From assembly GCA_008632985.1 (NCBI GenBank), contig QPGO01000172.1, positions 1-64,000 of the forward strand: DNA of 64,000 nucleotides, read 5' to 3'. This DNA comes from Psammoneis japonica (lineage: Eukaryota). The position numbers and the translations under genes were made by a program. Below are positions 1-64,000 of the stretch, in pieces (positions within the stretch are counted from its first letter, which is position 1; every line of letters starts with the position of its first letter). The notes under the pieces were generated by a model that saw only the letters and a list, made by a program, of their open reading frames with translations, was not told the origin of the DNA and searched no databases.

Positions 1-1299
1 GGCAGAAAGTCATGCAACATCTGATTGCAGTGAGGGAAGGTGCGTCAAGATGAAGGAGGGCAAGACTCAAACAACAATGCTTGGGTGCATTGCATGGCTG
101 TGGATTTTGTTTTGCAATTGCTGCAACGGATCTGTTCATCTCAGACACGTTGCAGAGCACAAGGGGTTGGTTTGCAAGGAATTCAATGGAGCACCGCTTC
201 TAGTTTGGTCAATGTCAACCGCAATCTCCTTGCTGCATTGGGAGCGAGCACTGCTTGCTCTTTTGCAACCAAGAGGCAAGCCATTCAAGTGCATTGTGCA
301 GTTGGTGAAAGAGGCAAAATGTGGTGGTGACCTTGGCAAGGTTTGCTCTTCCTCCCATCCAAGGTGGCAGAACATCAACAAAAGCCTGCATGACAGCAGT
401 CCAGAAACCAAGGATTGTCCATCTCTGCGTGTTTTTTGGAGGAGCAAGACAGAGTGCTGTGCAATCCAAACTCCACAGAACAAGAAAAGGACACAGCTCA
501 TCAGTTGACAACAGACGGGAAGAAACAAAAGGAGCTGAGTGTGCCGGAAAGAACGCGGAAAGCAGCCCAGCTGGGAAGTGTGAGAGGCACTTTGCACGTC
601 CAATCGGGTGCCTGCCTTGGGGATTGTCCTGCTGAGAATGCCGCACATGCTGCTTTGAATGATGATGATAAAAACGGATTCCATTGGCACCTCATTGACG
701 CTGTGGCAGAAAGCCATCCTGTTGATCATTTGAGTGGAATCGAGTTGGAGGAGGTGTGGAAGACATGTGAAGCTGCACGGAGACCAGTGCGCAACAACAA
801 AATGTTGGTGACCATGGTGTGCATGGACCAGCTCTCTTGCCACCTGCACCGTCTAAAGGAGCATGGTTTGAAAGAGGACTTCATTTTCCTGCATGATGAT
901 GGCACAGTCTTCCTGCCCATGCGACACAAGGAGTTGTGCCCCACTGCCGCAAAGACACATGGATTCAAACACAGGACAGAGTTCTTTGCAGTCAACAAAT
1001 GATGCAAACCAGAGGAATTTGTTGCCAAATGCGACCACACAACTGACCCGGAGAGTGTGTGATCATGTTCCAACCTTGTGGAATTCCAACAATTGACGTT
1101 GACAGAATTTGGGAAAATCATGTGAGAGGGAAAACACTTTGTTTTGATGATTTGTCTCACTTCACACACACTCCTGCCACCCAAGCACATGTCACCATTT
1201 AAAAAATTTCCGGCCACTCGTCCATGTTGAGGACAAACAACATCTTGAGACAAATTGGTTTCCTTGGTGCTGTCCTCCAAATTGTTTTCTGCACTTTTT

Positions 1300-4200
1300 T
1301 CATTTTTGGCTTTTTTTCATTTCTTCCCTCTGTCAATCAGTTCCATCTTTGGCAAGACAATGCCCATGCCGCCGCCAACAAGCATGTTTTTCTGACAATG
1401 CCGAAAGGTGCGTTTTGGTGATGTGCCCTCCATTTGCCAATGCTGAAACAAACCATTCTCGCTCATTTCCCTTTCAATGTCGCTTTGCTCCTTGCATGTT
1501 CTCCTGAAAACAACAACCTCTTTTTTGTCATCACTCAGAATGAACCCATGCAATTGCATTGGAAACAAGCTGTTGGTTCTGTCATCATTTCTGCGTGCAA
1601 CAGTTGGGGTTGGCCCAAAATTTCAACTCATGTTCGCCTGCAGACTCAACTCTGAACACACCACAACGTGTCTCCGTTTGATTCCCTGCTGGTTGCAATG
1701 GCACAAAAAATCTGCAACTTCCTCCTCCAAATGAGCGCTCCATTCCCTTTTCATCTCCAAGGTTCCGGTGCACTCGTGGTGTGTTTTGTTGACTCGGTCA
1801 ACTGTGAACATTGCCTGCCCCAGGTCGTGGTGTAATTTGGCACCGTGTGGCAAATCGTCTGTGGCAAGGGGATGGACAATCAAGTCATTTGCTCTCTCCA
1901 AAAGACTCTGCTCGTGCAGTTGGCTTGCAAGCTGAAGGGTGAACTCTTCTTCACTTTGCGAGGCTTGGCAGGTCCAGCTGGGAAGCTTTGCCCATTTTTT
2001 AAGACCAGACTCGCCTGTTGTGGCATCCCGCCCAGAAAACATGCCCCATCAACAAAGAGCAGCCACCAAGTGGAGCAAGTTGTGGAACTTTGTCGTTTTC
2101 CATCCATGTGTGCCTTCACCATGATCAACTGTGCTGTGCAGATCGAACATCAGAAGAACGAAGCAACACTCAATGTCAACGTGATTGGCTTGCAAGTGCA
2201 GGGAAGCATCACAGCTGCAAAAGGAGTGGAACAACAACAATTTGTTGAGCAAAAGTGACGGTTGATCCACATTGTCACAGTCCACTGAATGACTGGCCGG
2301 CTCTGGGTTGAAGCTCTTTGGCCTTTGGCAGAGTGTGAGAGGCAGCTCCTTTTCAATTTCTGAGCAGACCAATGGTTGGTCGTGAGAAGTTGCCTGTGTG
2401 CACAGAGGAATTGTTGTCATTGGGGATGCAGAATTGTTGGCGCAGGTTGACATTTCTTGTTTGCATCCAGACAATGTTGTGGCATGGATGAGCTTGAGAT
2501 TTTGTCAGCTGCGAAATGCAAGGACATGTGTGCAAGAGCCTGTGATGGCAACATTGGTTCTCCAGAAATTTGTCGTGGATGGGGCCATCATGATCGCATT
2601 CTTCGTTTGCGCGGGGCTTGTTGACCAAGGATGCGGAGGTGTCCATTTGATGATCCTTGGCAGATGCTTCCTCTTTGTCACTCTGTTCCTTGTCATCTTG
2701 TGGATTTGGCTGGTGTCCGCTGCAATTGCCTGCTGAATCATCATCATTGTCAAGCAAATCTTTGGGATTGTTGGCAACAAATTCACCTTCTTCACACACA
2801 CAACCATCATTGTCTTCTTCTTTGTAATCACAGTTCTCTTGTGGAGGCTGGCAGTCAAAATTTGAGGCTTGTTTTTTTCTTTGTCTTGTTGAAATCTGGA
2901 TGGCAACGAAGATGGAGCACGCGCTCTGTCCCTCTGCAGGCTGACCCACCAGTGCCATTGCAAACAGCTTCCCCATCTTTTGGTCACAGGTCAAACCGGA
3001 CAAGGTGCAAAAACCATTTTGCAAGACAACCGGTGGAGAAACGTTGATCTCTGACCGGGTCTGCACCGCTGAGATCCAAAAATGCGGACGTGTTCCAGCT
3101 CTAGGTGGGACCTCGCACTGCTGAACTGTGACATAATTATTTTTTATCATCCGTCGTATGTTTCGCACGTACATTTCTACGTGTTCTATTATAAAAAAAT
3201 GTTCCACACTGCCTGTTTTGCGAAGCCAAAGGCTTTCTGTTATCTGCACTTATGTCAATAAAAATGCGCTGGGTATATTCTTTAATGTCTAAAGAATGTG
3301 CCCGGGCACACTGTAAAGAATGTACTTCAAGTGTGGAGGAGGAGACACGTTCGCAAAATTGCCTCTTTTTCTGTTGGCGATCATTCATACATGCATTGCT
3401 TAATAATTTTACTACGGAGCTCGCACGTAGAATTCTACGGGCCCAATGTCACAAAAAGTCCCACCCAGGACTGGAACCCGTCTGCGGTTGACCAAATCAT
3501 TCAGTCAGCCTTTGGCTGAGTCGGGCAAATCGTCAACAACGACGGAGAGAGTCTGAGGGACTGTGCTGCCTTGGAACATTTGCATTGGATCGGGGGATGT
3601 GAACCCAAACACACCCTGACAATTGTCTCCCATCTGAAGAGGAAAGATTGAGTTGTCAACAGTGTGTTGGCCAAACACTTTGTGAAGTGTGGAGGAACAA
3701 ATGCCCATGCACCAGACAACTGCGCTGCGTGCCTTGGAACAAATTGATTCAGATTTAGCCTTGGACATCACTGCGGACATTTGTGATTCAACAAATGGAT
3801 GCCACGGACTGTCAATTGAACCGGGTGGTGGCCCAAGAGCTGCGACAGTCATGTGCTCCGTCACTTCCTGAGAAAAACACCTGCAGCAATGTGACAGTTC
3901 ATTGTTGCATGTCCAGGAGGTGTGACAAGCATGACTGATGCAGCAGGAATTTTCACGGCCAGAAACACGGCCGGTCACTTGTGCGGCATTGACAGCATCA
4001 CCCAACAATGTCACGCTCTGAACAATGATGCACTTGAACAACACTGGTCACCAAGTTGGGCACAACAGACAGGAGGCGATTCTTGTGCTTGAATTGCAGA
4101 TGCAAGAAGGGCAGATGAAATGCAGTGATGATTTCTGACATTCAACCCAAAAACGGGGTTCTTTGTTTTGCAACCTGTGCGTTTCGGAACAAATCTGAGA

Positions 4201-5100
4201 GAACGCCATGCTTCAAAATGACAATGGGCACATGCCTTGATGAGAGTTGCAGAGAAACAAATGGCTCCATCAAATGATGAGGTGCAACCTGTCCTTTCCC
4301 AGTTTTGTCGGTGCAGTGCAAAACAAAGACATGAAAGGATCCGGGGACAGTGGGGACGTTGCTGCCACAAAAACAGTTGCTGTGAGCTTCAGCGTCCTTC
4401 ATTTCAGCATTGTCGCGCAGTTTCCAGTTGCCGTTCTTGTCCAGCATGGGTTCACTGGAGAGAACCTGAGGCCAATGTGAGTTGGGAGGAATGTCAAGAT
4501 TTGAAAGATTGGCAAAAAGGGGGATCGTCGAACAGGTCCTGCAGTTGGAGGGAACTGAAGCAGGTCATTCTTGAGTTGGTTGATGATGGAAACAGACTCA
4601 AGGGAGATTTGCTGCAGAGCAGGAGCAACAACGCTGGGCAACACCAACTTGAGCTTGGACATAAAAGTTTGAGAAGAGGGCATTTGTCAGGTGACAAACA
4701 ACCCACCACTGGAGAATTCCTCCTGCACAGTTCTCAGCAATTCATCTGTGGCGCTGATTGGGGCACCCTTGGAGCAACACAAATTCAATGTGCAGACCAT
4801 GGGTGTGGTTTTGCTGTTGTAAACTTCGGGAGCCACGAGATCCTCATCTGCGGATGGGTGTCCAACTTGATCAAGAATGGCAAAAGGGCCAGATTTGGCT
4901 GCCACAGTGGCAGAAACCTTGGCATCGGAAGCAAACTCTTCATGGTCCGGAAACTGGCATTCTGAAACATCATTGGCGTGGGGAAGAACGGAATTGTCAT
5001 GGGGACCATGCGGCTCTGGCGTGGATGAAAATGCACGGTTAGATCACAACGGCCGGGGATTGTGTCGCGTGCACCCTTGTGGAGTTGGCCTGGCATTGGA
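1300..5100 (-). mobile_element. Degenerate Plavaka-like DNA transposase region (frameshifted, TpA-erased, interrupted by a MITE at 3087-3482); boundaries approximate
   Basis: Minus-strand ORF fragments carry motifs I recognise from Plavaka-type transposases: 'LHCTDKTG...LMEPF' (I.Y.DKT...EP), 'EAWRSLRFVP', 'GVFGFTSPDPMQMF', 'GWKTTKFHNLLH'. Tyr is nearly absent. Termini not identified. Confidence 0.6.
3087..3482. mobile_element. MITE family 1, copy 1 (396 bp, GAC...GTC imperfect TIRs, 4-bp TSD TGCG)
   Basis: Left GACGTGTTCCAGCTCTAGGTGGGA, right TCCCACCCAGGACTGGAACCCGTC. TGCG at 3083-3086 and 3483-3486. Homologous over its full length to 36783-37179. Confidence 0.9.
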
Positions 5101-8100
5101 GTCAGACCCTGTGGCAAGAAATTCAATGGGAGGAGTGCCAAGGGTGGAAGAGGCAGCAATGTCAACATGTTCATCTGATTCTCCCATTTGTGACTGTTTG
5201 CCATGAGCGGCGTCAGATTGGCGGGAAGATGCGGTGCGATTGAGGCTTTGAGAAAAGGACAGCTTGCAGGGAAGACAAGTTCTTGGGTGGCATTGAAGAC
5301 CAGTTGGGAGAAAACATTTGCTGCACATGAAACAATCATTGCCAATGGCAAAGGGGAGCATGGTTGTTCATTTTGTAAAAACAGTGGGATGAAAATGAGT
5401 GGGACGGACCACGTGGTAAAAACAACATGTGGCAGGTGACAAGATTGTGTTGCACAAATCAACTTGTGTGTGAGCATGCAAGATTGCAGCTTGGTTTGGT
5501 GCACAACATGATTGACAACACAGGACAAATCCAACTTTCCACAGTCATGGGAATTTTGTCATGCTGGCATGCATCTCAGATTGTTGCCCCACCAGATGCA
5601 ACACTGGTCATGTGTTGACACCGTGGGACCTGCTGTTGTCAACCCAAATTCTGACTCACAATGAGAACCAATGAAAATGTTCTCTGAGCTTGCACTGTGT
5701 TCTTCATTCTCAGTGAGTGCGAGCAGGTTGGCATTCAGCATTTGTGACAGTGATGGACTCTGTTGATCAAATGCATTCTTTTGTTTTCTCAACTTCTTGT
5801 TTTGCTTCAATCTTTGTCCACATTTCTGTGGGAAAATGCTGCATCATGTGGGGTGGCTCAAGTTGACATCACATCATGTGTGGTGGATGCATTTGTCAAA
5901 TGTCAAACAGGGTGGCTCAAATGCACCACATCATGCTGTGCGGGGTGGCTCAAGGGGATGCCAACATTGAATTTTGCAAGGAGTGGTCCAAGGGTGACAA
6001 GCACTCTTCTTTTTTTAATCTGCAATTGGCTGCTTTTGGGAAAGTCCTGAAACAAAGGGCAGACAAGGTTGCGGGTCTTTGTCATCCTCTGTTGAATTCC
6101 TGCTTGACCCAACTTGATGCACATGTCCTTGAAACGTTCATCTCATGGAGGATGGTTTGCGTGCAAAAGTCAAATGGTGGGTGGTGCAGCAGTCATCTTT
6201 TTTTGATGGCATGGGTGATGTCCTTGTCATCTTGTGAGAATGAGTCATTTGGTTGTGGCATCAGTGAGTTTGTTTGATCAGTGTCAGTGTTGAGTTGGTG
6301 CTTTTTCACCTGGTGTGGGCAGCAGGTTTTGATTGGCTTGACTCGAGTGAAGCGAGAGTTGTCAGCTTGCAAAAGGAACCTGGATGTCAAAGTGTGGAGA
6401 ACTGACAACTGCACAAGCACCCATCACCAAAGGCAGAACTCTGTGCATTGGAGCAGCAAGCAGCCAGAGCAACAAAAAAAGAAAAGAGGAACAGCCAGAA
6501 AGAACAGCAAAATCCAGGCATTTTGTGTTGGCAAAAAGCTTGGAAAGGCGCAGCATCTGAGGTGGCCAGAGAAATGATCTCTCAAGGCTCATTTTTGTGA
6601 TGATGACACAAGCAAAGTCTTGGCCAGGGCAGCCGCTCAAGGATGCACACAGTTGCCTGTGAGGCACCAAGCGCAGCACAGAAAAAGCAGCACGGATTTT
6701 AAAGCCGGGTGAGCTGATGATTTTTCACAAGCACCATTGCCAAAGGCAGCTGCACTCAAGGACAAGGAACAACAATTTGTGAAGCAAATTGTGGTGCACA
6801 GACAAGGAGTTTGTGAAGAAGTGGTGTGTCCAGCCACAGTGCTGATGGCCGCAGGGAGGCAGAGCAAAAGGAGCACCAGGGTGGCGCCACATGCCGGCTC
6901 TTGTTGCAAAGAGCTCTGCGTGCTCTGCATCTTGAAGAAACAGGTGGAAAGGATGAACAAAACACCAAAAAGGAAAACTGTGAAATTGTTTTGGGTGCCA
7001 AAAGCATGCAGTTCAGATGCTCTGCAGCACAACCCAGCAAGAGCTCATTGCTGCCCCTGCAGGCCAGCCAAAAATTCTTGCATGTTTTCCATGTCCAAGC
7101 AGCACCCTGCAAAGTGTTGTCAGCACCATTTGGGGGTGTGACCCAGCTGTTGTTAAGAGCTGCCTCACAAAAAACTGCTGCTTGTTCAATGCTTGTCTGG
7201 TGTCGCTGAATCTCCAAGCACCGCGTGAAAGGGCTGAAGCTTGCTGAAGATGTTTCTCTGCTGCCGTGTGCTGCTTCTGTCAAATGAGAGCACAAGCACA
7301 AGCTCCATGACCTCTTCACAGAGCCAGAAAATCATCATCTTTCCAGCTTTGGTGCAAAGCTCTCAGCACAGTCATGCTGCTGCTTTGCAGAAGCACCAAG
7401 ATCATGAGCAAGAGCAGCAGCAGAAGGCAGAAAGCAGCTCTGTGCATTGGAGCAGTGATCAGCCAGAGCAACCACAACAAAAATTAAAACAGCAGAAGTT
7501 TGCAGGCACGCAGCCTCTAAGGTGGTCAAAAATGATCTCCAGCATCATGATTTGAAAGCAGTGCAAGGAGGGCAGCAGCCAGGAGCAGCAGCAGAAGCAA
7601 CAAGCAGGGCAAGAAAATGAAGGCGCTTGCTCTTGTGAGCGAAAATGAAGACCCGCATTGTGAGGATGGCATGGGCAAAGTCAAGAAGCCACACAGAGAG
7701 AAGCAAGCCAACTTTGTGCAGCCTTGGCATCAGGTGGTGGCTCAAGAGTGCACACCATCACATGCGCGGCCAGCCGCGCTGCTTCCGAGGCACCAAGAGC
7801 AGCAGCTGTGCTGGCTGGCTCCCAACTGCAAGAGCTTGGTCTCTTGCACTGCCAACTCAGAACACTTTGTGGAGAAGTTGAAAAGCAAAATGCTTTGATC
7901 AATGTGTGCAGCATGGTGTGGCAGGAAGGAAATGGCGAGACAAGCACGAAGCAGCCACGCTGCAAAAGAAGAGGTCGCAACAGAGAGGCAGGAAACAAGC
8001 AACAGCTGACAATGGCAGCTCGCTTGGAACAATGCCTTCACATTTTCTGTGTTTGCTGTCCTCGTTGCTTGTGCCAGACTGGCGACCTTTGTGCCACAAG

Positions 8101-8199
8101 ATCTGTCATCTCCTTGCGCGCTGCACAACGGCGGTTTGAAGCTGTGTTTGACTGACTTGGTCCTCTGCCTCATGTGTGGTGTGGCAAAGTGCAGGATTG

Positions 8200-8415
8200 A
8201 CCAATTGCAAAGTTTTCTGCAGCAATCAGATCATTGCATCACTGTGGAACAGCAATTGGTTTTAATTGCAATCGCGTTTAGCTAAAAAAAGAGCTCAAAT
8301 CGATTGCAACAGTCGATTGTGATTGCGACCTTGTCTCTTTCCCAACAATCAGGTCATTGCAATCGAGTTTGCAATTGCGATTGCAATCAAAGTGAGGCTG
8401 ATTGCAATCGACACC
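8200..8415. repeat. Cluster of short (GA)TTGCAATC(G)/CGATTG motifs, probably transposon subterminal repeats
   Basis: Multiple variants of ATTGCAATCG, CGATTGCA and GATTGCGA in about 200 bp. Confidence 0.55.
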
Positions 8416-8794
8416 AGAGCAATGTTAGTCAACACTGGCAAAATGTCGCACACAGAGGCACGGCATTTAACAAATGACCTTCCACGTCAGCGCTGTCTTT
8501 GAGTCAACCCACCATTGCCTGTTGCCCCAAATTTGTTTGTGCCTGAATGACCGTCCAAAATGCCCATGCTGCAGGTTTCTACAGCAGGCATGCAGCGCAT
8601 CTGACATGTCTGAGGCGAAGCCAAAATTTCAAAAAGTGATCTTAAAACGACTGCTGAACGCCTCCAATGGTTTGATGGCAATCGTGTTGCGAAATGCTTG
8701 TTGTGGATCTTGAAACTCTCTCTCAGGTTCACTCTTTATTTCTCAAGTGACGATCCCACATGCTTTGTGCTTGGCATTGCTGTTGTTGTTGTTG

Positions 8795-9611
8795 TTTCGT
8801 TGCGTTGTCATTGCACTGTGCCAGTTGCTTTTGCCTGAAAGATTGTGTCTTTGTGGCAGTGTCATTGACACAGTCATTGACGACGTGTTCCACAGGGCGT
8901 GCAAGAAATTTAGCGGAACTGCTTCGATGAACGTCGCAGAAAACAGAAACAACAACAGCAGCAGTGAACGGTGTTGGTGCGACTTGGTGGCTTTCGTCCT
9001 GAGGTTCTGTTTGCAACATTTCTTCGTGGCGTTTCCATTGCATTTTTACATTGGAAGTTGCGTCCACAGGTGCTCAGGCTGCGTGACAGTTGACAAACCG
9101 ATCATGGGCGTCTTTCGTTTGAATCAACAACCCAGGGCTGTGTTTGAAACCCCGAAAGATCCATCCAAAAGTGTCTCAATCAGGTCTTTTGACACTGAAG
9201 ATGACAGAAGGCAGGTGCTGTGGAAAGAATTTGGAGACGACATCGCCATTGTTGCCATTGCTTTTGTTTCGTTGCGCTGCGTTGTCGTTGCACTGCGCCA
9301 GTTGCTTTTGCCTGAAAGATTGCATCTTTGCGGCAGTGTCATTGACACAGTCATTGACAACGTGTTCTGCAGGACACGCAAGAAATTTGGCGCAACTGCT
9401 TCAATGAACGTTGCAGAAAACAGAAACAACAACAGCGGCAGTGAACGGTGTTGGCACGACTTGGCAGCTTTCATCCTGAAGCTCTGTTTGCAACATTTCT
9501 TCGTGGTGTTCCCATTGTGTTTTTACATTGGAAGTTGCATCCATGGGTGCTCAGACTGCGCGACAGTTGACAAACCGATCATGGGCGCCTTTCGTTTGAA
9601 TCGACAACCCT
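8795..9611. repeat. Direct duplication of ~340 bp (about 8795-9133 and 9267-9611)
   Basis: Both copies run from TTTCGTTGCG..TTGCACTG.GCCAGTTGCTTTTGCCTGAAAG to TTTCGTTTGAATC.ACAACCC; also visible as a repeated peptide in ORF 8747..9622. Confidence 0.9.
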
Positions 9612-9947
9612 GCATTTTGTAGAATCCTTGTAGAACGTGCTGCGTCATTGGCGCATGATGATGAAGAACCCAGTTGGGCCGTGAAGAAGCTCCTGTCAAG
9701 TGAAAGAGTGTTGAACGAGCACGGCAAGCAAGGTTGTTTGTTGGACCCATTGTGGGGTGTCCTGTTCTTTAGAATGGACAAGAGAGTCCTTTCAATTCCT
9801 GCCAACAAGCACGACATGTCGGAGCCATCGGACAGTTGCTGTTTGTTGGGTTGCAGAACTTAATTTGGTGACTCCATCATGCCACACAGCACTGCACGCA
9901 AGTCGTCACCTTTGCCATTCCATTGAAGAACCTTCTCTCTTCTTCTG

Positions 9948-10195
9948 CCACTTTTGGGAAAAGTCCCAATGTGAAGGGTAGACGAGGTTGCTCTCGTCTC
10001 TGGCAATTGCGAGCAACCATCAAGGTGGCTGACTGCAGCAGCGCTTTGGTGTTTTTTTTCTGCAAGGCGGCCTACGAGAGCCAAGGGGTTGTTCCCCGGC
10101 GAGACTGAGAGTGGCATCTCCAAGAAAGGGGGTGCCACTCGATGTGCTGTGACCCGAATCTCTGTCAGTTGGGGTTCGCCTGCCCTCAAAGGTGG
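9948..10195 (+). ncRNA. Putative structured ncRNA/ssDNA module, divergent copy D
   Basis: Homologous to 40213-40495. Terminal stem CCACTTTTG/CAAAGGTGG, 13-bp hairpin GAGTGGCATCTCC-AAGAAA-GGGGGTGCCACTC with two G-U pairs, hairpin AGACGAG..CTCGTCT. Confidence 0.5.
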
Positions 10196-10291
10196 TGATT
10201 TTTTTTTTTAAATGGGGGCATGGCTAGATGGAATGATTTGATTGGTTGTTGACAACGGATGGGGTGGGATGGAATGACAAAACAGCGGGAT

Positions 10292-11260
10292 TCAATCATC
10301 TAAAGTGAGCTGATGGACCGCCTCCGGCCTCAAGAACGCCGGCATCATCGCACACGGAGAGTCACACAAATTCGCCTCATCGCCCCCCTCCTTGTGACCC
10401 CCCAGACTGAGGACCTCCACCGCCCCAAGGGAGACACCCGCCACATCCTGCGTGTGGACATCTGCCACCGCCGCACATGAGTGGAATGCCAATGCATCAT
10501 TGCGTGCATTGTCCTCCACCTCCAGCTCATCAAATGCCAGTGTTCGCAAGCAAACACCCCCCAGGTTTGAATCCTCTGAAGAGTGCAAAAGTCAAGGGCA
10601 CAAAAGCAACCAAGAGATCTGGAGATGACAAATCGTCCACTGCAGCAATCTGATTAAGAAGCAACGAAGGTTGCCCGCCGTGACTGGTGGCGACGTCTTC
10701 TTGGGAACCAGCCCACCGTCTTGCCTGACCAAGTTGTGTTTGAGGGCTGCCGATTTGCTTCAAACAATGGACGCATTGGCAACTCATAAAATGACGTCCG
10801 ACACACGCTGCTTGTTGTGTGTGGTGTAGTCACGATGGCCAAGACCAGCGTTTCAGCTCAGCGCCCCGCCGTGGCTGATTGTTCGGACCACATTGCACTG
10901 TGCTGCCTTGCGCTGTTGGGCTCCAAGGCATGTGTTTAACTCAAGGATGCTCGCCAGAATGCCGCTTGCTCAGCTCCGAACTGAATCATGCGCACCAACT
11001 CAGCAGGTTTGCGTGTGATGTTTGCGCGGAGGCCGGTGTCACGGTCCATGATTGTGACATTGTCTTGGAGATTCTGGTCATCAATTGCAACCCCAACGCA
11101 CTGGCCAACAGGACGGGGAGCTCACTGCGGCGGGTGACATGAAGACTGTCGAATGCCGGCAGCCTCAAGATTTTGGCCCTTTTCATCAGATCACCCTCCT
11201 CGCCTCCATCAAGGTCTCCTCCACAGAGACAGGCATGTTTGAAACCATTGACGACGTGCG
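10292..11260 (-). pseudogene. Degenerate TpA-depleted coding-like sequence of unknown family, ending ~100 bp from module D
   Basis: Broken minus-strand frames (e.g. VGVAIDDQNLQDNVTIMDRDTGLRANITRKPAELVRMIQFG; ORF 10292..10588). No recognisable motif. Confidence 0.25.
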
Positions 11261-11762
11261 CGTTAGTGTCTCTTCCTCTCGGGCTGGAATTCTTGCAGGG
11301 CGCGTACTTACAGTGCTACGACAGGCGTCTCACAAAAGACAGCGGTTGGACACTGTCTTTTTTTGGGGGGGGGGGGGGGGGCGTCTTATTGGCACAATAG
11401 CAATCACAATCATGTACAGCATTTTAGTAACTACAAGTGTAGTGAAAGAAGACATGGCTCTCTTTTCAATAGGAATGCTCGACAGAGTAAAAGACAATTA
11501 TATGGATTTGTCGGCCAAATAGCCACGGTGTTGCAGTACGAGTATGAAGATGCATTGGCCCATTGGCCAATGCCACAAAAGTGGAAGATAGCGGCTTCCT
11601 TCTGGACTTGTAATGTCGACCGTTTCCCAAACGTTTCCCAAATTCTATATAAGACGAATGACGACAGCTCGTGCTAATGAAGTTTGCAAACAATGACTCG
11701 CCGCTGGAGAGGATCAGATCCCTAGCATAAGAGGCCCTCCGATCTCTTATGGTACGTGGCCC

Positions 11763-11890
11763 TGAGGACGATTTCAGGATACCGGGGTGTACGGATGCGA
11801 CCGACCACAAAGTTGAGGACGATTTCAGGATACCGGGGTATGGATGCAACCGACCACAAAGTTATGGGTGTGGCCAACCATAAAGTTCAG
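11763..11890. repeat. Short tandem repeat, two ~50-bp units plus a partial
   Basis: TGAGGACGATTTCAGGATACCGGGGT..GGATGC.ACCGACCACAAAGT at 11763 and 11814; partial CCAACCATAAAGTT near 11875. Confidence 0.85.
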
Positions 11891-12360
11891 CTGCCAATGG
11901 AATTAACAAAGCTACTTTACTTCGCCAACACGTTGACAAGCAAAATCCATGCTATTTTTTTCTCGAAGTTACAATCTTGATTCGAATCCTTCATAAAACC
12001 AAAAACAAGTTACTGTGGCATTGTTCAGGATAGGTAGGACCCGTGTGTTCCAATCATTCGGGAACTCCAAATTTTGTTCCAGCGACGGTAATCCAAAAAT
12101 GCTTGCCGTTTCGTAAGAGTTTGTCTCTCTAGAAGAAAAACAAACAGTTCCGAATGTCGGTAGTCACGTTCGAGTCGTCCAATGCACGCATGGCAATCCG
12201 CACACCACCTTTCGTGGATGCCAAATCCGGTTCAATAGTCGGCTCCCAATTCAAGAGCCAAGTGGTGTGTAGAATCTAAGACTATCGATAGACGTACGGC
12301 GAATTGAATGTCGTAAAAATGTTTTCTAAAGTACGATGTTATGGTGTCAGTACGAGCAAT

Positions 12361-15300
12361 TTATCCGCGGCAGCCAGGACTACTCAACCAAAAGCCTTCC
12401 GTCTTTGAAGATAGACTGTACAAGCTTGTGCCATCCTTGCCACAAAGGCTGTTCCATCGTACATGTGTCTCGTCAATCACGTCCATCGCTTGAGATACAG
12501 ACTTGGGCGTCAGCGATGCCAAGGTGTTTTCCGGCTTGCCGTCACTTGTCTTGTACCGCGTCAACCAGTCAATGAGTCGATCCAAGTGTCCAGGCTTGAC
12601 GCGTTCCAGATCGTCCATGTTGTGGATTCGGTCGGCGTCCTTGTCATTGAGAGCAATACAGAGAATCTTGTGATCCGTTTCACCCTCGTCGATCAACTCA
12701 AGCTCACCCAACACACGGCACGGCGTGATGCTTCCCATCTCCAGTCTCCCCGAACCCATCTCCATGACATCAAGAGGATCATTGTCACCACCATGTCCTT
12801 GTTCCGACTTGATCTCGGGGTCTTCCCACGTCTGGGGAATCAGACCGTAGTTGAAGAACGGAGTACCGTATGTGTAGTAACGAGAAGTTCCATCGCCGTT
12901 AACATCTTGAGAAATTGGATTGCCTCGGACAGCCTTCTGAACTTCCATCTTGGCGGTCATGTACATGGGGATCTCAGTTACCAAGTTGATAATGTTATCG
13001 CTCTTGCTGCTGCCTGTTGGGTACATGGGAATATCGTGCCAGAAGCTGTCGTAAGTCTTGTGGTGCATTTCGAATGAACTGGAACCAAATTGTCCTGTGG
13101 AAGTTGTCTGGGGGTCGGCGGGTGGCTCAACACGGGGTCGTGACCAGGGGATCCAGCGTTGCGGCTCATCGACGTGCTTGTAGTAATCAACTACTCCTTC
13201 CCATCCCTTTGGGACCATAAACCCACTGGGGATGCAATTCGCCTCAACAAGATCCGTCGGAATGTCGGTTGGACTACAGGGAACAGCTCCATTGCGTGCT
13301 AGCAGACGCATCTTGGTTCCAGAGATACTGATGAAATCCTCCATTCGGCTCTCATCAGGAACCTTCATAACATTGTCGGTGATATCGTACATGACCTTAA
13401 CAAAGCTCAGCATCTGCATGTTTCCAATACCAGGCGAGTTTTGAAGGACATAACGACCGTGATCACCATCGTACAAGTCGTCATCGGGATGCGCCACGGC
13501 AAGCTCCGATCCTTTCATGCCCGCTGGATCGCGACCGACGACAAAGAAGGATGCTCCAGCAGAACGACGGGATTTGGCGTGGAATTCAACCTCTGTCGGT
13601 CCGGCGTATACCATCGGTGCGGGCCAGATAGCCATGACGGTAGAGTCAGGATCCAATCCACCGGGGTGAGTTGTTCTGTACAACACGTTAACGTTTCAGG
13701 GCAACGAATACGGATTGTTAGTCAACCGATACACGTCAGAAAAGAAAATCTCAACAAGACAAGAAAAGCGACATACCCTGCCGCCAAAACTTCTTCATGC
13801 TGCTTGACTCGCACATCCAAGGGAACATCATCGTCTTTGGTCCAACCACCGAGCGGACTGAGCCACAAGACTGGCTTCTGATAGCCCTTCTTCTTCAAGT
13901 CCTCTCCCGCACTCCTCATGAGGTAAGCGTGTCCAGCGTGAGTCGGGTTGCGCGTTTGGAAAGCATAAACGGTATCCGCTCCCTTGCTCTGGAATTCCTC
14001 AACCAATTCGGTAGTAGTCTTGCGCCATTTATCAAGTCCGTCATTGTATCGGATACGGTCCAACAGTTCAACTTCACCTCCAATCAAGTAGTCGCCTCCC
14101 TCGTACATGTGCTTGATGTAAGGATGTCCCGGATCAATCACACCGTACATACGAGCCACAATCTCTTCCTTGCGATTGGCATAGACTTCCGGATCTCTCA
14201 AAATGGCTACTGTCTCGCCCATTTGAGTCACGAGCGCCACGGCACGCTTGTCGGATGATTCAATTGCGTCCTTGGTGTAGGAGGTGCAAGAGAGTGTAAT
14301 CGGAATCGACATACTGACCCTAGTCGGGGGAGGGTGTTCTTGAAAGTTGGAGAAATCAGTCTGGCGTTCCAGTCGCATGGCATTGTTGGTGAGATTGAAC
14401 GGGTCAACAAGAATAGAGTTAAAGTGTAGCGTCTCCAATAGCGTCCCCTCGCGCATGAAACCCTTGAGTGGGCTGGCCCATCCTTCTCCAATGACTTGAA
14501 GCCAATTCAAATCAATATCGGTAATCAAAACCTTGGGAAGAGTCTCGGCTTCTGCAATACGGTCGGCACGCAAGTGCTCCGGCACGTGCAAATCAATCAA
14601 CTCGTCGCCGTCGGGATTGGGTAGTCCAGGAGGAGTCACCTTGGGAGGTCCAACAAGAATACCGTCACGTTCCAACTGTCGGAATAAGATGTCGGCAGAT
14701 TCTTCAATCTGCAATTCATGAGTCTTCAAGGTAATCTCGGGATGAAGTGGTTCCTCATAAGGATCGTCAATACAGGTGAAATGCTTGAGTTCACCCGACT
14801 CCACCTTGGCGTACTGCCCCTTGGGGTCGCGCTTCTTCAACTCGTCGACAGGCACGTCCAAGAACACTTCGTAAAATGGAATACCCTGATCTTCATGGCG
14901 CTTACGAACGGCATCGCGATCATCACGATAAGGGGAGATGAGACCAACAAGAGTAATGACACCGGCATCGGCAAATAAGGTCGCCAGTTCTCCAGTCCTT
15001 CGGACAGACTCGGCACGATCGGCTTCCGAGAAACCCAAGTCACGGTTGAGCCCCGTTCGGAGATTGTCCCCATCCAACCTGTACACGTGCTTGCCATAGT
15101 GTTTGACCAACTTTTCTTCCAAAGCGGTAGCAATGGTGGTCTTACCGGCACCGCTGCAACCCGTCATCCATAGCGTAGCACCCTTTTGCTTGAGAGCCGC
15201 GAAGCGTGTCTCGGTAGGCAAGTGACAGGCCGCTTGAGACTTGCCAGCCTTGGCAGCCGCACACTCGATAATATGAGGAGGAGTCGATGCTAGAGCCTTC

Positions 15301-15889
15301 TCACGCAGTTTGCCCATGAGCTCTGTATCACTCAAGTCAGAGGTAGTCGTCGTAGTTGTTTTGGGACAGTCACACTTTGTCGCAGCAGAAGTAGAAGCTT
15401 GGGCATTCTTGATTGCAGCGGCAGAAGAAGTCGAATACGAAGAAGTTGAAGAAGTAGACGTATTGTCAATAGGAGCTGTTCCAACAGGAACTTCAGCAGC
15501 AGGCGCGGGCACAGGCGATCTCATGTTGGAATGATTCGAAATGATCCCATCACTGCCTCCGGTGCGACTGAGCACGTACACGATGGCAAGCAATACACAA
15601 ATCCCAACACACATGGGCATGCGTTCATGGACCAAGTTATCATCTCGTTCGGCATCCGAGACGGAACCATGAGGCCGTTTGCGATTTTCGTCCTGTTATT
15701 TTATACAAAAGATAATCAGAAAACAAAAACGAGTGAGAAAAATGTCTTTCGGTCTGGTACAAAAACCGCGTAGAATCTACGAGAATCGGTCATTTTCTGC
15801 CGCCGACACAAAAAACATGCCGCTACTCTTCAATTCAATTTCGGTACCGTACTTACAATCGACAGGGGAGCATAGGCGTACTTTGCCAT
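12361..15889 (-). CDS. PAPSS: PAPS synthase (APS kinase + ATP sulfurylase) fused to a C-terminal family I inorganic pyrophosphatase, with N-terminal membrane anchor; predicted exons 15889-15857, 15692-13777, 13675-12361 (1087 aa)
   Basis: APK: WMTGCSGAGKTT P-loop, LDGDNLR. ATPS: QTRNPTHAGH, VGRDPAG. PPase: NYGLIPQTWEDP, GDNDPLD, DEGETDHK. Introns GTAAGT..CAG (15856-15693, phase 0) and GTATGT..CAG (13776-13676, phase 2) join in frame, 3264 nt total. Normal TpA and Tyr content. Exon 1 is the least certain part. Confidence 0.95.
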
Positions 15890-16527
15890 GATGCTCTTGT
15901 TTCTGTATCGAATAGTAGTTGACTCGAGTCAAGCTCTCAGTGTGCTCAAGTCAACAACCGCTGGTTTCGATTATTGTGAGCACACTCTTTGGTACACACC
16001 GTCTTGGATGCTGGTGAGTGAAACAACAATCGAGAACTTTTTGACGAGCGCGGTGAAACGCAGTCAATGCCGTTTTGTCTCCACCCAAACGCGCGGGAAC
16101 ACTCTTTGCCGCACAAACCACCACTCAGACAATTTGTACGACATTTTCACGTAGCACTTGGTATGCTGACATCACGCCCAAAGTGATTGTATGCGTATGA
16201 AAATTGAGTGGTCGTGCTTTTCTATGTGCGGTCTATCCGTCGCGCGAGTGATCCCTCCACCGTCCAACCAACTTCCGATCCACAACGCTCTGCGGCACTG
16301 CGAACCCAGTCGAAGACGATCTGCGCGCACCTGCCTTGATTGAATATTTTAAAAAATTTGAGAAAACTAACAGGATACAGATTCAATCTCACTTACGAGC
16401 AAAACGTTTTGGTCACACACTCACTTTGCTTCTTATAATTTTGCTGTCGCGACAACTGATTGCCTTTCTATCCTTTTCGCCATTTATCAGTTAGTGGCAC
16501 TCCGTTGTTCAAGGACCGAACGCTAAG

Positions 16528-17600
16528 ATGGTTGGGAAAGTCAAGGGTGCTGATGCTGTTGTCTACTTGAACGAAGAGGGTGTTGTCGTTCAAAGAGAAG
16601 CAAAGAAGAGGCACACAGTCGAATCACTTACGAAAGAGTTTCCTGCAGAAGCGCATTTCATACGCAATGTTAATGTACACGCACTTCGGTCTTGCTTGAG
16701 AGGCACCCTTTGTTTTGCGAAAGCAAAAATATGTGTGGTTGTGAAGGCATCTGGAAAAAACGGGATACTTATGCAGCTACTTCCAAAAACCAAAGAACCA
16801 GTTTACATCCAAGTGAATCTTCATTCAGAATGTGGTTTCTACCTCCAGCAAGTTACTGGCTCAAAAATTCAGCCGTCAACACCTGGAAAGATTGAGCGAC
16901 CGATCCCTTTACTCGACCAATATCGAAACATTAAGATGTCAACAGAAGGACCGGATATAGAACAGTCACCACCCATTTGAAGTATTCCATCTGAATTGGA
17001 CATTCATCAGGAAAATGTTGAACTTGTCCTAAAGGGAAACACTAAAAAGGAAAAGAGTCTGAAAGCAGAGGTTCCGGTAATGTACATTTTAGAGAATGAC
17101 ATGTCGCTTCATATTCCAATGCAGGATACGTAGTGTGTTCCCACAGGATCCATCTTTGGTGGAACCGACAGGTAAGTATCTTTCAATGTTCACTTTATTT
17201 TCGTTATGTTATTGTGTCTTACCTTATATTTGTACTGGATTTGCAGATACTACTTTCAAGACTTTGTTGACATTGACAAACGGTCTCTCGAGAAAATGTC
17301 TAAATGCAAAAAAAGCAAAAAGTGAAGACGAAAAGGAATTGTTTTTGAATCTTTATTGCCTGAAACGTCAGACATTAATAGTTCCTGTTCTCATGGGTTC
17401 AAGTAAGAGGCTTCGAATCAAAAGTGTTAATCAAGAAGAGCATGACAGTATCAACAGGTATAAATGTGACGCACTCCAGTGCTTGGAATGTATTTCTCGT
17501 CGCTATTGCTTTGGATATGAAGAAGAAGATCTCCGTGTAACTCCCGGTATTTTGATTTCTTCCTGGGTTGGGGATCCGTTATCATTGGAACCTATCCTCA
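16528..17600 (+). CDS. Unknown, probably spliced coding sequence or gene fragment
   Basis: ATG ORF 16528..16980 (150 aa), then a GTAAGT..GCAG intron-like segment (~17172-17246) and open frame to ~17670. No motif recognised. Confidence 0.3.
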
Positions 17601-17603
17601 CCT

Positions 17604-18100
17604 ATGAATTTGGTTGCGCAATGCTTGATTGTTATGGGTGCTTCAACTATTCACAATTTGATGCCTCGTGATGATAGGCAGCGTCGAGTGTTACAAGAGA
17701 CGTGCGTGGGCAATCCTGTTGGTTGGCATGACTCGGATGGCCATTTTTCAACTGTGATTGGTACGGTAGAAAAGAGAGATGCGCTCGGTACGGACATCTC
17801 TACCCAAAAAACGGAAATACAGCCAACGATGCCTGCTGTAATTGTCGAAGGATGTCCTCGACTCCTTAGATCGCTCCTACTATTGATGTAAAGAGCAATG
17901 CCGATGTTCCACCAACGATTTCTCCATCGTCAGTGTCGACAACAAATTCACCGACACGTTCGCCAACCAGATATCCTACGATCGTCCCAACAACAGCACC
18001 TCCAACACTTACGCCTACGGTTAAACCCACGTCAGCCCCGACACTTGAACCTACGACTGACTTTCCAACCAAACATCCTACGCTCAACCGAACAACATAA
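17604..18100 (+). pseudogene. Frameshifted secreted-protein fragment: RRVLQ motif, Cys-rich module and Pro/Thr-rich stalk
   Basis: TCVGNPVGWHDSDGHF, frameshift near 17747, then NCDWYGRKERCARYGHLYPKNGNTANDACCNC, a stop, then PTISPSS..PTRSPTRYPTIVPTTAPPTLTPT. Architecture resembles diatom extracellular proteins. Confidence 0.6.
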
Positions 18101-18179
18101 TGCGTAGAACTAAAGCGAAGCTGGTGCAACTTACGCTTCGTTCAATTGTACAAAAGCATTCCATCCAACGCAAATAACG

Positions 18180-18605
18180 GATCTGGTGGCGGATTCTCTT
18201 TCAATGAGTTCGAGCAACTACAAGAGGAAGCAATGGATGGGATTGAGAAAGAATCATAATATACAACTCTCGTGGAACTCTTCCCCAATATGCTCGTTGG
18301 TGGCATTTTAGCCATTGTGCGTGCTCTTCTTTCCGGTGTTAACGACGTTCTTGCAGAAGTTAGTGTTCGAAGCTTTGGTGGTCCCCTCGAGTTCTTGGGT
18401 ATGATTGGACTGTTTGGCTCGGTAGTGTCCTTTATCCAAGCAACTATTTTGAGCGAGAGAATATCGCCCAGCTCTTCGAGAGCTGCGATGATGGGACTTG
18501 CTCCGCTACAAACAAATACTGCCCCTCCTTGGTATGGTTGTGGCAAACGCCGTCCGCTACATGGGCACGGCTCAGTTTCTGCTATGGTCCGAAGCAACAA
18601 TGCTG
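18180..18605 (+). pseudogene. SLC35F-like (DMT superfamily) transporter fragment, frameshifted
   Basis: GGILAIVRALLSGVNDVLAEVSVRSFGGPLEFLGMIGLFGSVVSFIQATILSER resembles the SLC35F 'GD.LA..GA.LY..SNV.EE...EFLGM.GLFG..IS.IQ..ILER' segment; continues in another frame (ANAVRYMGTAQFLLWSEATML). Confidence 0.6.
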
Positions 18606-19274
18606 AAAAGAAGACGACGAATCGTCGTCGACTCTATTCCCTGTTTGGGTGCATGCCACTCAGAGCACCAGGATTTTGGGACCACCTGTCTCTCCACCTG
18701 GCGCCGTAGCCGCATCTGAACCCAAAGGATGTGGCAGGTGACGGAACTCAAACGGCAGTGACTTCACGGATGCAAGACCGAATATCTCTCATTAGCAAGT
18801 AAGCAACTGCTGTTTGATCTCAAAGGAAGGAGCAACAGCACTCTGTTCAGTCGGGCACCAAAAACCGTGAGCGTTGCGCTGAGCGTTTGTGCTTCACGAG
18901 AGAAGGCGTATCCATCCGATGTGCCGCGGCAGCCGGCCATGCCTGCAACGATAGTAGAGATCGGAGCTTCACATGGGCGAGCCAAAAGATAATACTTCCA
19001 CAAGTACGACTCGGTCCAAACCATCAATCGTTTTTGGTCCGTCCCAAATGAGGAAGACGTGTCGTGGGTGGAAACAAGCAGTTGCAACACTTGTCGTCTA
19101 ACAAGCATTAGCATAGGACGATCCAACAAGGTTTAGTGCTAAGTGTTATCTGTAGACTAGTGCTACAAAAAGGAATCCCAAAGCGCGAAACTCGTGTACT
19201 ACACCATTCGAAAAGGGGTACGTCCCCCCCTACCGCCCTCAACTACGGCTCTTTTCACTGCAACCAGGATGGCT

Positions 19275-22200
19275 TCACCAGAGAGAGATGCTCGGGTTTT
19301 CACGGACAAACTTGCCCTTTAGGGCTTCAAAGAGGGTCGAAATAATGAGGGGTTTCTTGGTTCTATCGGTCATGCGCGAAGTCTCGTCTCCTTTTCCAAG
19401 AGCCACCAAGATACGTTTTGCGTCTTCCTTCGTCAGAAAATTGTAAATGAGGCCACTCTCCGCAAACATGGCATCGCGTTGGGCACGGTCCATGTCCACC
19501 CACACCACTGCAACAATCAATCGTAACACCTCCGCTTTGTTGGGCACCGCGTGCCACGCTTTTTGAATCATGCGAATGCGCTTGCACCGCATCTTCTCGG
19601 CGACCTGGGCGGCCTTGGCGGCGGCCTTGGCGGCACCCTGCGCTTCGACAACCTGCGCATCTTGAGTCAGAACCAGTTTATCCAGTTTGTCCTTCAACTG
19701 GGTGTCACGAAAAATGATTGCCACATTGGAACTGAGCGAAGCGCTCTCACTAACAAAGGCCACCAAAAGCTTCCGGTGCAGAGAGTCAGGCTTTACCGAT
19801 ACGTCGGCGATGTCATCAATCACCGGCCGGATGAACTCGGACAGGCACCAAGCCTCTTCGATGACATTGGTGCCATCCTCGCGATCCTCGAACACCTCTG
19901 CCAAGACTGCCTTGTTGCCCAAGAGCTGGGACTGAGGCGAATTCGCGTTTTCGCCAATGGGCTTGGGTTCAAGCTGGGGCTCGGGTTTGGGCTGGGGCTG
20001 GCTTGCCTCCAACACAATGGACTGCCCCTCACCAATGACGAGCCGGGGCGAAGCCTTTTCCGATGTTGTGGGTGATCCCTTGGTGCTGCCACCGCTGCGC
20101 ACATGGGGCGAGTCGCCGGATCCGGCGGGCGTAGAAAAAGAAACGGTCTTGGGCGGTGACTTCGCGGCACCGCCGGCGGGTTTCTCCACATTGCCAAGCT
20201 CCGAAGAGGTGGAGGATTTGAAAGTGCTTGGCGTTCCATCATGAAAAGGGAAGCTTCCAGAAGAAGCTTTGGAGAAGGGCATGTCCAACTCCACACCATC
20301 GCACAGGGCCCTGACACGATCGGCTTGAGGCGTGTTCTTCTCCAGACCATTGCCTTCCATGTTGAGCCGAGCCACCGTGACATCATTGAGGAATGACTCC
20401 AATTTTTCGAAACCATCACCGTCCAGATCATTCGACGCAACATTCAGATGTTCCACACCTGCAATTCTGGCTTTGCGGAGTCTGCACAGAACGTGTCCGA
20501 GACCCTCATTTCCAAGCTCCGTCTCGGCAACGTTCAGCTTGGTGACAGAAGGCTGGAGCTTCAGAAGTGCTCGAAAATGCTTGGCTCCCTCTGGGCCGAG
20601 CTCGTTGCCTTCAAAGCTGCACCCTGCCAACCGATCACGCCCTGTTTGTCCCATAGATTCAAAGAGTTGTTTGAAGTCTTGGGGGCCAAGGCCTGCACCA
20701 GACAGATTCAAACATTCGATCTGGCTTTTGCTGAGGACACATGTAAGATCAACAACTTGACACACACCAACATTCGCATCCGACAGGTCAACAGCCGCAA
20801 GTTTGTTGGCCGACCCACATTTGCTGTCATCATGGCAGCGCTTGAGTCATGCATCCCCACACTTCCACAGTGTTCGAGCCTCGGAGATTGTGGAGATCGA
20901 GTTTCTCCAGATTTACCGCGTTCTCGACTGCACTGGCAACGGCTTGAATGAAGGTGCCATCAACCTGGTCTTCCGCAGCCGCAATTTTGCCGACAGCCAA
21001 CGACTTGAGGGACCCCGAAGTAACCTTTCCGAACACATGCACAGCACTCGAACTGTGCAGACCCGGTCAGTGAGTGACAAGGCTTCGAGTTTGTCTTTGG
21101 GTGAACGACCGAAGAACTTGGCAACATGCTTTGCCGCTTTAGGAGAGAGTGCATTTCTCTCCAGAAAAACAGCTCTGAGCTTGGGTGTGTTGTCCAAGGC
21201 CCCCAAAAGATTCTTCACAACTTGCGGACCCGTGGTCTCATTGTTGTGAGCCAAAATGTCACTCAAGTCCACACTCTCAATGTGTGGCCGCACATTCTCT
21301 TTCAAGAATTTTGCAATGATCTCGGCTCCTTTGGGAGCAACGGGGCAGCCAGAAAGAGGCAACACGACGACGACTGGCTTGTCCTTCTTTCCTTGTTCAA
21401 CCTGCTCCGTCCATTGATCAAGTGGCTCATTTGCACCACTCTTGTCCACTGTGCGACGGTCCGAAAGTCCTTCGAGGGTGATGCCATTGGAGCAGTGCTC
21501 GGCACAATGGACATCGAAGGGCATGTCTCGGGCTTCACAGCATGCCAACACTTGCGAGCGCGCGGATGTTTCCAAAGGTGCAGCAACTGGTTCAGCACTG
21601 GGGTCAATGAACAAAGGAGGATGGTTAGACGGACCTGTTCGTCCATCCTTTTCGGGCAAGGATGTGTGTTCAAACCACTGGAGTTGCTCCGCAAACTCAT
21701 CGCCCGGCTGTCCTTGACAACGACCCGAGGCTCCAAGCTGCTCAGGACGAGGCAAAATGCTTGGCTTGTGGCAGTCGTCAGGAATCAAGGCGGGAGGGCG
21801 GTCTTCGGATTCATCACTGGGCTGCAATCGGAGGGCTTCTTGCCCCGACTTTGGCTAGATGGAACGAGGCAAAGCGCTTGGCACACCGCTCCCATGGCCA
21901 CCCGCTCTGGAACTTCCATGGAAAGGATCACAGGCCAGGGCGTCTTGCTGGAGTCGCATGGCAAGCTGGCAGTCCAACTCTTCTTGATTGGTGATGGGGC
22001 GGGTCCCGCCACCAAACGGCAATCCTGCTCATCCCAGAGCAGTGGGACTCTCGTCGTAGCTTGACACAAGTCGGGCAAAAGGATCACCAGAAGAGTGAGA
22101 ACAGCCACAGTTGTGGTTGAGCGTCTTGCCCACACTTCGGTCATTGTGGCTGCAGTCATTGCGTCGGTTGTCGTTCAGATTGTCATTGCGGCGGTTGTCG

Positions 22201-22625
22201 TTCCAATTGATTGAGCCGCCGAAGGCAACGCCGCTGACGTTGAGATTGCCGCCATCTCCCACCTGGAAGACACAAGGAGGTTGATCTTGATTCGAGGTCA
22301 TCTCGTTTGCCGGTGCTGCCAGAGCTGCTGTCGGCACCACCGCCGCTGGAGGTTGCTGCGCTGGCTGACTCTGAGCATTCATCTGAGCCTTTTTCTTGTC
22401 ACTGCGTGCAGCACACAAGTTTCTGATCTTCTCCATGTTTTTGGTGTGGTTTGGCTTGTCTTTGTGACAACAATCCCGAACAGCGCGGAATCGGTCGGGT
22501 GGGTTCTCCTCCAAGATTTTGACAATCCCGTGATTCTCCCTGCTGCAATTCTCAGAAGCCATTTGCTTGAGTTTGTTCTTGTGATCATCAGCAAATTCAT
22601 CTGCCTTGTCTGCGGTGTCGCTCAT
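19275..22625 (-). pseudogene. RanGAP/RNI-like leucine-rich-repeat protein gene with an N-terminal UIM/MIU-like motif; disrupted and TpA-erased over most of its length
   Basis: From ATG at 22625 the frame reads through TGA (22029-22031) and TAG (~21856) into ORF 20913..21827, then shifts near 21065 and 20830 into ORF 19275..20765. LRRs: IESVDLSDILA, LRAVFLERNALSPKAA, LNLSGAGLGP, SFEGNELGPEGA, LNVAETELGNEG, LNVASNDLDGDG. EELDCQLAMRLQQ is MIU-like. Confidence 0.7.
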
Positions 22626-24044
22626 CTTGAAGACAGATGCAGTGATGGCAGTTGCAGGAGCAGGAACCGAAAGCAACAACAATGCGAGATTGTGATTGTG
22701 TTCAGCAATGGTGCTGTCGCTGCAAAGCACACAAACGGTTGGAGTTGTTTGGGTGCAAGACTGGATGGTCTTGGGAGGCGCTTCGCAAGAGTGGGCATTG
22801 GACGGAGCAGTCCAAAATGTTCCGAACGGAAAAAAATTGGAGGGAAAATTTTTTTCTTCTCCCATGCAATCGTCGTTGGTTTGCATTGAAATGATTCAAA
22901 TTGAACCGGACAATTCCTCCACATGACCAATCTGAGTTTGAACGGACTCATGAGATGCCGTGTGTCAGACGGGGAAGGGCAAATTTTTCCGAACAGAAAG
23001 AAAATGGAGGGAAATCTCTAAGAGATTGATCACTCCAAAGATGCGATCAAAGTGCAAATTGTCCTGCGGACGCATGTCGACGCAGCTGCGGCAGACGGAG
23101 CAACCCAGACTCAAACAATTGTGGAGGTCTTGTTTTGAAAGGAAACACTTGAACATGCATGTGTGTTGAGTGTGAGACAACAAGAGTGCAGAACATCTAA
23201 ACACAAGTGAACACAAAATTGTTCAGAATGGAGAAATTTTGGTGGAACCACCAAAACGGCCAAACATGTGAGTGTCCACAGAAATGAACGAAATTGTGTT
23301 TGATGAAAAACCCCGCATGGCATGGCGGTGCACGCGTGCTGCACGCACGCACGTGCGTGGAATCGTCATCCGTCGTCTGTCCATCTGCCGCGCCTGCTTG
23401 CGCTGCACAGTGTCGCATCGCTCGCTTGCGCGGTGACACTCCCAAGAGCATGGCCGCCCACAAGACATCCTCTCATTGTGCTTGGCCCATCGACTTGGCT
23501 GCATGCTTCTACAAGTGAAGCGAGTGTCATGAATGAAGGACACTCGTGTTGCAAAGCTTCAATGGGCCGGCTCATGATTGTGTGAAACACATTGAACAAA
23601 ACGGTCGGAGCAACTTTGTTGGGCGATGACTGTCAGGTGGTCAGCTGAGGATGACCACAAGTCAACTAAAAGTCAAAGTCAGTCATGTCTCATGGTGTTT
23701 GGTCAGCAAACTGACTGACCTGCATCACTTTTCAGTGCCATCTGAAACTTGTTTCTGCTCTTCACAAGAGCAAATGTGAGCAATTTGCTGCACCCCAAAA
23801 CTTCCACACATGCTGTCCAGCAATTGTGCTGGCCTTTGCCCACCAGGATTTTGTTGCCTCAAGGTCAAACTCAAAACAACCTTGCCAACCAGGCTCTTTC
23901 TTTGTTGAAGATCTGGCACATTTGGAGATGGTGGCACCCTCATTTTCTTGGTTTTGTTTTCAAAATCTTGTTCCCAATTGACTTGCTTGTTTCAAAGCTG
24001 GCTCACTCGGCGGCTCTCTCAGCCAGAGCTCCCAAAGAATTGTC

Positions 24045-27000
24045 TGGGGTTTCACCATGGTGGCTTTGCAGCTCCCAACCATTTCTCTTAAAGCGTTGCC
24101 TGGGGCTGACAGATGACATTCAATGATGTTTGACAGCTGATCTTGTCATGGTGGTGGGTGCGCCAATGGAGTTGCTTGACTTCAGAAATTTGAGCTCAAG
24201 TCTCACCCTGACAATTGTGCGAAATGAGACGCAGCCAGAGATGCGCGATGGCTGCTTTGCAACTCCCAACCATCAAAGTGTTGCCTGGAGTCCGCTGAAG
24301 ACCTTCAATGGTGTTTGACAACAGCTGTTTGGTTGGTGGGTTCACACTTGGTGCTGTTTCACTTTTGAATTTTACAACCAAATGGCCTGTTCCAGCTCCA
24401 GGTGCTCTGCTTTTCATCACTCGAGAGGCCGATTTTCTGCGCAGTTTAGCGCAATTAACTCCTTCAATTTTGATCGTTTCGAAAATCGAAAGGTGAGTGT
24501 ACACCCGAAAATGCATGTAAAGTGTGCACTCACCCTTCGATTTGGCAAAAAACGGATTTGGAAAAAGCCAATTGCGCTAAATGCACAAATTTCCAAATGA
24601 TGGGAATCGAACCCGCGCGGAGCACCTGGAGCTGGAACAGGCCAAATCTCACCCTGGCAGTGGTGTGAAGTGACACGGGCTGCAGCACAGCCATGGTGGC
24701 TTTTCAACTCCTGACCGTGGCTCTTGTCAAAGTGTCACCTGGACTCCACAGAAGACATTCAGCAGTGTTTCACAGCAGTTGTTTTGGGTGGGTGGGTGCA
24801 CACATGGTGCTGTTTCACTTCAGAAGCTGGGGATCAAGTCTCACCCTGACATTTTGTCAAGTGACGTGGGCCAGAGCTGAGCCAATGTGGCTTTGCAGCT
24901 CCCCACCATGGCTGTCAAAAGTGTCACCTGGAGTCCACTGAAGACATTCAATGGTGTTTGACAACAGTTGATTGGTGGGTTGGTGATTTCATCATGTTGT
25001 TCCACTTTTGAATTTGGAGCTCAAGTCTCTCACCCTGACATTTTGTGAAGTGATGTGGGACACAGCTGAGCCAGGGTGGCTTTGAAACTCCCCACCATGG
25101 CTGTTGAAGTGTTGCCTGGGGTCCACTGAAGACATCCAATGGTGTTTGACAACAGTTGTTGGGTGGACAGTTGTTTGGTGGGTTGGTGACTTCATGATGT
25201 TGTTCCACTTTTGAGTTTGGGGTTCAAGTCTCTCACCCTGACATTTTGTGAAGCAACATGGGATGCAGCTCAGCCAATGTGGCTTTGAAACTCCCCACCA
25301 TGGCTTTCAAAGCGTCCTCTGGGATCCACTGAAGACTTTCAATGGTGTTTGACAACAGTTGTTGGGTGGGTGGGTGCACACATGGCGCAGCTTCACTTCA
25401 GAAGTTGGGAATCCAGCCTCACCCAGGCAGTCATGTGAAGTGACATGGGATGCAGCTGAGCCAGGGTGGCTTTGAAGCTCCCCACCATGGCTGTCGAAGT
25501 GTTGCCTGGTGTCCCCCCAAGACATTCAATGGTGTTTGATGACAGTTGTTGGGTGGGTGGGTGCACACATGGTGCAGTTTCACTTCAGAAGTTGGAAATC
25601 CAGCACCTTGCCTGAGGAGTCATGTGAAGTGACATGGGATGCAGCTGAGCCAGGGTGGCTTTGAAACTCACCACCATGGCTTGTGAAGTGTCTCCAGAGG
25701 TCTGCCAAAGACATCCAATGGTGTTTGACAACAGTTGTTGGGTGGGTGGGTGCACACATGTTGCAGTTTCACTTCAGAAGTTGGGAATCAAGTTTCTCAC
25801 CCTGACATTTTGTCAAGTGACATGGGCCAGAGCTGAGCCAATGTGGCTTTGCAACTCCCCACCATGGCTGTCAAAGTGTCACCTGGAGTCCACTGAAGAC
25901 ATTCAATGGTGTTTGACAACAGTTGTTTGGTGGGTTTGTGATTTCATGATGTTGCCCCACTTCTGAATTTGGGGCCCAAGTCTCTCACTCTGACATTTTG
26001 TGAAGTGACGTGGGATGCAGCTGAGCCAATGTCTTTGAAACTCCCCACCATGGCTGTTGAAGTGTCCCCTGGGATCCACCAAAGACATTCAATGGTGTTT
26101 GACAACAGTTGTTGGGTGGGTGGGTGCACACATGGTGCAGCTCAACTTCAGAAGTTGGGAATCCAGCCTCACCTGAGGAGTCATGTGAAGTGACATGGGA
26201 TGCAGCTCAGCCAATGTGGCTTTGAAGCTCCCCACCATGGCTGTTGAAGTGTTGTCTGGGGTTCACAGAAGACATCCAATGGTGTTTGACAACAGTTGTT
26301 GGGTGGGTGGGTGCACACATGGTGCAGCTTCACTTCAGAAGTTGGGGCTCCAGTCTCACCCTGGCAGTCATGCGAAGTGACATGGGATGCAGCTGAGCTG
26401 ATGCAGCTTTGAAACTCCCCACCATGGTTCTTTGAGTGCACCCTTGGGTCCAGGAAAGATGTCCAATGGTGTTTGACAACAGTTGTTTGGTGGGCAGGCG
26501 CGTTCATGATGTTGTTTCACTTCAGAAATTGGGGCTCAAGTCTCTCGCTGACATTGTGAAGTGACACAGAGCCAGAGTTGCACCACAGCGGCTTTGAAGC
26601 TCCTAACCATGGCTCTCAAAGTGTTGTCCAGGGTCGACCAAAGACATCCAATGGTCTTTGACAACAGTTGTTGGGTGGGTGGGTGCACAGATGGTGCTGT
26701 TTCACTTCAGAAATTGGGGACCAAGTCTGACCACGACATTTTGTGAAGTGACACATGCTGCAGCTGAGGCAGGTTGGCTTTGAAACTCCCTGTCATGGTG
26801 CTTGCAGTGTTGCCTGGGGTCCATGAAAGACATTCAATGGTGTTTGACAACAGTTGTTTGCTGGGTTGGCACATTCATGATGTTTTTCCACTTTTGAATT
26901 TTGGGCTCAAGTCTCACCCTGACATTTGTGCAGTGACATGGGCCACAGCTGAGTCAGGGTGGCTTTGAAGCTCCCTGCCATGGCTCTTCAAGTGTCACCT

Positions 27001-27860
27001 GGGACACACTGCAGACCTTCAATGGTGTTTGACAACAGTTGTTGGGTGGGTGGGTGCACTCATGGTGCTGCTCCACTTCAGAATTCGGGGCTCAAGTCTC
27101 ACCCTGACATTTTGTGAAGTGTTGCAGAGACAGAGTTGCACCACAGTGGCTTTGAAGCTCCTGACCATGGCAGTGAAAGTGTCCCCTGGGGTCCGTTGAA
27201 GACATTCAATGGTCTGGTCTTTAACAACAGTTGCTGGGTGGGTGGGTGCACACATGGTGCTGTTTCACTTCAGAAGTTGGGAATCAATTCTGACCATCAT
27301 GACATTTTGTGCAGTGACATGGGCTGTGCAGCTGAGCCAGGGTGGCTTTGCAACTCCTGACCATGGCTGTGGCTCTCAAAAGAAATGCTGGGTGTCCACC
27401 AAAGACATTTGTTGATGTTTGAACAACAGCTGTTGGCTGGCGGTTGCACCAATGGTGCCCTTTTGCATTGCAGTTTGGGGCTGGGTGGCACCAAGCAACA
27501 CTCAGCCAGAGTTGTGCCCCCACGGTTTTCCTGTGGCTTTCAACTTGAAGCAGTGCCCGAACAGCCCAGCAACTCTCAGCGCCATGACTCTCAAACAAAA
27601 AACTGTGATGTCAACAATCTTCAATCAACACAGGTGTGTCACAAAGATTTTGGGTTTCAACAAGTTCCACCCTGACAATTGTGCAAAGTGAGATGATGGC
27701 ACAGCTGAGCCTGGGTGACCTTGCAACTCCCAATTGTGGCCATTGAAGGATTGCCTGGTGTCCACCAAAGACAGTCAATGACTTTTGACAGCCATGGCTC
27801 CAAAACAAAAAAAAACTGTGATGTCAACAATCTGCACTCAAGAAAGGTGTGTCACAAAAA
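24045..27860. repeat. Tandem satellite, ~187-bp unit, about 18 recognisable copies, degenerating beyond ~27420
   Basis: Anchor (C)AATGGTGTTTGACAAC and variants recur near 24121, 24308, 24760, 24950, 25138, 25341, 25528, 25717, 25905, 26091, 26278, 26466, 26650, 26836, 27021, 27208; spacing mostly 184-189 bp. Confidence 0.95.
24384..24643. mobile_element. MITE family 2 (260 bp, perfect 24-bp TIR, 4-bp TSD AAAT) inserted in the satellite
   Basis: GGCCTGTTCCAGCTCCAGGTGCTC ... GAGCACCTGGAGCTGGAACAGGCC; AAAT at 24380-24383 and 24644-24647; satellite period is lengthened by about 264 bp at this unit. Confidence 0.92.
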
Positions 27861-28059
27861 TTGTCAGGACAATTCAGAGGGTGCTGCATCTCTTCTAGAC
27901 TTGGACAATTCAAAAAAGCAATCCACCAGTTCTTGATCTTGAATGGTGCAGAAAGGAGTGATCAATTCGGGGCCCAAATTTTCTTCAAGCAACTTGTCTT
28001 CTGGAGCCATGGCAGTTGGAAGAACCAAAAAATCCACAACAGTGCCTTTCGACTCCACT

Positions 28060-28790
28060 TTAAAAGAACTCTTCCCTTCCACGGTTTTCTAGAATGTTCT
28101 CTTTGCCTTCAACACCTTCAAACTTGGGCGCAAATTCCTCGAGGAAAAGGCGCCAGCAGCAGAGCACTTGTTGCACATTGAGTGTCTTGAAGGCCAAGTT
28201 CTTGTGATCCGTGTGGGCTGTTGTTTCAGCTCTCAACAACATGGATCGGAATTCTTTGAAACAAAGAGCTGCAGCAAGCATTTCTTTTTCCATGGCAGAG
28301 TGATTCTTTTGAGCTGCATTGAGTTTTTGGGACCAACACGCAATCAGCTTGCCGTTCTGCGTGATGACAGCACCAAGCTGACAGTCGCTTGCATCTGTGC
28401 AAATCTGAAAAGGAAGGTCATGATCAGGATGAGCAAGCAACACATCACCCACCATGATGGCCTTGATCTCTTCAAAGGCCTTCTGACAAGCTGGAGTCCA
28501 CTCAAAGTGTTGTTTTCCAGTCAAAACCATCAATGGCACCAAAACGTGAGATCACCGAGGCCACATGTCACAACAGCAAGTGACGGCTCCAATGAAAGAT
28601 CTGAGTTGTGTGTGGTTCTTGGGAGGAGCAAGCTTGAGCACTGCTTCCACTTTCTTCTTCCAAGGCTTGACACCTTCTGGAGTCATCCAATGTCCCAAGA
28701 AATCAGTTTCCTGAACGGCCCATTCGCACTTGAGCAGGTTCACTTTCAAACCGTTTTGTTCCAGAAAGTGCGTGCTTGCATCTTTCGGAT
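28060..28790 (-). mobile_element. Ty3/Gypsy pol fragment (RT C-terminus + RNase H), degenerate
   Basis: [87 protein letters not shown]. Expected Tyr positions read Cys/His. Confidence 0.9.
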
Positions 28791-29020
28791 TTTTGCATGC
28801 AGGGAATCATGTCCGTGAAGTGCAAAGTTGGTTTTGACACAATTTAAATGGCACTGGGCTCAATCCAAGTGACCATCTTGAATCCAAACTTGGAGTGCCG
28901 CTGCAATTTTCAGCGCCATGGCCAAGCGTTTCGCCAGACCACTTTCGAGGGAGGATTGGGAGTGGCGCTACGAGAGCCAATCAGAATTCAGCATTTGGGA
29001 TTTCTGCTTGTGGGGGGCCC

Positions 29021-29043
29021 TCGGAAAGTCGAGGACTTTCCGA
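29021..29043. promoter_or_regulatory. Perfect 10-bp hairpin near the left end of the DDE element, downstream of a CCAAT-box-like GAGCCAATCAG
   Basis: TCGGAAAGTC-GAG-GACTTTCCGA; also in copy C (44258-44280) and, with the loop inverted to CTC, in copy B (~34336-34358). Function is inferred. Confidence 0.45.
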
Positions 29044-29206
29044 CTAATTAATTGACATTTTTTCGGAAAATCTGACGCAATCATTTACAGACGAGGAGGC
29101 TGAGACAACTCTCCAAAATCAGACACAAGAATCAAAATGATGCGGAGACCGAAATCATCTTCTTTTCGCGCCACGGAAAAACACAACAACACAGACTTCT
29201 GTCGCG

Positions 29207-32071
29207 ATGAGAAAAATTCTCTCACAAAAAAAACCCACGAGAGAGAAAAGTACAATCTCTGCTGGTGCTTCGATGATGACCGACGTTGAAGAAGAATCAG
29301 CTCCACTGAAAGTGGCTGCACAGCAGCAGCTGCATCCTTTCTTTATCAACATGGGCACTCAATCCCAGAAGCACAAAGGCTCCATTAAAATGAGCAAAAG
29401 TCAAGCGCAGACACGTAAGAAGCGCACGCAACAGAGCGATTTAAGTGGGCGCAAGGTGCCAAGAGTAGACGACGGAACAAAGAAATGCAAGAGGTGTGAG
29501 AATGGGCCTACATGCCATCATGGTCACGATCCCACGTGCAAGTTTTCGAAACGACACATGCAAATCAATGTCACCGCGGCTACGAAAGATGCAGAGCGAC
29601 GGGAAAAAGAGCTCCATGAAAAGAACAATGTGATCCCAGCCGCCCCACAGAAAGGAGTTTCTGCCATGGAAGACCATTTTGAAATTAAAGAATCAAACAG
29701 TCGAGCTCCATTGCCTCCTCCCGGTGATTCAAACTTTTGCAAGCCCGTGAATCTGGGAGCGTCCAGTTCCACCGTCGCAAGCAACCCGAATCTTTTTGAT
29801 GCCGCAAGGAACACAAAATTCTCGGTTGAGACGTTGAAAAAAGAGATTCGAGCACGAGTGAAAAAGCATGAGAACTCGGAGGAGAAGACAAAGTGCCCGG
29901 CTGCAGTGAGTGCTCTCATCAGTTGTCTGTTGGATTCTGTCAAGCCCAGATTTGATCAGGGCAGCAACACGCATCCTGTTGCCACAGCAAAAAGCACTGA
30001 GCTCAAAGAGATTCTGGAGGTCAAGGATGGTGCCTTTCTGCCTGGTGCAACATCGTTTCAAGTTCCCAAGGATGACTGCACTTCACCGCCTGATTGTTGC
30101 TGCCACCAGCTGCAGGGTGTGATGGTGTACATCGTTTGTTGGGAGCTGAATTGTCCTGACATCTACATTTCCTGCATTGACGGAGAGTGTGACGGGGAGA
30201 TGATTCATGACCGCACGGACTTTACTCGATGCGGTGGGGCGACGCCAATGTGTTGCATCAGCGGCAAGACTCATGTGGCAGTGTCAATGTGGTGTGAGTG
30301 CAACAAATGCAAGACGCGATGCAAGGGCAACGACGGTCGACTGCTGCACAAGTTGCCAAAAAGCCTTCAATCATCGTATCCAACTGAGCCAAAGTGTGCC
30401 AGCGCAACCAACAAATGGCACCTTACAAGGGAAACCACAAGGCCATTTGAATCCTTTCTTGTCGCGTGCGCAAACGGCGATAAGTTTTCTCACACGCTAC
30501 ACCAGATGCGAGCTGCCTGTTTCGAGGATCTCCAGAAAGAGCATTGTCAACGAGCCAACGATGAATCAGGTGACTGGATGTCTTTCTACGAGTGGATTGG
30601 CAGCTGCAGTCCATCAGGTTCTGCGATTCTTGATCTTCATGATGAATCTGGCGCATCGGAATTGACAGCTCTTGATGCGTCATCATGCTCCAGATGTACA
30701 AGATTGATCCAGATGGTGGGAGCATCAATGAGCGTGGCTTCTGACCACACTTTTCAAATTCTCAAGAATTGTACAAAGAAAGGTGGTGGAGCGGCGGCAG
30801 GACCATTTACCATGTGCAACGAAAAGGGACAGGTTGGAGTTGCTTGTCTGACACCGACGTTGGAAGCAAAAGATTTTGCTCACGCAGCCGAGCAGTTCGC
30901 GAGGCGAAAGAACGTGCGTCCAAAAATCCATTGCAGCGACACTTGGCCGAATGAGTCATCGTTGTGGAAGGTGTTGTTTGGAGGTTACACAGCATGCCGT
31001 TTGGGTCTCTTTCACTGGATGCACCGCATTGTACAGACACTTCGAAAAGACCACGTCGACTGTCATCAAGCAGTTCGGGACCTTCGAGCTACAGTTTCAT
31101 ACACCGAGTGGTCGGACCGCCAAGCAGCAATGCAAGCCCTCAAGGATGGAACTCTCAATGGCAAAAAGCACACGGATGCAGAAACAGATGAGATCATCCA
31201 TTCTTCCAGGTGGAAGCACTGCTCAGAACACATGCGCATTTGGAGGCATCCGCTGGAAAAGAGAATCAGCTTGCTTGACGATTGGCATGCCCGATGTGAG
31301 TGTACGGCTTCTGATGGATCGCGACCCGCTGGGGGACGTCTTGATCCAAACAGTGGTTTGACACTCTTTGCAAGTGATGCAAAGGATGCCGTGGCAAATG
31401 GAAGAGAAACATCCAAGGGATTGGACGTTCCAGTGCCAAAGTCAGAGCAGTGCTGGCCAGTGGCTCCATCGCTCCGTTCAAGAGCGAAGCTGGTGAAGTG
31501 GCGGACATTGCTCGGGCCGGAGTCAAAGTTGGAAAAGGCTCATGATTCGCTGGCTCATTGTGGGAACTGTGGGATGCGAGATTCATTGATGGATTTGATC
31601 ACTCTGGAAGGTTTGGTTCTCTACAACGCTGCAATTGAAGAAAAGGAACGCGTTGAACGAATGAATCCAGAGACTCGAGCAAAGATTCCACACGATTTTT
31701 GGGGTGTGGTCACTCATCGGAACGTGCTCAATCTAATCGAAATCAACAAGCTAGCAACAAAGAAGGGGAAGAAAGCGCCCCATCCAGATGCAAGGGAACT
31801 CGAGGCGGACACCGGCGAGCGTTTTCTGTCCAAGCACCTGCGGGAGCAGAATGCTAGAAATGAAACAATTGCTCCACACCCGGAGACGGATCGATGTATG
31901 TGCAACATCTGTGGGACAAAGCCAGTGACAAATCCACACAAGCGAACAACAAGATCAGTTGTTGGAAACGGCAACGATGGAGAAACTACAGCAGTGGCAA
32001 GCGTTCGACCGGCAGTGGTTTTGTGGAAATTGTGGTGGCTCCTCAGGTGGGGGTTGAATCCATGTGTGTGA
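29207..32071 (+). pseudogene. Transposase of copy A (954-aa open frame, frameshift near the C-terminus, many Tyr->Cys/His)
   Basis: Candidate catalytic residues ASDHTF, CSDTWP, PESKLEKAH; LGLFHWMHRI resembles the MULE/hAT/P-type C/D..H motif; Cys/His clusters. C-terminus continues in ORF 31894..32484. Confidence 0.75.
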
Positions 32072-32629
32072 ATGACACACCATTGCTTAACGCGGCTCAC
32101 GTTCGAGTCGAGGAGCAGTTCAACATGTTGCAAGCCATGAGAAGCGCCCTGTCACAACAAGTTGCCATTGCATCGAGCATGAGCGCATCCCTCCCATCTG
32201 TTCCATGTCAAGTGCAACCGGCTCTTTCAAATCTTAATGATCTGATACGGGATCAGAGGAAGCAAGACATTGATCCACACTGTTGTCCTGTCTTCCTACA
32301 ATGCAAGCTGCAGCAAAGCTGCAGTGTGATGGGGTGCCGACCAAGAGGTCGACCAGCACATTCTAAGGATTGCCCAAAGAGACAGCAGTCAAGGAGGCAG
32401 ATGTTATCATCACCAGGCATGCTTCATGTTGCCACTTTTGTTGACATTCTCGTGAGATGGCTGCCACTCGTAGAAGCGATCTAGCCTAGAGACGCACAGC
32501 AGTGTTTTCGAAACAGAGCTGAGTTTCCATGAGTTACGAATTCACTGTTTCATTTCCTATCTACCACACTTCTATAACTGTTGGTTGTTGTGTCCTCCAC
32601 ATACTTCATCACAATGCCACACTCAAATG

Positions 32630-32911
32630 CCACCTTTCAAGGGCAGGTGAACCCTGTCGCAACGGAGATTCGGGTCTGCGGCGGTTGAAGGCACTCCCGT
32701 CCTTGGAAGCACCAGTCAACGCCTCACCGGGGGGCAACCCCTTGGCTCTCGTTGGCCGTCTCAATGTTCAGAGGTGGGGCCACATGAACATCATTGCAGA
32801 AAAAAAATTGCCGAGGTGCTGCTGCAGTCAGCAACCTCGGCAGTGGCCCGTGTTATTTAAAGACGAGGGCAACCTCGTCTGCCGCTTGTGCACGGACTTT
32901 TCCAAAAGTGG
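32630..32911 (-). ncRNA. Putative structured ncRNA/ssDNA module, copy A
   Basis: Bounded by CCACCTTT...AAAAGTGG; hairpins AGACGAGG-GCAA-CCTCGTCT, TGCCGAGG..CCTCGGCA, GGGG-GCAA-CCCC. Strand assigned from G-U pairs and is uncertain. Confidence 0.5.
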
Positions 32912-33788
32912 TAGATTGTAGATTGCCAGCCAAAACAAACCACACCCACAACCAACATGTGACATCCATTCCATCATGTCCCGGTCAACAGCGCTTGTGG
33001 TGCCGCCGCACTCAGCAATTCCAATGAACCCTGAAAAGCCACCACTCCAACAACTTCTAAAGCCTCGTCAACGAAGGGTGAACACTCGGCTGAAGCCAAA
33101 AAGGCAACAATACAAAGCATCAGCATGAGAGACGCCATGAATGATCAATGCTTAAAGGAGGGCTCTTCAATCTGTCAAGAACGAACAGAAATTGCAACGC
33201 AAGAGCGGTGAGAGACGAGTTCAAAAAATGGAAAAAGTGCCAAGCATTTCTTGTCCATTTTTCACGTTTTTCACACATCTCTTTTCGTACATTCATTCAT
33301 CAGAGAGAGTTTTAATGCGTGCTTTGTTGTCACAACAGTGTCACAAGTGACGGCGACAATTTCGACTGCCGGCTCTTGCAGCTCTCATGGTCGATTTTTT
33401 GTGTGGTGTCGGAGGGAAACTCCTGAATTGCGCAGATTTCTACGTAAAATTCACACTAGAGATGCTTCAACACTGCAATGTCTCGATCTGTGTCACCACA
33501 CCAAATTGCTTCAACATGGGAGCACCCGGAGATCTGACACATCGGGTGGTGAAACGGGAGAAAGAATTGACGATGGCTCTTCAAACCACTTCTGCCTTTT
33601 AGATCAAGCTCGCTGCCCTCGCAACCCCTTCCTCTCTCCTTCCTTTCTCTCCTCCTCCTCCTTCTTTCTCCTCTCCCCTCCCCCCCTCTCTTGGAGTCAC
33701 TGACCCCCCCAAAATCCGCCCTCGAGGGAGGATCAGGAATGGCGCTATGAGAGCCAATCAGAGTTCAGCATTTGGGATTTCCACTTAA

Positions 33789-34322
33789 CACGGGATCCGC
33801 GGATGCACCAGGGGAATCTGCAAAATGCGGGATGAAAGGGGAAAGGGGCAAATGTGAATGGTGGAAAAGTGACATGCTGTTGTTTTACCTTGAGGGACCC
33901 TTTAGTCAGCCAAACACGCTTGTTGCCGATTTGACCCTCGCAGGTCCGTCCTTTCGGGGGTCGTCAAATTGTGGAGCAGACGCGGTCTCGAGAAATAATT
34001 TTGTGTGTTGTGTGTTTGACCATTAACATCACACACATCTGAAAACGACACACACAAAAAACGCGCACGTGCATTTTTCAACTTTGTGTGGCCTTCGTGG
34101 CCACACACATTATGTGACGATCAATCCTCAAGACGCGTCCCGTCACAACATTTTGACACCCCCCACAAGACGGACCTATGATGGTCAGATGACAAATGTG
34201 CGTGTTCGGCTCACTGAAGGGACCCTCAAGGCACAACAACAGCCCCTTGCTTTCCCAACATTCCCGTTTGCCCCTTTCCCCTTTCATCCCGCAATTCCCG
34301 GGTGCACCCGTGGATTCCCGTG
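33789..34322. mobile_element. Foldback MITE (534 bp, CAC...GTG termini) inserted at a TTAA site, piggyBac-like target
   Basis: Left CACGGGATCCGCGGATGCACC, right GGTGCACCCGTGGATTCCCGTG; long imperfect internal inverted repeats. Flanks TTAA (33785-33788) and TTGA (34323-34326). Absent from copies A and C. Confidence 0.88.
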
Positions 34323-36782
34323 TTGAGGGAGACTCTCGGAATGTCCTCGACTTTCCGATCAATTAATTGACATTTTTTTGGAAAATCTGACGCAATCACT
34401 CAGGGACGAGGAGGTTGAGACAGCTCTCCAAAAGCAGACACAAGAATCAGAATGATGCGGAGACCGACAATCTCTTCCTTTCGCGCCACGGAAAATCACA
34501 ACAACACAGACTTCTCACGCGATGAGAAAAATTCTCTCACAAAAACAACCCACGAGAGAGAGAAAAGTACAATCTCTGCTGGTGCTTCGATGATGACGGA
34601 CGTAACCAAAGAATCTGCTCCAACAAAAGTGGCTGCAGAGCGGCAGCCACATCCTTTCTTTAGCAACATGGGAGTTCAATCCCAGAAACGCAAGGGCTCC
34701 GTCAAAACGAGCAAAAGCCAAGCGCGCGCACGCCAGAAGCGGATGCATCAGGGCAATTTCAGTGGGCGCAAGGTGCCAAGAGTAGATGACAGAACAAAGA
34801 CATGCAAGAGATGTGACAAAGGTCCTGCATGTCATCATGGCCATGACCCCACATGCAAATTTTCAAAGAGGTGCTTGCAAGTGAACGTCACCAAAGCCAC
34901 CATGGATGCAGAGTGACGTGACAAAGAGCTTCACGAAACAAACAACATGATTCTGGATGCTCCAGAAAAGGGAGTGTCAACCATGCAAGACCATTTTGGA
35001 ACACAGAAACCTGCAGCTCAAGCTGCATTGCCTCCTCCAGGTGTCTCCAATGCACGCAAGCCGGTGAATTCGGGGGTGGCTGATGCTGCAGGCCCCATGG
35101 AGCACGCCGAGAACACCCACAAGTTGGCCACTGACACTAAATTTTCGGCTGAGACTTTGAAACGAGAGATTCAAGCATGTGTGAAAAAGCATGAGAACTC
35201 AGAGGAGAGGACGAAGTGCCCAGCTGCAGCAAGTGCTCTCATCAGTTGTCTGTTGGATTCTGTCAAGCCGAGATTTGAACAAGGCAGCCACAAGTGTCCT
35301 GTTGCTGCAGCAAAAAGCCCTGAGCTCAATGAGATTCTGGAGGTCAAGGATGGTGCTTTTCCTCCTGGTGCAACAGCTTTTCAAGTTCCCAAGGATGACT
35401 GCACTTTGCCACCTGATTGTTGCTGCCATCAGCTGCAAGGCATGATGGCACACATCGTTTGTTGGGAGCTGAACTCCATCCTAACATCTGTCTCTCCTGC
35501 ATTGACGGAGAGTGCGATGGGGAAATGATTCATGATTGCAGACTTTGCTTGACATGGCGGGGCAACACCAACACATTGCATCAGCGGGAAGATGCACATG
35601 GCGGTGATGTCAATGTGGCACGAGTGCAATGAATGCAAAATTCGATGCAAGGGCAACGACGGTCGACTGCTGCACAAGCTGCCAAAAAGCCTGCAGTCAG
35701 CATGTCCAACATTGCCCAAGTGTGCCAGTGCAAGCAACAAGTGGCATCTTGCCAAGGAAACCGCAAGACCACTTGAGTCTTTCATTGTCGCACACGCAAG
35801 TGGGGATGAGTTCTCGCACATGCTGCGCCAAATGCAAGCCGCCCATTTCGTGGACCTCCAGAAAGAGTGCCACTGCCAAGCCATCGACAAAAGCGAAGAG
35901 TGGGTGTCTTTTGAGGATTGGATGGGCGGGTGCAGTCCATCACCCTCAGCACTTCTTGATCAACATGACAAACCTGGCAAATCGAAATGTTGACGGCTCT
36001 TGACACATCCTCGCATGACAGGTGCACAAGATTGTTGCAGATGGTTGGAGCTGCCATGAGCATTGCATCCGACCACACTTTTCAAATTCTCAAAAACTGC
36101 TCAAAGAAAGCAGGCAGAGCAGCAGGCCTGTTCACCATGTGCAACAAAAAGGGGCGGGTGGGAACCGCTTGCCTGACCCCAACATTGGAAGCAAAAGATT
36201 TTGCTCACGCGGTGTGACAGTTTGCCAGGCGAAAGAACGCATGCCCAAAACTCCGCTGCAGTGACACCTGGCTGAATGAGTCAGAGTTGTGGAAGATGAC
36301 ATTTGGAGTGAACATGATCTGTCTCCTTGGGCTCTTTCATTGGATGCACCGAATTGTGAGAATGCTCTGAAAAGAACATGCTGATTGTTGGCAAGCTGTC
36401 AGTGATCTCAAAGCAACCGCATCACACGCCGAATGGTCCGACCGCCAAGCTGTGATGCAAGCCTTGAAGGATGGCACGCTGAACAACAAGAAGCACTCTG
36501 ATGAGGAGATGCATGATGTCATGCACTCTTCAAGGTGGAAGCACTGCCAGGAATGCATTCATCTCTGGAGGCACCCGCTGGAGAAAAGGCTCACATTGCT
36601 CGGGGATTGGTTTGCTCGATGCAAGTGTGCTGCCTCCGATGGAGCCCCCGCTGCTGGAGGGCATCTGGATCCAGACAGTGGACTGTTGCCATTTGCAACC
36701 AACACAAAGGATGCAGTTTTGAATGCCAAAGAAACCTCAAAGGGATTGGATGCTCCAGTGCTGAAGTCAGAGCAGTGCTGGC

Positions 36783-37179
36783 GACGCGTTCCAGCCCTAG
36801 GTGGGAGCTCGTAGCACTGACGTGTGACACAAATGATTTTTATCATCCGTCGTATGTTTCGCACGTACATTTCTACGTGTGATATTTAAAAAAAAATTGT
36901 CCAGACTCGCTGTTTTGCGAAGCCCCAGACGTTTTATATGGTGAATTTATAGAAACAATGATGTGCCAGTTACATTCTTCAATGTCTGAAGAATGTAACT
37001 GGCTAAGTAAAAAATGATGTACTTCGATCATGGGCGAGTTTGTGCGTTCGCAAAATTGCCTCATTTTCTGTTGGCGATCATTGACATTATAATTACCGTA
37101 TAATTTTACTACGGAGCTCGCACGTAGAATTCTACGGGCCCAATGTCACACAGATTCCCACCTGCATCTGGAACGCGTC
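36783..37179. mobile_element. MITE family 1, copy 2 (397 bp, 4-bp TSD TGGC) inside the copy B transposase
   Basis: GACGCGTTCCAG..GGTGGGA / TCCCACC..CTGGAACGCGTC; TGGC at 36779-36782 and 37180-37183. The empty site reads GTGCTGGCCAG in copies A and C. Confidence 0.93.
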
Positions 37180-38335
37180 TGGCCTGCAGTGCCACCCCTG
37201 CGGTCGAAAGCAAAACTGGTGAAGTGGCAAACGCTGCTGGGACCCGAATCCAAATTGGAGAAGGCACACGATTCACTGGCACATCATGGAAATTGTGGAA
37301 TGAGACATTCATTGATGGACTTGATCACTTTGGAGGGATTGGCTTTGTGCAATGAAACAATCGAAGAGAAGGAGTGAATCGAGAAAATGGGTGCAACAGC
37401 GCGAGCCAAGATTCTGTGTGACTTTTGGGGTGTGGTCACTCATCGGAGTGCACTTGATCTAATTGAAGTCAACAACATTGCATCAAAGAAGGGGAAGAAA
37501 GCACCACACCCACATGTGAGGGAACTTGAGGGGGGCACCGGCGAGCATTTCTTGTCCCAGCACCTGCTGGAGCAGAACGCCAGAAATGAAACAATTGCTC
37601 CACACCCCGAGACAGATCGATGCATGTGCAATCTCTGTGGGACAAAACCGGTTGTAAATCCATGCAAGCGAACAACAAGATCAGAAGCTGGAAACCGTGA
37701 CAATGAGGAAACTGCAGCGGTGACAACCATCGAACCTGCATGTGGTGTTGCGGAAATTGCGATGGCTCCCGAGGTGGTGGTTGAACCTGTGTGCATGGAT
37801 GACACTCCATTGCCCAATGCAGCTCATGTTCAAGTCGAGAAGCAGCTCAACATGCTGCAGGTCATGAGAAGCACCCTGTCACAGCAGCTTGCTTTTGCAC
37901 CAAGCATGAGTGCAGCCCTCCCATCTGCTCCACATCAGGTGCAACCAGCTCTTTCAATTCTTAATGATCCGACATGGGATCAAAGGAAGCAGGACATTGA
38001 CTCGTGCTGTTGTCCTGTCTTCCTGCAATGCAAGCTGCAGCAAAGCTGCAGTGTGGCAGGGTGCCGACCAAGAGGTCGACCAGCACATTCTAAGGATTGC
38101 CCAAAGAGACAGCAGTCAAGGAGGCAGACACCATCATCAACAGGCACATTTCACGCATCACTGCTGACATTGATGTTCTCGTGAGATGGCCACTGGAAGC
38201 GATCTAGCCCAGAGATGCAGAGCTGAGTTTCCATGAGTTGTGTGAGCTCACTTTTTCATTTCTTGTCTGTCACACTTCTGCAACTGTTGGTTGTTGTGTC
38301 CTCCACATGCTTCATCACAATGCCACACCCAACCA

Positions 38336-38615
38336 CCACCTTTCAAGGGCAGGTGAACCCTGTCGCAACGGAGACTCAGGTCTGCGGTGGTTGAAGGCAC
38401 TCCCGTCCTGGGAAGCACCAGTCAACGCCTCACCGGGGAGCCACCCCTTGGCTCTCGCGGGCCGTCTCAATGTTCAGAGGTGGGGCCACATGAACATCAT
38501 TGCAGAAAAAATTGCCGAGGTGCTGCTGCAGTTGGCAACCTTGGCAGCAGCCCGTGTCATTTGCAGATGAGGGCCACCTCGTCTGCCGCTTGTGCACGGA
38601 CTTTTCCAAAAGTGG
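38336..38615 (-). ncRNA. Putative structured ncRNA/ssDNA module, copy B
   Basis: Close homologue of 32630-32911 with the same boundaries. Confidence 0.45.
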
Positions 38616-40212
38616 CAGATTGCAGATTGCCAACCGACACAAACTGCCACCACAACCAACACATGGCTGTCAATCCCTTCAAATCGAGTTTCAATGGTGC
38701 CTGCGGCAATGCCCCTTGCAGCACCATTTCCAGTCATCCTGAAACACCGCTCCAATGGCCAGCCAACTCTCATTGATGACGGGTGAAGACCAGACTGGAG
38801 CCACAATGGTTTCAATGCAAACCACAGCAAGAGGGATGCCAAAATGCTCAAAGCTTTGAGGAGGGCAACGAACAGAAATTGCAACACAAGAGGTGAGTGA
38901 AGAGTTCTGCAAATGGAAAAAGTGCCAAGGCATTTCTCATCCATTTTTTGCGTTTTTCATGCCTCTCTTTTCACATGTTCATTTGTCACAGAGAATTGCA
39001 ATGCGTGCTTTGTTGGTGCAGCAGCAGCACAGGTGACGACGGCAATGTCAACTGCCGGCTCTTGTGGCTGTCATGGTCGATTTTTTGTGTTGTGTCGGAG
39101 GGAAACGACTGACACGACGTAGATTTCTACGTAGAAATCATGCCATGAGCACTTCAACACCACAATGTCCATGTCAGTGCCTCGCACGAATGTACTTCAA
39201 CATGCAAGTCACCCGGAGATCTTGCGCATCGGGTTGCGAAAATGGAGAAAGAGTTGAGAATCGCTCTCCAAACCACTTCCACATTGTAGATCAAGCTCGC
39301 TGCACTCGCAACCCCTTCCTCTCTCCCTTTCTTTCTCCCCTCTTCCTCCTTCTTTCTCCTCTCCCCTCCCCCCCTCTCTTGGAGTCACCAACCCCCCCAA
39401 AACCAAAGTGGATTTTGGGGGGGTTAGTGACTCCACGAGAGGGGGGGAGGGGAGAGGAGAAAGAAGGAGGAAGAGGAGAGAAAGGAAGGAGAGAGGAAGG
39501 GGTTGCGAGGGCAGCGAGCTTGATCTAAATTGCGGAAGTGGTTTGAAGAGCGATCCTCACTTCTTTCTCCCTTTTCACCACCCGATGTGTCAGATCTCCG
39601 GGTGCTCGCATGTTGAAGTAATTTGGCGTGGTGACACCGATGAGACATTGTAGTGTTGAAGTATCTCTAGTATGAATTTTACGTAGAAATCTACGCAATT
39701 CAGGAGTTTCCCTCCGACACCAAACAAAAAATCGACCATGACAGCTGCAAGAGCCGGTAGTTGAAATTGTCGCCGTCACTTGTGATACTGCCGTGACAAC
39801 AAAGCACGCATTAAAACTCTCTCTGACAAACGAATATACGAAAAGAGAGGTATGAAAAACGTGAAAAATGGATAAGAAATGCGTTGGTACTTTTGCCATT
39901 TTTAGAACTCGTCTCTCACTCTTGCGTTGCAATTTCTGTTCGTTCTTGACAGATTGAAGAGCCCTCCTTTAAGTATTGAGCATTAATGGCGTCTCGTACG
40001 CTGATGTTTCGTATTGCAATCGTTGTGGTTCCAGTCGACTCTTCTCCAGTCGTCAATGAGGGTTTGCTAGTCATCGGGGTGGCGTTTCAGGATTTTTGCA
40101 GTATCGCTGCTTGCGGCGCTGCCTCAGGTGCCATTGACACGCTACTTGAAGAGACTGATGGCCATACATTGATTGTGGGTGCGGTTTGTGTCGTTTTTTT
40201 ATCTACAATCTA

Positions 40213-40495
40213 CCACTTTGGCTGGAAAAGTCCGCGTATAAGCGGCAGACGAGGTTGCCCTCGTCTTTAAATAACACGGGCCACTGCCGAGGTTGCTGAC
40301 TGCAGCAGCGCCTCGGTAATTTTTTTCTGCAATAATATTCATGTGGCCCCACCTCTGAACATTGAGACGGCTGACGAGAGCCAAGGGGTTGCTCCCCGGT
40401 AAGGCGTTGACTGGTACTTCCAAGGACGGGAGTGCCTTCAATCGCCGCAGACCCGAATCTCCGTTGCGATAGGGTTCACCTGCCCTCAAAGGTGG
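40213..40495 (+). ncRNA. Putative structured ncRNA/ssDNA module, copy C
   Basis: Terminal stem CCACTTTG/CAAAGGTGG; GGTACTTCC-AAGGAC-GGGAGTGCC (9 bp, two G-U); TGCCGAGG..CCTCGGTA; AGACGAGG-TTGC-CCTCGTCT. Conserved although the adjacent 40500-40880 segment does not align with copies A/B. Confidence 0.55.
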
Positions 40496-40895
40496 TTTGG
40501 ATTGTTAAAGTTTTGCAGCTGGGTGGCACAGGGAGCAGGTGGCACTGGATCAGTTGTGCAGGAGCATGGGAGTCTACGGTGTTGGAGCAGCTGGTCGTGG
40601 TTCTGTTGCATTGCAAACGTTACTTTTGTCCTAGAGCTCATCTCTGTGGCATTGTTTCTGACTTCAGTCATTAACAGCGTGTTCCATAGGGCACGCAAGA
40701 ACGACGGCTGCTTCAGCTCTTACGACCACTGCTGCAACTCTTGTGACTGCTGCTGTTGTTGCGACTGCTGCAACTCTTGCGAACCCGGCTAAAAACAAAG
40801 GTTGTTGATACTGTTGGAGTGTAGGAATCGGCAGCGTTGAAATAAAATAGTGAATCAAAAACTCATGCATAAAATGTACCTGGCAATGATAACAT

Positions 40896-43800
40896 CTACC
40901 TTCTTGACTGCTGTCTCTTTGGGCAATCCTTAGAATGCGCTGGTCGACCTCTTGGTCGGCACCCCGTCACGCTGTAGCTTTGCTGCAGCTTGTATTGTAG
41001 GAAAGCAGGACAACAGTACGGATCAATGTCTCGCTTCCTTTGATCTCGTATTGGATCATTAAGAGTTGAAAGAGCCGGTTGCACTTGATATGGAACAGAT
41101 GGGAGGGCTGCACTCATGCTCGATGCAAAAGCAAGCTGTTGCGAGAGGGTGCTTCTCATGGCTTGCAACATGTTGAACTGCTCCTCGACTTGAACGTGAG
41201 CTGCATTAAGCAATGGAGTGGCATCCATGCACACAGGTTCAACCGTCACCTCGGGAGCCATCGCAATTTCGACAATGCCGCTTGTAGGTTCAACGGTTGG
41301 CGCCGCTGCAGTTTCCCCATCGTCACGGTTTCCAACTTCTGATCTTGTTGTTCGCTTGTATGGATTTTGCACCGGTTTCGTCCCACAGAGATTGCACATG
41401 CATCGATCTGTCTCGGGGTGTGGAGCAATCGTTTCATTTCTTGCATTCTGCTCCAGCAGGTACTGGGACAAGAAATGCTCGCCGGTGTCCTCCTCGAGTT
41501 CCCTTACATTCGGACATGGCGCTTTCTTCCCCTTTTTTATTGCAAGGTTATTGATTTCAATTAGATCAAGTACATTCCGATGAGTAACCACGCCCCGAAA
41601 GTCATGTGGAATCTTGGCTCGCGCCGTTGCATCCATTTTCTCGATTCGCTCCTTCTCTTCGATTGTTTCATTGTACAAAACTAATCCTTCCAACGTAAGC
41701 AAGTCCATCAATGAATGTCTCATTCCGCAATTTCCACAATGTGCCAGTGAATCGTGTGCCTTCTCCAATTTGGATTCTGGTCCTAGCAGCGTTCGCCACT
41801 TTACTAGTTTTGCTTTCGACCGCAGGGACGGCGCTGCTGGCCAGCACTGCTCCGACTTCGGCACTGGAGTGTCTAATCCCTTAGAGGTTTCTTTCGCATT
41901 CAAAATTGCATCCTTTGTGTCGGTTGTAAACAGTGTTAGTCCACTGTCTGGATCTAGCCGTCCTCCGGCAGCGGGGGCTCCGTCGGAGGCAGTGCACTTG
42001 TATCGAGCAAACCAATCCTCAAGCAAAGTGAGCCTTTTCTCCAGCGGGTGCCTCCAGAGACGAATGTATTCCTGGTAGTGCTTCCACCTTGAAGAGTGGA
42101 TGATATCTTGCATCTCCTCGTCAGAATGCTTTTTGTTGTTTGGAGTGCCATCCTTCAGGGCTTGTATCACAGCTTGGCGGTCGGACCACTCGGCATACGA
42201 TGCGGTCGCCTTAAGATCACTTACAGCTTGCCAATAATCAGCATGCTCTTTTCGGAGCGTTCTTACAATTCGATGCATCCAATGAAAGAGCCCGAGCAGA
42301 CAGATTAGGTTCATTCCGAAAATTGTCTTCCATAGCTGCGACTTATGCGGCCAGGTGTCGCTGTAGTGGATTTTCGGTCGTACGTTTTTTCGCCTGGCAA
42401 ACTGTTCTGCCGCGTGAGCAAAATCTTTTGCTTCCAATGTTGGGGTTAGGCAAGCGGTTCCTACCTGCCCCTTTTCATTGCACATGGTGAACAGGCCAGC
42501 TGCTCCACCTGCTTTCTTTGAGTGGTTTTTGAGAATCTGAAAAGTGTGATCGGATGCGACACTCACGGCGGCTCCAACCATCTGTGTCAATCTCGTGCAC
42601 CTGTCATACGAGGACGTGGCCAGAGCTGTCAATTTTGATTTGCCGCTTTCGTCATAAAGATCGAGAAGTGCATAGCCTGATGGACTGCACCCGCCCATCC
42701 AATCCTCAAAAGACACCCAGTCTTCGGTTTTGTCTATGGCTCGGTCATGGCATTCTTTCTGGAGGTCCTTGAAATGGTCGGCTCGCATTTGGTGCAGCAT
42801 GTGCGAGAACTTGTCCCCGCCTGCGTACGTGACAATAATGGACTCAAGGAGTCTTGTAGTTTCCTTGGTAAGATGCCACTTGTTGGTTGCACTAGCACAC
42901 TTAGGCAACGTTGGACATGCTGACTGTAGGCTTTTTGGCAGCTTGTGCAGTAGTCGACCGTCGTTGCCCTTGCATCGAATTTTGCATTGATTGCATTCGT
43001 ACCACATTGACACCGCCATGTGCGTCTTCCCGCTGATGCAACACATTGGTGTCGCCCCACCGCATCGAGTAAAGTCCATACGGTCATGAATCATTTCACC
43101 GTCGCACTCTCCGTCAATGCAGGGGATGTAGATGTTAGGATGATTCAGCTCCCAACAAACAATGTGCATTGTCATACCTTGCAGCTGATGGCAGCAACAA
43201 TCAGGTGGCAATGTGCAGTCATCCTTGGGAACTTCAAATGACATTGTACCAGGAGGAAAAGTTTCATCCTTAAGCTCCAGCATCTCGTTGAGCTCAACAC
43301 TTTTTGCTGTAGCCACAGGATGCTTGTTGCTGCCTTGCTCGAATCTGGGCTTGACAGAGTCCAACAGACAGCTGATGAGAGCACTTGCTGCAGCCGGGCA
43401 CTTCGTCCTCTCCTCGGAGTTCTCGTGTTTTTTTGCTCTTGCTCGAATCTCTTGTTTCAAAGTCTCAACCGAAAATTTTGTAATGGCGGCCGCCTTGCAA
43501 GCATCATCCGTGCACTCCACGGGGCCTGCAGCACCAGCCACCCCCGAATTCACCGGCTTGCAAACATTGGAAACACCTGGAGGAGGCAATGTGATGCGAG
43601 CTTCAGGTCTCTGTGTTCCAAAATGGTCTCGCATGGTCGAAACTCCCTCAACTGGGGCAGCCGGAATCGTGTTGTTCATTTCGTGCAGCTCTTCATTGCG
43701 TCGCTCTGCATCCATGGCAGCTTTGGTGACGTTCACTTGCGAGCACCTTTTTGAAAATTTGCATGTGGGATCATGGCCATGATGACATGTAGGACCTCTC

Positions 43801-44201
43801 TCACATCTCTTGCATTTCTTCGTTCCGTCGTCTACTCTTGCCACCTTGCGCCCACTAAAATCGCTCTGATGCGTCCGCTTCTGGCGTGTGTGCGCTTGGC
43901 TTTTGCTCGTTTTGATGGAGCCTTTGCGTTTCTGGGATTGAATGCCCATGTTTCTAAAGAAAGGATGCAGCTGCCGCTCTTCGGCCTCTTTTGTTGGAGC
44001 AGATTCTTCTGTTACGTCCGTCATCATCGAAGCACCAGCAGAGATTGCACTTTTCTCTCTCGTGGGTTTTTTTTGTGAGAGAATTTTTCTCATCGCGTGA
44101 GAAGTCTGTGTTGTTGTGATTTTCCGTGGCGCGAAAGGAAGATGACAGTCGGTCTCCGCATCATTCTGATTCTTGTGTCTGCTTTTGGAGAGTTGTCTCA
44201 A
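40896..44201 (-). CDS. Transposase of copy C, uninterrupted 1101-codon frame (first ATG at 44093); DDE, Mutator-like
   Basis: VASDHTF, IHYSDTWP, LGLFHWMHRI, PESKLEKAH, CxxC/H clusters. Keeps several Tyr that are Cys/His in A and B but is itself partly converted, so activity is doubtful. Confidence 0.75.
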   Translation of the reverse strand: MRQLSKSRHKNQNDAETDCHLPFAPRKITTTQTSHAMRKILSQKKPTREKSAISAGASMMTDVTEESAPTKEAEERQLHPFFRNMGIQSQKRKGSIKTSKSQAHTRQKRTHQSDFSGRKVARVDDGTKKCKRCERGPTCHHGHDPTCKFSKRCSQVNVTKAAMDAERRNEELHEMNNTIPAAPVEGVSTMRDHFGTQRPEARITLPPPGVSNVCKPVNSGVAGAAGPVECTDDACKAAAITKFSVETLKQEIRARAKKHENSEERTKCPAAASALISCLLDSVKPRFEQGSNKHPVATAKSVELNEMLELKDETFPPGTMSFEVPKDDCTLPPDCCCHQLQGMTMHIVCWELNHPNIYIPCIDGECDGEMIHDRMDFTRCGGATPMCCISGKTHMAVSMWYECNQCKIRCKGNDGRLLHKLPKSLQSACPTLPKCASATNKWHLTKETTRLLESIIVTYAGGDKFSHMLHQMRADHFKDLQKECHDRAIDKTEDWVSFEDWMGGCSPSGYALLDLYDESGKSKLTALATSSYDRCTRLTQMVGAAVSVASDHTFQILKNHSKKAGGAAGLFTMCNEKGQVGTACLTPTLEAKDFAHAAEQFARRKNVRPKIHYSDTWPHKSQLWKTIFGMNLICLLGLFHWMHRIVRTLRKEHADYWQAVSDLKATASYAEWSDRQAVIQALKDGTPNNKKHSDEEMQDIIHSSRWKHYQEYIRLWRHPLEKRLTLLEDWFARYKCTASDGAPAAGGRLDPDSGLTLFTTDTKDAILNAKETSKGLDTPVPKSEQCWPAAPSLRSKAKLVKWRTLLGPESKLEKAHDSLAHCGNCGMRHSLMDLLTLEGLVLYNETIEEKERIEKMDATARAKIPHDFRGVVTHRNVLDLIEINNLAIKKGKKAPCPNVRELEEDTGEHFLSQYLLEQNARNETIAPHPETDRCMCNLCGTKPVQNPYKRTTRSEVGNRDDGETAAAPTVEPTSGIVEIAMAPEVTVEPVCMDATPLLNAAHVQVEEQFNMLQAMRSTLSQQLAFASSMSAALPSVPYQVQPALSTLNDPIRDQRKRDIDPYCCPAFLQYKLQQSYSVTGCRPRGRPAHSKDCPKRQQSRR

Positions 44202-44518
44202 CCTCCTCGTCCCTAAGTGATTGCGTCAGATTTTCCAAAAAAGTGTTAATTAATTAGTCGGAAAGTCCTCGACTTTCCGAGGGTCTCCCCAAGTAGAAAT
44301 CCCAAATGCTGAATTCTGATTGGCTCTCGTAGCGCCATTCATGGTGAGGCAATTAATCAGTGTCGTGCTTTCCGTTGCCACGCACATGACAGTTATTTAT
44401 ATTTATTCTGAGGCACTGTTGTGAGACACATTTTTTGTGATGTACGGTACCGTATATCATCATCGTCCGCGCAACCACACACCACGAGAATGCGCAATGC
44501 GCAACACTTTACTGATAC

Positions 44519-44871
44519 CCCTGCTTATTTTTCACGAGCTCTAATTTGCACACGAACCACATGCTGGTTCCTGTGCATTTACGTACATTTTATACCAGCC
44601 GCATCGTAGAGGGGTGTTGTTTGCCGGCCCCGACGAACTCTTTCTCAGACATAAAATACTTTTCACGACGTTCCGGCACATGACTGCCGGCTCGGTGGAC
44701 ACTGTTTCGAGTGCGTTTTCACGTAGAGCCTACTGCAGATGTAGGCGTTCAGATTTAATTCGGTACAAATCTACGCAGCATTTTGCGTAGGGTGCACACG
44801 AACCACCAGGTGGTTCGTGTGCACCCAAAAATGCACACGGACCACCAGGTGGTTCGTGTGCATAAGCAGGG
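44519..44871. mobile_element. MITE (353 bp, TIR CCCTGCTTAT, 4-bp TSD ATAC) with three internal palindromes
   Basis: ATAC|CCCTGCTTAT ... ATAAGCAGGG|ATAC; palindromes GTGCACACGAACCACC-A-GGTGGTTCGTGTGCAC (44792-44824), a near copy at 44831-44863 and a degenerate one at ~44547-44578. Confidence 0.8.
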
Positions 44872-46619
44872 ATACGGCCTGATACTGTACCCCTTGCTTT
44901 ACTCTCGCCAGGGGGTTGCCGGAGATGACCATGTCTGTATTTTCTGAGATAGCCTACATCGATCTTGCAAGTGGGGCTCGTGGAAGTTCCATGCCGATAC
45001 CAGGAACTCTAGAGCGAAGTTCACGGTTCTTCAAAAACAATACGGTACTACCGTGCCCTCTCCACCGAATCAAGAAAACAGCGCTTTTCCAATCAATGAA
45101 TTCATCAACGCGAGAAGAAATCTCCCGAAAAGTCGACGAATGCGTGAACGAGGTATGTTGCAGACTGGGTTGCGCCGTTTACAAAAAAATATATGGGTCT
45201 CACAATTCGTTCTTGTTGTGCGGCATGCCGTAGAATGCATTTTCTAGTGTAGAGAAAGTTGGAGAAGATTTAGATATGTCATAACGAATGAATGAGAACG
45301 GAAGAAGGTGAGCAACAGAAGTGCAAGTCTAAGCGTTTTTACACTCTTTGAAGTGGATGTGTGTTTGACGGATAGAGAAGCGCGACTCTTGGTGGGATGT
45401 GTATTATTGGGGGATACTTGCCTTGAGGACGTACACGAGTTTCGTGTCGGCAACTTGTCCTTCGTGGGCATTGTAGCATAACTTATTGTTGACAGAGGAA
45501 AGCAGCAAAGAGAGCCAAAGAGTATTGCTTTAGCAGGAAAAGAATGGGATATGAGTGAATTAGACATGGAACATATAGAGGTTGAAGATACTGCCGGTAG
45601 TCAGAAGGCAAGAGAAGTACCTCCCCAAGATGAGGACAACGACACTGGATCGTCCGAGCACAAAACTCCCAAGAGGAAAAATGCAATTCGAAACTGGGCG
45701 GGTCTGTGCACTCGCCTCACCTTACTACTCGAGAGCTCTGCTCCTTCTTCTTATTGTATTCCACTACCATGTCCGCCTCTACCGGTATTACGAGCAGTGG
45801 TTTCTGTCTCCGTGGACGGTGGACGCCTTGATTGCTCCCATGGAGGCAACGCACATATCGCAACAAAACTTGTCGTGTGAATGGAGGGCCAACCAGCTTG
45901 AAAACCTCAATAAAAAATTTCAATCGCTATGAAGGATAGATTCACGCTCTCTACCAAGACTTGGGCAAATTAATCACGGGTCGAACCGAGGTCCCGTGTC
46001 CGGCCTGCTTTCAATGCGAGGCAAACTGTATGTAAGGGAGTTGGGGAATTTGAAAGTGTTGATGTCGTTGCCGTTGAATTTGAATTGCTGCTGTGGAACT
46101 CATTTCTATTTCTGTTGTTATAATCAGAAGTTAGTGCGTGACTCCGGATTGCTTGTTGGTGCACGAAAAGCGTGCCGACGTCTTGCGCAACGAACTCGTC
46201 AAGGCGGTGGAACGGTACGTTTATGACTTAAGGAGCCGTACTACTGGCAAATACGTATCTCAACTCACTCTCTCTTTTGCTTGATAGTCGAATTTGGTGC
46301 AGACCCGCAATAGTTGGAATTCGGACGGATTGGCAGTGGTTCACACGCCCAACTACTCGTGTCTCTCATGAAGGATGGCGGCAAGATTTAATGTGGTGGT
46401 CCAAAATGTGGCAACGCCGCGTCCCGCTTTGTACCATTCTTACAATCCTTGTGGTCAAGAGCAAGCCAGAAGCAACCGAGTTTATTCAAGTCATGCGGTG
46501 CGTGTTGAGTGTCCGTAGTGCTTGTGCATTTTGTGTTATTTTTCAGTCCGATCCGACGGCAAGCTTGACATTAACCCCCCTCGCTCATTCAGGCAGAAAC
46601 CCCTTGACGATACCTAATC

Positions 46620-47110
46620 ACTAAAAAGTATTTCCAGACAAGCTTAATTTTACACTTCGATTCGAGGTATGTAGGGGAGAGAGTCGTATGAAATACGGGT
46701 GACGGCTGGATGCCATGCACTGCGGACTTTCGGTGCGAGTCCAAAGATGCAAACATGCCGCCCGCATACAAGTGCATAATGACTAACAAGAGAGATTCTC
46801 GAGGGTCTTGATCTCCCTGGGTCGCAGCTCCAGAAGACTTAGATTGCTGTATCAAGAAGCATCCTCTATTAGTAGCTTTCGGTTCAAGAAGGGTGACTTG
46901 GTTACTGTCGACGCTCACAAGGCAGTCGTTGTGCCAAAGCGATACGTACAGCTTATCAAGCAAGCATGGATCACGGCAACCATCACTGCCGTGGACATCA
47001 CGGGTCGACATGATCACTATTACGTATACGAATGCACAGTTGCTGAAGAGAAAAGGCGATTCACGTGGTATATTTGGACGACACTGACGAGCATGTGGCA
47101 CGAAAAGACG
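46620..47110 (+). pseudogene. Coding-like fragment with two 'RF..G(D/E).V' SH3/Tudor-like starts, interrupted by stops
   Basis: ..RYVGERVV*NTGDGWMPCT.. and SSFRFKKGDLVTV..WITATITAVD..YYVYEC. Confidence 0.3.
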
Positions 47111-47709
47111 CAAATGCTCGGGAGAGGCTCATTGATGCCATCAACGAAAATTAGAACATTGGTTGTTACATGTATCTGACTTCTGACATGGATGGTTCCA
47201 TACAGGATTTGATCATTTTCAGGCGCAGACCCGCAATCGTTGGAATTGGGACGTCTTGTCACTGCTTCACACGCCCATCGACTCGTGTTTGCTCATGAGG
47301 TATGGCGGACATATTTTATGTGGTGTACCCCCCACCCTTGTGTTTAATCCACCCCGCATGTCAAAATTGTTGCAAGAAGAATATTTGGACCCATTCTTCC
47401 GATTGTTGTAGTGAAAATCAAGCAAGAAACAATCGAGTTTGTTCAAGGCATCGAGCGTCAATAGCGCTGGTGCGTTTCGTATCATTTGTCAGAGTGATCA
47501 TACGTGTTCCTATTCTATTTATTTTCCCGGTATTCCATTGGTCGTTCAAGCATTTACCAAATGCCAAGACGTCTTTGAGGAATTGACAAATACATGTCCG
47601 AGTGCAGCATCGACACGAAACGACGCCTTTGGTATTCAATCAACGTCACCATTTTTGCCCATGGGCTGCTTGCGAACTAGTGGACACGGATACTACCGTG
47701 GCAAGTACT

Positions 47710-47882
47710 TGCACTAAGCTAGCGTAACGTTAATCAGTTGATGAGAAAAAAGTGAGCTCTATGGTTAGACTACTCATTGATCTTCTATAGAATGGATCTG
47801 ACTCATCGCTTGCATCATCAGATGAGCGACGTCAGAAGATATCTGCAAGTGTGAATTATAGATCTTAGGGCGGCGTACTGCA
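47710..47882 (-). repeat. 3' LTR of the Gypsy element
   Basis: TGCACTAAGC...CGTACTGCA on + strand; matches 52517-52689. Confidence 0.97.
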
Positions 47883-47908
47883 TTCGCTTCCCCAAGGGTA
47901 TAGTAAGG

Positions 47909-50900
47909 TTAATGATGTGTTTTGTAAGGATGTAAGAGACGAATGTTGACTCGTTCTTTGATCCTACGACCAGCTTGGATCCGCACGGTACCATTGGAGT
48001 AGACTTCGATGATATCGTACGGGCCGTCGTAATGCCGTTCATGCTTGCGTCCGGCACGTCGTTTGTATAGTACACGGTCGCCTACTCGGTATTGATGGGC
48101 GATTCGTTTTTGGTTTTCGCGCTTGTTGTTGAGATCGATCAGACGTTGCTTTCGCCGCCGGATCTGGTCCCAATTAGCACTAAATTTTCTATCAAAAATC
48201 ATGTCACGTCCAAAGACCAATTCTGCTGGAGTGGCTTGGAGTGTAGTGTGGTAGGTGCTTCTCATTGCATGGGCTACATTAGCCAAATAGCCAGACCAAG
48301 GATCGATCGGATCTAGTGTCTGCATTTGCAAGTCAAATGTGCGGAGCATGTTATGTAGAGTAAGGTGAACGCGCTCAATGACGCTATTCGCCTGTGGGTT
48401 TCAGCCAGAGGCTGGTTTTGCTTTGATTCCATAAGACTCTAAAAGTTCTTGGAATTCTTGGCCTGCAAATTCACCACCCTGATCATGAGTGATCTGGCGA
48501 GGACGGGGACAGCGACAGAACCATTCTCGGCCGACTGTTAATGCTGCCGTCTCGCTGCTAGCGTCGGGCATTTCTTTGATTTCAAACCACGACGTTGCAG
48601 GGTCTGTCATGGTGAGGGCTTTTAATTCGTGAATTTTGCCGTCAACGGTCTGCACTTTGTAAGGACCGATGAGATCTGCGCACAATTTGCGCCACGGATG
48701 ATGTTCTGCTGCTTTGGCAGGAAGATGGCCGCATTTCTTTGTGTTTTTCTTGAGCCGTTGACACTCGTCACAATGTGTCACACGGTCTCGTACGTCTTCG
48801 CGCAAGTTTTTCCATGTAAAGTTTCTTCGCATTGTTTCTTCTGTCCGATCCGTTCCAGGATGACAGAGATTGACATGATGCCAATCCACGATTGGTTTTC
48901 TGAGCGGTCGCGGTGTCGGCATTTGATTGCCGTTGAAAAATGTGACGTTGTTTTCACCCATTTTTCTGACCGTGCAGTTGCCATCCGTTTCTAGCTTCTC
49001 ACACATTTTTGTGTCTCTCCATTGACATTTTGCGATCGTCTTGTGGCTGATGGGCAAGCCATCAGTGGGAGTTGTCTCCTCTTTTTTCTCCAGGCGCCTG
49101 CGCTTGCGGGCTGACTGGGATCGCGGCAGAGCCTCATCTGCAAGGGCTTTGGCTTTTTCAGCTAACTTTCTCTTCTCTCGAGTTCGGGTTTGGACAAAGA
49201 GCTGCTCGGATTGCGCAGTTCGCTCCGGCTGCTTGGATTTTTGGTGCGCGCTGCCGTCAAGGCCTTTGACTGTCTCAGTTGGTTTCTTCTTGTCGAGCCG
49301 GCTTAGTGCATCGGCCGCGACATTTTCCTCTCCCTTGACAAACGTCAAGGTGGGTCCGAACTCTTCCACAAACAGGCGCCAGCGATGCACACGCGCTGAC
49401 GATGCCATTTCATAAGTGAGATTGATGTGATCTGTAAAAATTTCAATTTCGTGTCCTGACAAGATGTTTCTGCATTCTCGCAGGCACTCCACGACAGAGA
49501 GCAGCTCTCTTTCAGCAGTGGCACAGTTTCTTTGGGCTTCATTGAGCTTTCTGCTGCAACAAGCAATTGGCTTGCCCTCTTGGGATGTGATGGCGCCGAG
49601 TTGAAAATCACTCGCGTCGACATGGATTGTAAATTTTTTGGAGAAGTCTGGGTGCGCGAGCATCACGTCTCGCTTCAGTGCCTCTTTTGCTGCTTGAAAG
49701 GCTCTCTCATGTGTTGGGAGCCAGTTCAGCTTTTTCTTTTTCTTGCTGGACATCAGCTCTGACAGTGGTGCGAGCAGGTGCGATCGTGATCGCCACATGT
49801 CTCGGTAAAAATTGACCATGCCGATGAATCGGCGAAGTTGTTTTTGTGTTTCTGGTCGCTTGATCTCATCTGTTGCTTTTACTTTCTCTCTCACAGGTTT
49901 TGTGCCTTCCCTGGTGAGCCAGAAACCGAGGCATTCAATCTCGGCAGCAAAGAATTTTGATTTTGCGGCGTTGACTTTGAGCCCGGCTTGTTGCAGCCGG
50001 TCCAAGACTTGTTGGAGTTGGTCAAGGTGCTCTTCAAAGGAGCCCTGGCCTGTCAGAAGGAGGTCGTCTAGGTGAGTGCGAACGAAATCCTCCAGGCCTT
50101 GCATCAGCTGCATCATTTTTAGCTGAAAAATGTCTGACGCCGGTGCTGCTCCCATTGGCAGGCGTTGACAGCCACATTTTCCCCATGGGGTGATGACAGT
50201 GCACATCTCTTGTGCTTGAGGCGTGAGCCCAATGGTGTGGCAACCCACATTTGGGTCTAAAGAAGCAGCGTGCTTGAACCCTTGTAGGTTTTGCAGTGGC
50301 TCTTGTGTGGTCGGAGGCGGACATGGTTCGCGCCTCAGTCTTGCACTCAATTTTCTGAAATCAGAAACGAATCGGACTGTTTTGTTTTTCTCAGGAACAA
50401 TGAAAGCAGGGTGTGCATGTCTGCTGCTGTCATTTCTCTTGAGAACACCGACAGACTCCAATCTTTGGAGTTCTTTGAGCAGGGTGTCCTTGTGAATTTG
50501 AGGAACACTGAATGCTCGTTTTGCGTGAAACGGCATGTCTTCACCCGGTTTCACGTGCAAGTCGGCTGGTTCGCAGTCGAATTCGCCTGGAGTGCCGTCG
50601 AAGAGTGTCTCATGGCTTTTTGACACTTTCAACAGTTTCTTCTTTTGTTTTCTGTCGAGTGCAGTGCACTCGTCGACTGTCTTGTCGAGATCTGCTTTTT
50701 CACATTTAGCATCCAAGATTTTGGTCGCGCGCTCAGCGGTGTCTTTTAAAATTTCGCTCGCGTGGATGTCATTTTCGTCTGATTGCATCTGCCAGAGTGC
50801 TTCTTCGGCTTCTGAACCAGGCTCAACTTCATCATGGCTTTGCATGGGAGCCCATGAATCGCCCCACTGAATCGTTTTGGACGAATGTGATAAATCGATC

Positions 50901-52486
50901 TTGAGTTCTTCGAGACAGTCGCTTCCAAGAATCAAGCCACAAGTCTTGTCCTCGGTCTCGTCGACATGAAAAGACCAGCGGAAGGTCTTTGATGTTGACA
51001 GTTCTGGCAAAGCAATGTCACACGCGACTCTATGACGACATGTGAACTCGCCAGTTTTTGTGTTGAAACTGGCAGATTTGACTTTTTGCCAGAATCTCCT
51101 TGGCACTTGAGATTTGTGGATCAGGGAAGCAGAGCTCCCAGAATCTAACAATGTTGGAGCACTTGACCCAGTGACAGAGTCGTCTTCTGGCAGTGCAGTT
51201 GCTGCTGATGCTGCCATCTTGCGCTTTTTCTTTGCAATTTTGGTGCCAATCGGCCTGATCGGACATAAAAAATTTCTCGTGACAGCGGCATTTCTACGCT
51301 CCGCTTTCGCGTGATCTATTTTGTCCTGTGAGCAATTGAGCCGGTGGCCATCAGATTGTTCACTGCTAGATTCACATTTTCTATTTTGTTTCTCGGAACG
51401 GCGGATCTTGCGTGCTCGTCCATCATCGTAGTCCGAGGATTCATCGCTCGAGGAGCAGTGTGATCTCTCTGATTCGTCGTCAGAGATGTGACAGTTGCGC
51501 TTGCGGTGACGGTTGTTCCGATCCTTGTCATGGCGCTCATTTTTGTCTCGGTCATCACGTTTGAAGGACACTTTTTTATGACGTGGATGTCCTGGGTGGT
51601 TGCACTCTTGGTCATTGTGTCCGGACCTTTTGCAAAAGTCGCAGCACTTGGGTTTCCGGGGAATCTTGCATCCGGACGTTCCCTTGTAAGACGCCTTGCG
51701 GTCGTTCTTCTTACTGTCACGGTCGTCGCTTCCATGACGGCGATCGTTGGAATGCTTGTTGCGTTTGTCCTTGCATTTCTCCGCCCTTTCCATGCGGTGG
51801 AATCGCTCCTTCAAGTCCTTTTTGGTGAGTTCTCAAGGGTTCATGCCGTTCGCCGTGAGTTTGTCATGCCAGGCTTGCGGCGCGCTCTTGATGAGCATGT
51901 TGACACAATCGTCGTCTGTCAAAGTGGGCTGCGTGTCTAGTGCCTCACCTTCGGTGTCGACGTCCAGCGGAAACTGCTGAAGGTCAGTTGTCATGCCGTC
52001 CATCGCGGAGACGAACTGTTTGTACGTCGCTCCGGACGGTTTCTTGACGGTCTTCAGGTGCTCGATCTGGTCACATCGAGGCGTGTCGCTCTCGAAGCAA
52101 CATGACTTGAACGTCTCGAGGACAGCTTGGAACATGTCCTCTGTCTCCAGCGCTGGATCTTCAAATTCCTGACGCGCTCGCTCCCAATCGGTCTTCGCTG
52201 CACCGATGAGGCAAGCAGAAAAGACGCCGAACTTGGACGGGCCTGCTTCACAGGGCTTGCGGTCAAAGATCTCCTGCACCTGTCTTAAGAAATCACATGA
52301 GAAACGGGGGTTGTCATCGCCACACTCACCGCTGAAAGATGTCACCTTCTTTTCGTGCGTTCCACTGTGGATGTCGGTCGGGACATCTCGAACTTCAAAC
52401 TTCGTAGCAGGGCCCTTGAAGCGTTTCGGAGTTTCCCACTGTCCGGTGAGTTCGAAGGACGGCACCGTAGTGTCGTTGGAGGTCAT
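47909..52486 (-). pseudogene. Single-frame gag-pol (Gag-CCHC, PR, RT, RNase H, IN) with two in-frame TGA stops
   Basis: ORFs 51833..52486, 48401..51814 and 47909..48349 share one frame. CDFCKRSGHNDQEC, LLDSGSS, RTHLDD (YxDD), DASDFQLGA, ADALSRL, HHCC, ADLIGP, HDQGGEF, NPQANSVIERVH. Domain order PR-RT-RH-IN. Confidence 0.95.
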
Positions 52487-52516
52487 TGTGAAAAGACGCG
52501 TGAAGTGAATTCACTG

Positions 52517-52689
52517 TGCACTGAGCTAGCATAACGTTGATCAGTTGATGAGAAAAAAGTGAGCTCTATGGTTAGACTGCTCATTGATCTTCTATAGAAT
52601 GGATCTGACTCATCGCTTGCATCATCAGATGAGCGACGTCAGAAGACATCTGCAAGTGTGAATTATAGATCTTAGGGCGGCGTACTGCA
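52517..52689 (-). repeat. 5' LTR of the Gypsy element
   Basis: TGCACTGAGC...CGTACTGCA on + strand; matches 47710-47882. Confidence 0.97.
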
Positions 52690-53834
52690 GTGCTCATTTG
52701 ATGCCTTTTCGCATCCACACGCGAGTGTGTATGGACCATGTGGCAAGGGTTTGGAATTCGGAATGCTACGGCAAGGGATCTATTAAGACTACATGATCGT
52801 ACGATGGCGTCTCGGAGGATGCATTTGTGCTCATGTTTGGTTTGCTCGTTCTTGTTCAAACAGCCAGCTACCATCCATTCATGCCACGAAAGGCCAAGCT
52901 CGTGCTGGTTACGTCATAAAATGCCGCCCATTCTAGCTATTCCTTTTACGTTTGACTATGACAGCGACGGGTACGACGATTTTTTTCGACGGACGAGATG
53001 GAATTCTTCAAAAACAATGTGATTGTCATTACTCTAGCAATATGACATGAGAGTTTCTTCTAGTCATACCATAAAGTGCATTTTTATTGTAATAGTCTAG
53101 ATAGGATAAACATCGAGCGACGAGTTCCGTGTAGAGGCGGAACCTCACAGATTATCCAGTCCACCACCGTCGGGCATGGTGAATGCTGCGTCTCTGCCTT
53201 GATTAAAAATACTGTTTCGACTAGTATCACTCTCAACGACGCGTTCATCTACTTCGTTTTGCATAAAGCTACATCACGGATTCGTTGTAACGTGGTGACC
53301 GTCATCATTATAGAAAACGGCATAGCCAACACCCAAACCAAGCACCACGCTAATTAAAAGCTCAACGGAAAAGGTTGAAGGAAGCAATAGTCATGAAGTG
53401 GATTCCCTCGTCTCTCCAAAATTATTGTGGCAATACAGTGTGTTGATCAGTTGAGAATAGGGCCTATGTAGCAAGACGACATGGAACTCGGTTAGCTAGA
53501 GGGAAGAATGCTTCGTCTTCGAGTTGAGAGGGATACAGCCAGTGACCTTTAAGAAAAGAATAGACCAGTGTAGGAAAAACTGATCAGCCTATAAAGCAAC
53601 CATAGAAAAAAAGTCCCAAATATAGTCAGTATCTGAAGCGTCGCTCGGAGATTCATTCATTTTTTGCAGCCCTCGCCCTATTGTGAGTGAATCAATTGTC
53701 GTCCAAGAAGTGTGATCTTCTCCTGCTCTACATCGAGCTTGACTTTCATTCGGAAGGTGCCGGAACAAGTTGATTGAAGCTGCTTTGCAATCGGAGAAAA
53801 GACTGGACTGGCTGAAGCCGTATTATACTGCAGC

Positions 53835-54990
53835 TTACTCATCAGCAGTAGTCAATTTCCTTGTAGTTCCCGCATCAAAGGCAAACAGCTGAGCAACATT
53901 ACCTTGAACGACGGCAATATCACCATCAACAAATGTCAACATGGAGGGAATAATGAATAAGAGAGCCGGAAGCCCCGAGCTTGAAACACCCGGAACAAAC
54001 TCGCACGCCAAACAACCCGTGGCAAACCCCAGCAAAGAGGCTACAAAGCAATTGCTATTTTTCTGCTCTTGATCAAATCGGAGACAAAATGTTGACAATG
54101 GACAAAGGGAAAACGGCATCTCCTAGCCCCAACAAGTCGGTGACAATGCCACGAAACCGCACCACAAGCAATCCCGGCTGCCACAACGTTGCTTCTCCCG
54201 TACTGGCAAGAGCCACTGCGCCCATGGTGGAGGACGAAGCGCTGCACACGGCTTGTCCTTGAGCAGTCGCTAGACTTGTAGTACTGCCCAAATCAATCAG
54301 TTGTATGCCGACCGATACCACATCATACACAAGGCCAAGCCCGTCAGTTAGTGCCACGAGAATGGGCCCCATCCGTGGCAATGGCCAAACAGACGCATAG
54401 TATATTTTGAATGGGCCAAAAAAACGCAGATGGACCCACAAAGGCAAGAGCCGATAGTAGCAACGCAATAAGAGTTGTCGTGATTTCCTTTTGTTGGAGC
54501 AATGGCAAGCGTGCTAGTTCGGCGCGGGAAAAGAGAGCTCGACCAGCCCGTTGGAAAGCGACATGAAACTGGGAATCAACTCCTTTACGCTCTCCAGCAA
54601 GGCAGTAATCGAAGGAGAAGAGGACACCAAATAATCGTCTTGTTGCTGTTGCAACACGACAATGAAGACCGAGGTTGCCAAACTCGCCACGACAAGGAGA
54701 GGTAGTCCCACGGCTTGCGTCGAGTCCTTCACACGGTCGAGCGCAGTAGCCATTTCCTGAAATCGCGTATCGTGTATCGTCTTGTTTGTCCTATTTTTTC
54801 AACGTCCGACAGCACTTGTCGCGTCAAATCCACGAGCCGTGTTCCCAGAGCTGCATCATTTGTCGCCCCTCGTGTGCTGCCAGTGTTCACCACGATGAGT
54901 GCCAGCGCATAAATAATGTAGAGCCGTTTATTGCAAATCACGAGCGGTGCAAGGAATCGGAATTGTAACAGGACCAATCCAAGTGACAAG
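53835..54990 (-). pseudogene. Signal peptide peptidase-like (GxGD aspartyl protease, A22B), frameshifted
   Basis: GLVYDVVSV (YD), LLGLGDAVFP (GLGD), GLPALLFIIP (PAL) in the right order, split across frames near 54110. Pseudogene or assembly indels. Confidence 0.8.
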
Positions 54991-55149
54991 GCACGATGCT
55001 TGGAGCAACGATACTATGGAGGACCACATCGGACATCGGTGACGGTTTGCTGCTCGGTGGCGCAACAGACAGACTGCCGATCTGGGATCGAGACGGTCGA
55101 CCGGGTCGTCTCTTTGTTGGTGTCCCGCCCCACGAAAAAATAGCCAGCG

Positions 55150-57338
55150 CGCGTGACTTTGACAGTTCCAGCCACTGCCTTCAGACTTGTTGCCTTGAGC
55201 GTGACTTGCAGAAGTGTGGGAACTTTCAAGGTGGTGTTGGTGAGGGCGACGATTCAGTGATGATGGCAAGTGACACCCCAGAGGAGAGGCAATGCTGCAG
55301 CTTCCTCTGAACACCACTGAAAAAGTCATCTCAAAGTTCCCACACCTGATGTTTTTTACAAGCAACCCAAAACCTGTGTTTTTGCCAGGAGATTTCTTGG
55401 AGACAGAGCTCTCTCTTTGTGGGAAACAGCTCAGCTTGAGAGGGACCTTGAATTGGGATGGTGGAGTCCACCTCACTCAATGCATCAGAGGAGAGGCAAG
55501 CCAGATCTTTTGTGATGGAGTTGGGGATGGTTTCCCTGTCTGGGAGAGGCGGGTGTTTCGTGAGCAAGACCACCAGGTTTTTCAGAGAGAGCACAGCTCC
55601 CAGATGGTCATGGCCACAGCGCACAAGGTCTCAGACTTGGAGGTTAGAGAGGAGAGCAAAAAGCCATGGAAGCAAGAGCAAAGCAAGCCAGGAGAGGAAA
55701 AGCAAGGCAAGCAAAAGAAGAGAAAGATGGCGACCTTGGGCAGCGGTGCAGTCAAGAGCAAACAAGTGGCCAGAGCAGTCAATCTTGAGTTCAGGGAGAA
55801 GGGCAAGAAAGGTGGAAGATCACCAATGTACAGGGGGGTTGCAGCCAGCTCCTCTCTCAGGATGAAGATCGGCTTCTCTGCACCTTTTGTGAGAAAAAAG
55901 AACACAAGTTCAAGACAGAATGGCAGCTGGGCTGCAGGCTGGCATGCATTGATGGCAAATTGGATGAGCAATCTCTTCAAAAATTGTTTGAGAAAGAGGA
56001 GCACCAAGAAGCAGTTTGAGACCTTCAAGGGCAAATTGAGGAGGCTGCCAAACATGTGCAGCACATGATTTGAGGCTGAGGTTTTCAAGTTTTCTGCAAA
56101 CAACAACTCTTTTCTTTGGGTCTGCGGGAAATCACCATTTTTGCCACCTGCGTGTCAAAATTGATGGAATCGCGCCTGCCAGCACAAAATCTGTCTGGCA
56201 AGACAAATTTGTTGCCGACACCACCTCGCAGAAAAGACATTTTCAGAAACAACTTTTGATGCAACAAAACTGTGCGGGACAAAGAAAACTGTGTAAAGAC
56301 CCTGATGTGCACAATTGAAAATGTCCCAAAATTTGTGTTGTGTGGGAATGTGCCAGTCTTCTACATGCAAAAGAACCCGCATGTGCATTTTTCAAAATGT
56401 GCGACACAACTTTCAAAGTGCACATCCGGGTCACATTTTTTTGTGCAGATTTTGTGCTGGAAGTCTTGCAGGAATTCTAAAAACACCCGGGTGTGCATTT
56501 TTGAAACTGTGGCACAACTTTGATTTGTGTCAAAAGTTGTGCCAAAAATGCGCGAGCTCGTCACGCAGGAAAAGTGCGTGCGGCTGCACTGTTGGCATTG
56601 CAAATGGTTGAAACTCACAGAGATTCTCTGTTTTTTTGCTTTGAAGCACGATTTCCCGCAGAGCCTGTGTCCAATTTAGAGCTGCTTTGTCTGCACATTG
56701 TTGGCTTTTGCCATGCTTTTTGAAGCATTGTCTGCTGCTTGATGCAAGACGTTTCATCATTTGCCGGCACATGTCTGCGTGGAATTCACAGTGCACAACA
56801 CACGCGCAAATTTGTCCATGCTGCAGCTGGCATGTTGCCATGCAGAAATGTGTGCAAGGGTCACAAGTGCGCTTGAGTGCACTTGACAAGGAGCGCTTTT
56901 TTGGCTTTCCCCCTGAGCTGAGATGTCGGCAGCTCTTTGTGTGCCCAGACTTTGTTCATCAGATGCTCAGCCACAAACCTGTCCTCTCTTGTGTTGCGGC
57001 TGTTTGGACTCTCCATTGAGAAAGTCCACAGCAGCCCAGGCCATCCTGAGTGCTGACAAAACAGCTCTTGGCAAAACTTTTCTTAATTGCGCCAAATGCA
57101 CAAATTTCCAAATGATGGGAATCGAACCCACTCGGAGCACCTGGCCCCAATTGACTTTTTCCAAATCCGTTTTTTGCCAAATCGAAGGGCAAGTGCACAC
57201 TTTGCACGCATTTTCGGGTGGACACTCACCTTTTGATTTTCGAAACAATCAAAATTGAAGGAGTTAATTGCACTGAACTGCACAGAAAATTGGCCTCTCT
57301 CGTGATGAAAAGCAGATCACCTGGAGCTGGAACAGGCC
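55150..57338. mobile_element. TpA-erased transposon remnant ending in the family 2 TIR; subterminal-type repeats at ~56290-56560
   Basis: Ends ...CACCTGGAGCTGGAACAGGCC at 57338; 57087-57338 is homologous to MITE 24384-24643; repeated GTGCATTTTT, CACAACTTT and GTGCACA motifs. Left boundary is approximate. Confidence 0.6.
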
Positions 57339-57674
57339 AGCTGGCTTGGCTCTGTGTCAGCCCCTTGACAAAGATGCAGAGATTGTGTTGTTGTGCAGTG
57401 AGATGCTTTCCCTCAGTGTCAGCACAGCACCCTGCTTGCAGAGTTGCAAAATGGCATGCAAGCCTCCTCAAGCTCCTTTTGCCAGCGCTGCAGGGCAACT
57501 TGTTGTTGGCATGAAAAAGCTCTGAAGCAAGGTTCTTGGGTCGAAGAGTTGCTGGGCATGCCAAGCAAGCATGAGACCTCCTGTGAGATGTGCCCACAAT
57601 GAGACTTTCAACACAGCAATGTTGTGCACATGGGGTTTGAAGCAAGAGACACACATTGGCACACAAACATGTGT

Positions 57675-57862
57675 GCAGCATCAAGGGACAGACCATTGTG
57701 AGTGGTGGTGCAGGCGCTTGTGCGGTGAGCGATCGTGCTCTTGACTGACGCGATGCATCAAGGGACAGACCATTGTGTTCGGTGGTGCAGTCAGGCGCTT
57801 GTGCAGTGAGCGATTGTGCTCTTGATGCACGCATGGATGCAACGCATCAAGGGACAGACCAA
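57675..57862. repeat. Short tandem repeat, ~77-90-bp period
   Basis: GCATCAAGGGACAGACCA near 57678, 57755 and 57845, with CAGGCGCTTGTGC.GTGAGCGAT.GTGCTCTTGA in two units. Confidence 0.8.
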
Positions 57863-57934
57863 GAGCATGTTGGAGATGACATGATGCGATGTGGATGACA
57901 GAGATCGAGAAACAAAACTCAACACGGGACAACG

Positions 57935-58890
57935 ATGACAAAGCTCCGGATTGAAATCATCACAGATTCAAAGATCACAGTCGACCACAGGATGCCTTGG
58001 CGTGTTGTTTGTGTCGCTTGTCGATTGATGCTGCATTGCCGATGAAGAAATTGAAAAGGAACTTTTTTCCGTGGTGCGTTGAGTGTTGTTGAGCTTCTCA
58101 GAAAAAGCTTTCGATTGATGCAGCAAAGCATGCTTTGCTCTGACTCATGCTTCTAATTCTGCTTTTGCCTGTTTTCAATCGCACTTCCAATCCACTTGTG
58201 TCGGCTCGTGCACCATGGCAGGTGTCGAGGTCCCGGCTCTCACTTTTCGGGGAGCATTTCCGCCAAATTTGTTGATTTGCTTTCTCAGCCTGCCCACCTC
58301 TGGCCAATGCATTTCGTTGACACTTGGAATGACTGCATGACAAGTCCCATTCCAAAAAATCAAAAAGAAGTCATGGTCGTTTCGGACTCAAGCTGGACAA
58401 CAAACACGGCCACTGGCTGTCCAGACTGTGGATGCTTTTTCCGAGGTGCCGTTCGTTTTGACATTCCGGATTTTCTGCACCATTTGAAGAATTTCACCTT
58501 GGTGATTCCAAAGTGTGGAGAAGTTAAATTCCGTCGTAATTGGCAAAATCTACAGTCCAAAGCTGAATTTATGAGAAATGCGGGCCCACAAGTCTTTGCA
58601 GTTGCTGCAATTTCAAGACGGGGAGATGGGAGACTCAAACACAAGCAAGCCGCAGCATAAAGAGCAGCACGCTGCTGCTACAAGATGGTGCAGCTTGACG
58701 ACCAACAGTGCCAGTGATGATGTCATGTGCAATGCATTGATGCTCGATGCTTGCTGTGGATCCCCGCTGGCCACAGAGATTCTTCTTGCCGGCCACAACG
58801 TCACTTTGGCATGCCGAGAGGCCACAGCGGTGCTCTTCAGTGAGGGAGGTTCGGTCGTTTGCATTCCCACACGCTCGGGTGAGGAGATTG
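57935..58890 (+). repeat. TpA-erased duplicate of 61083-62028
   Basis: Aligns from ATGACAAAGCTCCGGATTGA to CGGGTGAGGAGATTG with indels; many substitutions are TA->TG/CA. Confidence 0.92.
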
Positions 58891-58989
58891 CCAGTCAGAC
58901 GGTTCAGCGAGTCGGCCAACACCTCATGGGAGCCGGTTGAGTCTTTGCTCAATCCCACCCCACTGCAAGTCTTTCTGCTTCTCCTTGTG

Positions 58990-59570
58990 CTTTCACAGTT
59001 GTGCGGTCCGACATGGTCAATGCCTTTGTCCTGCCCAACAATCGTGTGTTTGTCATGACGGGCCTTTTCCAATGTGTTCGAGACGAAGATGAGTTGGCCG
59101 CTGTGTTGGGACATGAATTGGCCCATGGAATTGCACGCCATGCTGGTGAAAAAATGAGCGGCTCCATTGTTGTCAATGTCGCTGCTCGGTTGTTGTTCTC
59201 AGTGGATCCCAGAGGGGTGTTGTTGTCCACACTTCTCCCGGCAGCTCAGTTGCTGCAGGTGCTTCCTAATTCTAGACAAGCTGAAACCGAGGCTGATCAG
59301 ATTGGTGTGTTCTTGACTGCTCAGGCTTGCTGTGATCCACGTGCTGTCAAACGCATTTTTGCGCAAGTTGTTTTCTTTGCGCACATTGGCATGCCATCTT
59401 GTTCATCATTCCTCTGCTGTCGGCATGTCCAGAGCAATGAAAGAGGGGGCAAAGGGAGCGCAGCCTCCAGAATTCATTTCGACTCACCCTTCTCATGACC
59501 GACGCACAGCTGGTTTTGACGACTGGATGCCAGGGGTTTTGGGGGTCTTTGAGAGTGATGCCAGTCACCG
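58990..59570 (+). pseudogene. Peptidase M48 (Oma1-like) gene fragment with a relic intron, TpA-erased
   Basis: VNAFVLPNNRVFVMTGL, ELAAVLGHELAH (HExxH), SRQAETEADQIG, ACCDPR (usually ACYDPR), EFISTHPS. Intron 59363-59432 reads GCAAGT...CAG and joins in frame. Confidence 0.88.
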
Positions 59571-61832
59571 TTGTCGTCAGGTTTGTGAAGGCACGTGAGC
59601 AGCTTGTTTGATTGCGGCGTAGAATCAAGGCACCACGACTTAACAGTGGTGAGAGGAGCTTGAATGCAATGGCACCAGGAGTTGAGAGTGGCGCTCTAGA
59701 GAGTTTGCAGGCTGAAAGAATGAAAGGGACATCGCCAACGACAACGCTGGCGCAGCAGGAGCATGTCGTGGGGGACGCAACAGTGCAGGGGCGGCGCTCG
59801 CAAGCGGGCTTGTGGCATGTTGTGCAAGTGATGGCTCTGCCGGCATGATGAAGGAACCGAAATTCGAAACTGGCAATGTCATGCCCAACAATCGAAGTGC
59901 TGCATCCTTTGTCGTTTGCCATCTTTTGCTGCTCTTCTGTTCAAGTTGTTGAACATTGTGGCAAGCAGGCAATCAGAGCCGAAATGCTCCAGCACACATC
60001 GGCGACGGGGCATGCCGTGACGAACAACCCGACGTGGACTCTGGGCAAGCAAGCACACGACGAAATCGCAAGCACTGCGACCGTCATCGCAGTCCATTTG
60101 ACGTGCACACGGAATGAATTGCGTGCAAATGAAGATTGCTGCAGTGTGCTTTTAGAGTCTTTCTGCTTCCATTGCAAAGGTTCAAAGCGTGTTTCAAAAA
60201 ATGTGAAACACACCAACATCAAAAGCAGCTGTTGAAATCGGTTGCGCAGGGTGACGTTGCCTCAAAAGCCCCGTCAAAAGATGGTGCTCAAGCTTTTGCG
60301 CATCTTCAGAGTGAAACGTCACTCAAAAAAGTAAAAGGGGGGACGTGCTTTGGAGACAACAAGAAAACTTGCGAGTCGACCGCGTTCTAAATCAATGCTC
60401 CCTGCGAGTGAAGACTTGCCGCATCATGTCGCTGATGCGACGGAACCCCAAACCTGCATTCCGTCAATGGCATGATCTGCTTGGCGAGCTTTTGCTGCTT
60501 CGTAGATGAACGCTGCTGTCTGTTTCAACAGCCGTGACCTGACGGGTCAAGCGAACAGGCAACTTCCTGCGCTCAAAGACACGAGAGTGACATGGACTCA
60601 AGGCCGGAGAGACGCACTCGATTTGCCCCGACCTCTGGACTCAACTGGCAACACCTGCGCCACCCAAAGACAACACGCCATCAAGCAAAATGAGTTGTGG
60701 AATGCCAAACAAGAGCGAGCTCTCAATCCAGAGGAAGGGCGAGCCATCCTCGGAGATTGCGGCTTCCGGCTTGGCAAACAACAAGCACATCGTGCGAGAC
60801 GATGAGTTGTGATCCGAACTCTTTCCGAGAGATTTTGTTTGTGTCGTGACCGTTGCTGCATTTCTCAATCACTGTCATTTTTGTGTGTCTCTGTAGAATT
60901 ACTACTTCTACCATGATTTCGTATGTAGAACATCCGTGAAACTTGCTACTTTCAAAATTATTACCAAATCCTACGTACACTTTACGGAACGCAAAAAATT
61001 GTCGCCAAGACTGACGTGTTCGTTGTCGAGGTCCGAGCTCGAGAATTAGCAGGTGGCACAACACATCATGCCACAGCACGGCATGACAAAGCTCCGGATT
61101 GAGATCATCACAGATCACAGTTATTGTTTGTGTCGATTGATGTTGTATTCCCAACGAAGAAAGTGAAAAAGAAACCTTTTCCGTAGTAGTACTGTACGTT
61201 GAGTGTTGTTGATTGTCGAGCTTAATTCACAGAAGAAGCATTTGATTGCAGCAAAGTATGCGAATGCTTTGCTCTGACGCATGCTTCTACTTCTACTTTT
61301 ACTTGTTTTTAATCATACCTCCAATCCATCCACTCGTATCGGTTCGTGTACGATCCCGGATATCGAGGTCCCGGTATTCACTTTTCGGGGATAATGTTCG
61401 CAAAATTTATCGTTTTGCTTTCTCAACCTACCTCTGGCCAAGTACGTTTCGTCGACACTTGGAATGACTGCATAACAGGTCTTATTCCAAAAAACAAACA
61501 GAACTCGCGGTTGTTTCGGACTCAAGCTGGACTATTATGGAAATCCTACAACAAACACGGCTACTGGCTGTCTAGACCGTGGATACTTTTTCCATGCATC
61601 AATGGAGCCATTCAATTTTTACGGGAGGTGCCGTTCGTTTTGATATTCCGGATTTTCTGCACTAAAGAATTTCACCTCGGTGATTCCAAAGTATGGGGAA
61701 GTTACCGTCGTAAATGGCGAAATCCAATTGGGAGGACTCGAAACTGTACTGTCCAAAGCTGAATTGATGAGAAACAGCCCACAAGTCTTGGTATTTACTG
61801 TAGTGTCATCTGCTGCTACAAGATAGTACAGC

Positions 61833-62545
61833 TTGGCGACCAACAGTGCCAGTGATGATGTCAAATACAATGTATTGATACTCGGTGCTTCCTATGGATC
61901 CCTATCGGCAACAGAGATTGTTCTTGCCGGCCACAACGTTACTTTGGTATGCCGAGAGGCCACAGCGGCGCTCTTCAGTGAGGGAGGTTCGGTCATTCGT
62001 ATTCCTACACGCTCGGGTGAGGAGATTGTACTACATTCAAACGACTTGATTGGAACACTCCAGGTTCAAGCTCCCAGAGAGCCTCAGTACCGTACAGCGC
62101 TCCGGGCGTTCGAGAGTTGGTACGAGCGATTGCCAAGTGCCGCAAACCAACCATGGCTGTCACCAACATGCCGCTTTTGCCGTATCTCAAGAGAATTCCG
62201 TACTTGGTCGTGTCTGGCAAAGAGTTCCGATCATGCTTTGCCGAAGCTGAATTGTAGGACGAGTTTGAACCTTTTCTCTTGACACATTGCGCAGTGCAGG
62301 TGAGATGTCGCGTGTGCAAATGGAGTTGTATGTTTTTATGCAAAAGAGAGGAAAGTGAAAGCTCACATGCATGGCATTACTTGCTTATTTTAAAACAGTC
62401 TTGATCCACAAGCATTTCGGCCGCCAGTGAAAGGAATAATGTGCCGCAAGTTCGACTTGCCACAACTTATAAGGCTTCAAACTTTGCTTTGCCACAACAC
62501 ACACAATTCTTGAAGGAGGTGGAACGTGATATTGAATATGCGTTC
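61833..62545 (+). pseudogene. Rossmann-fold, ketopantoate-reductase-like protein fragment, frameshifted and truncated
   Basis: YNVLILGASYGSLSATEIVLAGHNVTLVCR; later frames give RIAKCRKPTMAVTNMPLLPYLKRIP, LDPQAFRPP and QVRLATTYKASNFALPQHTQFLKEVERDIE; intron-like GTGAGA..ACAG at ~62300-62398. Confidence 0.65.
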
Positions 62546-62619
62546 GAGTCGGACAGCAGCAGCAAGCAGCAAGAACAAGTTCAAGCCAAGCAACACGCCA
62601 GAATGTAACAAGAGGGCTT

Positions 62620-63110
62620 CTAGGGTTTTGTGCTCTCGTGTTTGATTCGTATTGGTATGCGTAGGATGTAGCTTCTGGGAACGATCCGTTGGTTCATACG
62701 GCGAGCAAATTTACTGATGGTTCTGTTCAAAAGAAACTTTCTGGAAGCACGAATGCGATTCCAAGAAGGACTCGTCGAAATCTTGACGTTAAGATGCAAG
62801 AGTCTCAAGTTAGTAGCGCTATGCGTGAATTGACGGGACAACGCGTCGCCCTTGGTGTCATCCTTTCCATGATTTTGACCATTCTCTTTACCTATTCTGA
62901 GAAAAAATGCCACGCGACAGTCCGCGATGATTGTCCTTCACGATCAAACGGTCATTGGAGGGTTTGCAAATCAGGCTCTCGACGCTGCTCGTGCAAGCTC
63001 TGTACCTGGTTTGTACGAACGAGTATCAAGTACGGTCTACGAATTCGAGGTTGATGGCAAGGATCCTGACGAACTGGGGGACTGGGAGCTCTTGTACATT
63101 CTGGAGTAGA
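62620..63110 (+). pseudogene. Possible fragment of an ion-channel-type adenylyl cyclase (membrane segment), frameshifted
   Basis: ESQVSSAMRELTGQRVALGVILSMILTILFTYSE recalls the 'ES.VG..LS.LT..RV...VL' segment of protist ion-channel adenylyl cyclases; no catalytic domain seen. Confidence 0.35.
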
Positions 63111-64000
63111 GTTGGAGTAGAGAGCTGAGAGTAGCTTTTCGAGAATACTCGTAGACGTGGTGACGGCAGAGTAGTGGCGATGACACCCTCATGCGTAACG
63201 ACGTTAATTTGTTTTGTACACCAAGCCATGTATTCATTACTTCCAATTGACGACCTAAAAAAGCATTGGTGCTTTCGTGGACACAAAATATTTAGAGAAA
63301 TATCTGTCTCATTTGCTCTTCGTAACTTTCAATTGCCAGGTAAGACAGCCATCTGCCGCCTTTCTTCTGACCTGTTGAGCGAAAATGGTGTCAATCTCGG
63401 GCTTACGGTTTTACCTTCAATGGACAATCTCTTGATTTTGTTCTCGTCGTACAGTACTTGCTAATATATCTGTATAGTCGGTTTGACGATGCGAATTCGT
63501 ATTAATCACCGGTCGCTATGGGTTGCCTCGAAATTAACTCGAGAGCAAAACAGAAGAAATAAATTGATACGAATGGAACTCGTCGGCAAAACAGCTGCAC
63601 TTTTGACGTAACAAAGGAACCGATTATGGGCAAGACAAGAAAACAAAAGAGCAACTCAAGGACGTAAGGACCCGCAGGAAGGTAGAGCCTAAATTCTGCG
63701 AATCCACCAGCTCCAACCAAATATATGCGAAGCACTGCTGTACGCCTTGTTCATCCCTCAAAGATACTTAAATTCTTTGATACCTCTGTGAACTAATACT
63801 GCTCTACAAATGCTTTTTTGCAATAGTCTCTAGGAAGCACTTGATACGAGCACGTACTCACTGATACCTCTGAGGTCGAACTACTTCCATACTGCTATTA
63901 CCAATTACCATTGCAGCTGTGACAGCTAAAACAACGCTCTAGCTAGAGTCGGCCTGAAACCTTCCGTCGGACGCCCATTTCGATCATAACACGATACATG

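Follow-up and report, generated by a model that had tools for sequence, protein, structure and literature searches.

Evidence for TpA-to-TpG/CpA hypermutation of chromosomal DNA in kilobase tracts of a diatom genome

In a stretch of 64,000 nucleotides from the diatom Psammoneis japonica (GenBank assembly GCA_008632985.1, contig QPGO01000172.1, positions 1 to 64,000; hereafter the window), 63% of the DNA was found under tracts depleted in the dinucleotide TA, in which a host process has very probably converted TpA to TpG or CpA in the chromosomal DNA. The complete explanation, which adds a proposed chemistry, a proposed mode of targeting and a separate decay of CpG to this process, is regarded as moderately probable. 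A DNA-level mutator with this specificity, acting on both strands, had been proposed in a first-pass annotation of the window and holds in every polarised comparison that was built. The annotation's remark that no description of such a process was known no longer stands, since a preprint of 2026 describes one in Bigelowiella natans (bioRxiv 10.64898/2026.01.13.699255), which turned up in literature searches that found no diatom report. Judged by sequence, the diatom signature matches the TpA hypermutation of B. natans, a very recently described kind. This unrelated alga is the only other eukaryote for which self-directed chromosomal A:T>G:C hypermutation has been reported; in the diatom the effect is much stronger, and transposons, a satellite and host-gene duplicates are among the DNA affected. 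It offers a second lineage for the enzyme search, and a natural TpA-specific DNA adenine deaminase would interest the base-editing field. The dating and annotation of diatom repeats are also affected, divergence-based transposon ages being inflated.

Extent and composition of the TA-depleted blocks

The window was segmented in 100-bp bins using a two-state Poisson HMM, the TA-depleted state being termed LOW. Eight LOW blocks were obtained (1-3100, 3501-11300, 19801-32200, 32601-36800, 37201-39600, 43301-44200, 48701-52400 and 55101-60800), together 40.2 of 64 kb, with observed/expected ratios (O/E) for TA of 0.03-0.15; the whole-window TA O/E was 0.30. LOW DNA contained 211 TA in 40,200 bp (5.25 per kb) vs 1,011 in the 23,800 bp of the remainder (42.5 per kb), at whose rate about 1,700 would be expected in LOW DNA. 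Relative to the remainder, TG (100.3 vs 75.2 per kb) and CA (95.0 vs 74.3 per kb) were raised and CG (37.0 vs 55.1 per kb) was lowered, the joint deficit of TA and CG (55.3 per kb) approximating the joint surplus of TG and CA (45.8 per kb). With 4,032 TG and 3,819 CA in LOW DNA, both product types were present. ApT was only mildly reduced there, because TAT and ATA were lost.

Block borders were resolved within 40-400 bp, and normally evolving DNA adjoins the tracts. The sliding-window check of TpA O/E confirmed the depletion within the 64-kb window: in 1-kb windows the ratio was 0.00-0.25 in the stretches previously called TA-poor and 0.41-0.85 outside them, and the HMM borders matched those of the earlier map to a few hundred bases. 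That map had, however, missed the TA-normal DNA at 39601-43300 (O/E 0.51) and two 400-bp TA-normal islands (3101-3500 and 36801-37200) inside LOW DNA.

Pfam scans were performed on 232 stop-to-stop frames, 8 of which were scanned again at E<=1; most LOW DNA was without a Pfam family in these frames, and Rfam and tRNA scans of the whole window gave no matches. The features are collected in Table 1.

Table 1. Features of the window, with positions counted from its first nucleotide
Feature	Position	Strand	Evidence or remarks
Anonymous repeat DNA, TA-depleted	1..3100		TA O/E 0.03, CpG 0.41
Very high-copy MITE copy, about 397 bp, TA-normal, within LOW DNA	3087..3484		TA O/E 0.79
TA-depleted block	3501..11300		TA O/E 0.07
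Coatomer-beta C-terminal fragment	about 10966-11237	+	Coatamer_beta_C, E 1.5e-8 and 1.7e-5
TA-normal genic DNA	11301..19800		TA O/E 0.59, CpG 0.99
APS kinase / ATP sulfurylase / pyrophosphatase fusion gene	12361-15695	-	Pfam
TA-depleted block with satellite and gypsy RNase H fragment	19801..28946		HMM, TRF, Pfam
187-bp satellite	24007-27475		TRF period 187
Gypsy RNase H fragment	28063-28551	-	RT_RNaseH_2, E 7.8e-27; DASDCQ at 28395(-)
Copy A of 4.9-kb element, hypermutated	28947..33717	+	79.9% identity to copy C
Copy B, hypermutated, MITE inserted at 36783-37179	34327..39402	+	86% identity to copy C
Copy C, mostly TA-normal	39410..44340	-	TA O/E 0.51 in 39601-43300, 0.14 in 43301-44200
Ty3/gypsy LTR retrotransposon	47710..52689	-	RVP, RVT_1, RNase H, integrase zinc-binding, rve (Pfam)
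Gypsy LTRs	47710-47882 and 52517-52689	-	168/173 identical, TG..CA ends
TA-depleted block	55101..60800		TA O/E 0.07
Mutated copy of 1-kb duplicate	57935-58933		Aligned to 61083..62071
Peptidase_M48 fragment	58941-59495	+	Pfam E 3.7e-27
Unmutated copy of 1-kb duplicate	61083..62071		Aligned to 57935-58933

The repeat DNA at the start of the window, which had no Pfam match, showed a summed contig depth of 241-558 vs about 53-75 in unique DNA. LOW DNA within 1-11.3 kb was multi-copy by read depth, which near position 11,340 fell to that of single-copy DNA. The MITE at 3087..3484 reached a depth of 32,523-46,341 and is 77% identical to the second copy at 36783-37181, in which 24-nt terminal inverted repeats are visible. 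The closest relatives of the fusion gene were diatom proteins (75-80% identity). Run X2, for which a spliced contig across the PAPS gene was obtained, behaves like cDNA on account of that contig; most of 1-11.3 kb was left uncovered by its contigs, and no evidence of silence was taken from this blank.

Contigs from publicly available DNA reads of the window's sample reproduced LOW sequence with 0, 1 and 0 letter differences over 495, 499 and 864 bases, the third having one gap, and k-mer contigs matching LOW DNA had a depth of about 45-70x. The read check asked for in the first-pass annotation thus agreed with the assembly, but it is not independent support, because the assembly may have been built from these very reads. 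That no mutation took place, and that the pattern instead reflects errors of assembly or base calling, foreign DNA with a different composition, selection acting against TA or GC-biased conversion irrespective of context, is nevertheless highly improbable: although the sole DNA run found shares the window's sample, the LOW sequence recurs in k-mer contigs at the depth given, independent metagenome assemblies carry the same blocks, the same sites read TG in one element copy and CA in another, conserved Tyr residues are destroyed, and A>G outside TA stays at background.

Direction of the change

The young gypsy element, whose interior is saturated while its LTRs are clean, provides a natural time-course of the process. 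Its hypermutated tract extends from about 48441 to 52694 and spares the 3' 730 bp, i.e. the 173-bp 3' LTR and a further 560 bp. About three quarters of the TA in the interior are gone, with a TA O/E of 0.15 at a CpG O/E of 0.95. Over 178 aligned positions of the LTRs and the target-site duplication (GTACT / GTGCT), 6 differences were counted (5 in the LTRs and a single one in the duplication); by type, 5 were TA>TG/CA, 1 was CG>CA and 0 were of any other kind, and all 6 are derived on the side adjoining the tract.

The pol region was compared with its homologues at conserved positions. Among 23 conserved Tyr columns, 11 were changed to Cys and 5 to His, and 3 were kept; Ile was changed to Thr 5 times and to Met twice; the other conserved residues D, R and P were kept at 19/21, 22/24 and 29/31 positions, respectively. 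In the reverse transcriptase, HLDD at 50074(-) stands where YIDD is the majority among 45 homologues; this motif and the others quoted in the first-pass annotation, DASDCQ and ACCDPR, were all present, the last at 59325(+) in the M48 fragment, where HELAH is intact and ACCDPR is aligned with ..GYNPN.. of 3c37_A. The pol changes are read from these alignments as damage, not adaptation. The 120 top-ranked relatives of the gypsy pol included no Tyr-poor protein (minimum Tyr 2.83%); this set is uninformative on the frequency of such proteins because the search ranks intact copies first.

The second comparison concerned the three copies of the 4.9-kb element. Copy C contains an open frame of 1,109 aa at 40896-44225, and we infer only that the element is a probable DNA transposon, since its protein has no Pfam match and DUF6729 is matched by only 6/33 of the protein's relatives. 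At the TA sites of copy C, copy A showed A>G at 42/113 and T>C at 28/113, and copy B showed A>G at 51/112 (TAN) and T>C at 46/113 (NTA); the changes in copy B together affect 97 of its roughly 113 ancestral TA sites, compared with 7-12% in other A contexts (AAN 24/323, CAN 37/312, GAN 23/269), and transversions amount to 170/3,623. Copies A and B both read TG at 26 of these sites and both CA at 18; at a further 22, one copy reads TG where the other reads CA. Correspondingly, CA/TG was the commonest double difference between A and B (90/329), followed by AC/GT (20). A 5' kilobase is TA-poor in all three copies, with 20 variable TG/CA/TA sites vs 152 elsewhere.

Polymerase eta acting on repeats in error-prone repair, with WA motifs as its sites, was a candidate of the first-pass annotation and is likewise highly improbable. 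A:T>G:C at an A preceded by T does belong to the WA signature, but this signature fails because the AA context was not raised in either copy, being at background with 24/323 vs 51/112 in copy B and 37/323 vs 42/113 in copy A.

In the 1-kb duplicate, the 45 TA of the normal copy correspond to 19 TG, 15 CA and 5 TA in the LOW copy, so that 34/45 were altered with these products; 0/122 TG/CA sites of the normal copy were TA in the mutated copy, in line with the annotation's point that fungal RIP goes the opposite way. Taken together, the three element copies, the 1-kb duplicate, the Tyr columns and the LTRs with the target-site duplication give the direction as TA to TG/CA, and show that the DNA itself was altered in situ, on both strands and once insertion had taken place.

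A route through A-to-I-edited transposon RNA and its reverse transcription would share a 5' U preference with ADAR and with fungal A-to-I editing. It is scarcely credible here and was excluded, as the first-pass annotation had argued, because satellite and host-gene fragments are marked, as is the probable DNA transposon, and because the LTR and target-site-duplication differences post-date integration. Moreover, both strands are about equally affected (TG and CA counts of LOW DNA; Y>C 11, Y>H 5), and the tract does not coincide with a transcript, the 3' part of the gypsy element being spared.

Separate decay of CpG

CpG>TpG/CpA decay was seen beside TpA loss in most blocks and was absent from the young gypsy element. 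Because that element has lost TA and not CpG, the CpG decay is taken as a separate process, which we infer to be a slower decay of methylated cytosine. In copy B, CpG sites were altered at 45/188 and 52/190 positions (97 of about 189 together) vs 51/735 for non-CpG C>T, so that the pattern of 5mC deamination was seen for the CpG component only. The annotation's statement that 5mC deamination cannot remove TpA is borne out by the two ratios of the young gypsy element.

Targets and sequence context

Besides transposons, the targets comprise the satellite, the Peptidase_M48 fragment, the coatomer fragment and the 1-kb duplicate. In 16 aligned monomers of the satellite (about 2,900 dinucleotides), 3 TA, 25 CG, 392 TG and 300 CA were counted. 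The term repeat-targeted, used in the first-pass annotation, is borne out only in part: it fits the multi-copy LOW DNA in 1-11.3 kb, but the 397-bp MITE, the highest-copy repeat in the window, is spared, and so are the 173-bp 3' LTR, one of the two 1-kb duplicates and the greater part of copy C.

TA retention differed with the 3' neighbour in the order TAT (0.03) < TAC (0.09) < TAG (0.17) < TAA (0.23). For the outcome, only TAC was distinct (52/80 to TG), which disagrees with the retention order. When the TG/CA outcome was predicted from the retention-derived neighbour preference, values of 7/19, 52/96 and 36/57 were obtained (Fisher P 0.06), and a preference for TAY over TAR is tentative because this test gave only a trend. 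Strand-coordinated runs of TG or CA were not significant in copy A (31 vs 37.1 expected, P 0.09) or copy B (52 vs 60.0 expected, P 0.08), the tests overall giving P 0.08-0.16.

The same mark was found outside the window. Among 452.7 kb of unrelated contigs from a mat metagenome, 6 blocks totalling 6.45 kb carried it, and public relatives of the element protein carry it as well, P0167 having C at 11, H at 5 and Y at 2 conserved Tyr columns, with conserved F kept at 18/18. Hypermutated DNA keeps long open frames, and the resulting Tyr-free proteins are already in public databases.

Proposed mechanism

Very probably, a host process of the diatom changes A:T to G:C at TpA in chromosomal DNA, in place and on either strand. 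The kilobase tracts in which it acts have borders that are sharp or graded over a short distance, and they cover repeated or silenced DNA, namely LTR and other transposons, satellite and duplicated host-gene fragments. The process reaches near saturation, apparently far faster than background substitution, and it has acted more than once on at least one transposon family over time. Inactivation proceeds by missense (Tyr>Cys/His, Ile>Thr/Met) with no stop codons made, and erasure of TA-rich signals would also be expected. Targeting might follow silencing, whether through chromatin or small RNA, or else homology exceeding some minimum length; the pattern of duplication and length to be accommodated is that the LOW DNA of 1-11.3 kb is multi-copy and that the short MITE and LTR escaped, as did one duplicate copy and most of copy C.

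As chemistry, enzymatic deamination of adenine preceded by T is tentatively preferred, at slightly short of an even chance, with a DNA adenine deaminase as the favoured agent; the inosine formed would be read as G. The tRNA deaminases TadA and ADAT2/3 use the context U33-A34, which has the same 5' base.

Alternatively, thymine may be the modified base. In silenced repeats, a TET/JBP-type oxygenase would convert the T of TpA to 5hmU, and this to 5fU, as an epigenetic mark, and T>C would arise as a by-product when the oxidised T mispairs with G. This alternative depends on 5hmU or 5fU being mutagenic. Deamination of A and modification of T predict identical changes because TpA is its own complement, so that the sequence data fit both equally well, and a symmetric site suits a mark maintained on both strands. 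A precedent in a SAR lineage is the 5hmU that a TET/JBP enzyme places on dinoflagellate transposons, as described in PMC11572971. T>C at NTC in copy B was, however, at background (19/213 vs 46/113 at NTA), and for B. natans deamination is favoured by Mettrop et al., who put forward an ADAT2-like deaminase as a proposal only (bioRxiv 10.64898/2026.01.13.699255). Modification of thymine is considered unlikely.

Symmetric N6-methylation of the TpA adenine in heterochromatin, after which methylated A would deaminate or be misrepaired faster, is very unlikely. In its favour, the target is palindromic and TpA loss goes along with CpG decay, to which it would be a direct parallel. The known symmetric 6mA site of eukaryotes is, however, ApT and not TpA, and ApT was only mildly reduced, which is accounted for by the loss of TAT and ATA. 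We know of no chemistry that makes 6mA hypermutable.

Two lineages and metagenome contigs of no assigned taxon suggest that the process may be widespread in the SAR supergroup. A bolder version of the deamination or oxygenation scheme, which we regard as rather doubtful, would be an ancient SAR-wide defence common to diatoms and chlorarachniophytes, in which silencing, or homology over more than a few hundred bases, directs a DNA adenine deaminase or else a thymine oxygenase to any duplicated or invading DNA, host gene duplicates included, where every TpA is erased in situ. Such a defence would be a functional mirror of fungal RIP, killing by missense and signal loss instead of stops, and it would amount to a programmable editor found in nature that makes A:T>G:C changes in double-stranded chromosomal DNA.

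Comparison with known systems

Like RIP of ascomycetes, the diatom process alters both strands of the genomic DNA itself and drives one dinucleotide class to saturation in repeats; adjoining genes are spared, leakage beyond the border is short, and the short MITE and LTR escaped, as short repeats do under RIP. RIP differs in changing C:G to T:A, mostly CpA>TpA, which creates TA and stops, whereas the diatom process destroys TA and makes no stops and has left one copy of the 1-kb duplicate untouched. ADAR hyper-editing and APOBEC3 resemble it in their deaminase-type, context-specific clustered transitions directed against selfish nucleic acids, but they act on RNA or pre-integration cDNA and on one strand, and APOBEC changes C to U. 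ADAR prefers a 3' G, unlike the diatom, where TAG is among the better-retained contexts.

Diatom transposons are described as carrying DNMT5a-dependent CG methylation, and diatom DNMT4 as RID-related (PMC9998398). Decay of methylated CpG in such transposons explains the CpG>TpG/CpA part of the pattern and gives the same products, but cannot remove TpA.

Dinoflagellate 5hmU, made by a TET/JBP enzyme, is reported as enriched on transposons, which it silences, and as preferentially replacing T in TA and TC (PMC11572971). The likeness is that, in a SAR lineage too, transposons are the target of a base modification that prefers TA; the difference lies in its being an epigenetic mark, a mutational footprint not being among the features reported in that account, and in TC, which is not a target in the diatom.

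The closest match is B. natans, a member of Rhizaria, whereas the present host is a stramenopile. In its mutation-accumulation lines, 230/231 mutations in two viral insertions were A>G or T>C and every one of these fell at TpA; the rate was about 6e-7 per site per generation, which is about 1000-fold over background and seen in some lineages only (bioRxiv 10.64898/2026.01.13.699255). There the process was measured directly, whereas in the diatom it is deduced from sequence. The targets given in the preprint are single-copy giant-virus and virophage insertions with a Rho TpA of 0.45, far from saturated (bioRxiv 10.64898/2026.01.13.699255), in contrast to the near-saturated diatom tracts (O/E 0.03-0.15) in LTR and other transposons, satellite and host-gene duplicates. 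Accompanying CpG decay also sets the diatom apart from B. natans as portrayed in the preprint. Common to both are a change that is exclusively TpA to TpG/CpA, its occurrence on both strands and its localisation in kilobase tracts, and the long-term footprint reported for B. natans likewise consists of TpA-poor, CpA+TpG-rich clusters, which are enriched in RT and DDE domains.

Distribution of TA in the window

TA was the sole strongly aberrant dinucleotide (observed/expected, O/E, 0.30 over the whole window), and its loss was uneven. A two-state Poisson hidden Markov model on 100-bp bins assigned 40,200 bp to eight TA-depleted (LOW) blocks with a TA O/E of 0.03–0.15, compared with 0.46–0.79 in the remaining 23,800 bp, corresponding to 211 TA (5.25 per kb) versus 1,011 (42.5 per kb). 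Borders were sharp; for example, the final sparse TA was located at 11264 and TA was dense from 11305. Relative to the rest, LOW gained 25.1 TG and 20.7 CA per kb and lost 18.1 CG per kb, so that the gains roughly balance the losses of TA and CG. The blocks delineated in the first-pass annotation agreed with those of the model, and the three peptide motifs cited there (HLDD, DASDCQ, ACCDPR) were confirmed.

Position, strand and character of features in the window
Feature	Position	Strand	Remarks
MITE, about 397 bp	3087-3484; 36783-37179		two copies, 77% alike; 24-nt terminal inverted repeats
Coatomer beta C-terminal fragment	about 10966-11237	+	in LOW; split over two frames
APS-kinase/ATP-sulfurylase/pyrophosphatase fusion	12361-15695	-	Pfam; TA-normal stretch
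187-bp satellite	24007-27475		about 16 monomers, 72-80% alike
4.9-kb element, copy A	28947-33717	+	LOW
4.9-kb element, copy B	34327-39402	+	LOW
4.9-kb element, copy C	44340-39410	-	mostly TA-normal
Gypsy element	47710-52689	-	173-bp LTRs, TG..CA ends, purine tract by 3' LTR
Gypsy pol	48404-51832	-	
1-kb duplicate, LOW copy	57935-58933		
Peptidase_M48 fragment	58941-59495	+	in LOW; HELAH motif intact
1-kb duplicate, normal copy	61083-62071		3 kb from LOW copy

Direction and context of the changes

The three copies of the 4.9-kb element were aligned over 5,076 columns. At TA sites of copy C, copies A and B both carried TG in 26 cases and both CA in 18, while at 22 sites one copy carried TG and the other CA; such mixed sites imply that an ancestral TA was altered independently on opposite strands. 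CA/TG was the commonest adjacent double difference (A–B 90/329, A–C 53/268, B–C 53/210), followed by AC/GT (20, 12 and 15, respectively). The spectrum of copy B, polarised with copy C as stand-in ancestor, comprised A>G at TAN (51/112), AAN (24/323), CAN (37/312) and GAN (23/269), T>C at NTA (46/113), C>T at NCG (45/188) and at non-CpG sites (51/735), and G>A at CGN (52/190). These counts indicate two context-bound processes with common products, neither of which is a general GC bias. Mutagenesis by polymerase eta at WA motifs, a candidate of the first-pass annotation, was excluded by the AA-context control.

The 1-kb duplicate pointed in the same direction: the 45 TA of the normal copy corresponded to 19 TG, 15 CA and 5 TA in the LOW copy, while none of the 122 TG/CA sites of the normal copy was TA in the LOW copy. 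Together with the TAN and NTA counts and the mixed sites, these 34 conversions bear out the initial claim of TpA to TpG/CpA change on both strands. The satellite was nearly devoid of TA and CG (TA 3, CG 25, TG 392, CA 300; CpG O/E 0.05–0.13 at 25–28 kb), and nine of its columns mixed TG and CA, versus 2–4 for control pairs.

Over the first approximately 1,060 alignment columns, copies A, B and C were all TA-poor with common states (20 variable TG/CA/TA sites versus 152 in the rest), which implies that this part was mutated already in their common ancestor. Copy C retained an open 1,109-aa frame despite C or H at 8 of 20 conserved Tyr columns; evidently, as judged from the sequences, partly mutated masters went on transposing. 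The element (28947-44340), whose encoded protein is about 1,100 aa long and rich in Cys and His, probably represents an unclassified DNA transposon family; no Pfam family was found for the protein, and DUF6729 occurred in 6/33 relatives. Relatives were encoded by 370 metagenome-contig stretches, and the retained loci (L001-L079) all came from microbial mats. Copies B and C face each other tail to tail, forming an inverted repeat at 38335-40496.

Timing in the gypsy element

At 23 columns with Tyr in at least 70% of 45 homologues, gypsy pol carried Y at 3, C at 11, H at 5 and F at 4; conserved D (19/21), R (22/24), G (26/30) and P (29/31) were retained, Ile was changed to Thr (5) or Met (2), and the catalytic motif read HLDD in place of YIDD. 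This pattern points to mutation, not adaptation.

When an element inserts, its two LTRs match exactly, as do the two copies of the target-site duplication. The LTRs differed at 5/173 positions (four TA>TG/CA, one CG>CA), all derived in the tract-adjoining LTR, and the two copies of the 5-bp target-site duplication read GTACT and GTGCT, a further TA>TG change lying on the side of the derived LTR. Given identity at insertion, these differences represent post-integration DNA changes, and as no difference of another type was found in LTRs or target-site duplication, background substitution has not yet left any mark on the LTRs. The TpA changes thus arose on the chromosome, after insertion. RNA editing followed by reverse transcription, against which the first-pass annotation had argued, was excluded by these changes and by the marked satellite and duplicate.

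The interior (48441-52516) had a TA O/E of 0.15 and a CpG O/E of 0.95, so TpA loss is much faster than CpG decay. TA stayed dense in the 3' LTR and in 560 bp at the 3' end of the internal region, both spared by the tract, which faded across the 5' LTR (4/14 TA changed); the borders of the tract therefore match neither element nor transcript borders.

Targeted and spared sequence

Element sequence in LOW consisted of the gypsy interior, a separate fragment of gypsy RNase H, and copies A and B. LOW also contained the satellite, multi-copy DNA of anonymous character and host-type gene fragments, which may be pseudogene duplicates or may have been picked up by a transposon. The genes were spared, as were the greater part of copy C, the normal copy of the 1-kb duplicate, the 3' LTR and both MITE copies. 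The MITE was the most abundant repeat seen (read-contig depth 32,523–46,341, about 500–800x unique DNA) and was TA-normal though inserted within hypermutated DNA. This pattern fits any of three explanations: a length threshold of a few hundred bases, activity in episodes, or silencing by domain. CpG loss would be explained by methylation of diatom transposons, described as DNMT5a-dependent in Phaeodactylum in a report stating that diatoms also encode the RID-related DNMT4 (PMC9998398).

Host and authenticity

The best relatives of the fusion protein (75–80% identity) were from the diatoms Fragilaria, Ditylum, Mayamaea, Nitzschia and Odontella, which by sequence identifies the host as a diatom. 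A 4,000-nt contig of run X2 (labelled 'DNA?') omitted 13676-13776, 15692-15855 and 16013-16489 over this gene; X2 thus has the character of cDNA, and at least two GT..AG introns, on the minus strand, interrupt the gene. The trifunctional APS kinase/ATP sulfurylase/inorganic pyrophosphatase gene spans 12361-16012 (-). A 1,761-nt X2 contig showed 37 differences in 831 bases to 19170-20000, indicating that the frame 19275-20846(-), which has a weak LRR_6 match, has a paralogue elsewhere that is about 95% alike and is present in X2.

Window DNA was found in one public sample, whose run, X1, may be the assembly's own source. X1 contigs showed 0, 1 and 0 letter differences to LOW over 495, 499 and 864 bases (one gap in the third). 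Their depth was about 53–75 for unique genes and 98–982 for LOW DNA in 1–11.3 kb, which is thus multi-copy at 90% likeness or more.

Support independent of this sample came from 79 microbial-mat metagenome loci, retrieved via a relative of one window element, and from public proteins. The loci held six blocks of 0.9–1.3 kb with O/E of 0.05–0.10 for TA, 1.4–1.96 for TG/CA and 0.36–0.67 for CpG (6.45 kb of 452.7 kb in sum). Among public relatives of the element protein, Tyr ranged from normal (about 3.5%) to 0.2–0.8%, with raised Cys and His; at 20 conserved Tyr columns, P0167/P0177/P0168 carried C at 11/13/13, H at 5/4/3 and Y at 2/2/3, with conserved Phe and Trp retained. Artefact, selection and GC-biased conversion were excluded by the metagenome and public-protein marks, the polarised copy comparisons and the Tyr loss.

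Consequences for reading frames

TA>TG/CA change removes TAA and TAG (combined, 3.7 per kb in LOW versus 18.2) and makes no stop codon, so long frames survive in hypermutated DNA on both strands; in the whole window, 147 stop-to-stop frames were 110 aa or longer. Such frames mislead gene callers, and public databases hold Tyr-free, Cys/His-rich 'proteins' that are hypermutation artefacts (P0167, P0177, P0188, P0189).

Mechanism and comparison with Bigelowiella-type hypermutation in B. natans

Adenine deamination is tentatively favoured over thymine oxidation; an enzyme would deaminate A with a 5' T, a context shared with the tRNA A34 deaminases. These two routes are the ones that remain, and since TpA is self-complementary they predict identical sequence changes. 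For the second route, in which a TET/JBP enzyme would oxidise T followed by A, dinoflagellates offer a precedent, with 5hmU on transposons and a TA/TC preference described (PMC11572971); it appears the less likely of the two. The TC context was at background in copy B (19/213). Retention of TAN varied with the 3' neighbour (T 0.03, C 0.09, G 0.17, A 0.23); the TG/CA outcome test bore out TAC only (52/80 to TG; overall trend P 0.06), and a 3'-neighbour preference is tentative. The test for strand-coordinated runs of TG or CA outcomes was not significant.

A full-text literature search for the TpA signature returned a B. natans preprint as sole description and nothing on diatoms (Mettrop et al., bioRxiv 10.64898/2026.01.13.699255). 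There, of 231 mutations across two viral insertions, 230 were A>G or T>C changes, all located at TpA and arising in 11/15 lines at about 6e-7 per site per generation, and 124 TpA-poor clusters were enriched in RT and DDE domains; its authors put forward the same adenine-deamination route as a proposal. What is new here is that this known signature, as read from the sequence, is now placed in a diatom: the window carries, in another SAR lineage, what was described there months ago. Compared with the preprint, the diatom window is much nearer saturation, has a wider target set and supplies an internal proof of in-situ action that is missing from the footprint analysis there.

Follow-up and report, generated by a model that had tools for sequence, protein, structure and literature searches.

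What makes the two LTRs of a diatom retrotransposon differ mostly at TpA, with the TpG or CpA form always on the same side? The question is raised by an element in a 64,000-nucleotide stretch of DNA from Psammoneis japonica (GCA_008632985.1 QPGO01000172.1:1-64000; hereafter the window). Both LTRs of a new copy come from one template and are identical at the start. In fungi, RIP (Neurospora crassa) inactivates transposons by transition hypermutation of a specific dinucleotide in chromosomal DNA and can spill into neighbouring DNA; it is premeiotic and duplication-dependent and changes CpA to TpA, enriching TpA. To our knowledge, RIP is known in fungi only. Deaminase editing of LTR retrotransposons in vertebrates is reportedly the subject of work by Knisbacher and Levanon. 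An earlier note on this locus had proposed TA to TG/CA changes made in the chromosome after insertion, and four results support it: an empty site that reads GTACT, G at the CpG site in other copies, 34 against 0 polarised replacements in pol and a sharply bounded fall in TpA. We therefore consider it likely that a chromosomal, region-restricted TpA to TpG/CpA process hit this Ty3/gypsy element after its insertion in one diatom homologue.

The element and its terminal differences

The element is a Ty3/gypsy retrotransposon of 4,980 bp on the minus strand, with two direct LTRs, TG..CA termini, a 5-bp TSD with one mismatch, and the domain order protease-reverse transcriptase-RNase H-integrase (Table 1). 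In the pol frame, Pfam families follow in the order RVP (residues 220-314), RVT_1 (480-638), RT_RNaseH_2/RT_RNaseH (704-825), Integrase_H2C2 (974-1029) and rve (1044-1139); the gag-like frame matches no Pfam family. The closest pol relative in a full-length search has 57% identity, and a 271-aa piece of pol compared with the protein collection finds 122 relatives, the best with 63% identity over 77% of the query and none of the same family. Comparison of the element with the window by blastn returns the self hit and two LTR-LTR hits only, with no further LTR or element copy in the window. Inspection by eye revealed no primer binding site complementary to a tRNA beside the LTR. The in-frame TGA between the integrase end and the rest of pol is most simply a CpG change from CGA.

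Table 1 Features of the element and differences between its terminal repeats (window coordinates)
Feature	Position	Strand	Basis or remark
Left TSD copy, GTACT	47705..47709	.	Letters identical to the empty site
3' LTR (left in window), 173 bp, TG..CA ends, 14 TpA	47710..47882	-	Repeat comparison
LTR difference, left/right A/G (CTAAG/CTGAG)	47716/52523
LTR difference, left/right G/A (GCGTA/GCATA)	47724/52531
LTR difference, left/right A/G (TTAAT/TTGAT)	47732/52539
LTR difference, left/right A/G (CTACT/CTGCT)	47772/52579
LTR difference, left/right T/C (GATAT/GACAT)	47840/52647
Candidate polypurine tract, GGGGAAGCGAA on the minus strand, adjoining 3' LTR	47883..47893	-	Position and composition only
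Integrase, final 163 codons, open frame, TpA ordinary (10-13 per 200 bp)	47909..48400	-	Reading frame, TpA counts
In-frame TGA at conserved Arg/Lys position (relatives: R-NPQAN motif)	48401..48403	-	Reading frame, relatives
Pol frame: protease, reverse transcriptase, RNase H, integrase zinc and core domains	48404..51832	-	Pfam
TpA-poor tract	48450..52500	.	TpA counts; polarised replacements
In-frame TGA separating gag from pol; nearest relative has Asn and reads through	51833..51835	-	Reading frame, relative
Gag-like frame, ATG at 52486-52484	51836..52486	-	Reading frame
5' LTR (right in window), 173 bp, 10 TpA; TG/CA at 52523, 52539, 52579 and 52647, CA for CG at 52531	52517..52689	-	Repeat comparison
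Right TSD copy, GTGCT	52690..52694	.	G at 52692 derived from A (empty site reads A); letters confirmed by contig record 6

As the earlier note had reported, the LTRs differ at five sites; the remaining 168 of 173 positions match and all five mismatches are transitions. Its reading of the TSD as GTACT against GTGCT is likewise correct, as is its statement that the right copy carries TG or CA throughout (6 of 6 sites), while the left LTR has TA or CG wherever the two LTRs differ. TA against TG/CA accounts for five of the six differences, four as A>G and one as T>C. The confinement of all six to the right copy has p = 0.03 (two-sided).

Empty site and direction of the changes

Contigs were taken from sequencing runs of one sample in one study, which are probably the assembly's own data. 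Both junctions of the element are reproduced without difference (records 1 and 9 on the left, record 6 on the right). A third run, X3, yielded no contig matching the window. An empty-site contig, present in runs X1 and X2, joins 47707 to 52693 and skips exactly 4,985 bases, that is, the element and one TSD copy. Only CT fits both sides of this joint, and therefore the empty site is GTACT with the TA allele, the opposite of the TG/CA allele that the earlier note had named as evidence against its own reading. The flanks of the empty-site contig diverge by about 11% from the window (22/179 and 20/211 letters), and its depth is 59 compared with 51-61 for the filled-junction contigs. The mutated TSD base thus lies on the right and went from TA to TG. 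The claim that the changes extend into flanking host bases holds as far as this single base, 3 bp past the LTR.

The CpG site can be polarised from other copies of the element. At 52531 these read G in four contigs (depth 193 of 218) that extend at least 47 letters either way, and therefore the right LTR went from CG to CA. The four LTR TpA sites are polarised indirectly rather than by a direct outgroup, and there too the change appears to have run from TA to TG/CA. The right LTR, with 4 of 14 TpA changed, would then be the mutated copy and the left LTR would be unaltered since insertion. Among the 40 of 1,060 differences listed, none lies at 52523 or 52539, though the same contigs cover both; other copies therefore probably carry TG there too, which could be due to recurrent hits, gene conversion or an ancestral TG. 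The same 40 include no case in which the window has TG/CA and nearly all other copies have TA. Hence, other copies may share or parallel much of the internal TpA loss, some of which may be older than this insertion. At two places the window and the other copies have opposite TpA derivatives (TG against CA), and the ancestral A is set by a conserved Lys (39/60) and a conserved Arg (50/60); these are independent hits. Change in the chromosome after integration is supported by the derived right TSD base and the one-sided LTR differences, which are few: one host base and four indirectly polarised LTR sites.

Ectopic gene conversion might instead have brought the four TG/CA alleles into the right LTR from other copies that were already hypermutated, with only the TSD and CpG changes made in place. 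Other copies exist (206 contigs, and loose ends into other flanks at 52689), and contigs on the right LTR appear to have G at 52523 and 52539. However, the same contigs differ at 52531, 8 bp from each of these sites, so that the converted tract must be patchy, and the TSD base is left unexplained. In addition, contigs are placed at their best fit, so that carriers of TG sort to the right LTR by construction. We regard conversion as improbable.

Misreading by the sequencing platform of a modified base at TpA in silenced DNA has less to recommend it. The library type of the runs is unrecorded, and the assembly was probably built from these very data. Against this, word-based contigs of up to 315 kb at a depth of 50-60 match the window letter for letter at both junctions, in favour of accurate reads; copies differ in their derivative (TG against CA) at one site; and the boundaries of the TpA-poor tract fall within single reading frames. 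The precedent in Bigelowiella natans was, according to the preprint text, called from Illumina data of mutation-accumulation lines. An artefact is thus quite unlikely.

Contig depth is lower over 47755-48507, and a contig joint connects 47840 to 48616; these at most hint at other copies that do not have the spared 3' piece, and as depth is not copy number we draw no claim from them.

TpA loss in pol and across the window

The direction of change inside the element was read from 408 columns of pol that are conserved among 60 relatives. The element departs from them at 86, of which 21 are single TA>TG and 13 single TA>CA replacements on the sense strand of pol; both strands are thus hit, with TpG and CpA products. 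The reverse type (CA>TA or TG>TA) accounts for 0 of the 86. The other departures comprise 2 of CpG type, 5 other transitions, 19 single transversions, 23 that need at least two changes and 3 that are ambiguous, so that the TA type makes up 34 of the 41 unambiguous single-transition replacements. All 34 are located between 50941 and 48511. Fifteen of the 22 conserved tyrosines have been hit by a TpA change (11 now Cys, 4 His; a further 3 are Phe and 4 still Tyr), and the Tyr of the YxDD motif is replaced by His. The integrase end beside the left LTR presents a different picture: its 4 departures from conserved residues include none of the TA type and none of the reverse type, and the conserved Tyr at aa 1474 is retained (the Tyr column at aa 1360, codon 48433-48431, falls outside this piece). 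As to a strand bias, the codon counts (21 against 13) and the raw TG/CA counts disagree in direction, and we make no claim.

These replacements coincide with a TpA-poor tract of about 4 kb that is sharply bounded, with edges at approximately 48440-48540 and 52470-52527, and that adjoins the right LTR. Within it, TpA drops from 10-14 to 0-5 per 200 bp; 48400-52399 has 37 TpA (about 9 per kb) compared with about 58 per kb in 47800-48399. For TpA, the internal part has an observed/expected ratio of 0.25 (0.11 at its centre), compared with 0.65 in the flanks and 0.96 in the left LTR. Among 78 related metagenome loci the ratio ranges from 0.55 to 1.18 (median 0.75) and none is depleted, although the search patterns contain Tyr and so favour intact copies; these loci serve as a control only. 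The left boundary lies about 560 bp inside the element, where the contig of another copy diverges from the window. The sparing of the last approximately 560 bp of the internal part and of the 3' LTR would explain why every LTR and TSD difference is on the right side. Most of the internal TpA loss would have followed insertion.

The same TpA process appears to act elsewhere in the window. About half of the window is TpA-poor (63 of 128 bins of 500 bp have at most 4 TpA), with old tracts at 0-4 TpA per kb and zones in which the observed/expected ratio is 0.02-0.05 for TpA and 1.6-2.1 for TG and CA. In a three-copy repeat, A>G after T is the class with the highest rate in the two degraded copies (25/140 and 52/140), compared with 5/140 in the copy with an open frame. 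TpA-poor tracts also span a DNA-transposon-like repeat and a tandem array. A Pfam search of 19 long open frames from the TpA-poor zones gave nothing useful.

The opposite history, in which the element inserted with TG/CA and the left LTR and left TSD later went from CA/TG to TA in the manner of RIP, fits the six differences equally well: the pattern is symmetric and just as non-random in this direction (30 of 178 candidate bases). The lack of listed differences at 52523 and 52539 from other copies on the right LTR would suit it, as would the rather high TpA ratio of the left LTR. It is contradicted at the TSD by the empty site, which puts that change on the right and from TA to TG, and in pol by the 0 of 86 departures against 34 in the opposite direction. 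Moreover, the 163 codons beside the left LTR are open, with no TAA or TAG, and the repeats of the window lose TpA rather than gain it. The host is a diatom, and RIP is not known outside fungi. We consider such a history very unlikely.

Equally doubtful is editing before integration, either A-to-I on the element's RNA or deamination of cDNA during reverse transcription, which would leave the chromosome uninvolved. ADAR-type enzymes favour a 5' U, as cited in the text of bioRxiv 10.64898/2026.01.13.699255, and the part of the internal TpA loss that may be older than the insertion would be compatible with it. Edited LTR retrotransposons of vertebrates are known, with clusters of one transition type like those seen here. 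However, ADAR (RNA) and APOBEC (cDNA) edits precede integration, affect one strand, leave the LTRs alike and cannot touch the TSD, and here the opposite is found in each respect. The LTRs start identical, so that their one-sided differences post-date integration; the TSD is host DNA and yet is changed; both strands are hit; and the DNA-transposon-like repeat and the tandem array are TpA-poor as well.

That chance or ordinary neutral decay in an old element produced the pattern can practically be set aside: there are just six differences, but TpA dinucleotides take up 30 of the 178 bases in the left LTR plus TSD, which gives P(>=5 of 6) = 7e-4 under uniform mutation (smaller if CpG is up-weighted) and approximately 3e-4 by binomial arithmetic against a control spectrum in which 26 of 186 mismatches are of the TA~TG/CA type (33 terminal-repeat pairs from the 78 related loci), and CpG observed/expected of the interior is still about 1.0, against 0.25 for TpA.

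Relation to known hypermutation systems

Under the preferred reading of a regional process in the chromosome, the Ty3/gypsy element would have landed at GTACT in one diatom chromosome of a diverged homologous pair. A region-restricted process would then have converted TpA to TpG or CpA (A:T to G:C, on either strand) in approximately 4 kb of gag-pol, then in the adjoining 5' LTR and then at the first host TpA beyond, in the right TSD, while the 3' LTR and the adjoining internal stretch of about 560 bp would have escaped. Ordinary decay at CpG would account for the sixth difference (CG to CA) and for one or both of the in-frame TGA codons. As to the chemistry, an enzyme acting on DNA probably deaminated adenines that follow a T.

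The closest precedent is B. natans. The text of a preprint on this alga describes direct observation, in mutation-accumulation lines, of A:T>G:C hypermutation that strikes integrated DNA of giant viruses and virophages at TpA only; de novo changes arise in cultured lines about 1000 times faster than background, and reverse transcriptase and DDE domains are over-represented among TpA-poor coding sequences (Mettrop et al., bioRxiv 10.64898/2026.01.13.699255). As far as that text goes, both systems show TpA>TpG and TpA>CpA on both strands, limited to chromosomal stretches of foreign DNA with sharp borders, where TpA is depleted and CpA+TpG has risen; here, change after integration is seen at few sites. 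They differ in host, a chlorarachniophyte there and a diatom (stramenopile) here, and in target, which here is an LTR retrotransposon and other repeats. The depletion is far deeper in the diatom, with its 0-4 TpA per kb in old tracts compared with a Rho of 0.45 reported for the B. natans NCLDV region. Our evidence is comparative (LTR pair, TSD, empty site and conserved codons), whereas that from B. natans consists of de novo mutations. The preprint text has 0 occurrences of 'LTR', 'retrotranspos' and 'target site'; its supplementary Tables S2-S11 may list retrotransposon targets. A literature search for a diatom report of the TpA signature found none, with the signature present in the B. natans preprint alone, and 'TpA' and 'transpos' are absent from the passages covered of the Phaeodactylum mutation-accumulation paper (PMC6604790). 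TpA-to-TpG/CpA hypermutation has thus been reported so far, and very recently, in one unrelated alga, and the diatom case is new to the literature searched.

Like RIP, the process described here makes chromosomal, dinucleotide-specific transitions in a transposon and renders LTR divergence useless as a clock. It is opposite to RIP in direction and base, given that TpA is destroyed here and enriched there; C>T at CpA and an excess of TpA in repeats, the marks of RIP, are seen in 0 of 86 replacements and replaced by TpA depletion in the repeats. The process is defence-like in character. More tentatively, diatoms may have a dedicated defence system shared with chlorarachniophytes and perhaps old in SAR, in which new or repeated DNA is recognised (by homology or small RNAs) and its chromosomal TpA deaminated to near-absence. 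Such a system would be the A-to-G equivalent of RIP in fungi, and the left tract boundary could then mark the limit of sequence common to other copies.

If the regional process is real, one known from a single rhizarian alga also works in diatoms, which are major ocean primary producers, and there acts on retrotransposons and other repeats and is able to strip entire tracts of TpA. It would suggest that RIP and APOBEC-type defences have a widespread counterpart directed at adenine, and its TpA-poor tracts and targets could be found from sequence alone. Codon-based gene prediction in such genomes would be biased, with TAA and TAG vanishing and false long open frames resulting, as would transposon annotation, the 'ages' of repeat landscapes and LTR-divergence dating. 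For the last of these, the warning in the earlier note that dating would mislead is borne out at this element: counting all five LTR differences rather than the one that is not of the TpA type inflates the age approximately five-fold.

Polarity of the LTR and target-site differences

The element carries on its minus strand a single frame, from 52510 to 47909, that is broken solely by TGA codons at 51835-51833 and 48403-48401. Its Pfam domains stand in Ty3/gypsy order (protease, reverse transcriptase, RNase H, integrase zinc domain, integrase core), and by this minus-strand coding order the 5' LTR lies on the right and the 3' LTR, which a purine run adjoins, on the left. Among the matches listed, the closest protein comes from the diatom Fistulifera solaris (a reverse transcriptase, 57% identity), and most other relatives have 42-47% identity. 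The LTRs start with TG, finish with CA and are identical at 168 of 173 positions, all five mismatches being transitions (Table). Together with the 5-bp target-site duplication (TSD) there are six differences, five of TA versus TG/CA and one of CG versus CA, always with TG/CA in the right copy. The earlier note had described these differences and placed five of the six at TpA; when the mismatch sites, bases and sides were re-read, both the description and the count proved exact.

TpA accounts for 30 of the 178 bases in the left LTR and TSD, and the probability that at least five of six changes fall there is 7e-4 under uniform mutation, and lower still with CpG weighted as hypermutable. As an empirical control, we used 78 related metagenome elements, of which 33 had detectable terminal direct repeats. 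The 186 mismatches (26 TA~TG/CA, 39 CG~TG/CA, 51 other transitions and 70 transversions) form a crude spectrum, given that some of the 33 pairs may stem from assembly overlaps rather than from the two LTRs of one insertion; by our own arithmetic on it (p = 26/186) the probability is ~3e-4. The one-sidedness of all six changes has a two-sided p of 0.03.

Read contigs from three sequencing runs, all of one sample in one study and probably the data behind the assembly itself, were aligned to 46500-54000 at 85% likeness. A 3,308-base contig from one run (X1, depth 59) and its counterpart from another (X2, depth 28) match 47324-47446 and 47529-47707 and then jump to 52693-52903, omitting 4,985 bases, which is precisely the length of the element and one copy of the TSD. 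That an insertion took place here, and duplicated 5 bp, is proved by this empty site. Only two letters (CT) at the joint are compatible with both sides; the preceding letter is therefore the A of 47707 and not the G of 52692, and the empty site reads GTACT. Hence, the right TSD changed from TA to TG after insertion, in host DNA. The contig's flanks differ from the window at 16/123, 22/179 and 20/211 letters, and its depth equals that of the filled-junction contigs (51 and 61), which identifies it as a homologous chromosome or haplotype that has diverged and lacks the insertion. Over 47324-47707 and 52693-52903, this insertion-free homologue is ~11% different from the flanks, with several short gaps and at equal depth. 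The genome appears to contain two homologous chromosomes or subgenomes that have diverged strongly, with the element on one only.

The empty-site allele thus puts the TSD change on the right side, as had been proposed. That the changes occurred in the chromosome is direct for the TSD base and, for the LTR differences, follows from how LTRs are made. The claim that they reach into flanking host bases rests on a single base, which lies 3 bp past the LTR.

Table. Coordinates and states of features in the window
Feature	Position	Strand or side	Observation
LTRs, direct repeats, 173 bp each	47710-47882; 52517-52689	left; right
LTR mismatch	47716/52523	left A, right G	CTAAG/CTGAG
LTR mismatch	47724/52531	left G, right A	GCGTA/GCATA
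LTR mismatch	47732/52539	left A, right G	TTAAT/TTGAT
LTR mismatch	47772/52579	left A, right G	CTACT/CTGCT
LTR mismatch	47840/52647	left T, right C	GATAT/GACAT
TSD	47705-47709; 52690-52694	left; right	GTACT; GTGCT
~5-kb unit, three copies	28960-33717; 34327-39402; 39400-44345	two direct, one inverted	79-85% alike
APS kinase-ATP sulfurylase fusion, host gene	13725-15695	minus	protein similarity
TpA-poor zones	1-3000; 3501-8000; 8501-9500; 10001-11000; 20001-24000; 24501-29000; 34001-36500; 37501-39000; 55001-58500; 59001-60500		3-13 TpA each

Direction and extent of TpA loss in the element

We aligned the translated element to 60 relatives and considered the 408 columns at which at least 40 relatives showed at least 80% agreement. 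The element departs at 86 of these: 21 by a single TpA>TpG, 13 by a single TpA>CpA and none by the reverse (CpA or TpG to TpA), with 2 CpG-type changes, 5 other transitions, 19 single transversions, 23 columns needing two or more changes and 3 ambiguous. All 34 TA-type changes are located in 50941-48511. The 22 conserved Tyr columns are now 11 Cys (TGY), 4 His (CAY), 3 Phe and 4 Tyr, and the YxDD motif has its Tyr replaced by His.

Counted per 200 bp, TpA stands at 10-14 from the left flank through the left LTR to ~560 bp into the internal part, at 0-5 over 48400-52400, and at 8-14 from the right LTR outwards, which bounds a TpA-poor tract at ~48440-48540 and 52470-52527. The internal part has an observed/expected TpA of 0.25 (0.11-0.13 at its centre), compared with 0.65 for the flanks and a range of 0.55-1.18 (median 0.75) for 78 related loci; at these levels ~84% of the tract's TpA has been lost. 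CpG in the tract is still ~1.0. The process is a loss of TpA on both strands that greatly outpaces CpG decay. At its left end, with 163 open codons and their conserved Tyr kept, the element has neither TpA loss nor marks like those of repeat-induced point mutation (RIP), and none of the four departures from conserved residues there is TA-type or reverse-type. At ~48440-48540 the tract stops, ~560 bp inside the element's 3' end and near the in-frame TGA at 48401-48403; a contig of another copy leaves the window sequence between 47840 and 48616.

Other copies, timing and known systems

Other copies of the family exist: 206 contigs of X1 align, 118 of them <95% alike, and loose ends at 52689 lead into other flanks. 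At 52531, four contigs (depth 193/218) carry G, so the right LTR went from CG to CA, an ordinary CpG transition. None of the four LTR TpA sites appears among the best 40 of the 1,060 rows of contig-versus-window difference. Two of them, 52523 and 52539, lie 8 bp either side of 52531, and the same four contigs extend at least 47 letters from it and span both, so a difference there would have had equal support; the other copies probably read G at both, like the right LTR. Recurrent hits at the same TpA could account for this, and are expected where a TpA can yield only two products. The G could also have been shared through gene conversion, or be an ancestral TG. Contigs are placed at best fit, by which TG-bearing LTR contigs go to the right LTR and TA-bearing ones to the left, and the difference table therefore gives no family consensus for these sites. 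A change from TA to TG/CA on the right at the four LTR sites is polarised only indirectly. The observation in the earlier note is confirmed, and its interpretation is supported, with the empty site at GTACT and 34 TA-type versus 0 reverse changes in pol.

Both letters differ at two internal places: at 49411-49412 the window has CA and nearly all other copies TG, and at 49912-49913 the window has TG and nearly all others CA. On the coding strand, the first codon is Lys in 39/60 relatives (Glu in the window, a Lys codon in the other copies), and the second is Arg in 50/60 (Arg in the window, Gly in the other copies). The simplest history, judged from these sequences, would be an ancestral TpA struck independently and in opposite ways in different copies, in which case the hits postdate copy separation. 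Among the best 40 of the 1,060 rows, none has TG/CA in the window and TA in all others; much of the internal loss is therefore shared with, or paralleled in, other copies, and part of it may be older than this insertion. For the LTR and TSD differences, an origin before the insertion is impossible. LTR divergence is 2.9% with all five differences and 0.6% with the sole one that is not TpA-type, from which it follows that LTR dating would mislead, as had been argued.

In mutation-accumulation lines of Bigelowiella natans, the accessible part of a 2026 preprint (bioRxiv 10.64898/2026.01.13.699255) describes 231 de novo mutations in an integrated giant-virus region and a virophage region; with one exception these are A>G or T>C, and every such change falls at TpA, at ~6e-7 per site per generation (~1000 x background). 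It reports 124 TpA-poor clusters, an enrichment of reverse transcriptase and DDE domains among TpA-poor coding sequences, and an ADAT2-like candidate, and that part contains no LTR or TSD analysis. The present process is of the same kind, but differs in its supergroup lineage, its retrotransposon target and its being much closer to saturation. Full-text literature searches found no diatom report of a TpA>TpG/CpA signature, and the accessible part of a Phaeodactylum mutation-accumulation paper (PMC6604790) mentions neither TpA nor transposons.

TpA across the rest of the window

Of 128 bins of 500 bp, 63 have at most 4 TpA and 39 at least 15. In the zones 1-3000, 3501-8000, 20001-29000 and 55001-58500, TpA is down to 0-4 per kb and TG and CA stand at 1.6-2.1 x expectation; the oldest-looking zones have lost CpG too. 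CpG is very low in some of the TpA-poor zones (0.05-0.13 at 25-28 kb). In host-like stretches (11-20, 44-48 and 61-64 kb), TpA observed/expected is close to 0.6. The TpA that survive in poor bins (n = 121) are, compared with those of rich bins (n = 870), enriched for CTAA, TTAA and GTAA, with ATAC and ATAT almost absent, and this skew suggests that the process has a wider sequence context.

The inverted copy of a ~5-kb unit retains most TpA (136, versus 63 and 43 in the two degraded copies) and a frame of 1,109 codons that is still open (40899-44225, minus strand), for which no Pfam family was found. The unit is perhaps a DNA transposon, since the protein atlas points from its sequence towards DUF6729 and Mutator-like transposases (score 0.92). 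Polarised by majority among the three copies, which is wrong where two share a change, "A>G after T" is the top-rate class in the degraded copies (25/140 and 52/140; 5/140 in the open copy), followed by CpG transitions. The alignment has 25 sites with TA, TG and CA, and 15 with CG, TG and CA.

A tandem array at 24000-27400 (~187-bp units, 12-16 copies, 60-90% alike) lies entirely within a zone of 0-2 TpA per kb and nearly nil CpG. TAA and TAG vanish with TpA, so only TGA can end frames in TpA-poor zones; long meaningless open frames occur there on both strands, for example at 20916-22895 and 139-999. A 523-codon open frame at 19278-20846 (minus strand; 8 TpA per kb overall), with a weak leucine-rich-repeat match, spans a zone border and may be a host gene reached by the process. 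The host is a diatom: the product of its APS kinase-ATP sulfurylase gene has 83-86% identity to proteins of Mayamaea, Ditylum, Attheya, Fragilaria and Thalassiosira (best match, to an unnamed protein, 90%). The gene is followed, within 12364-15695 on the minus strand, by a frame resembling an inorganic pyrophosphatase domain, with full-length relatives having PF00719; TpA over this stretch is ordinary, at 30-32 per kb.
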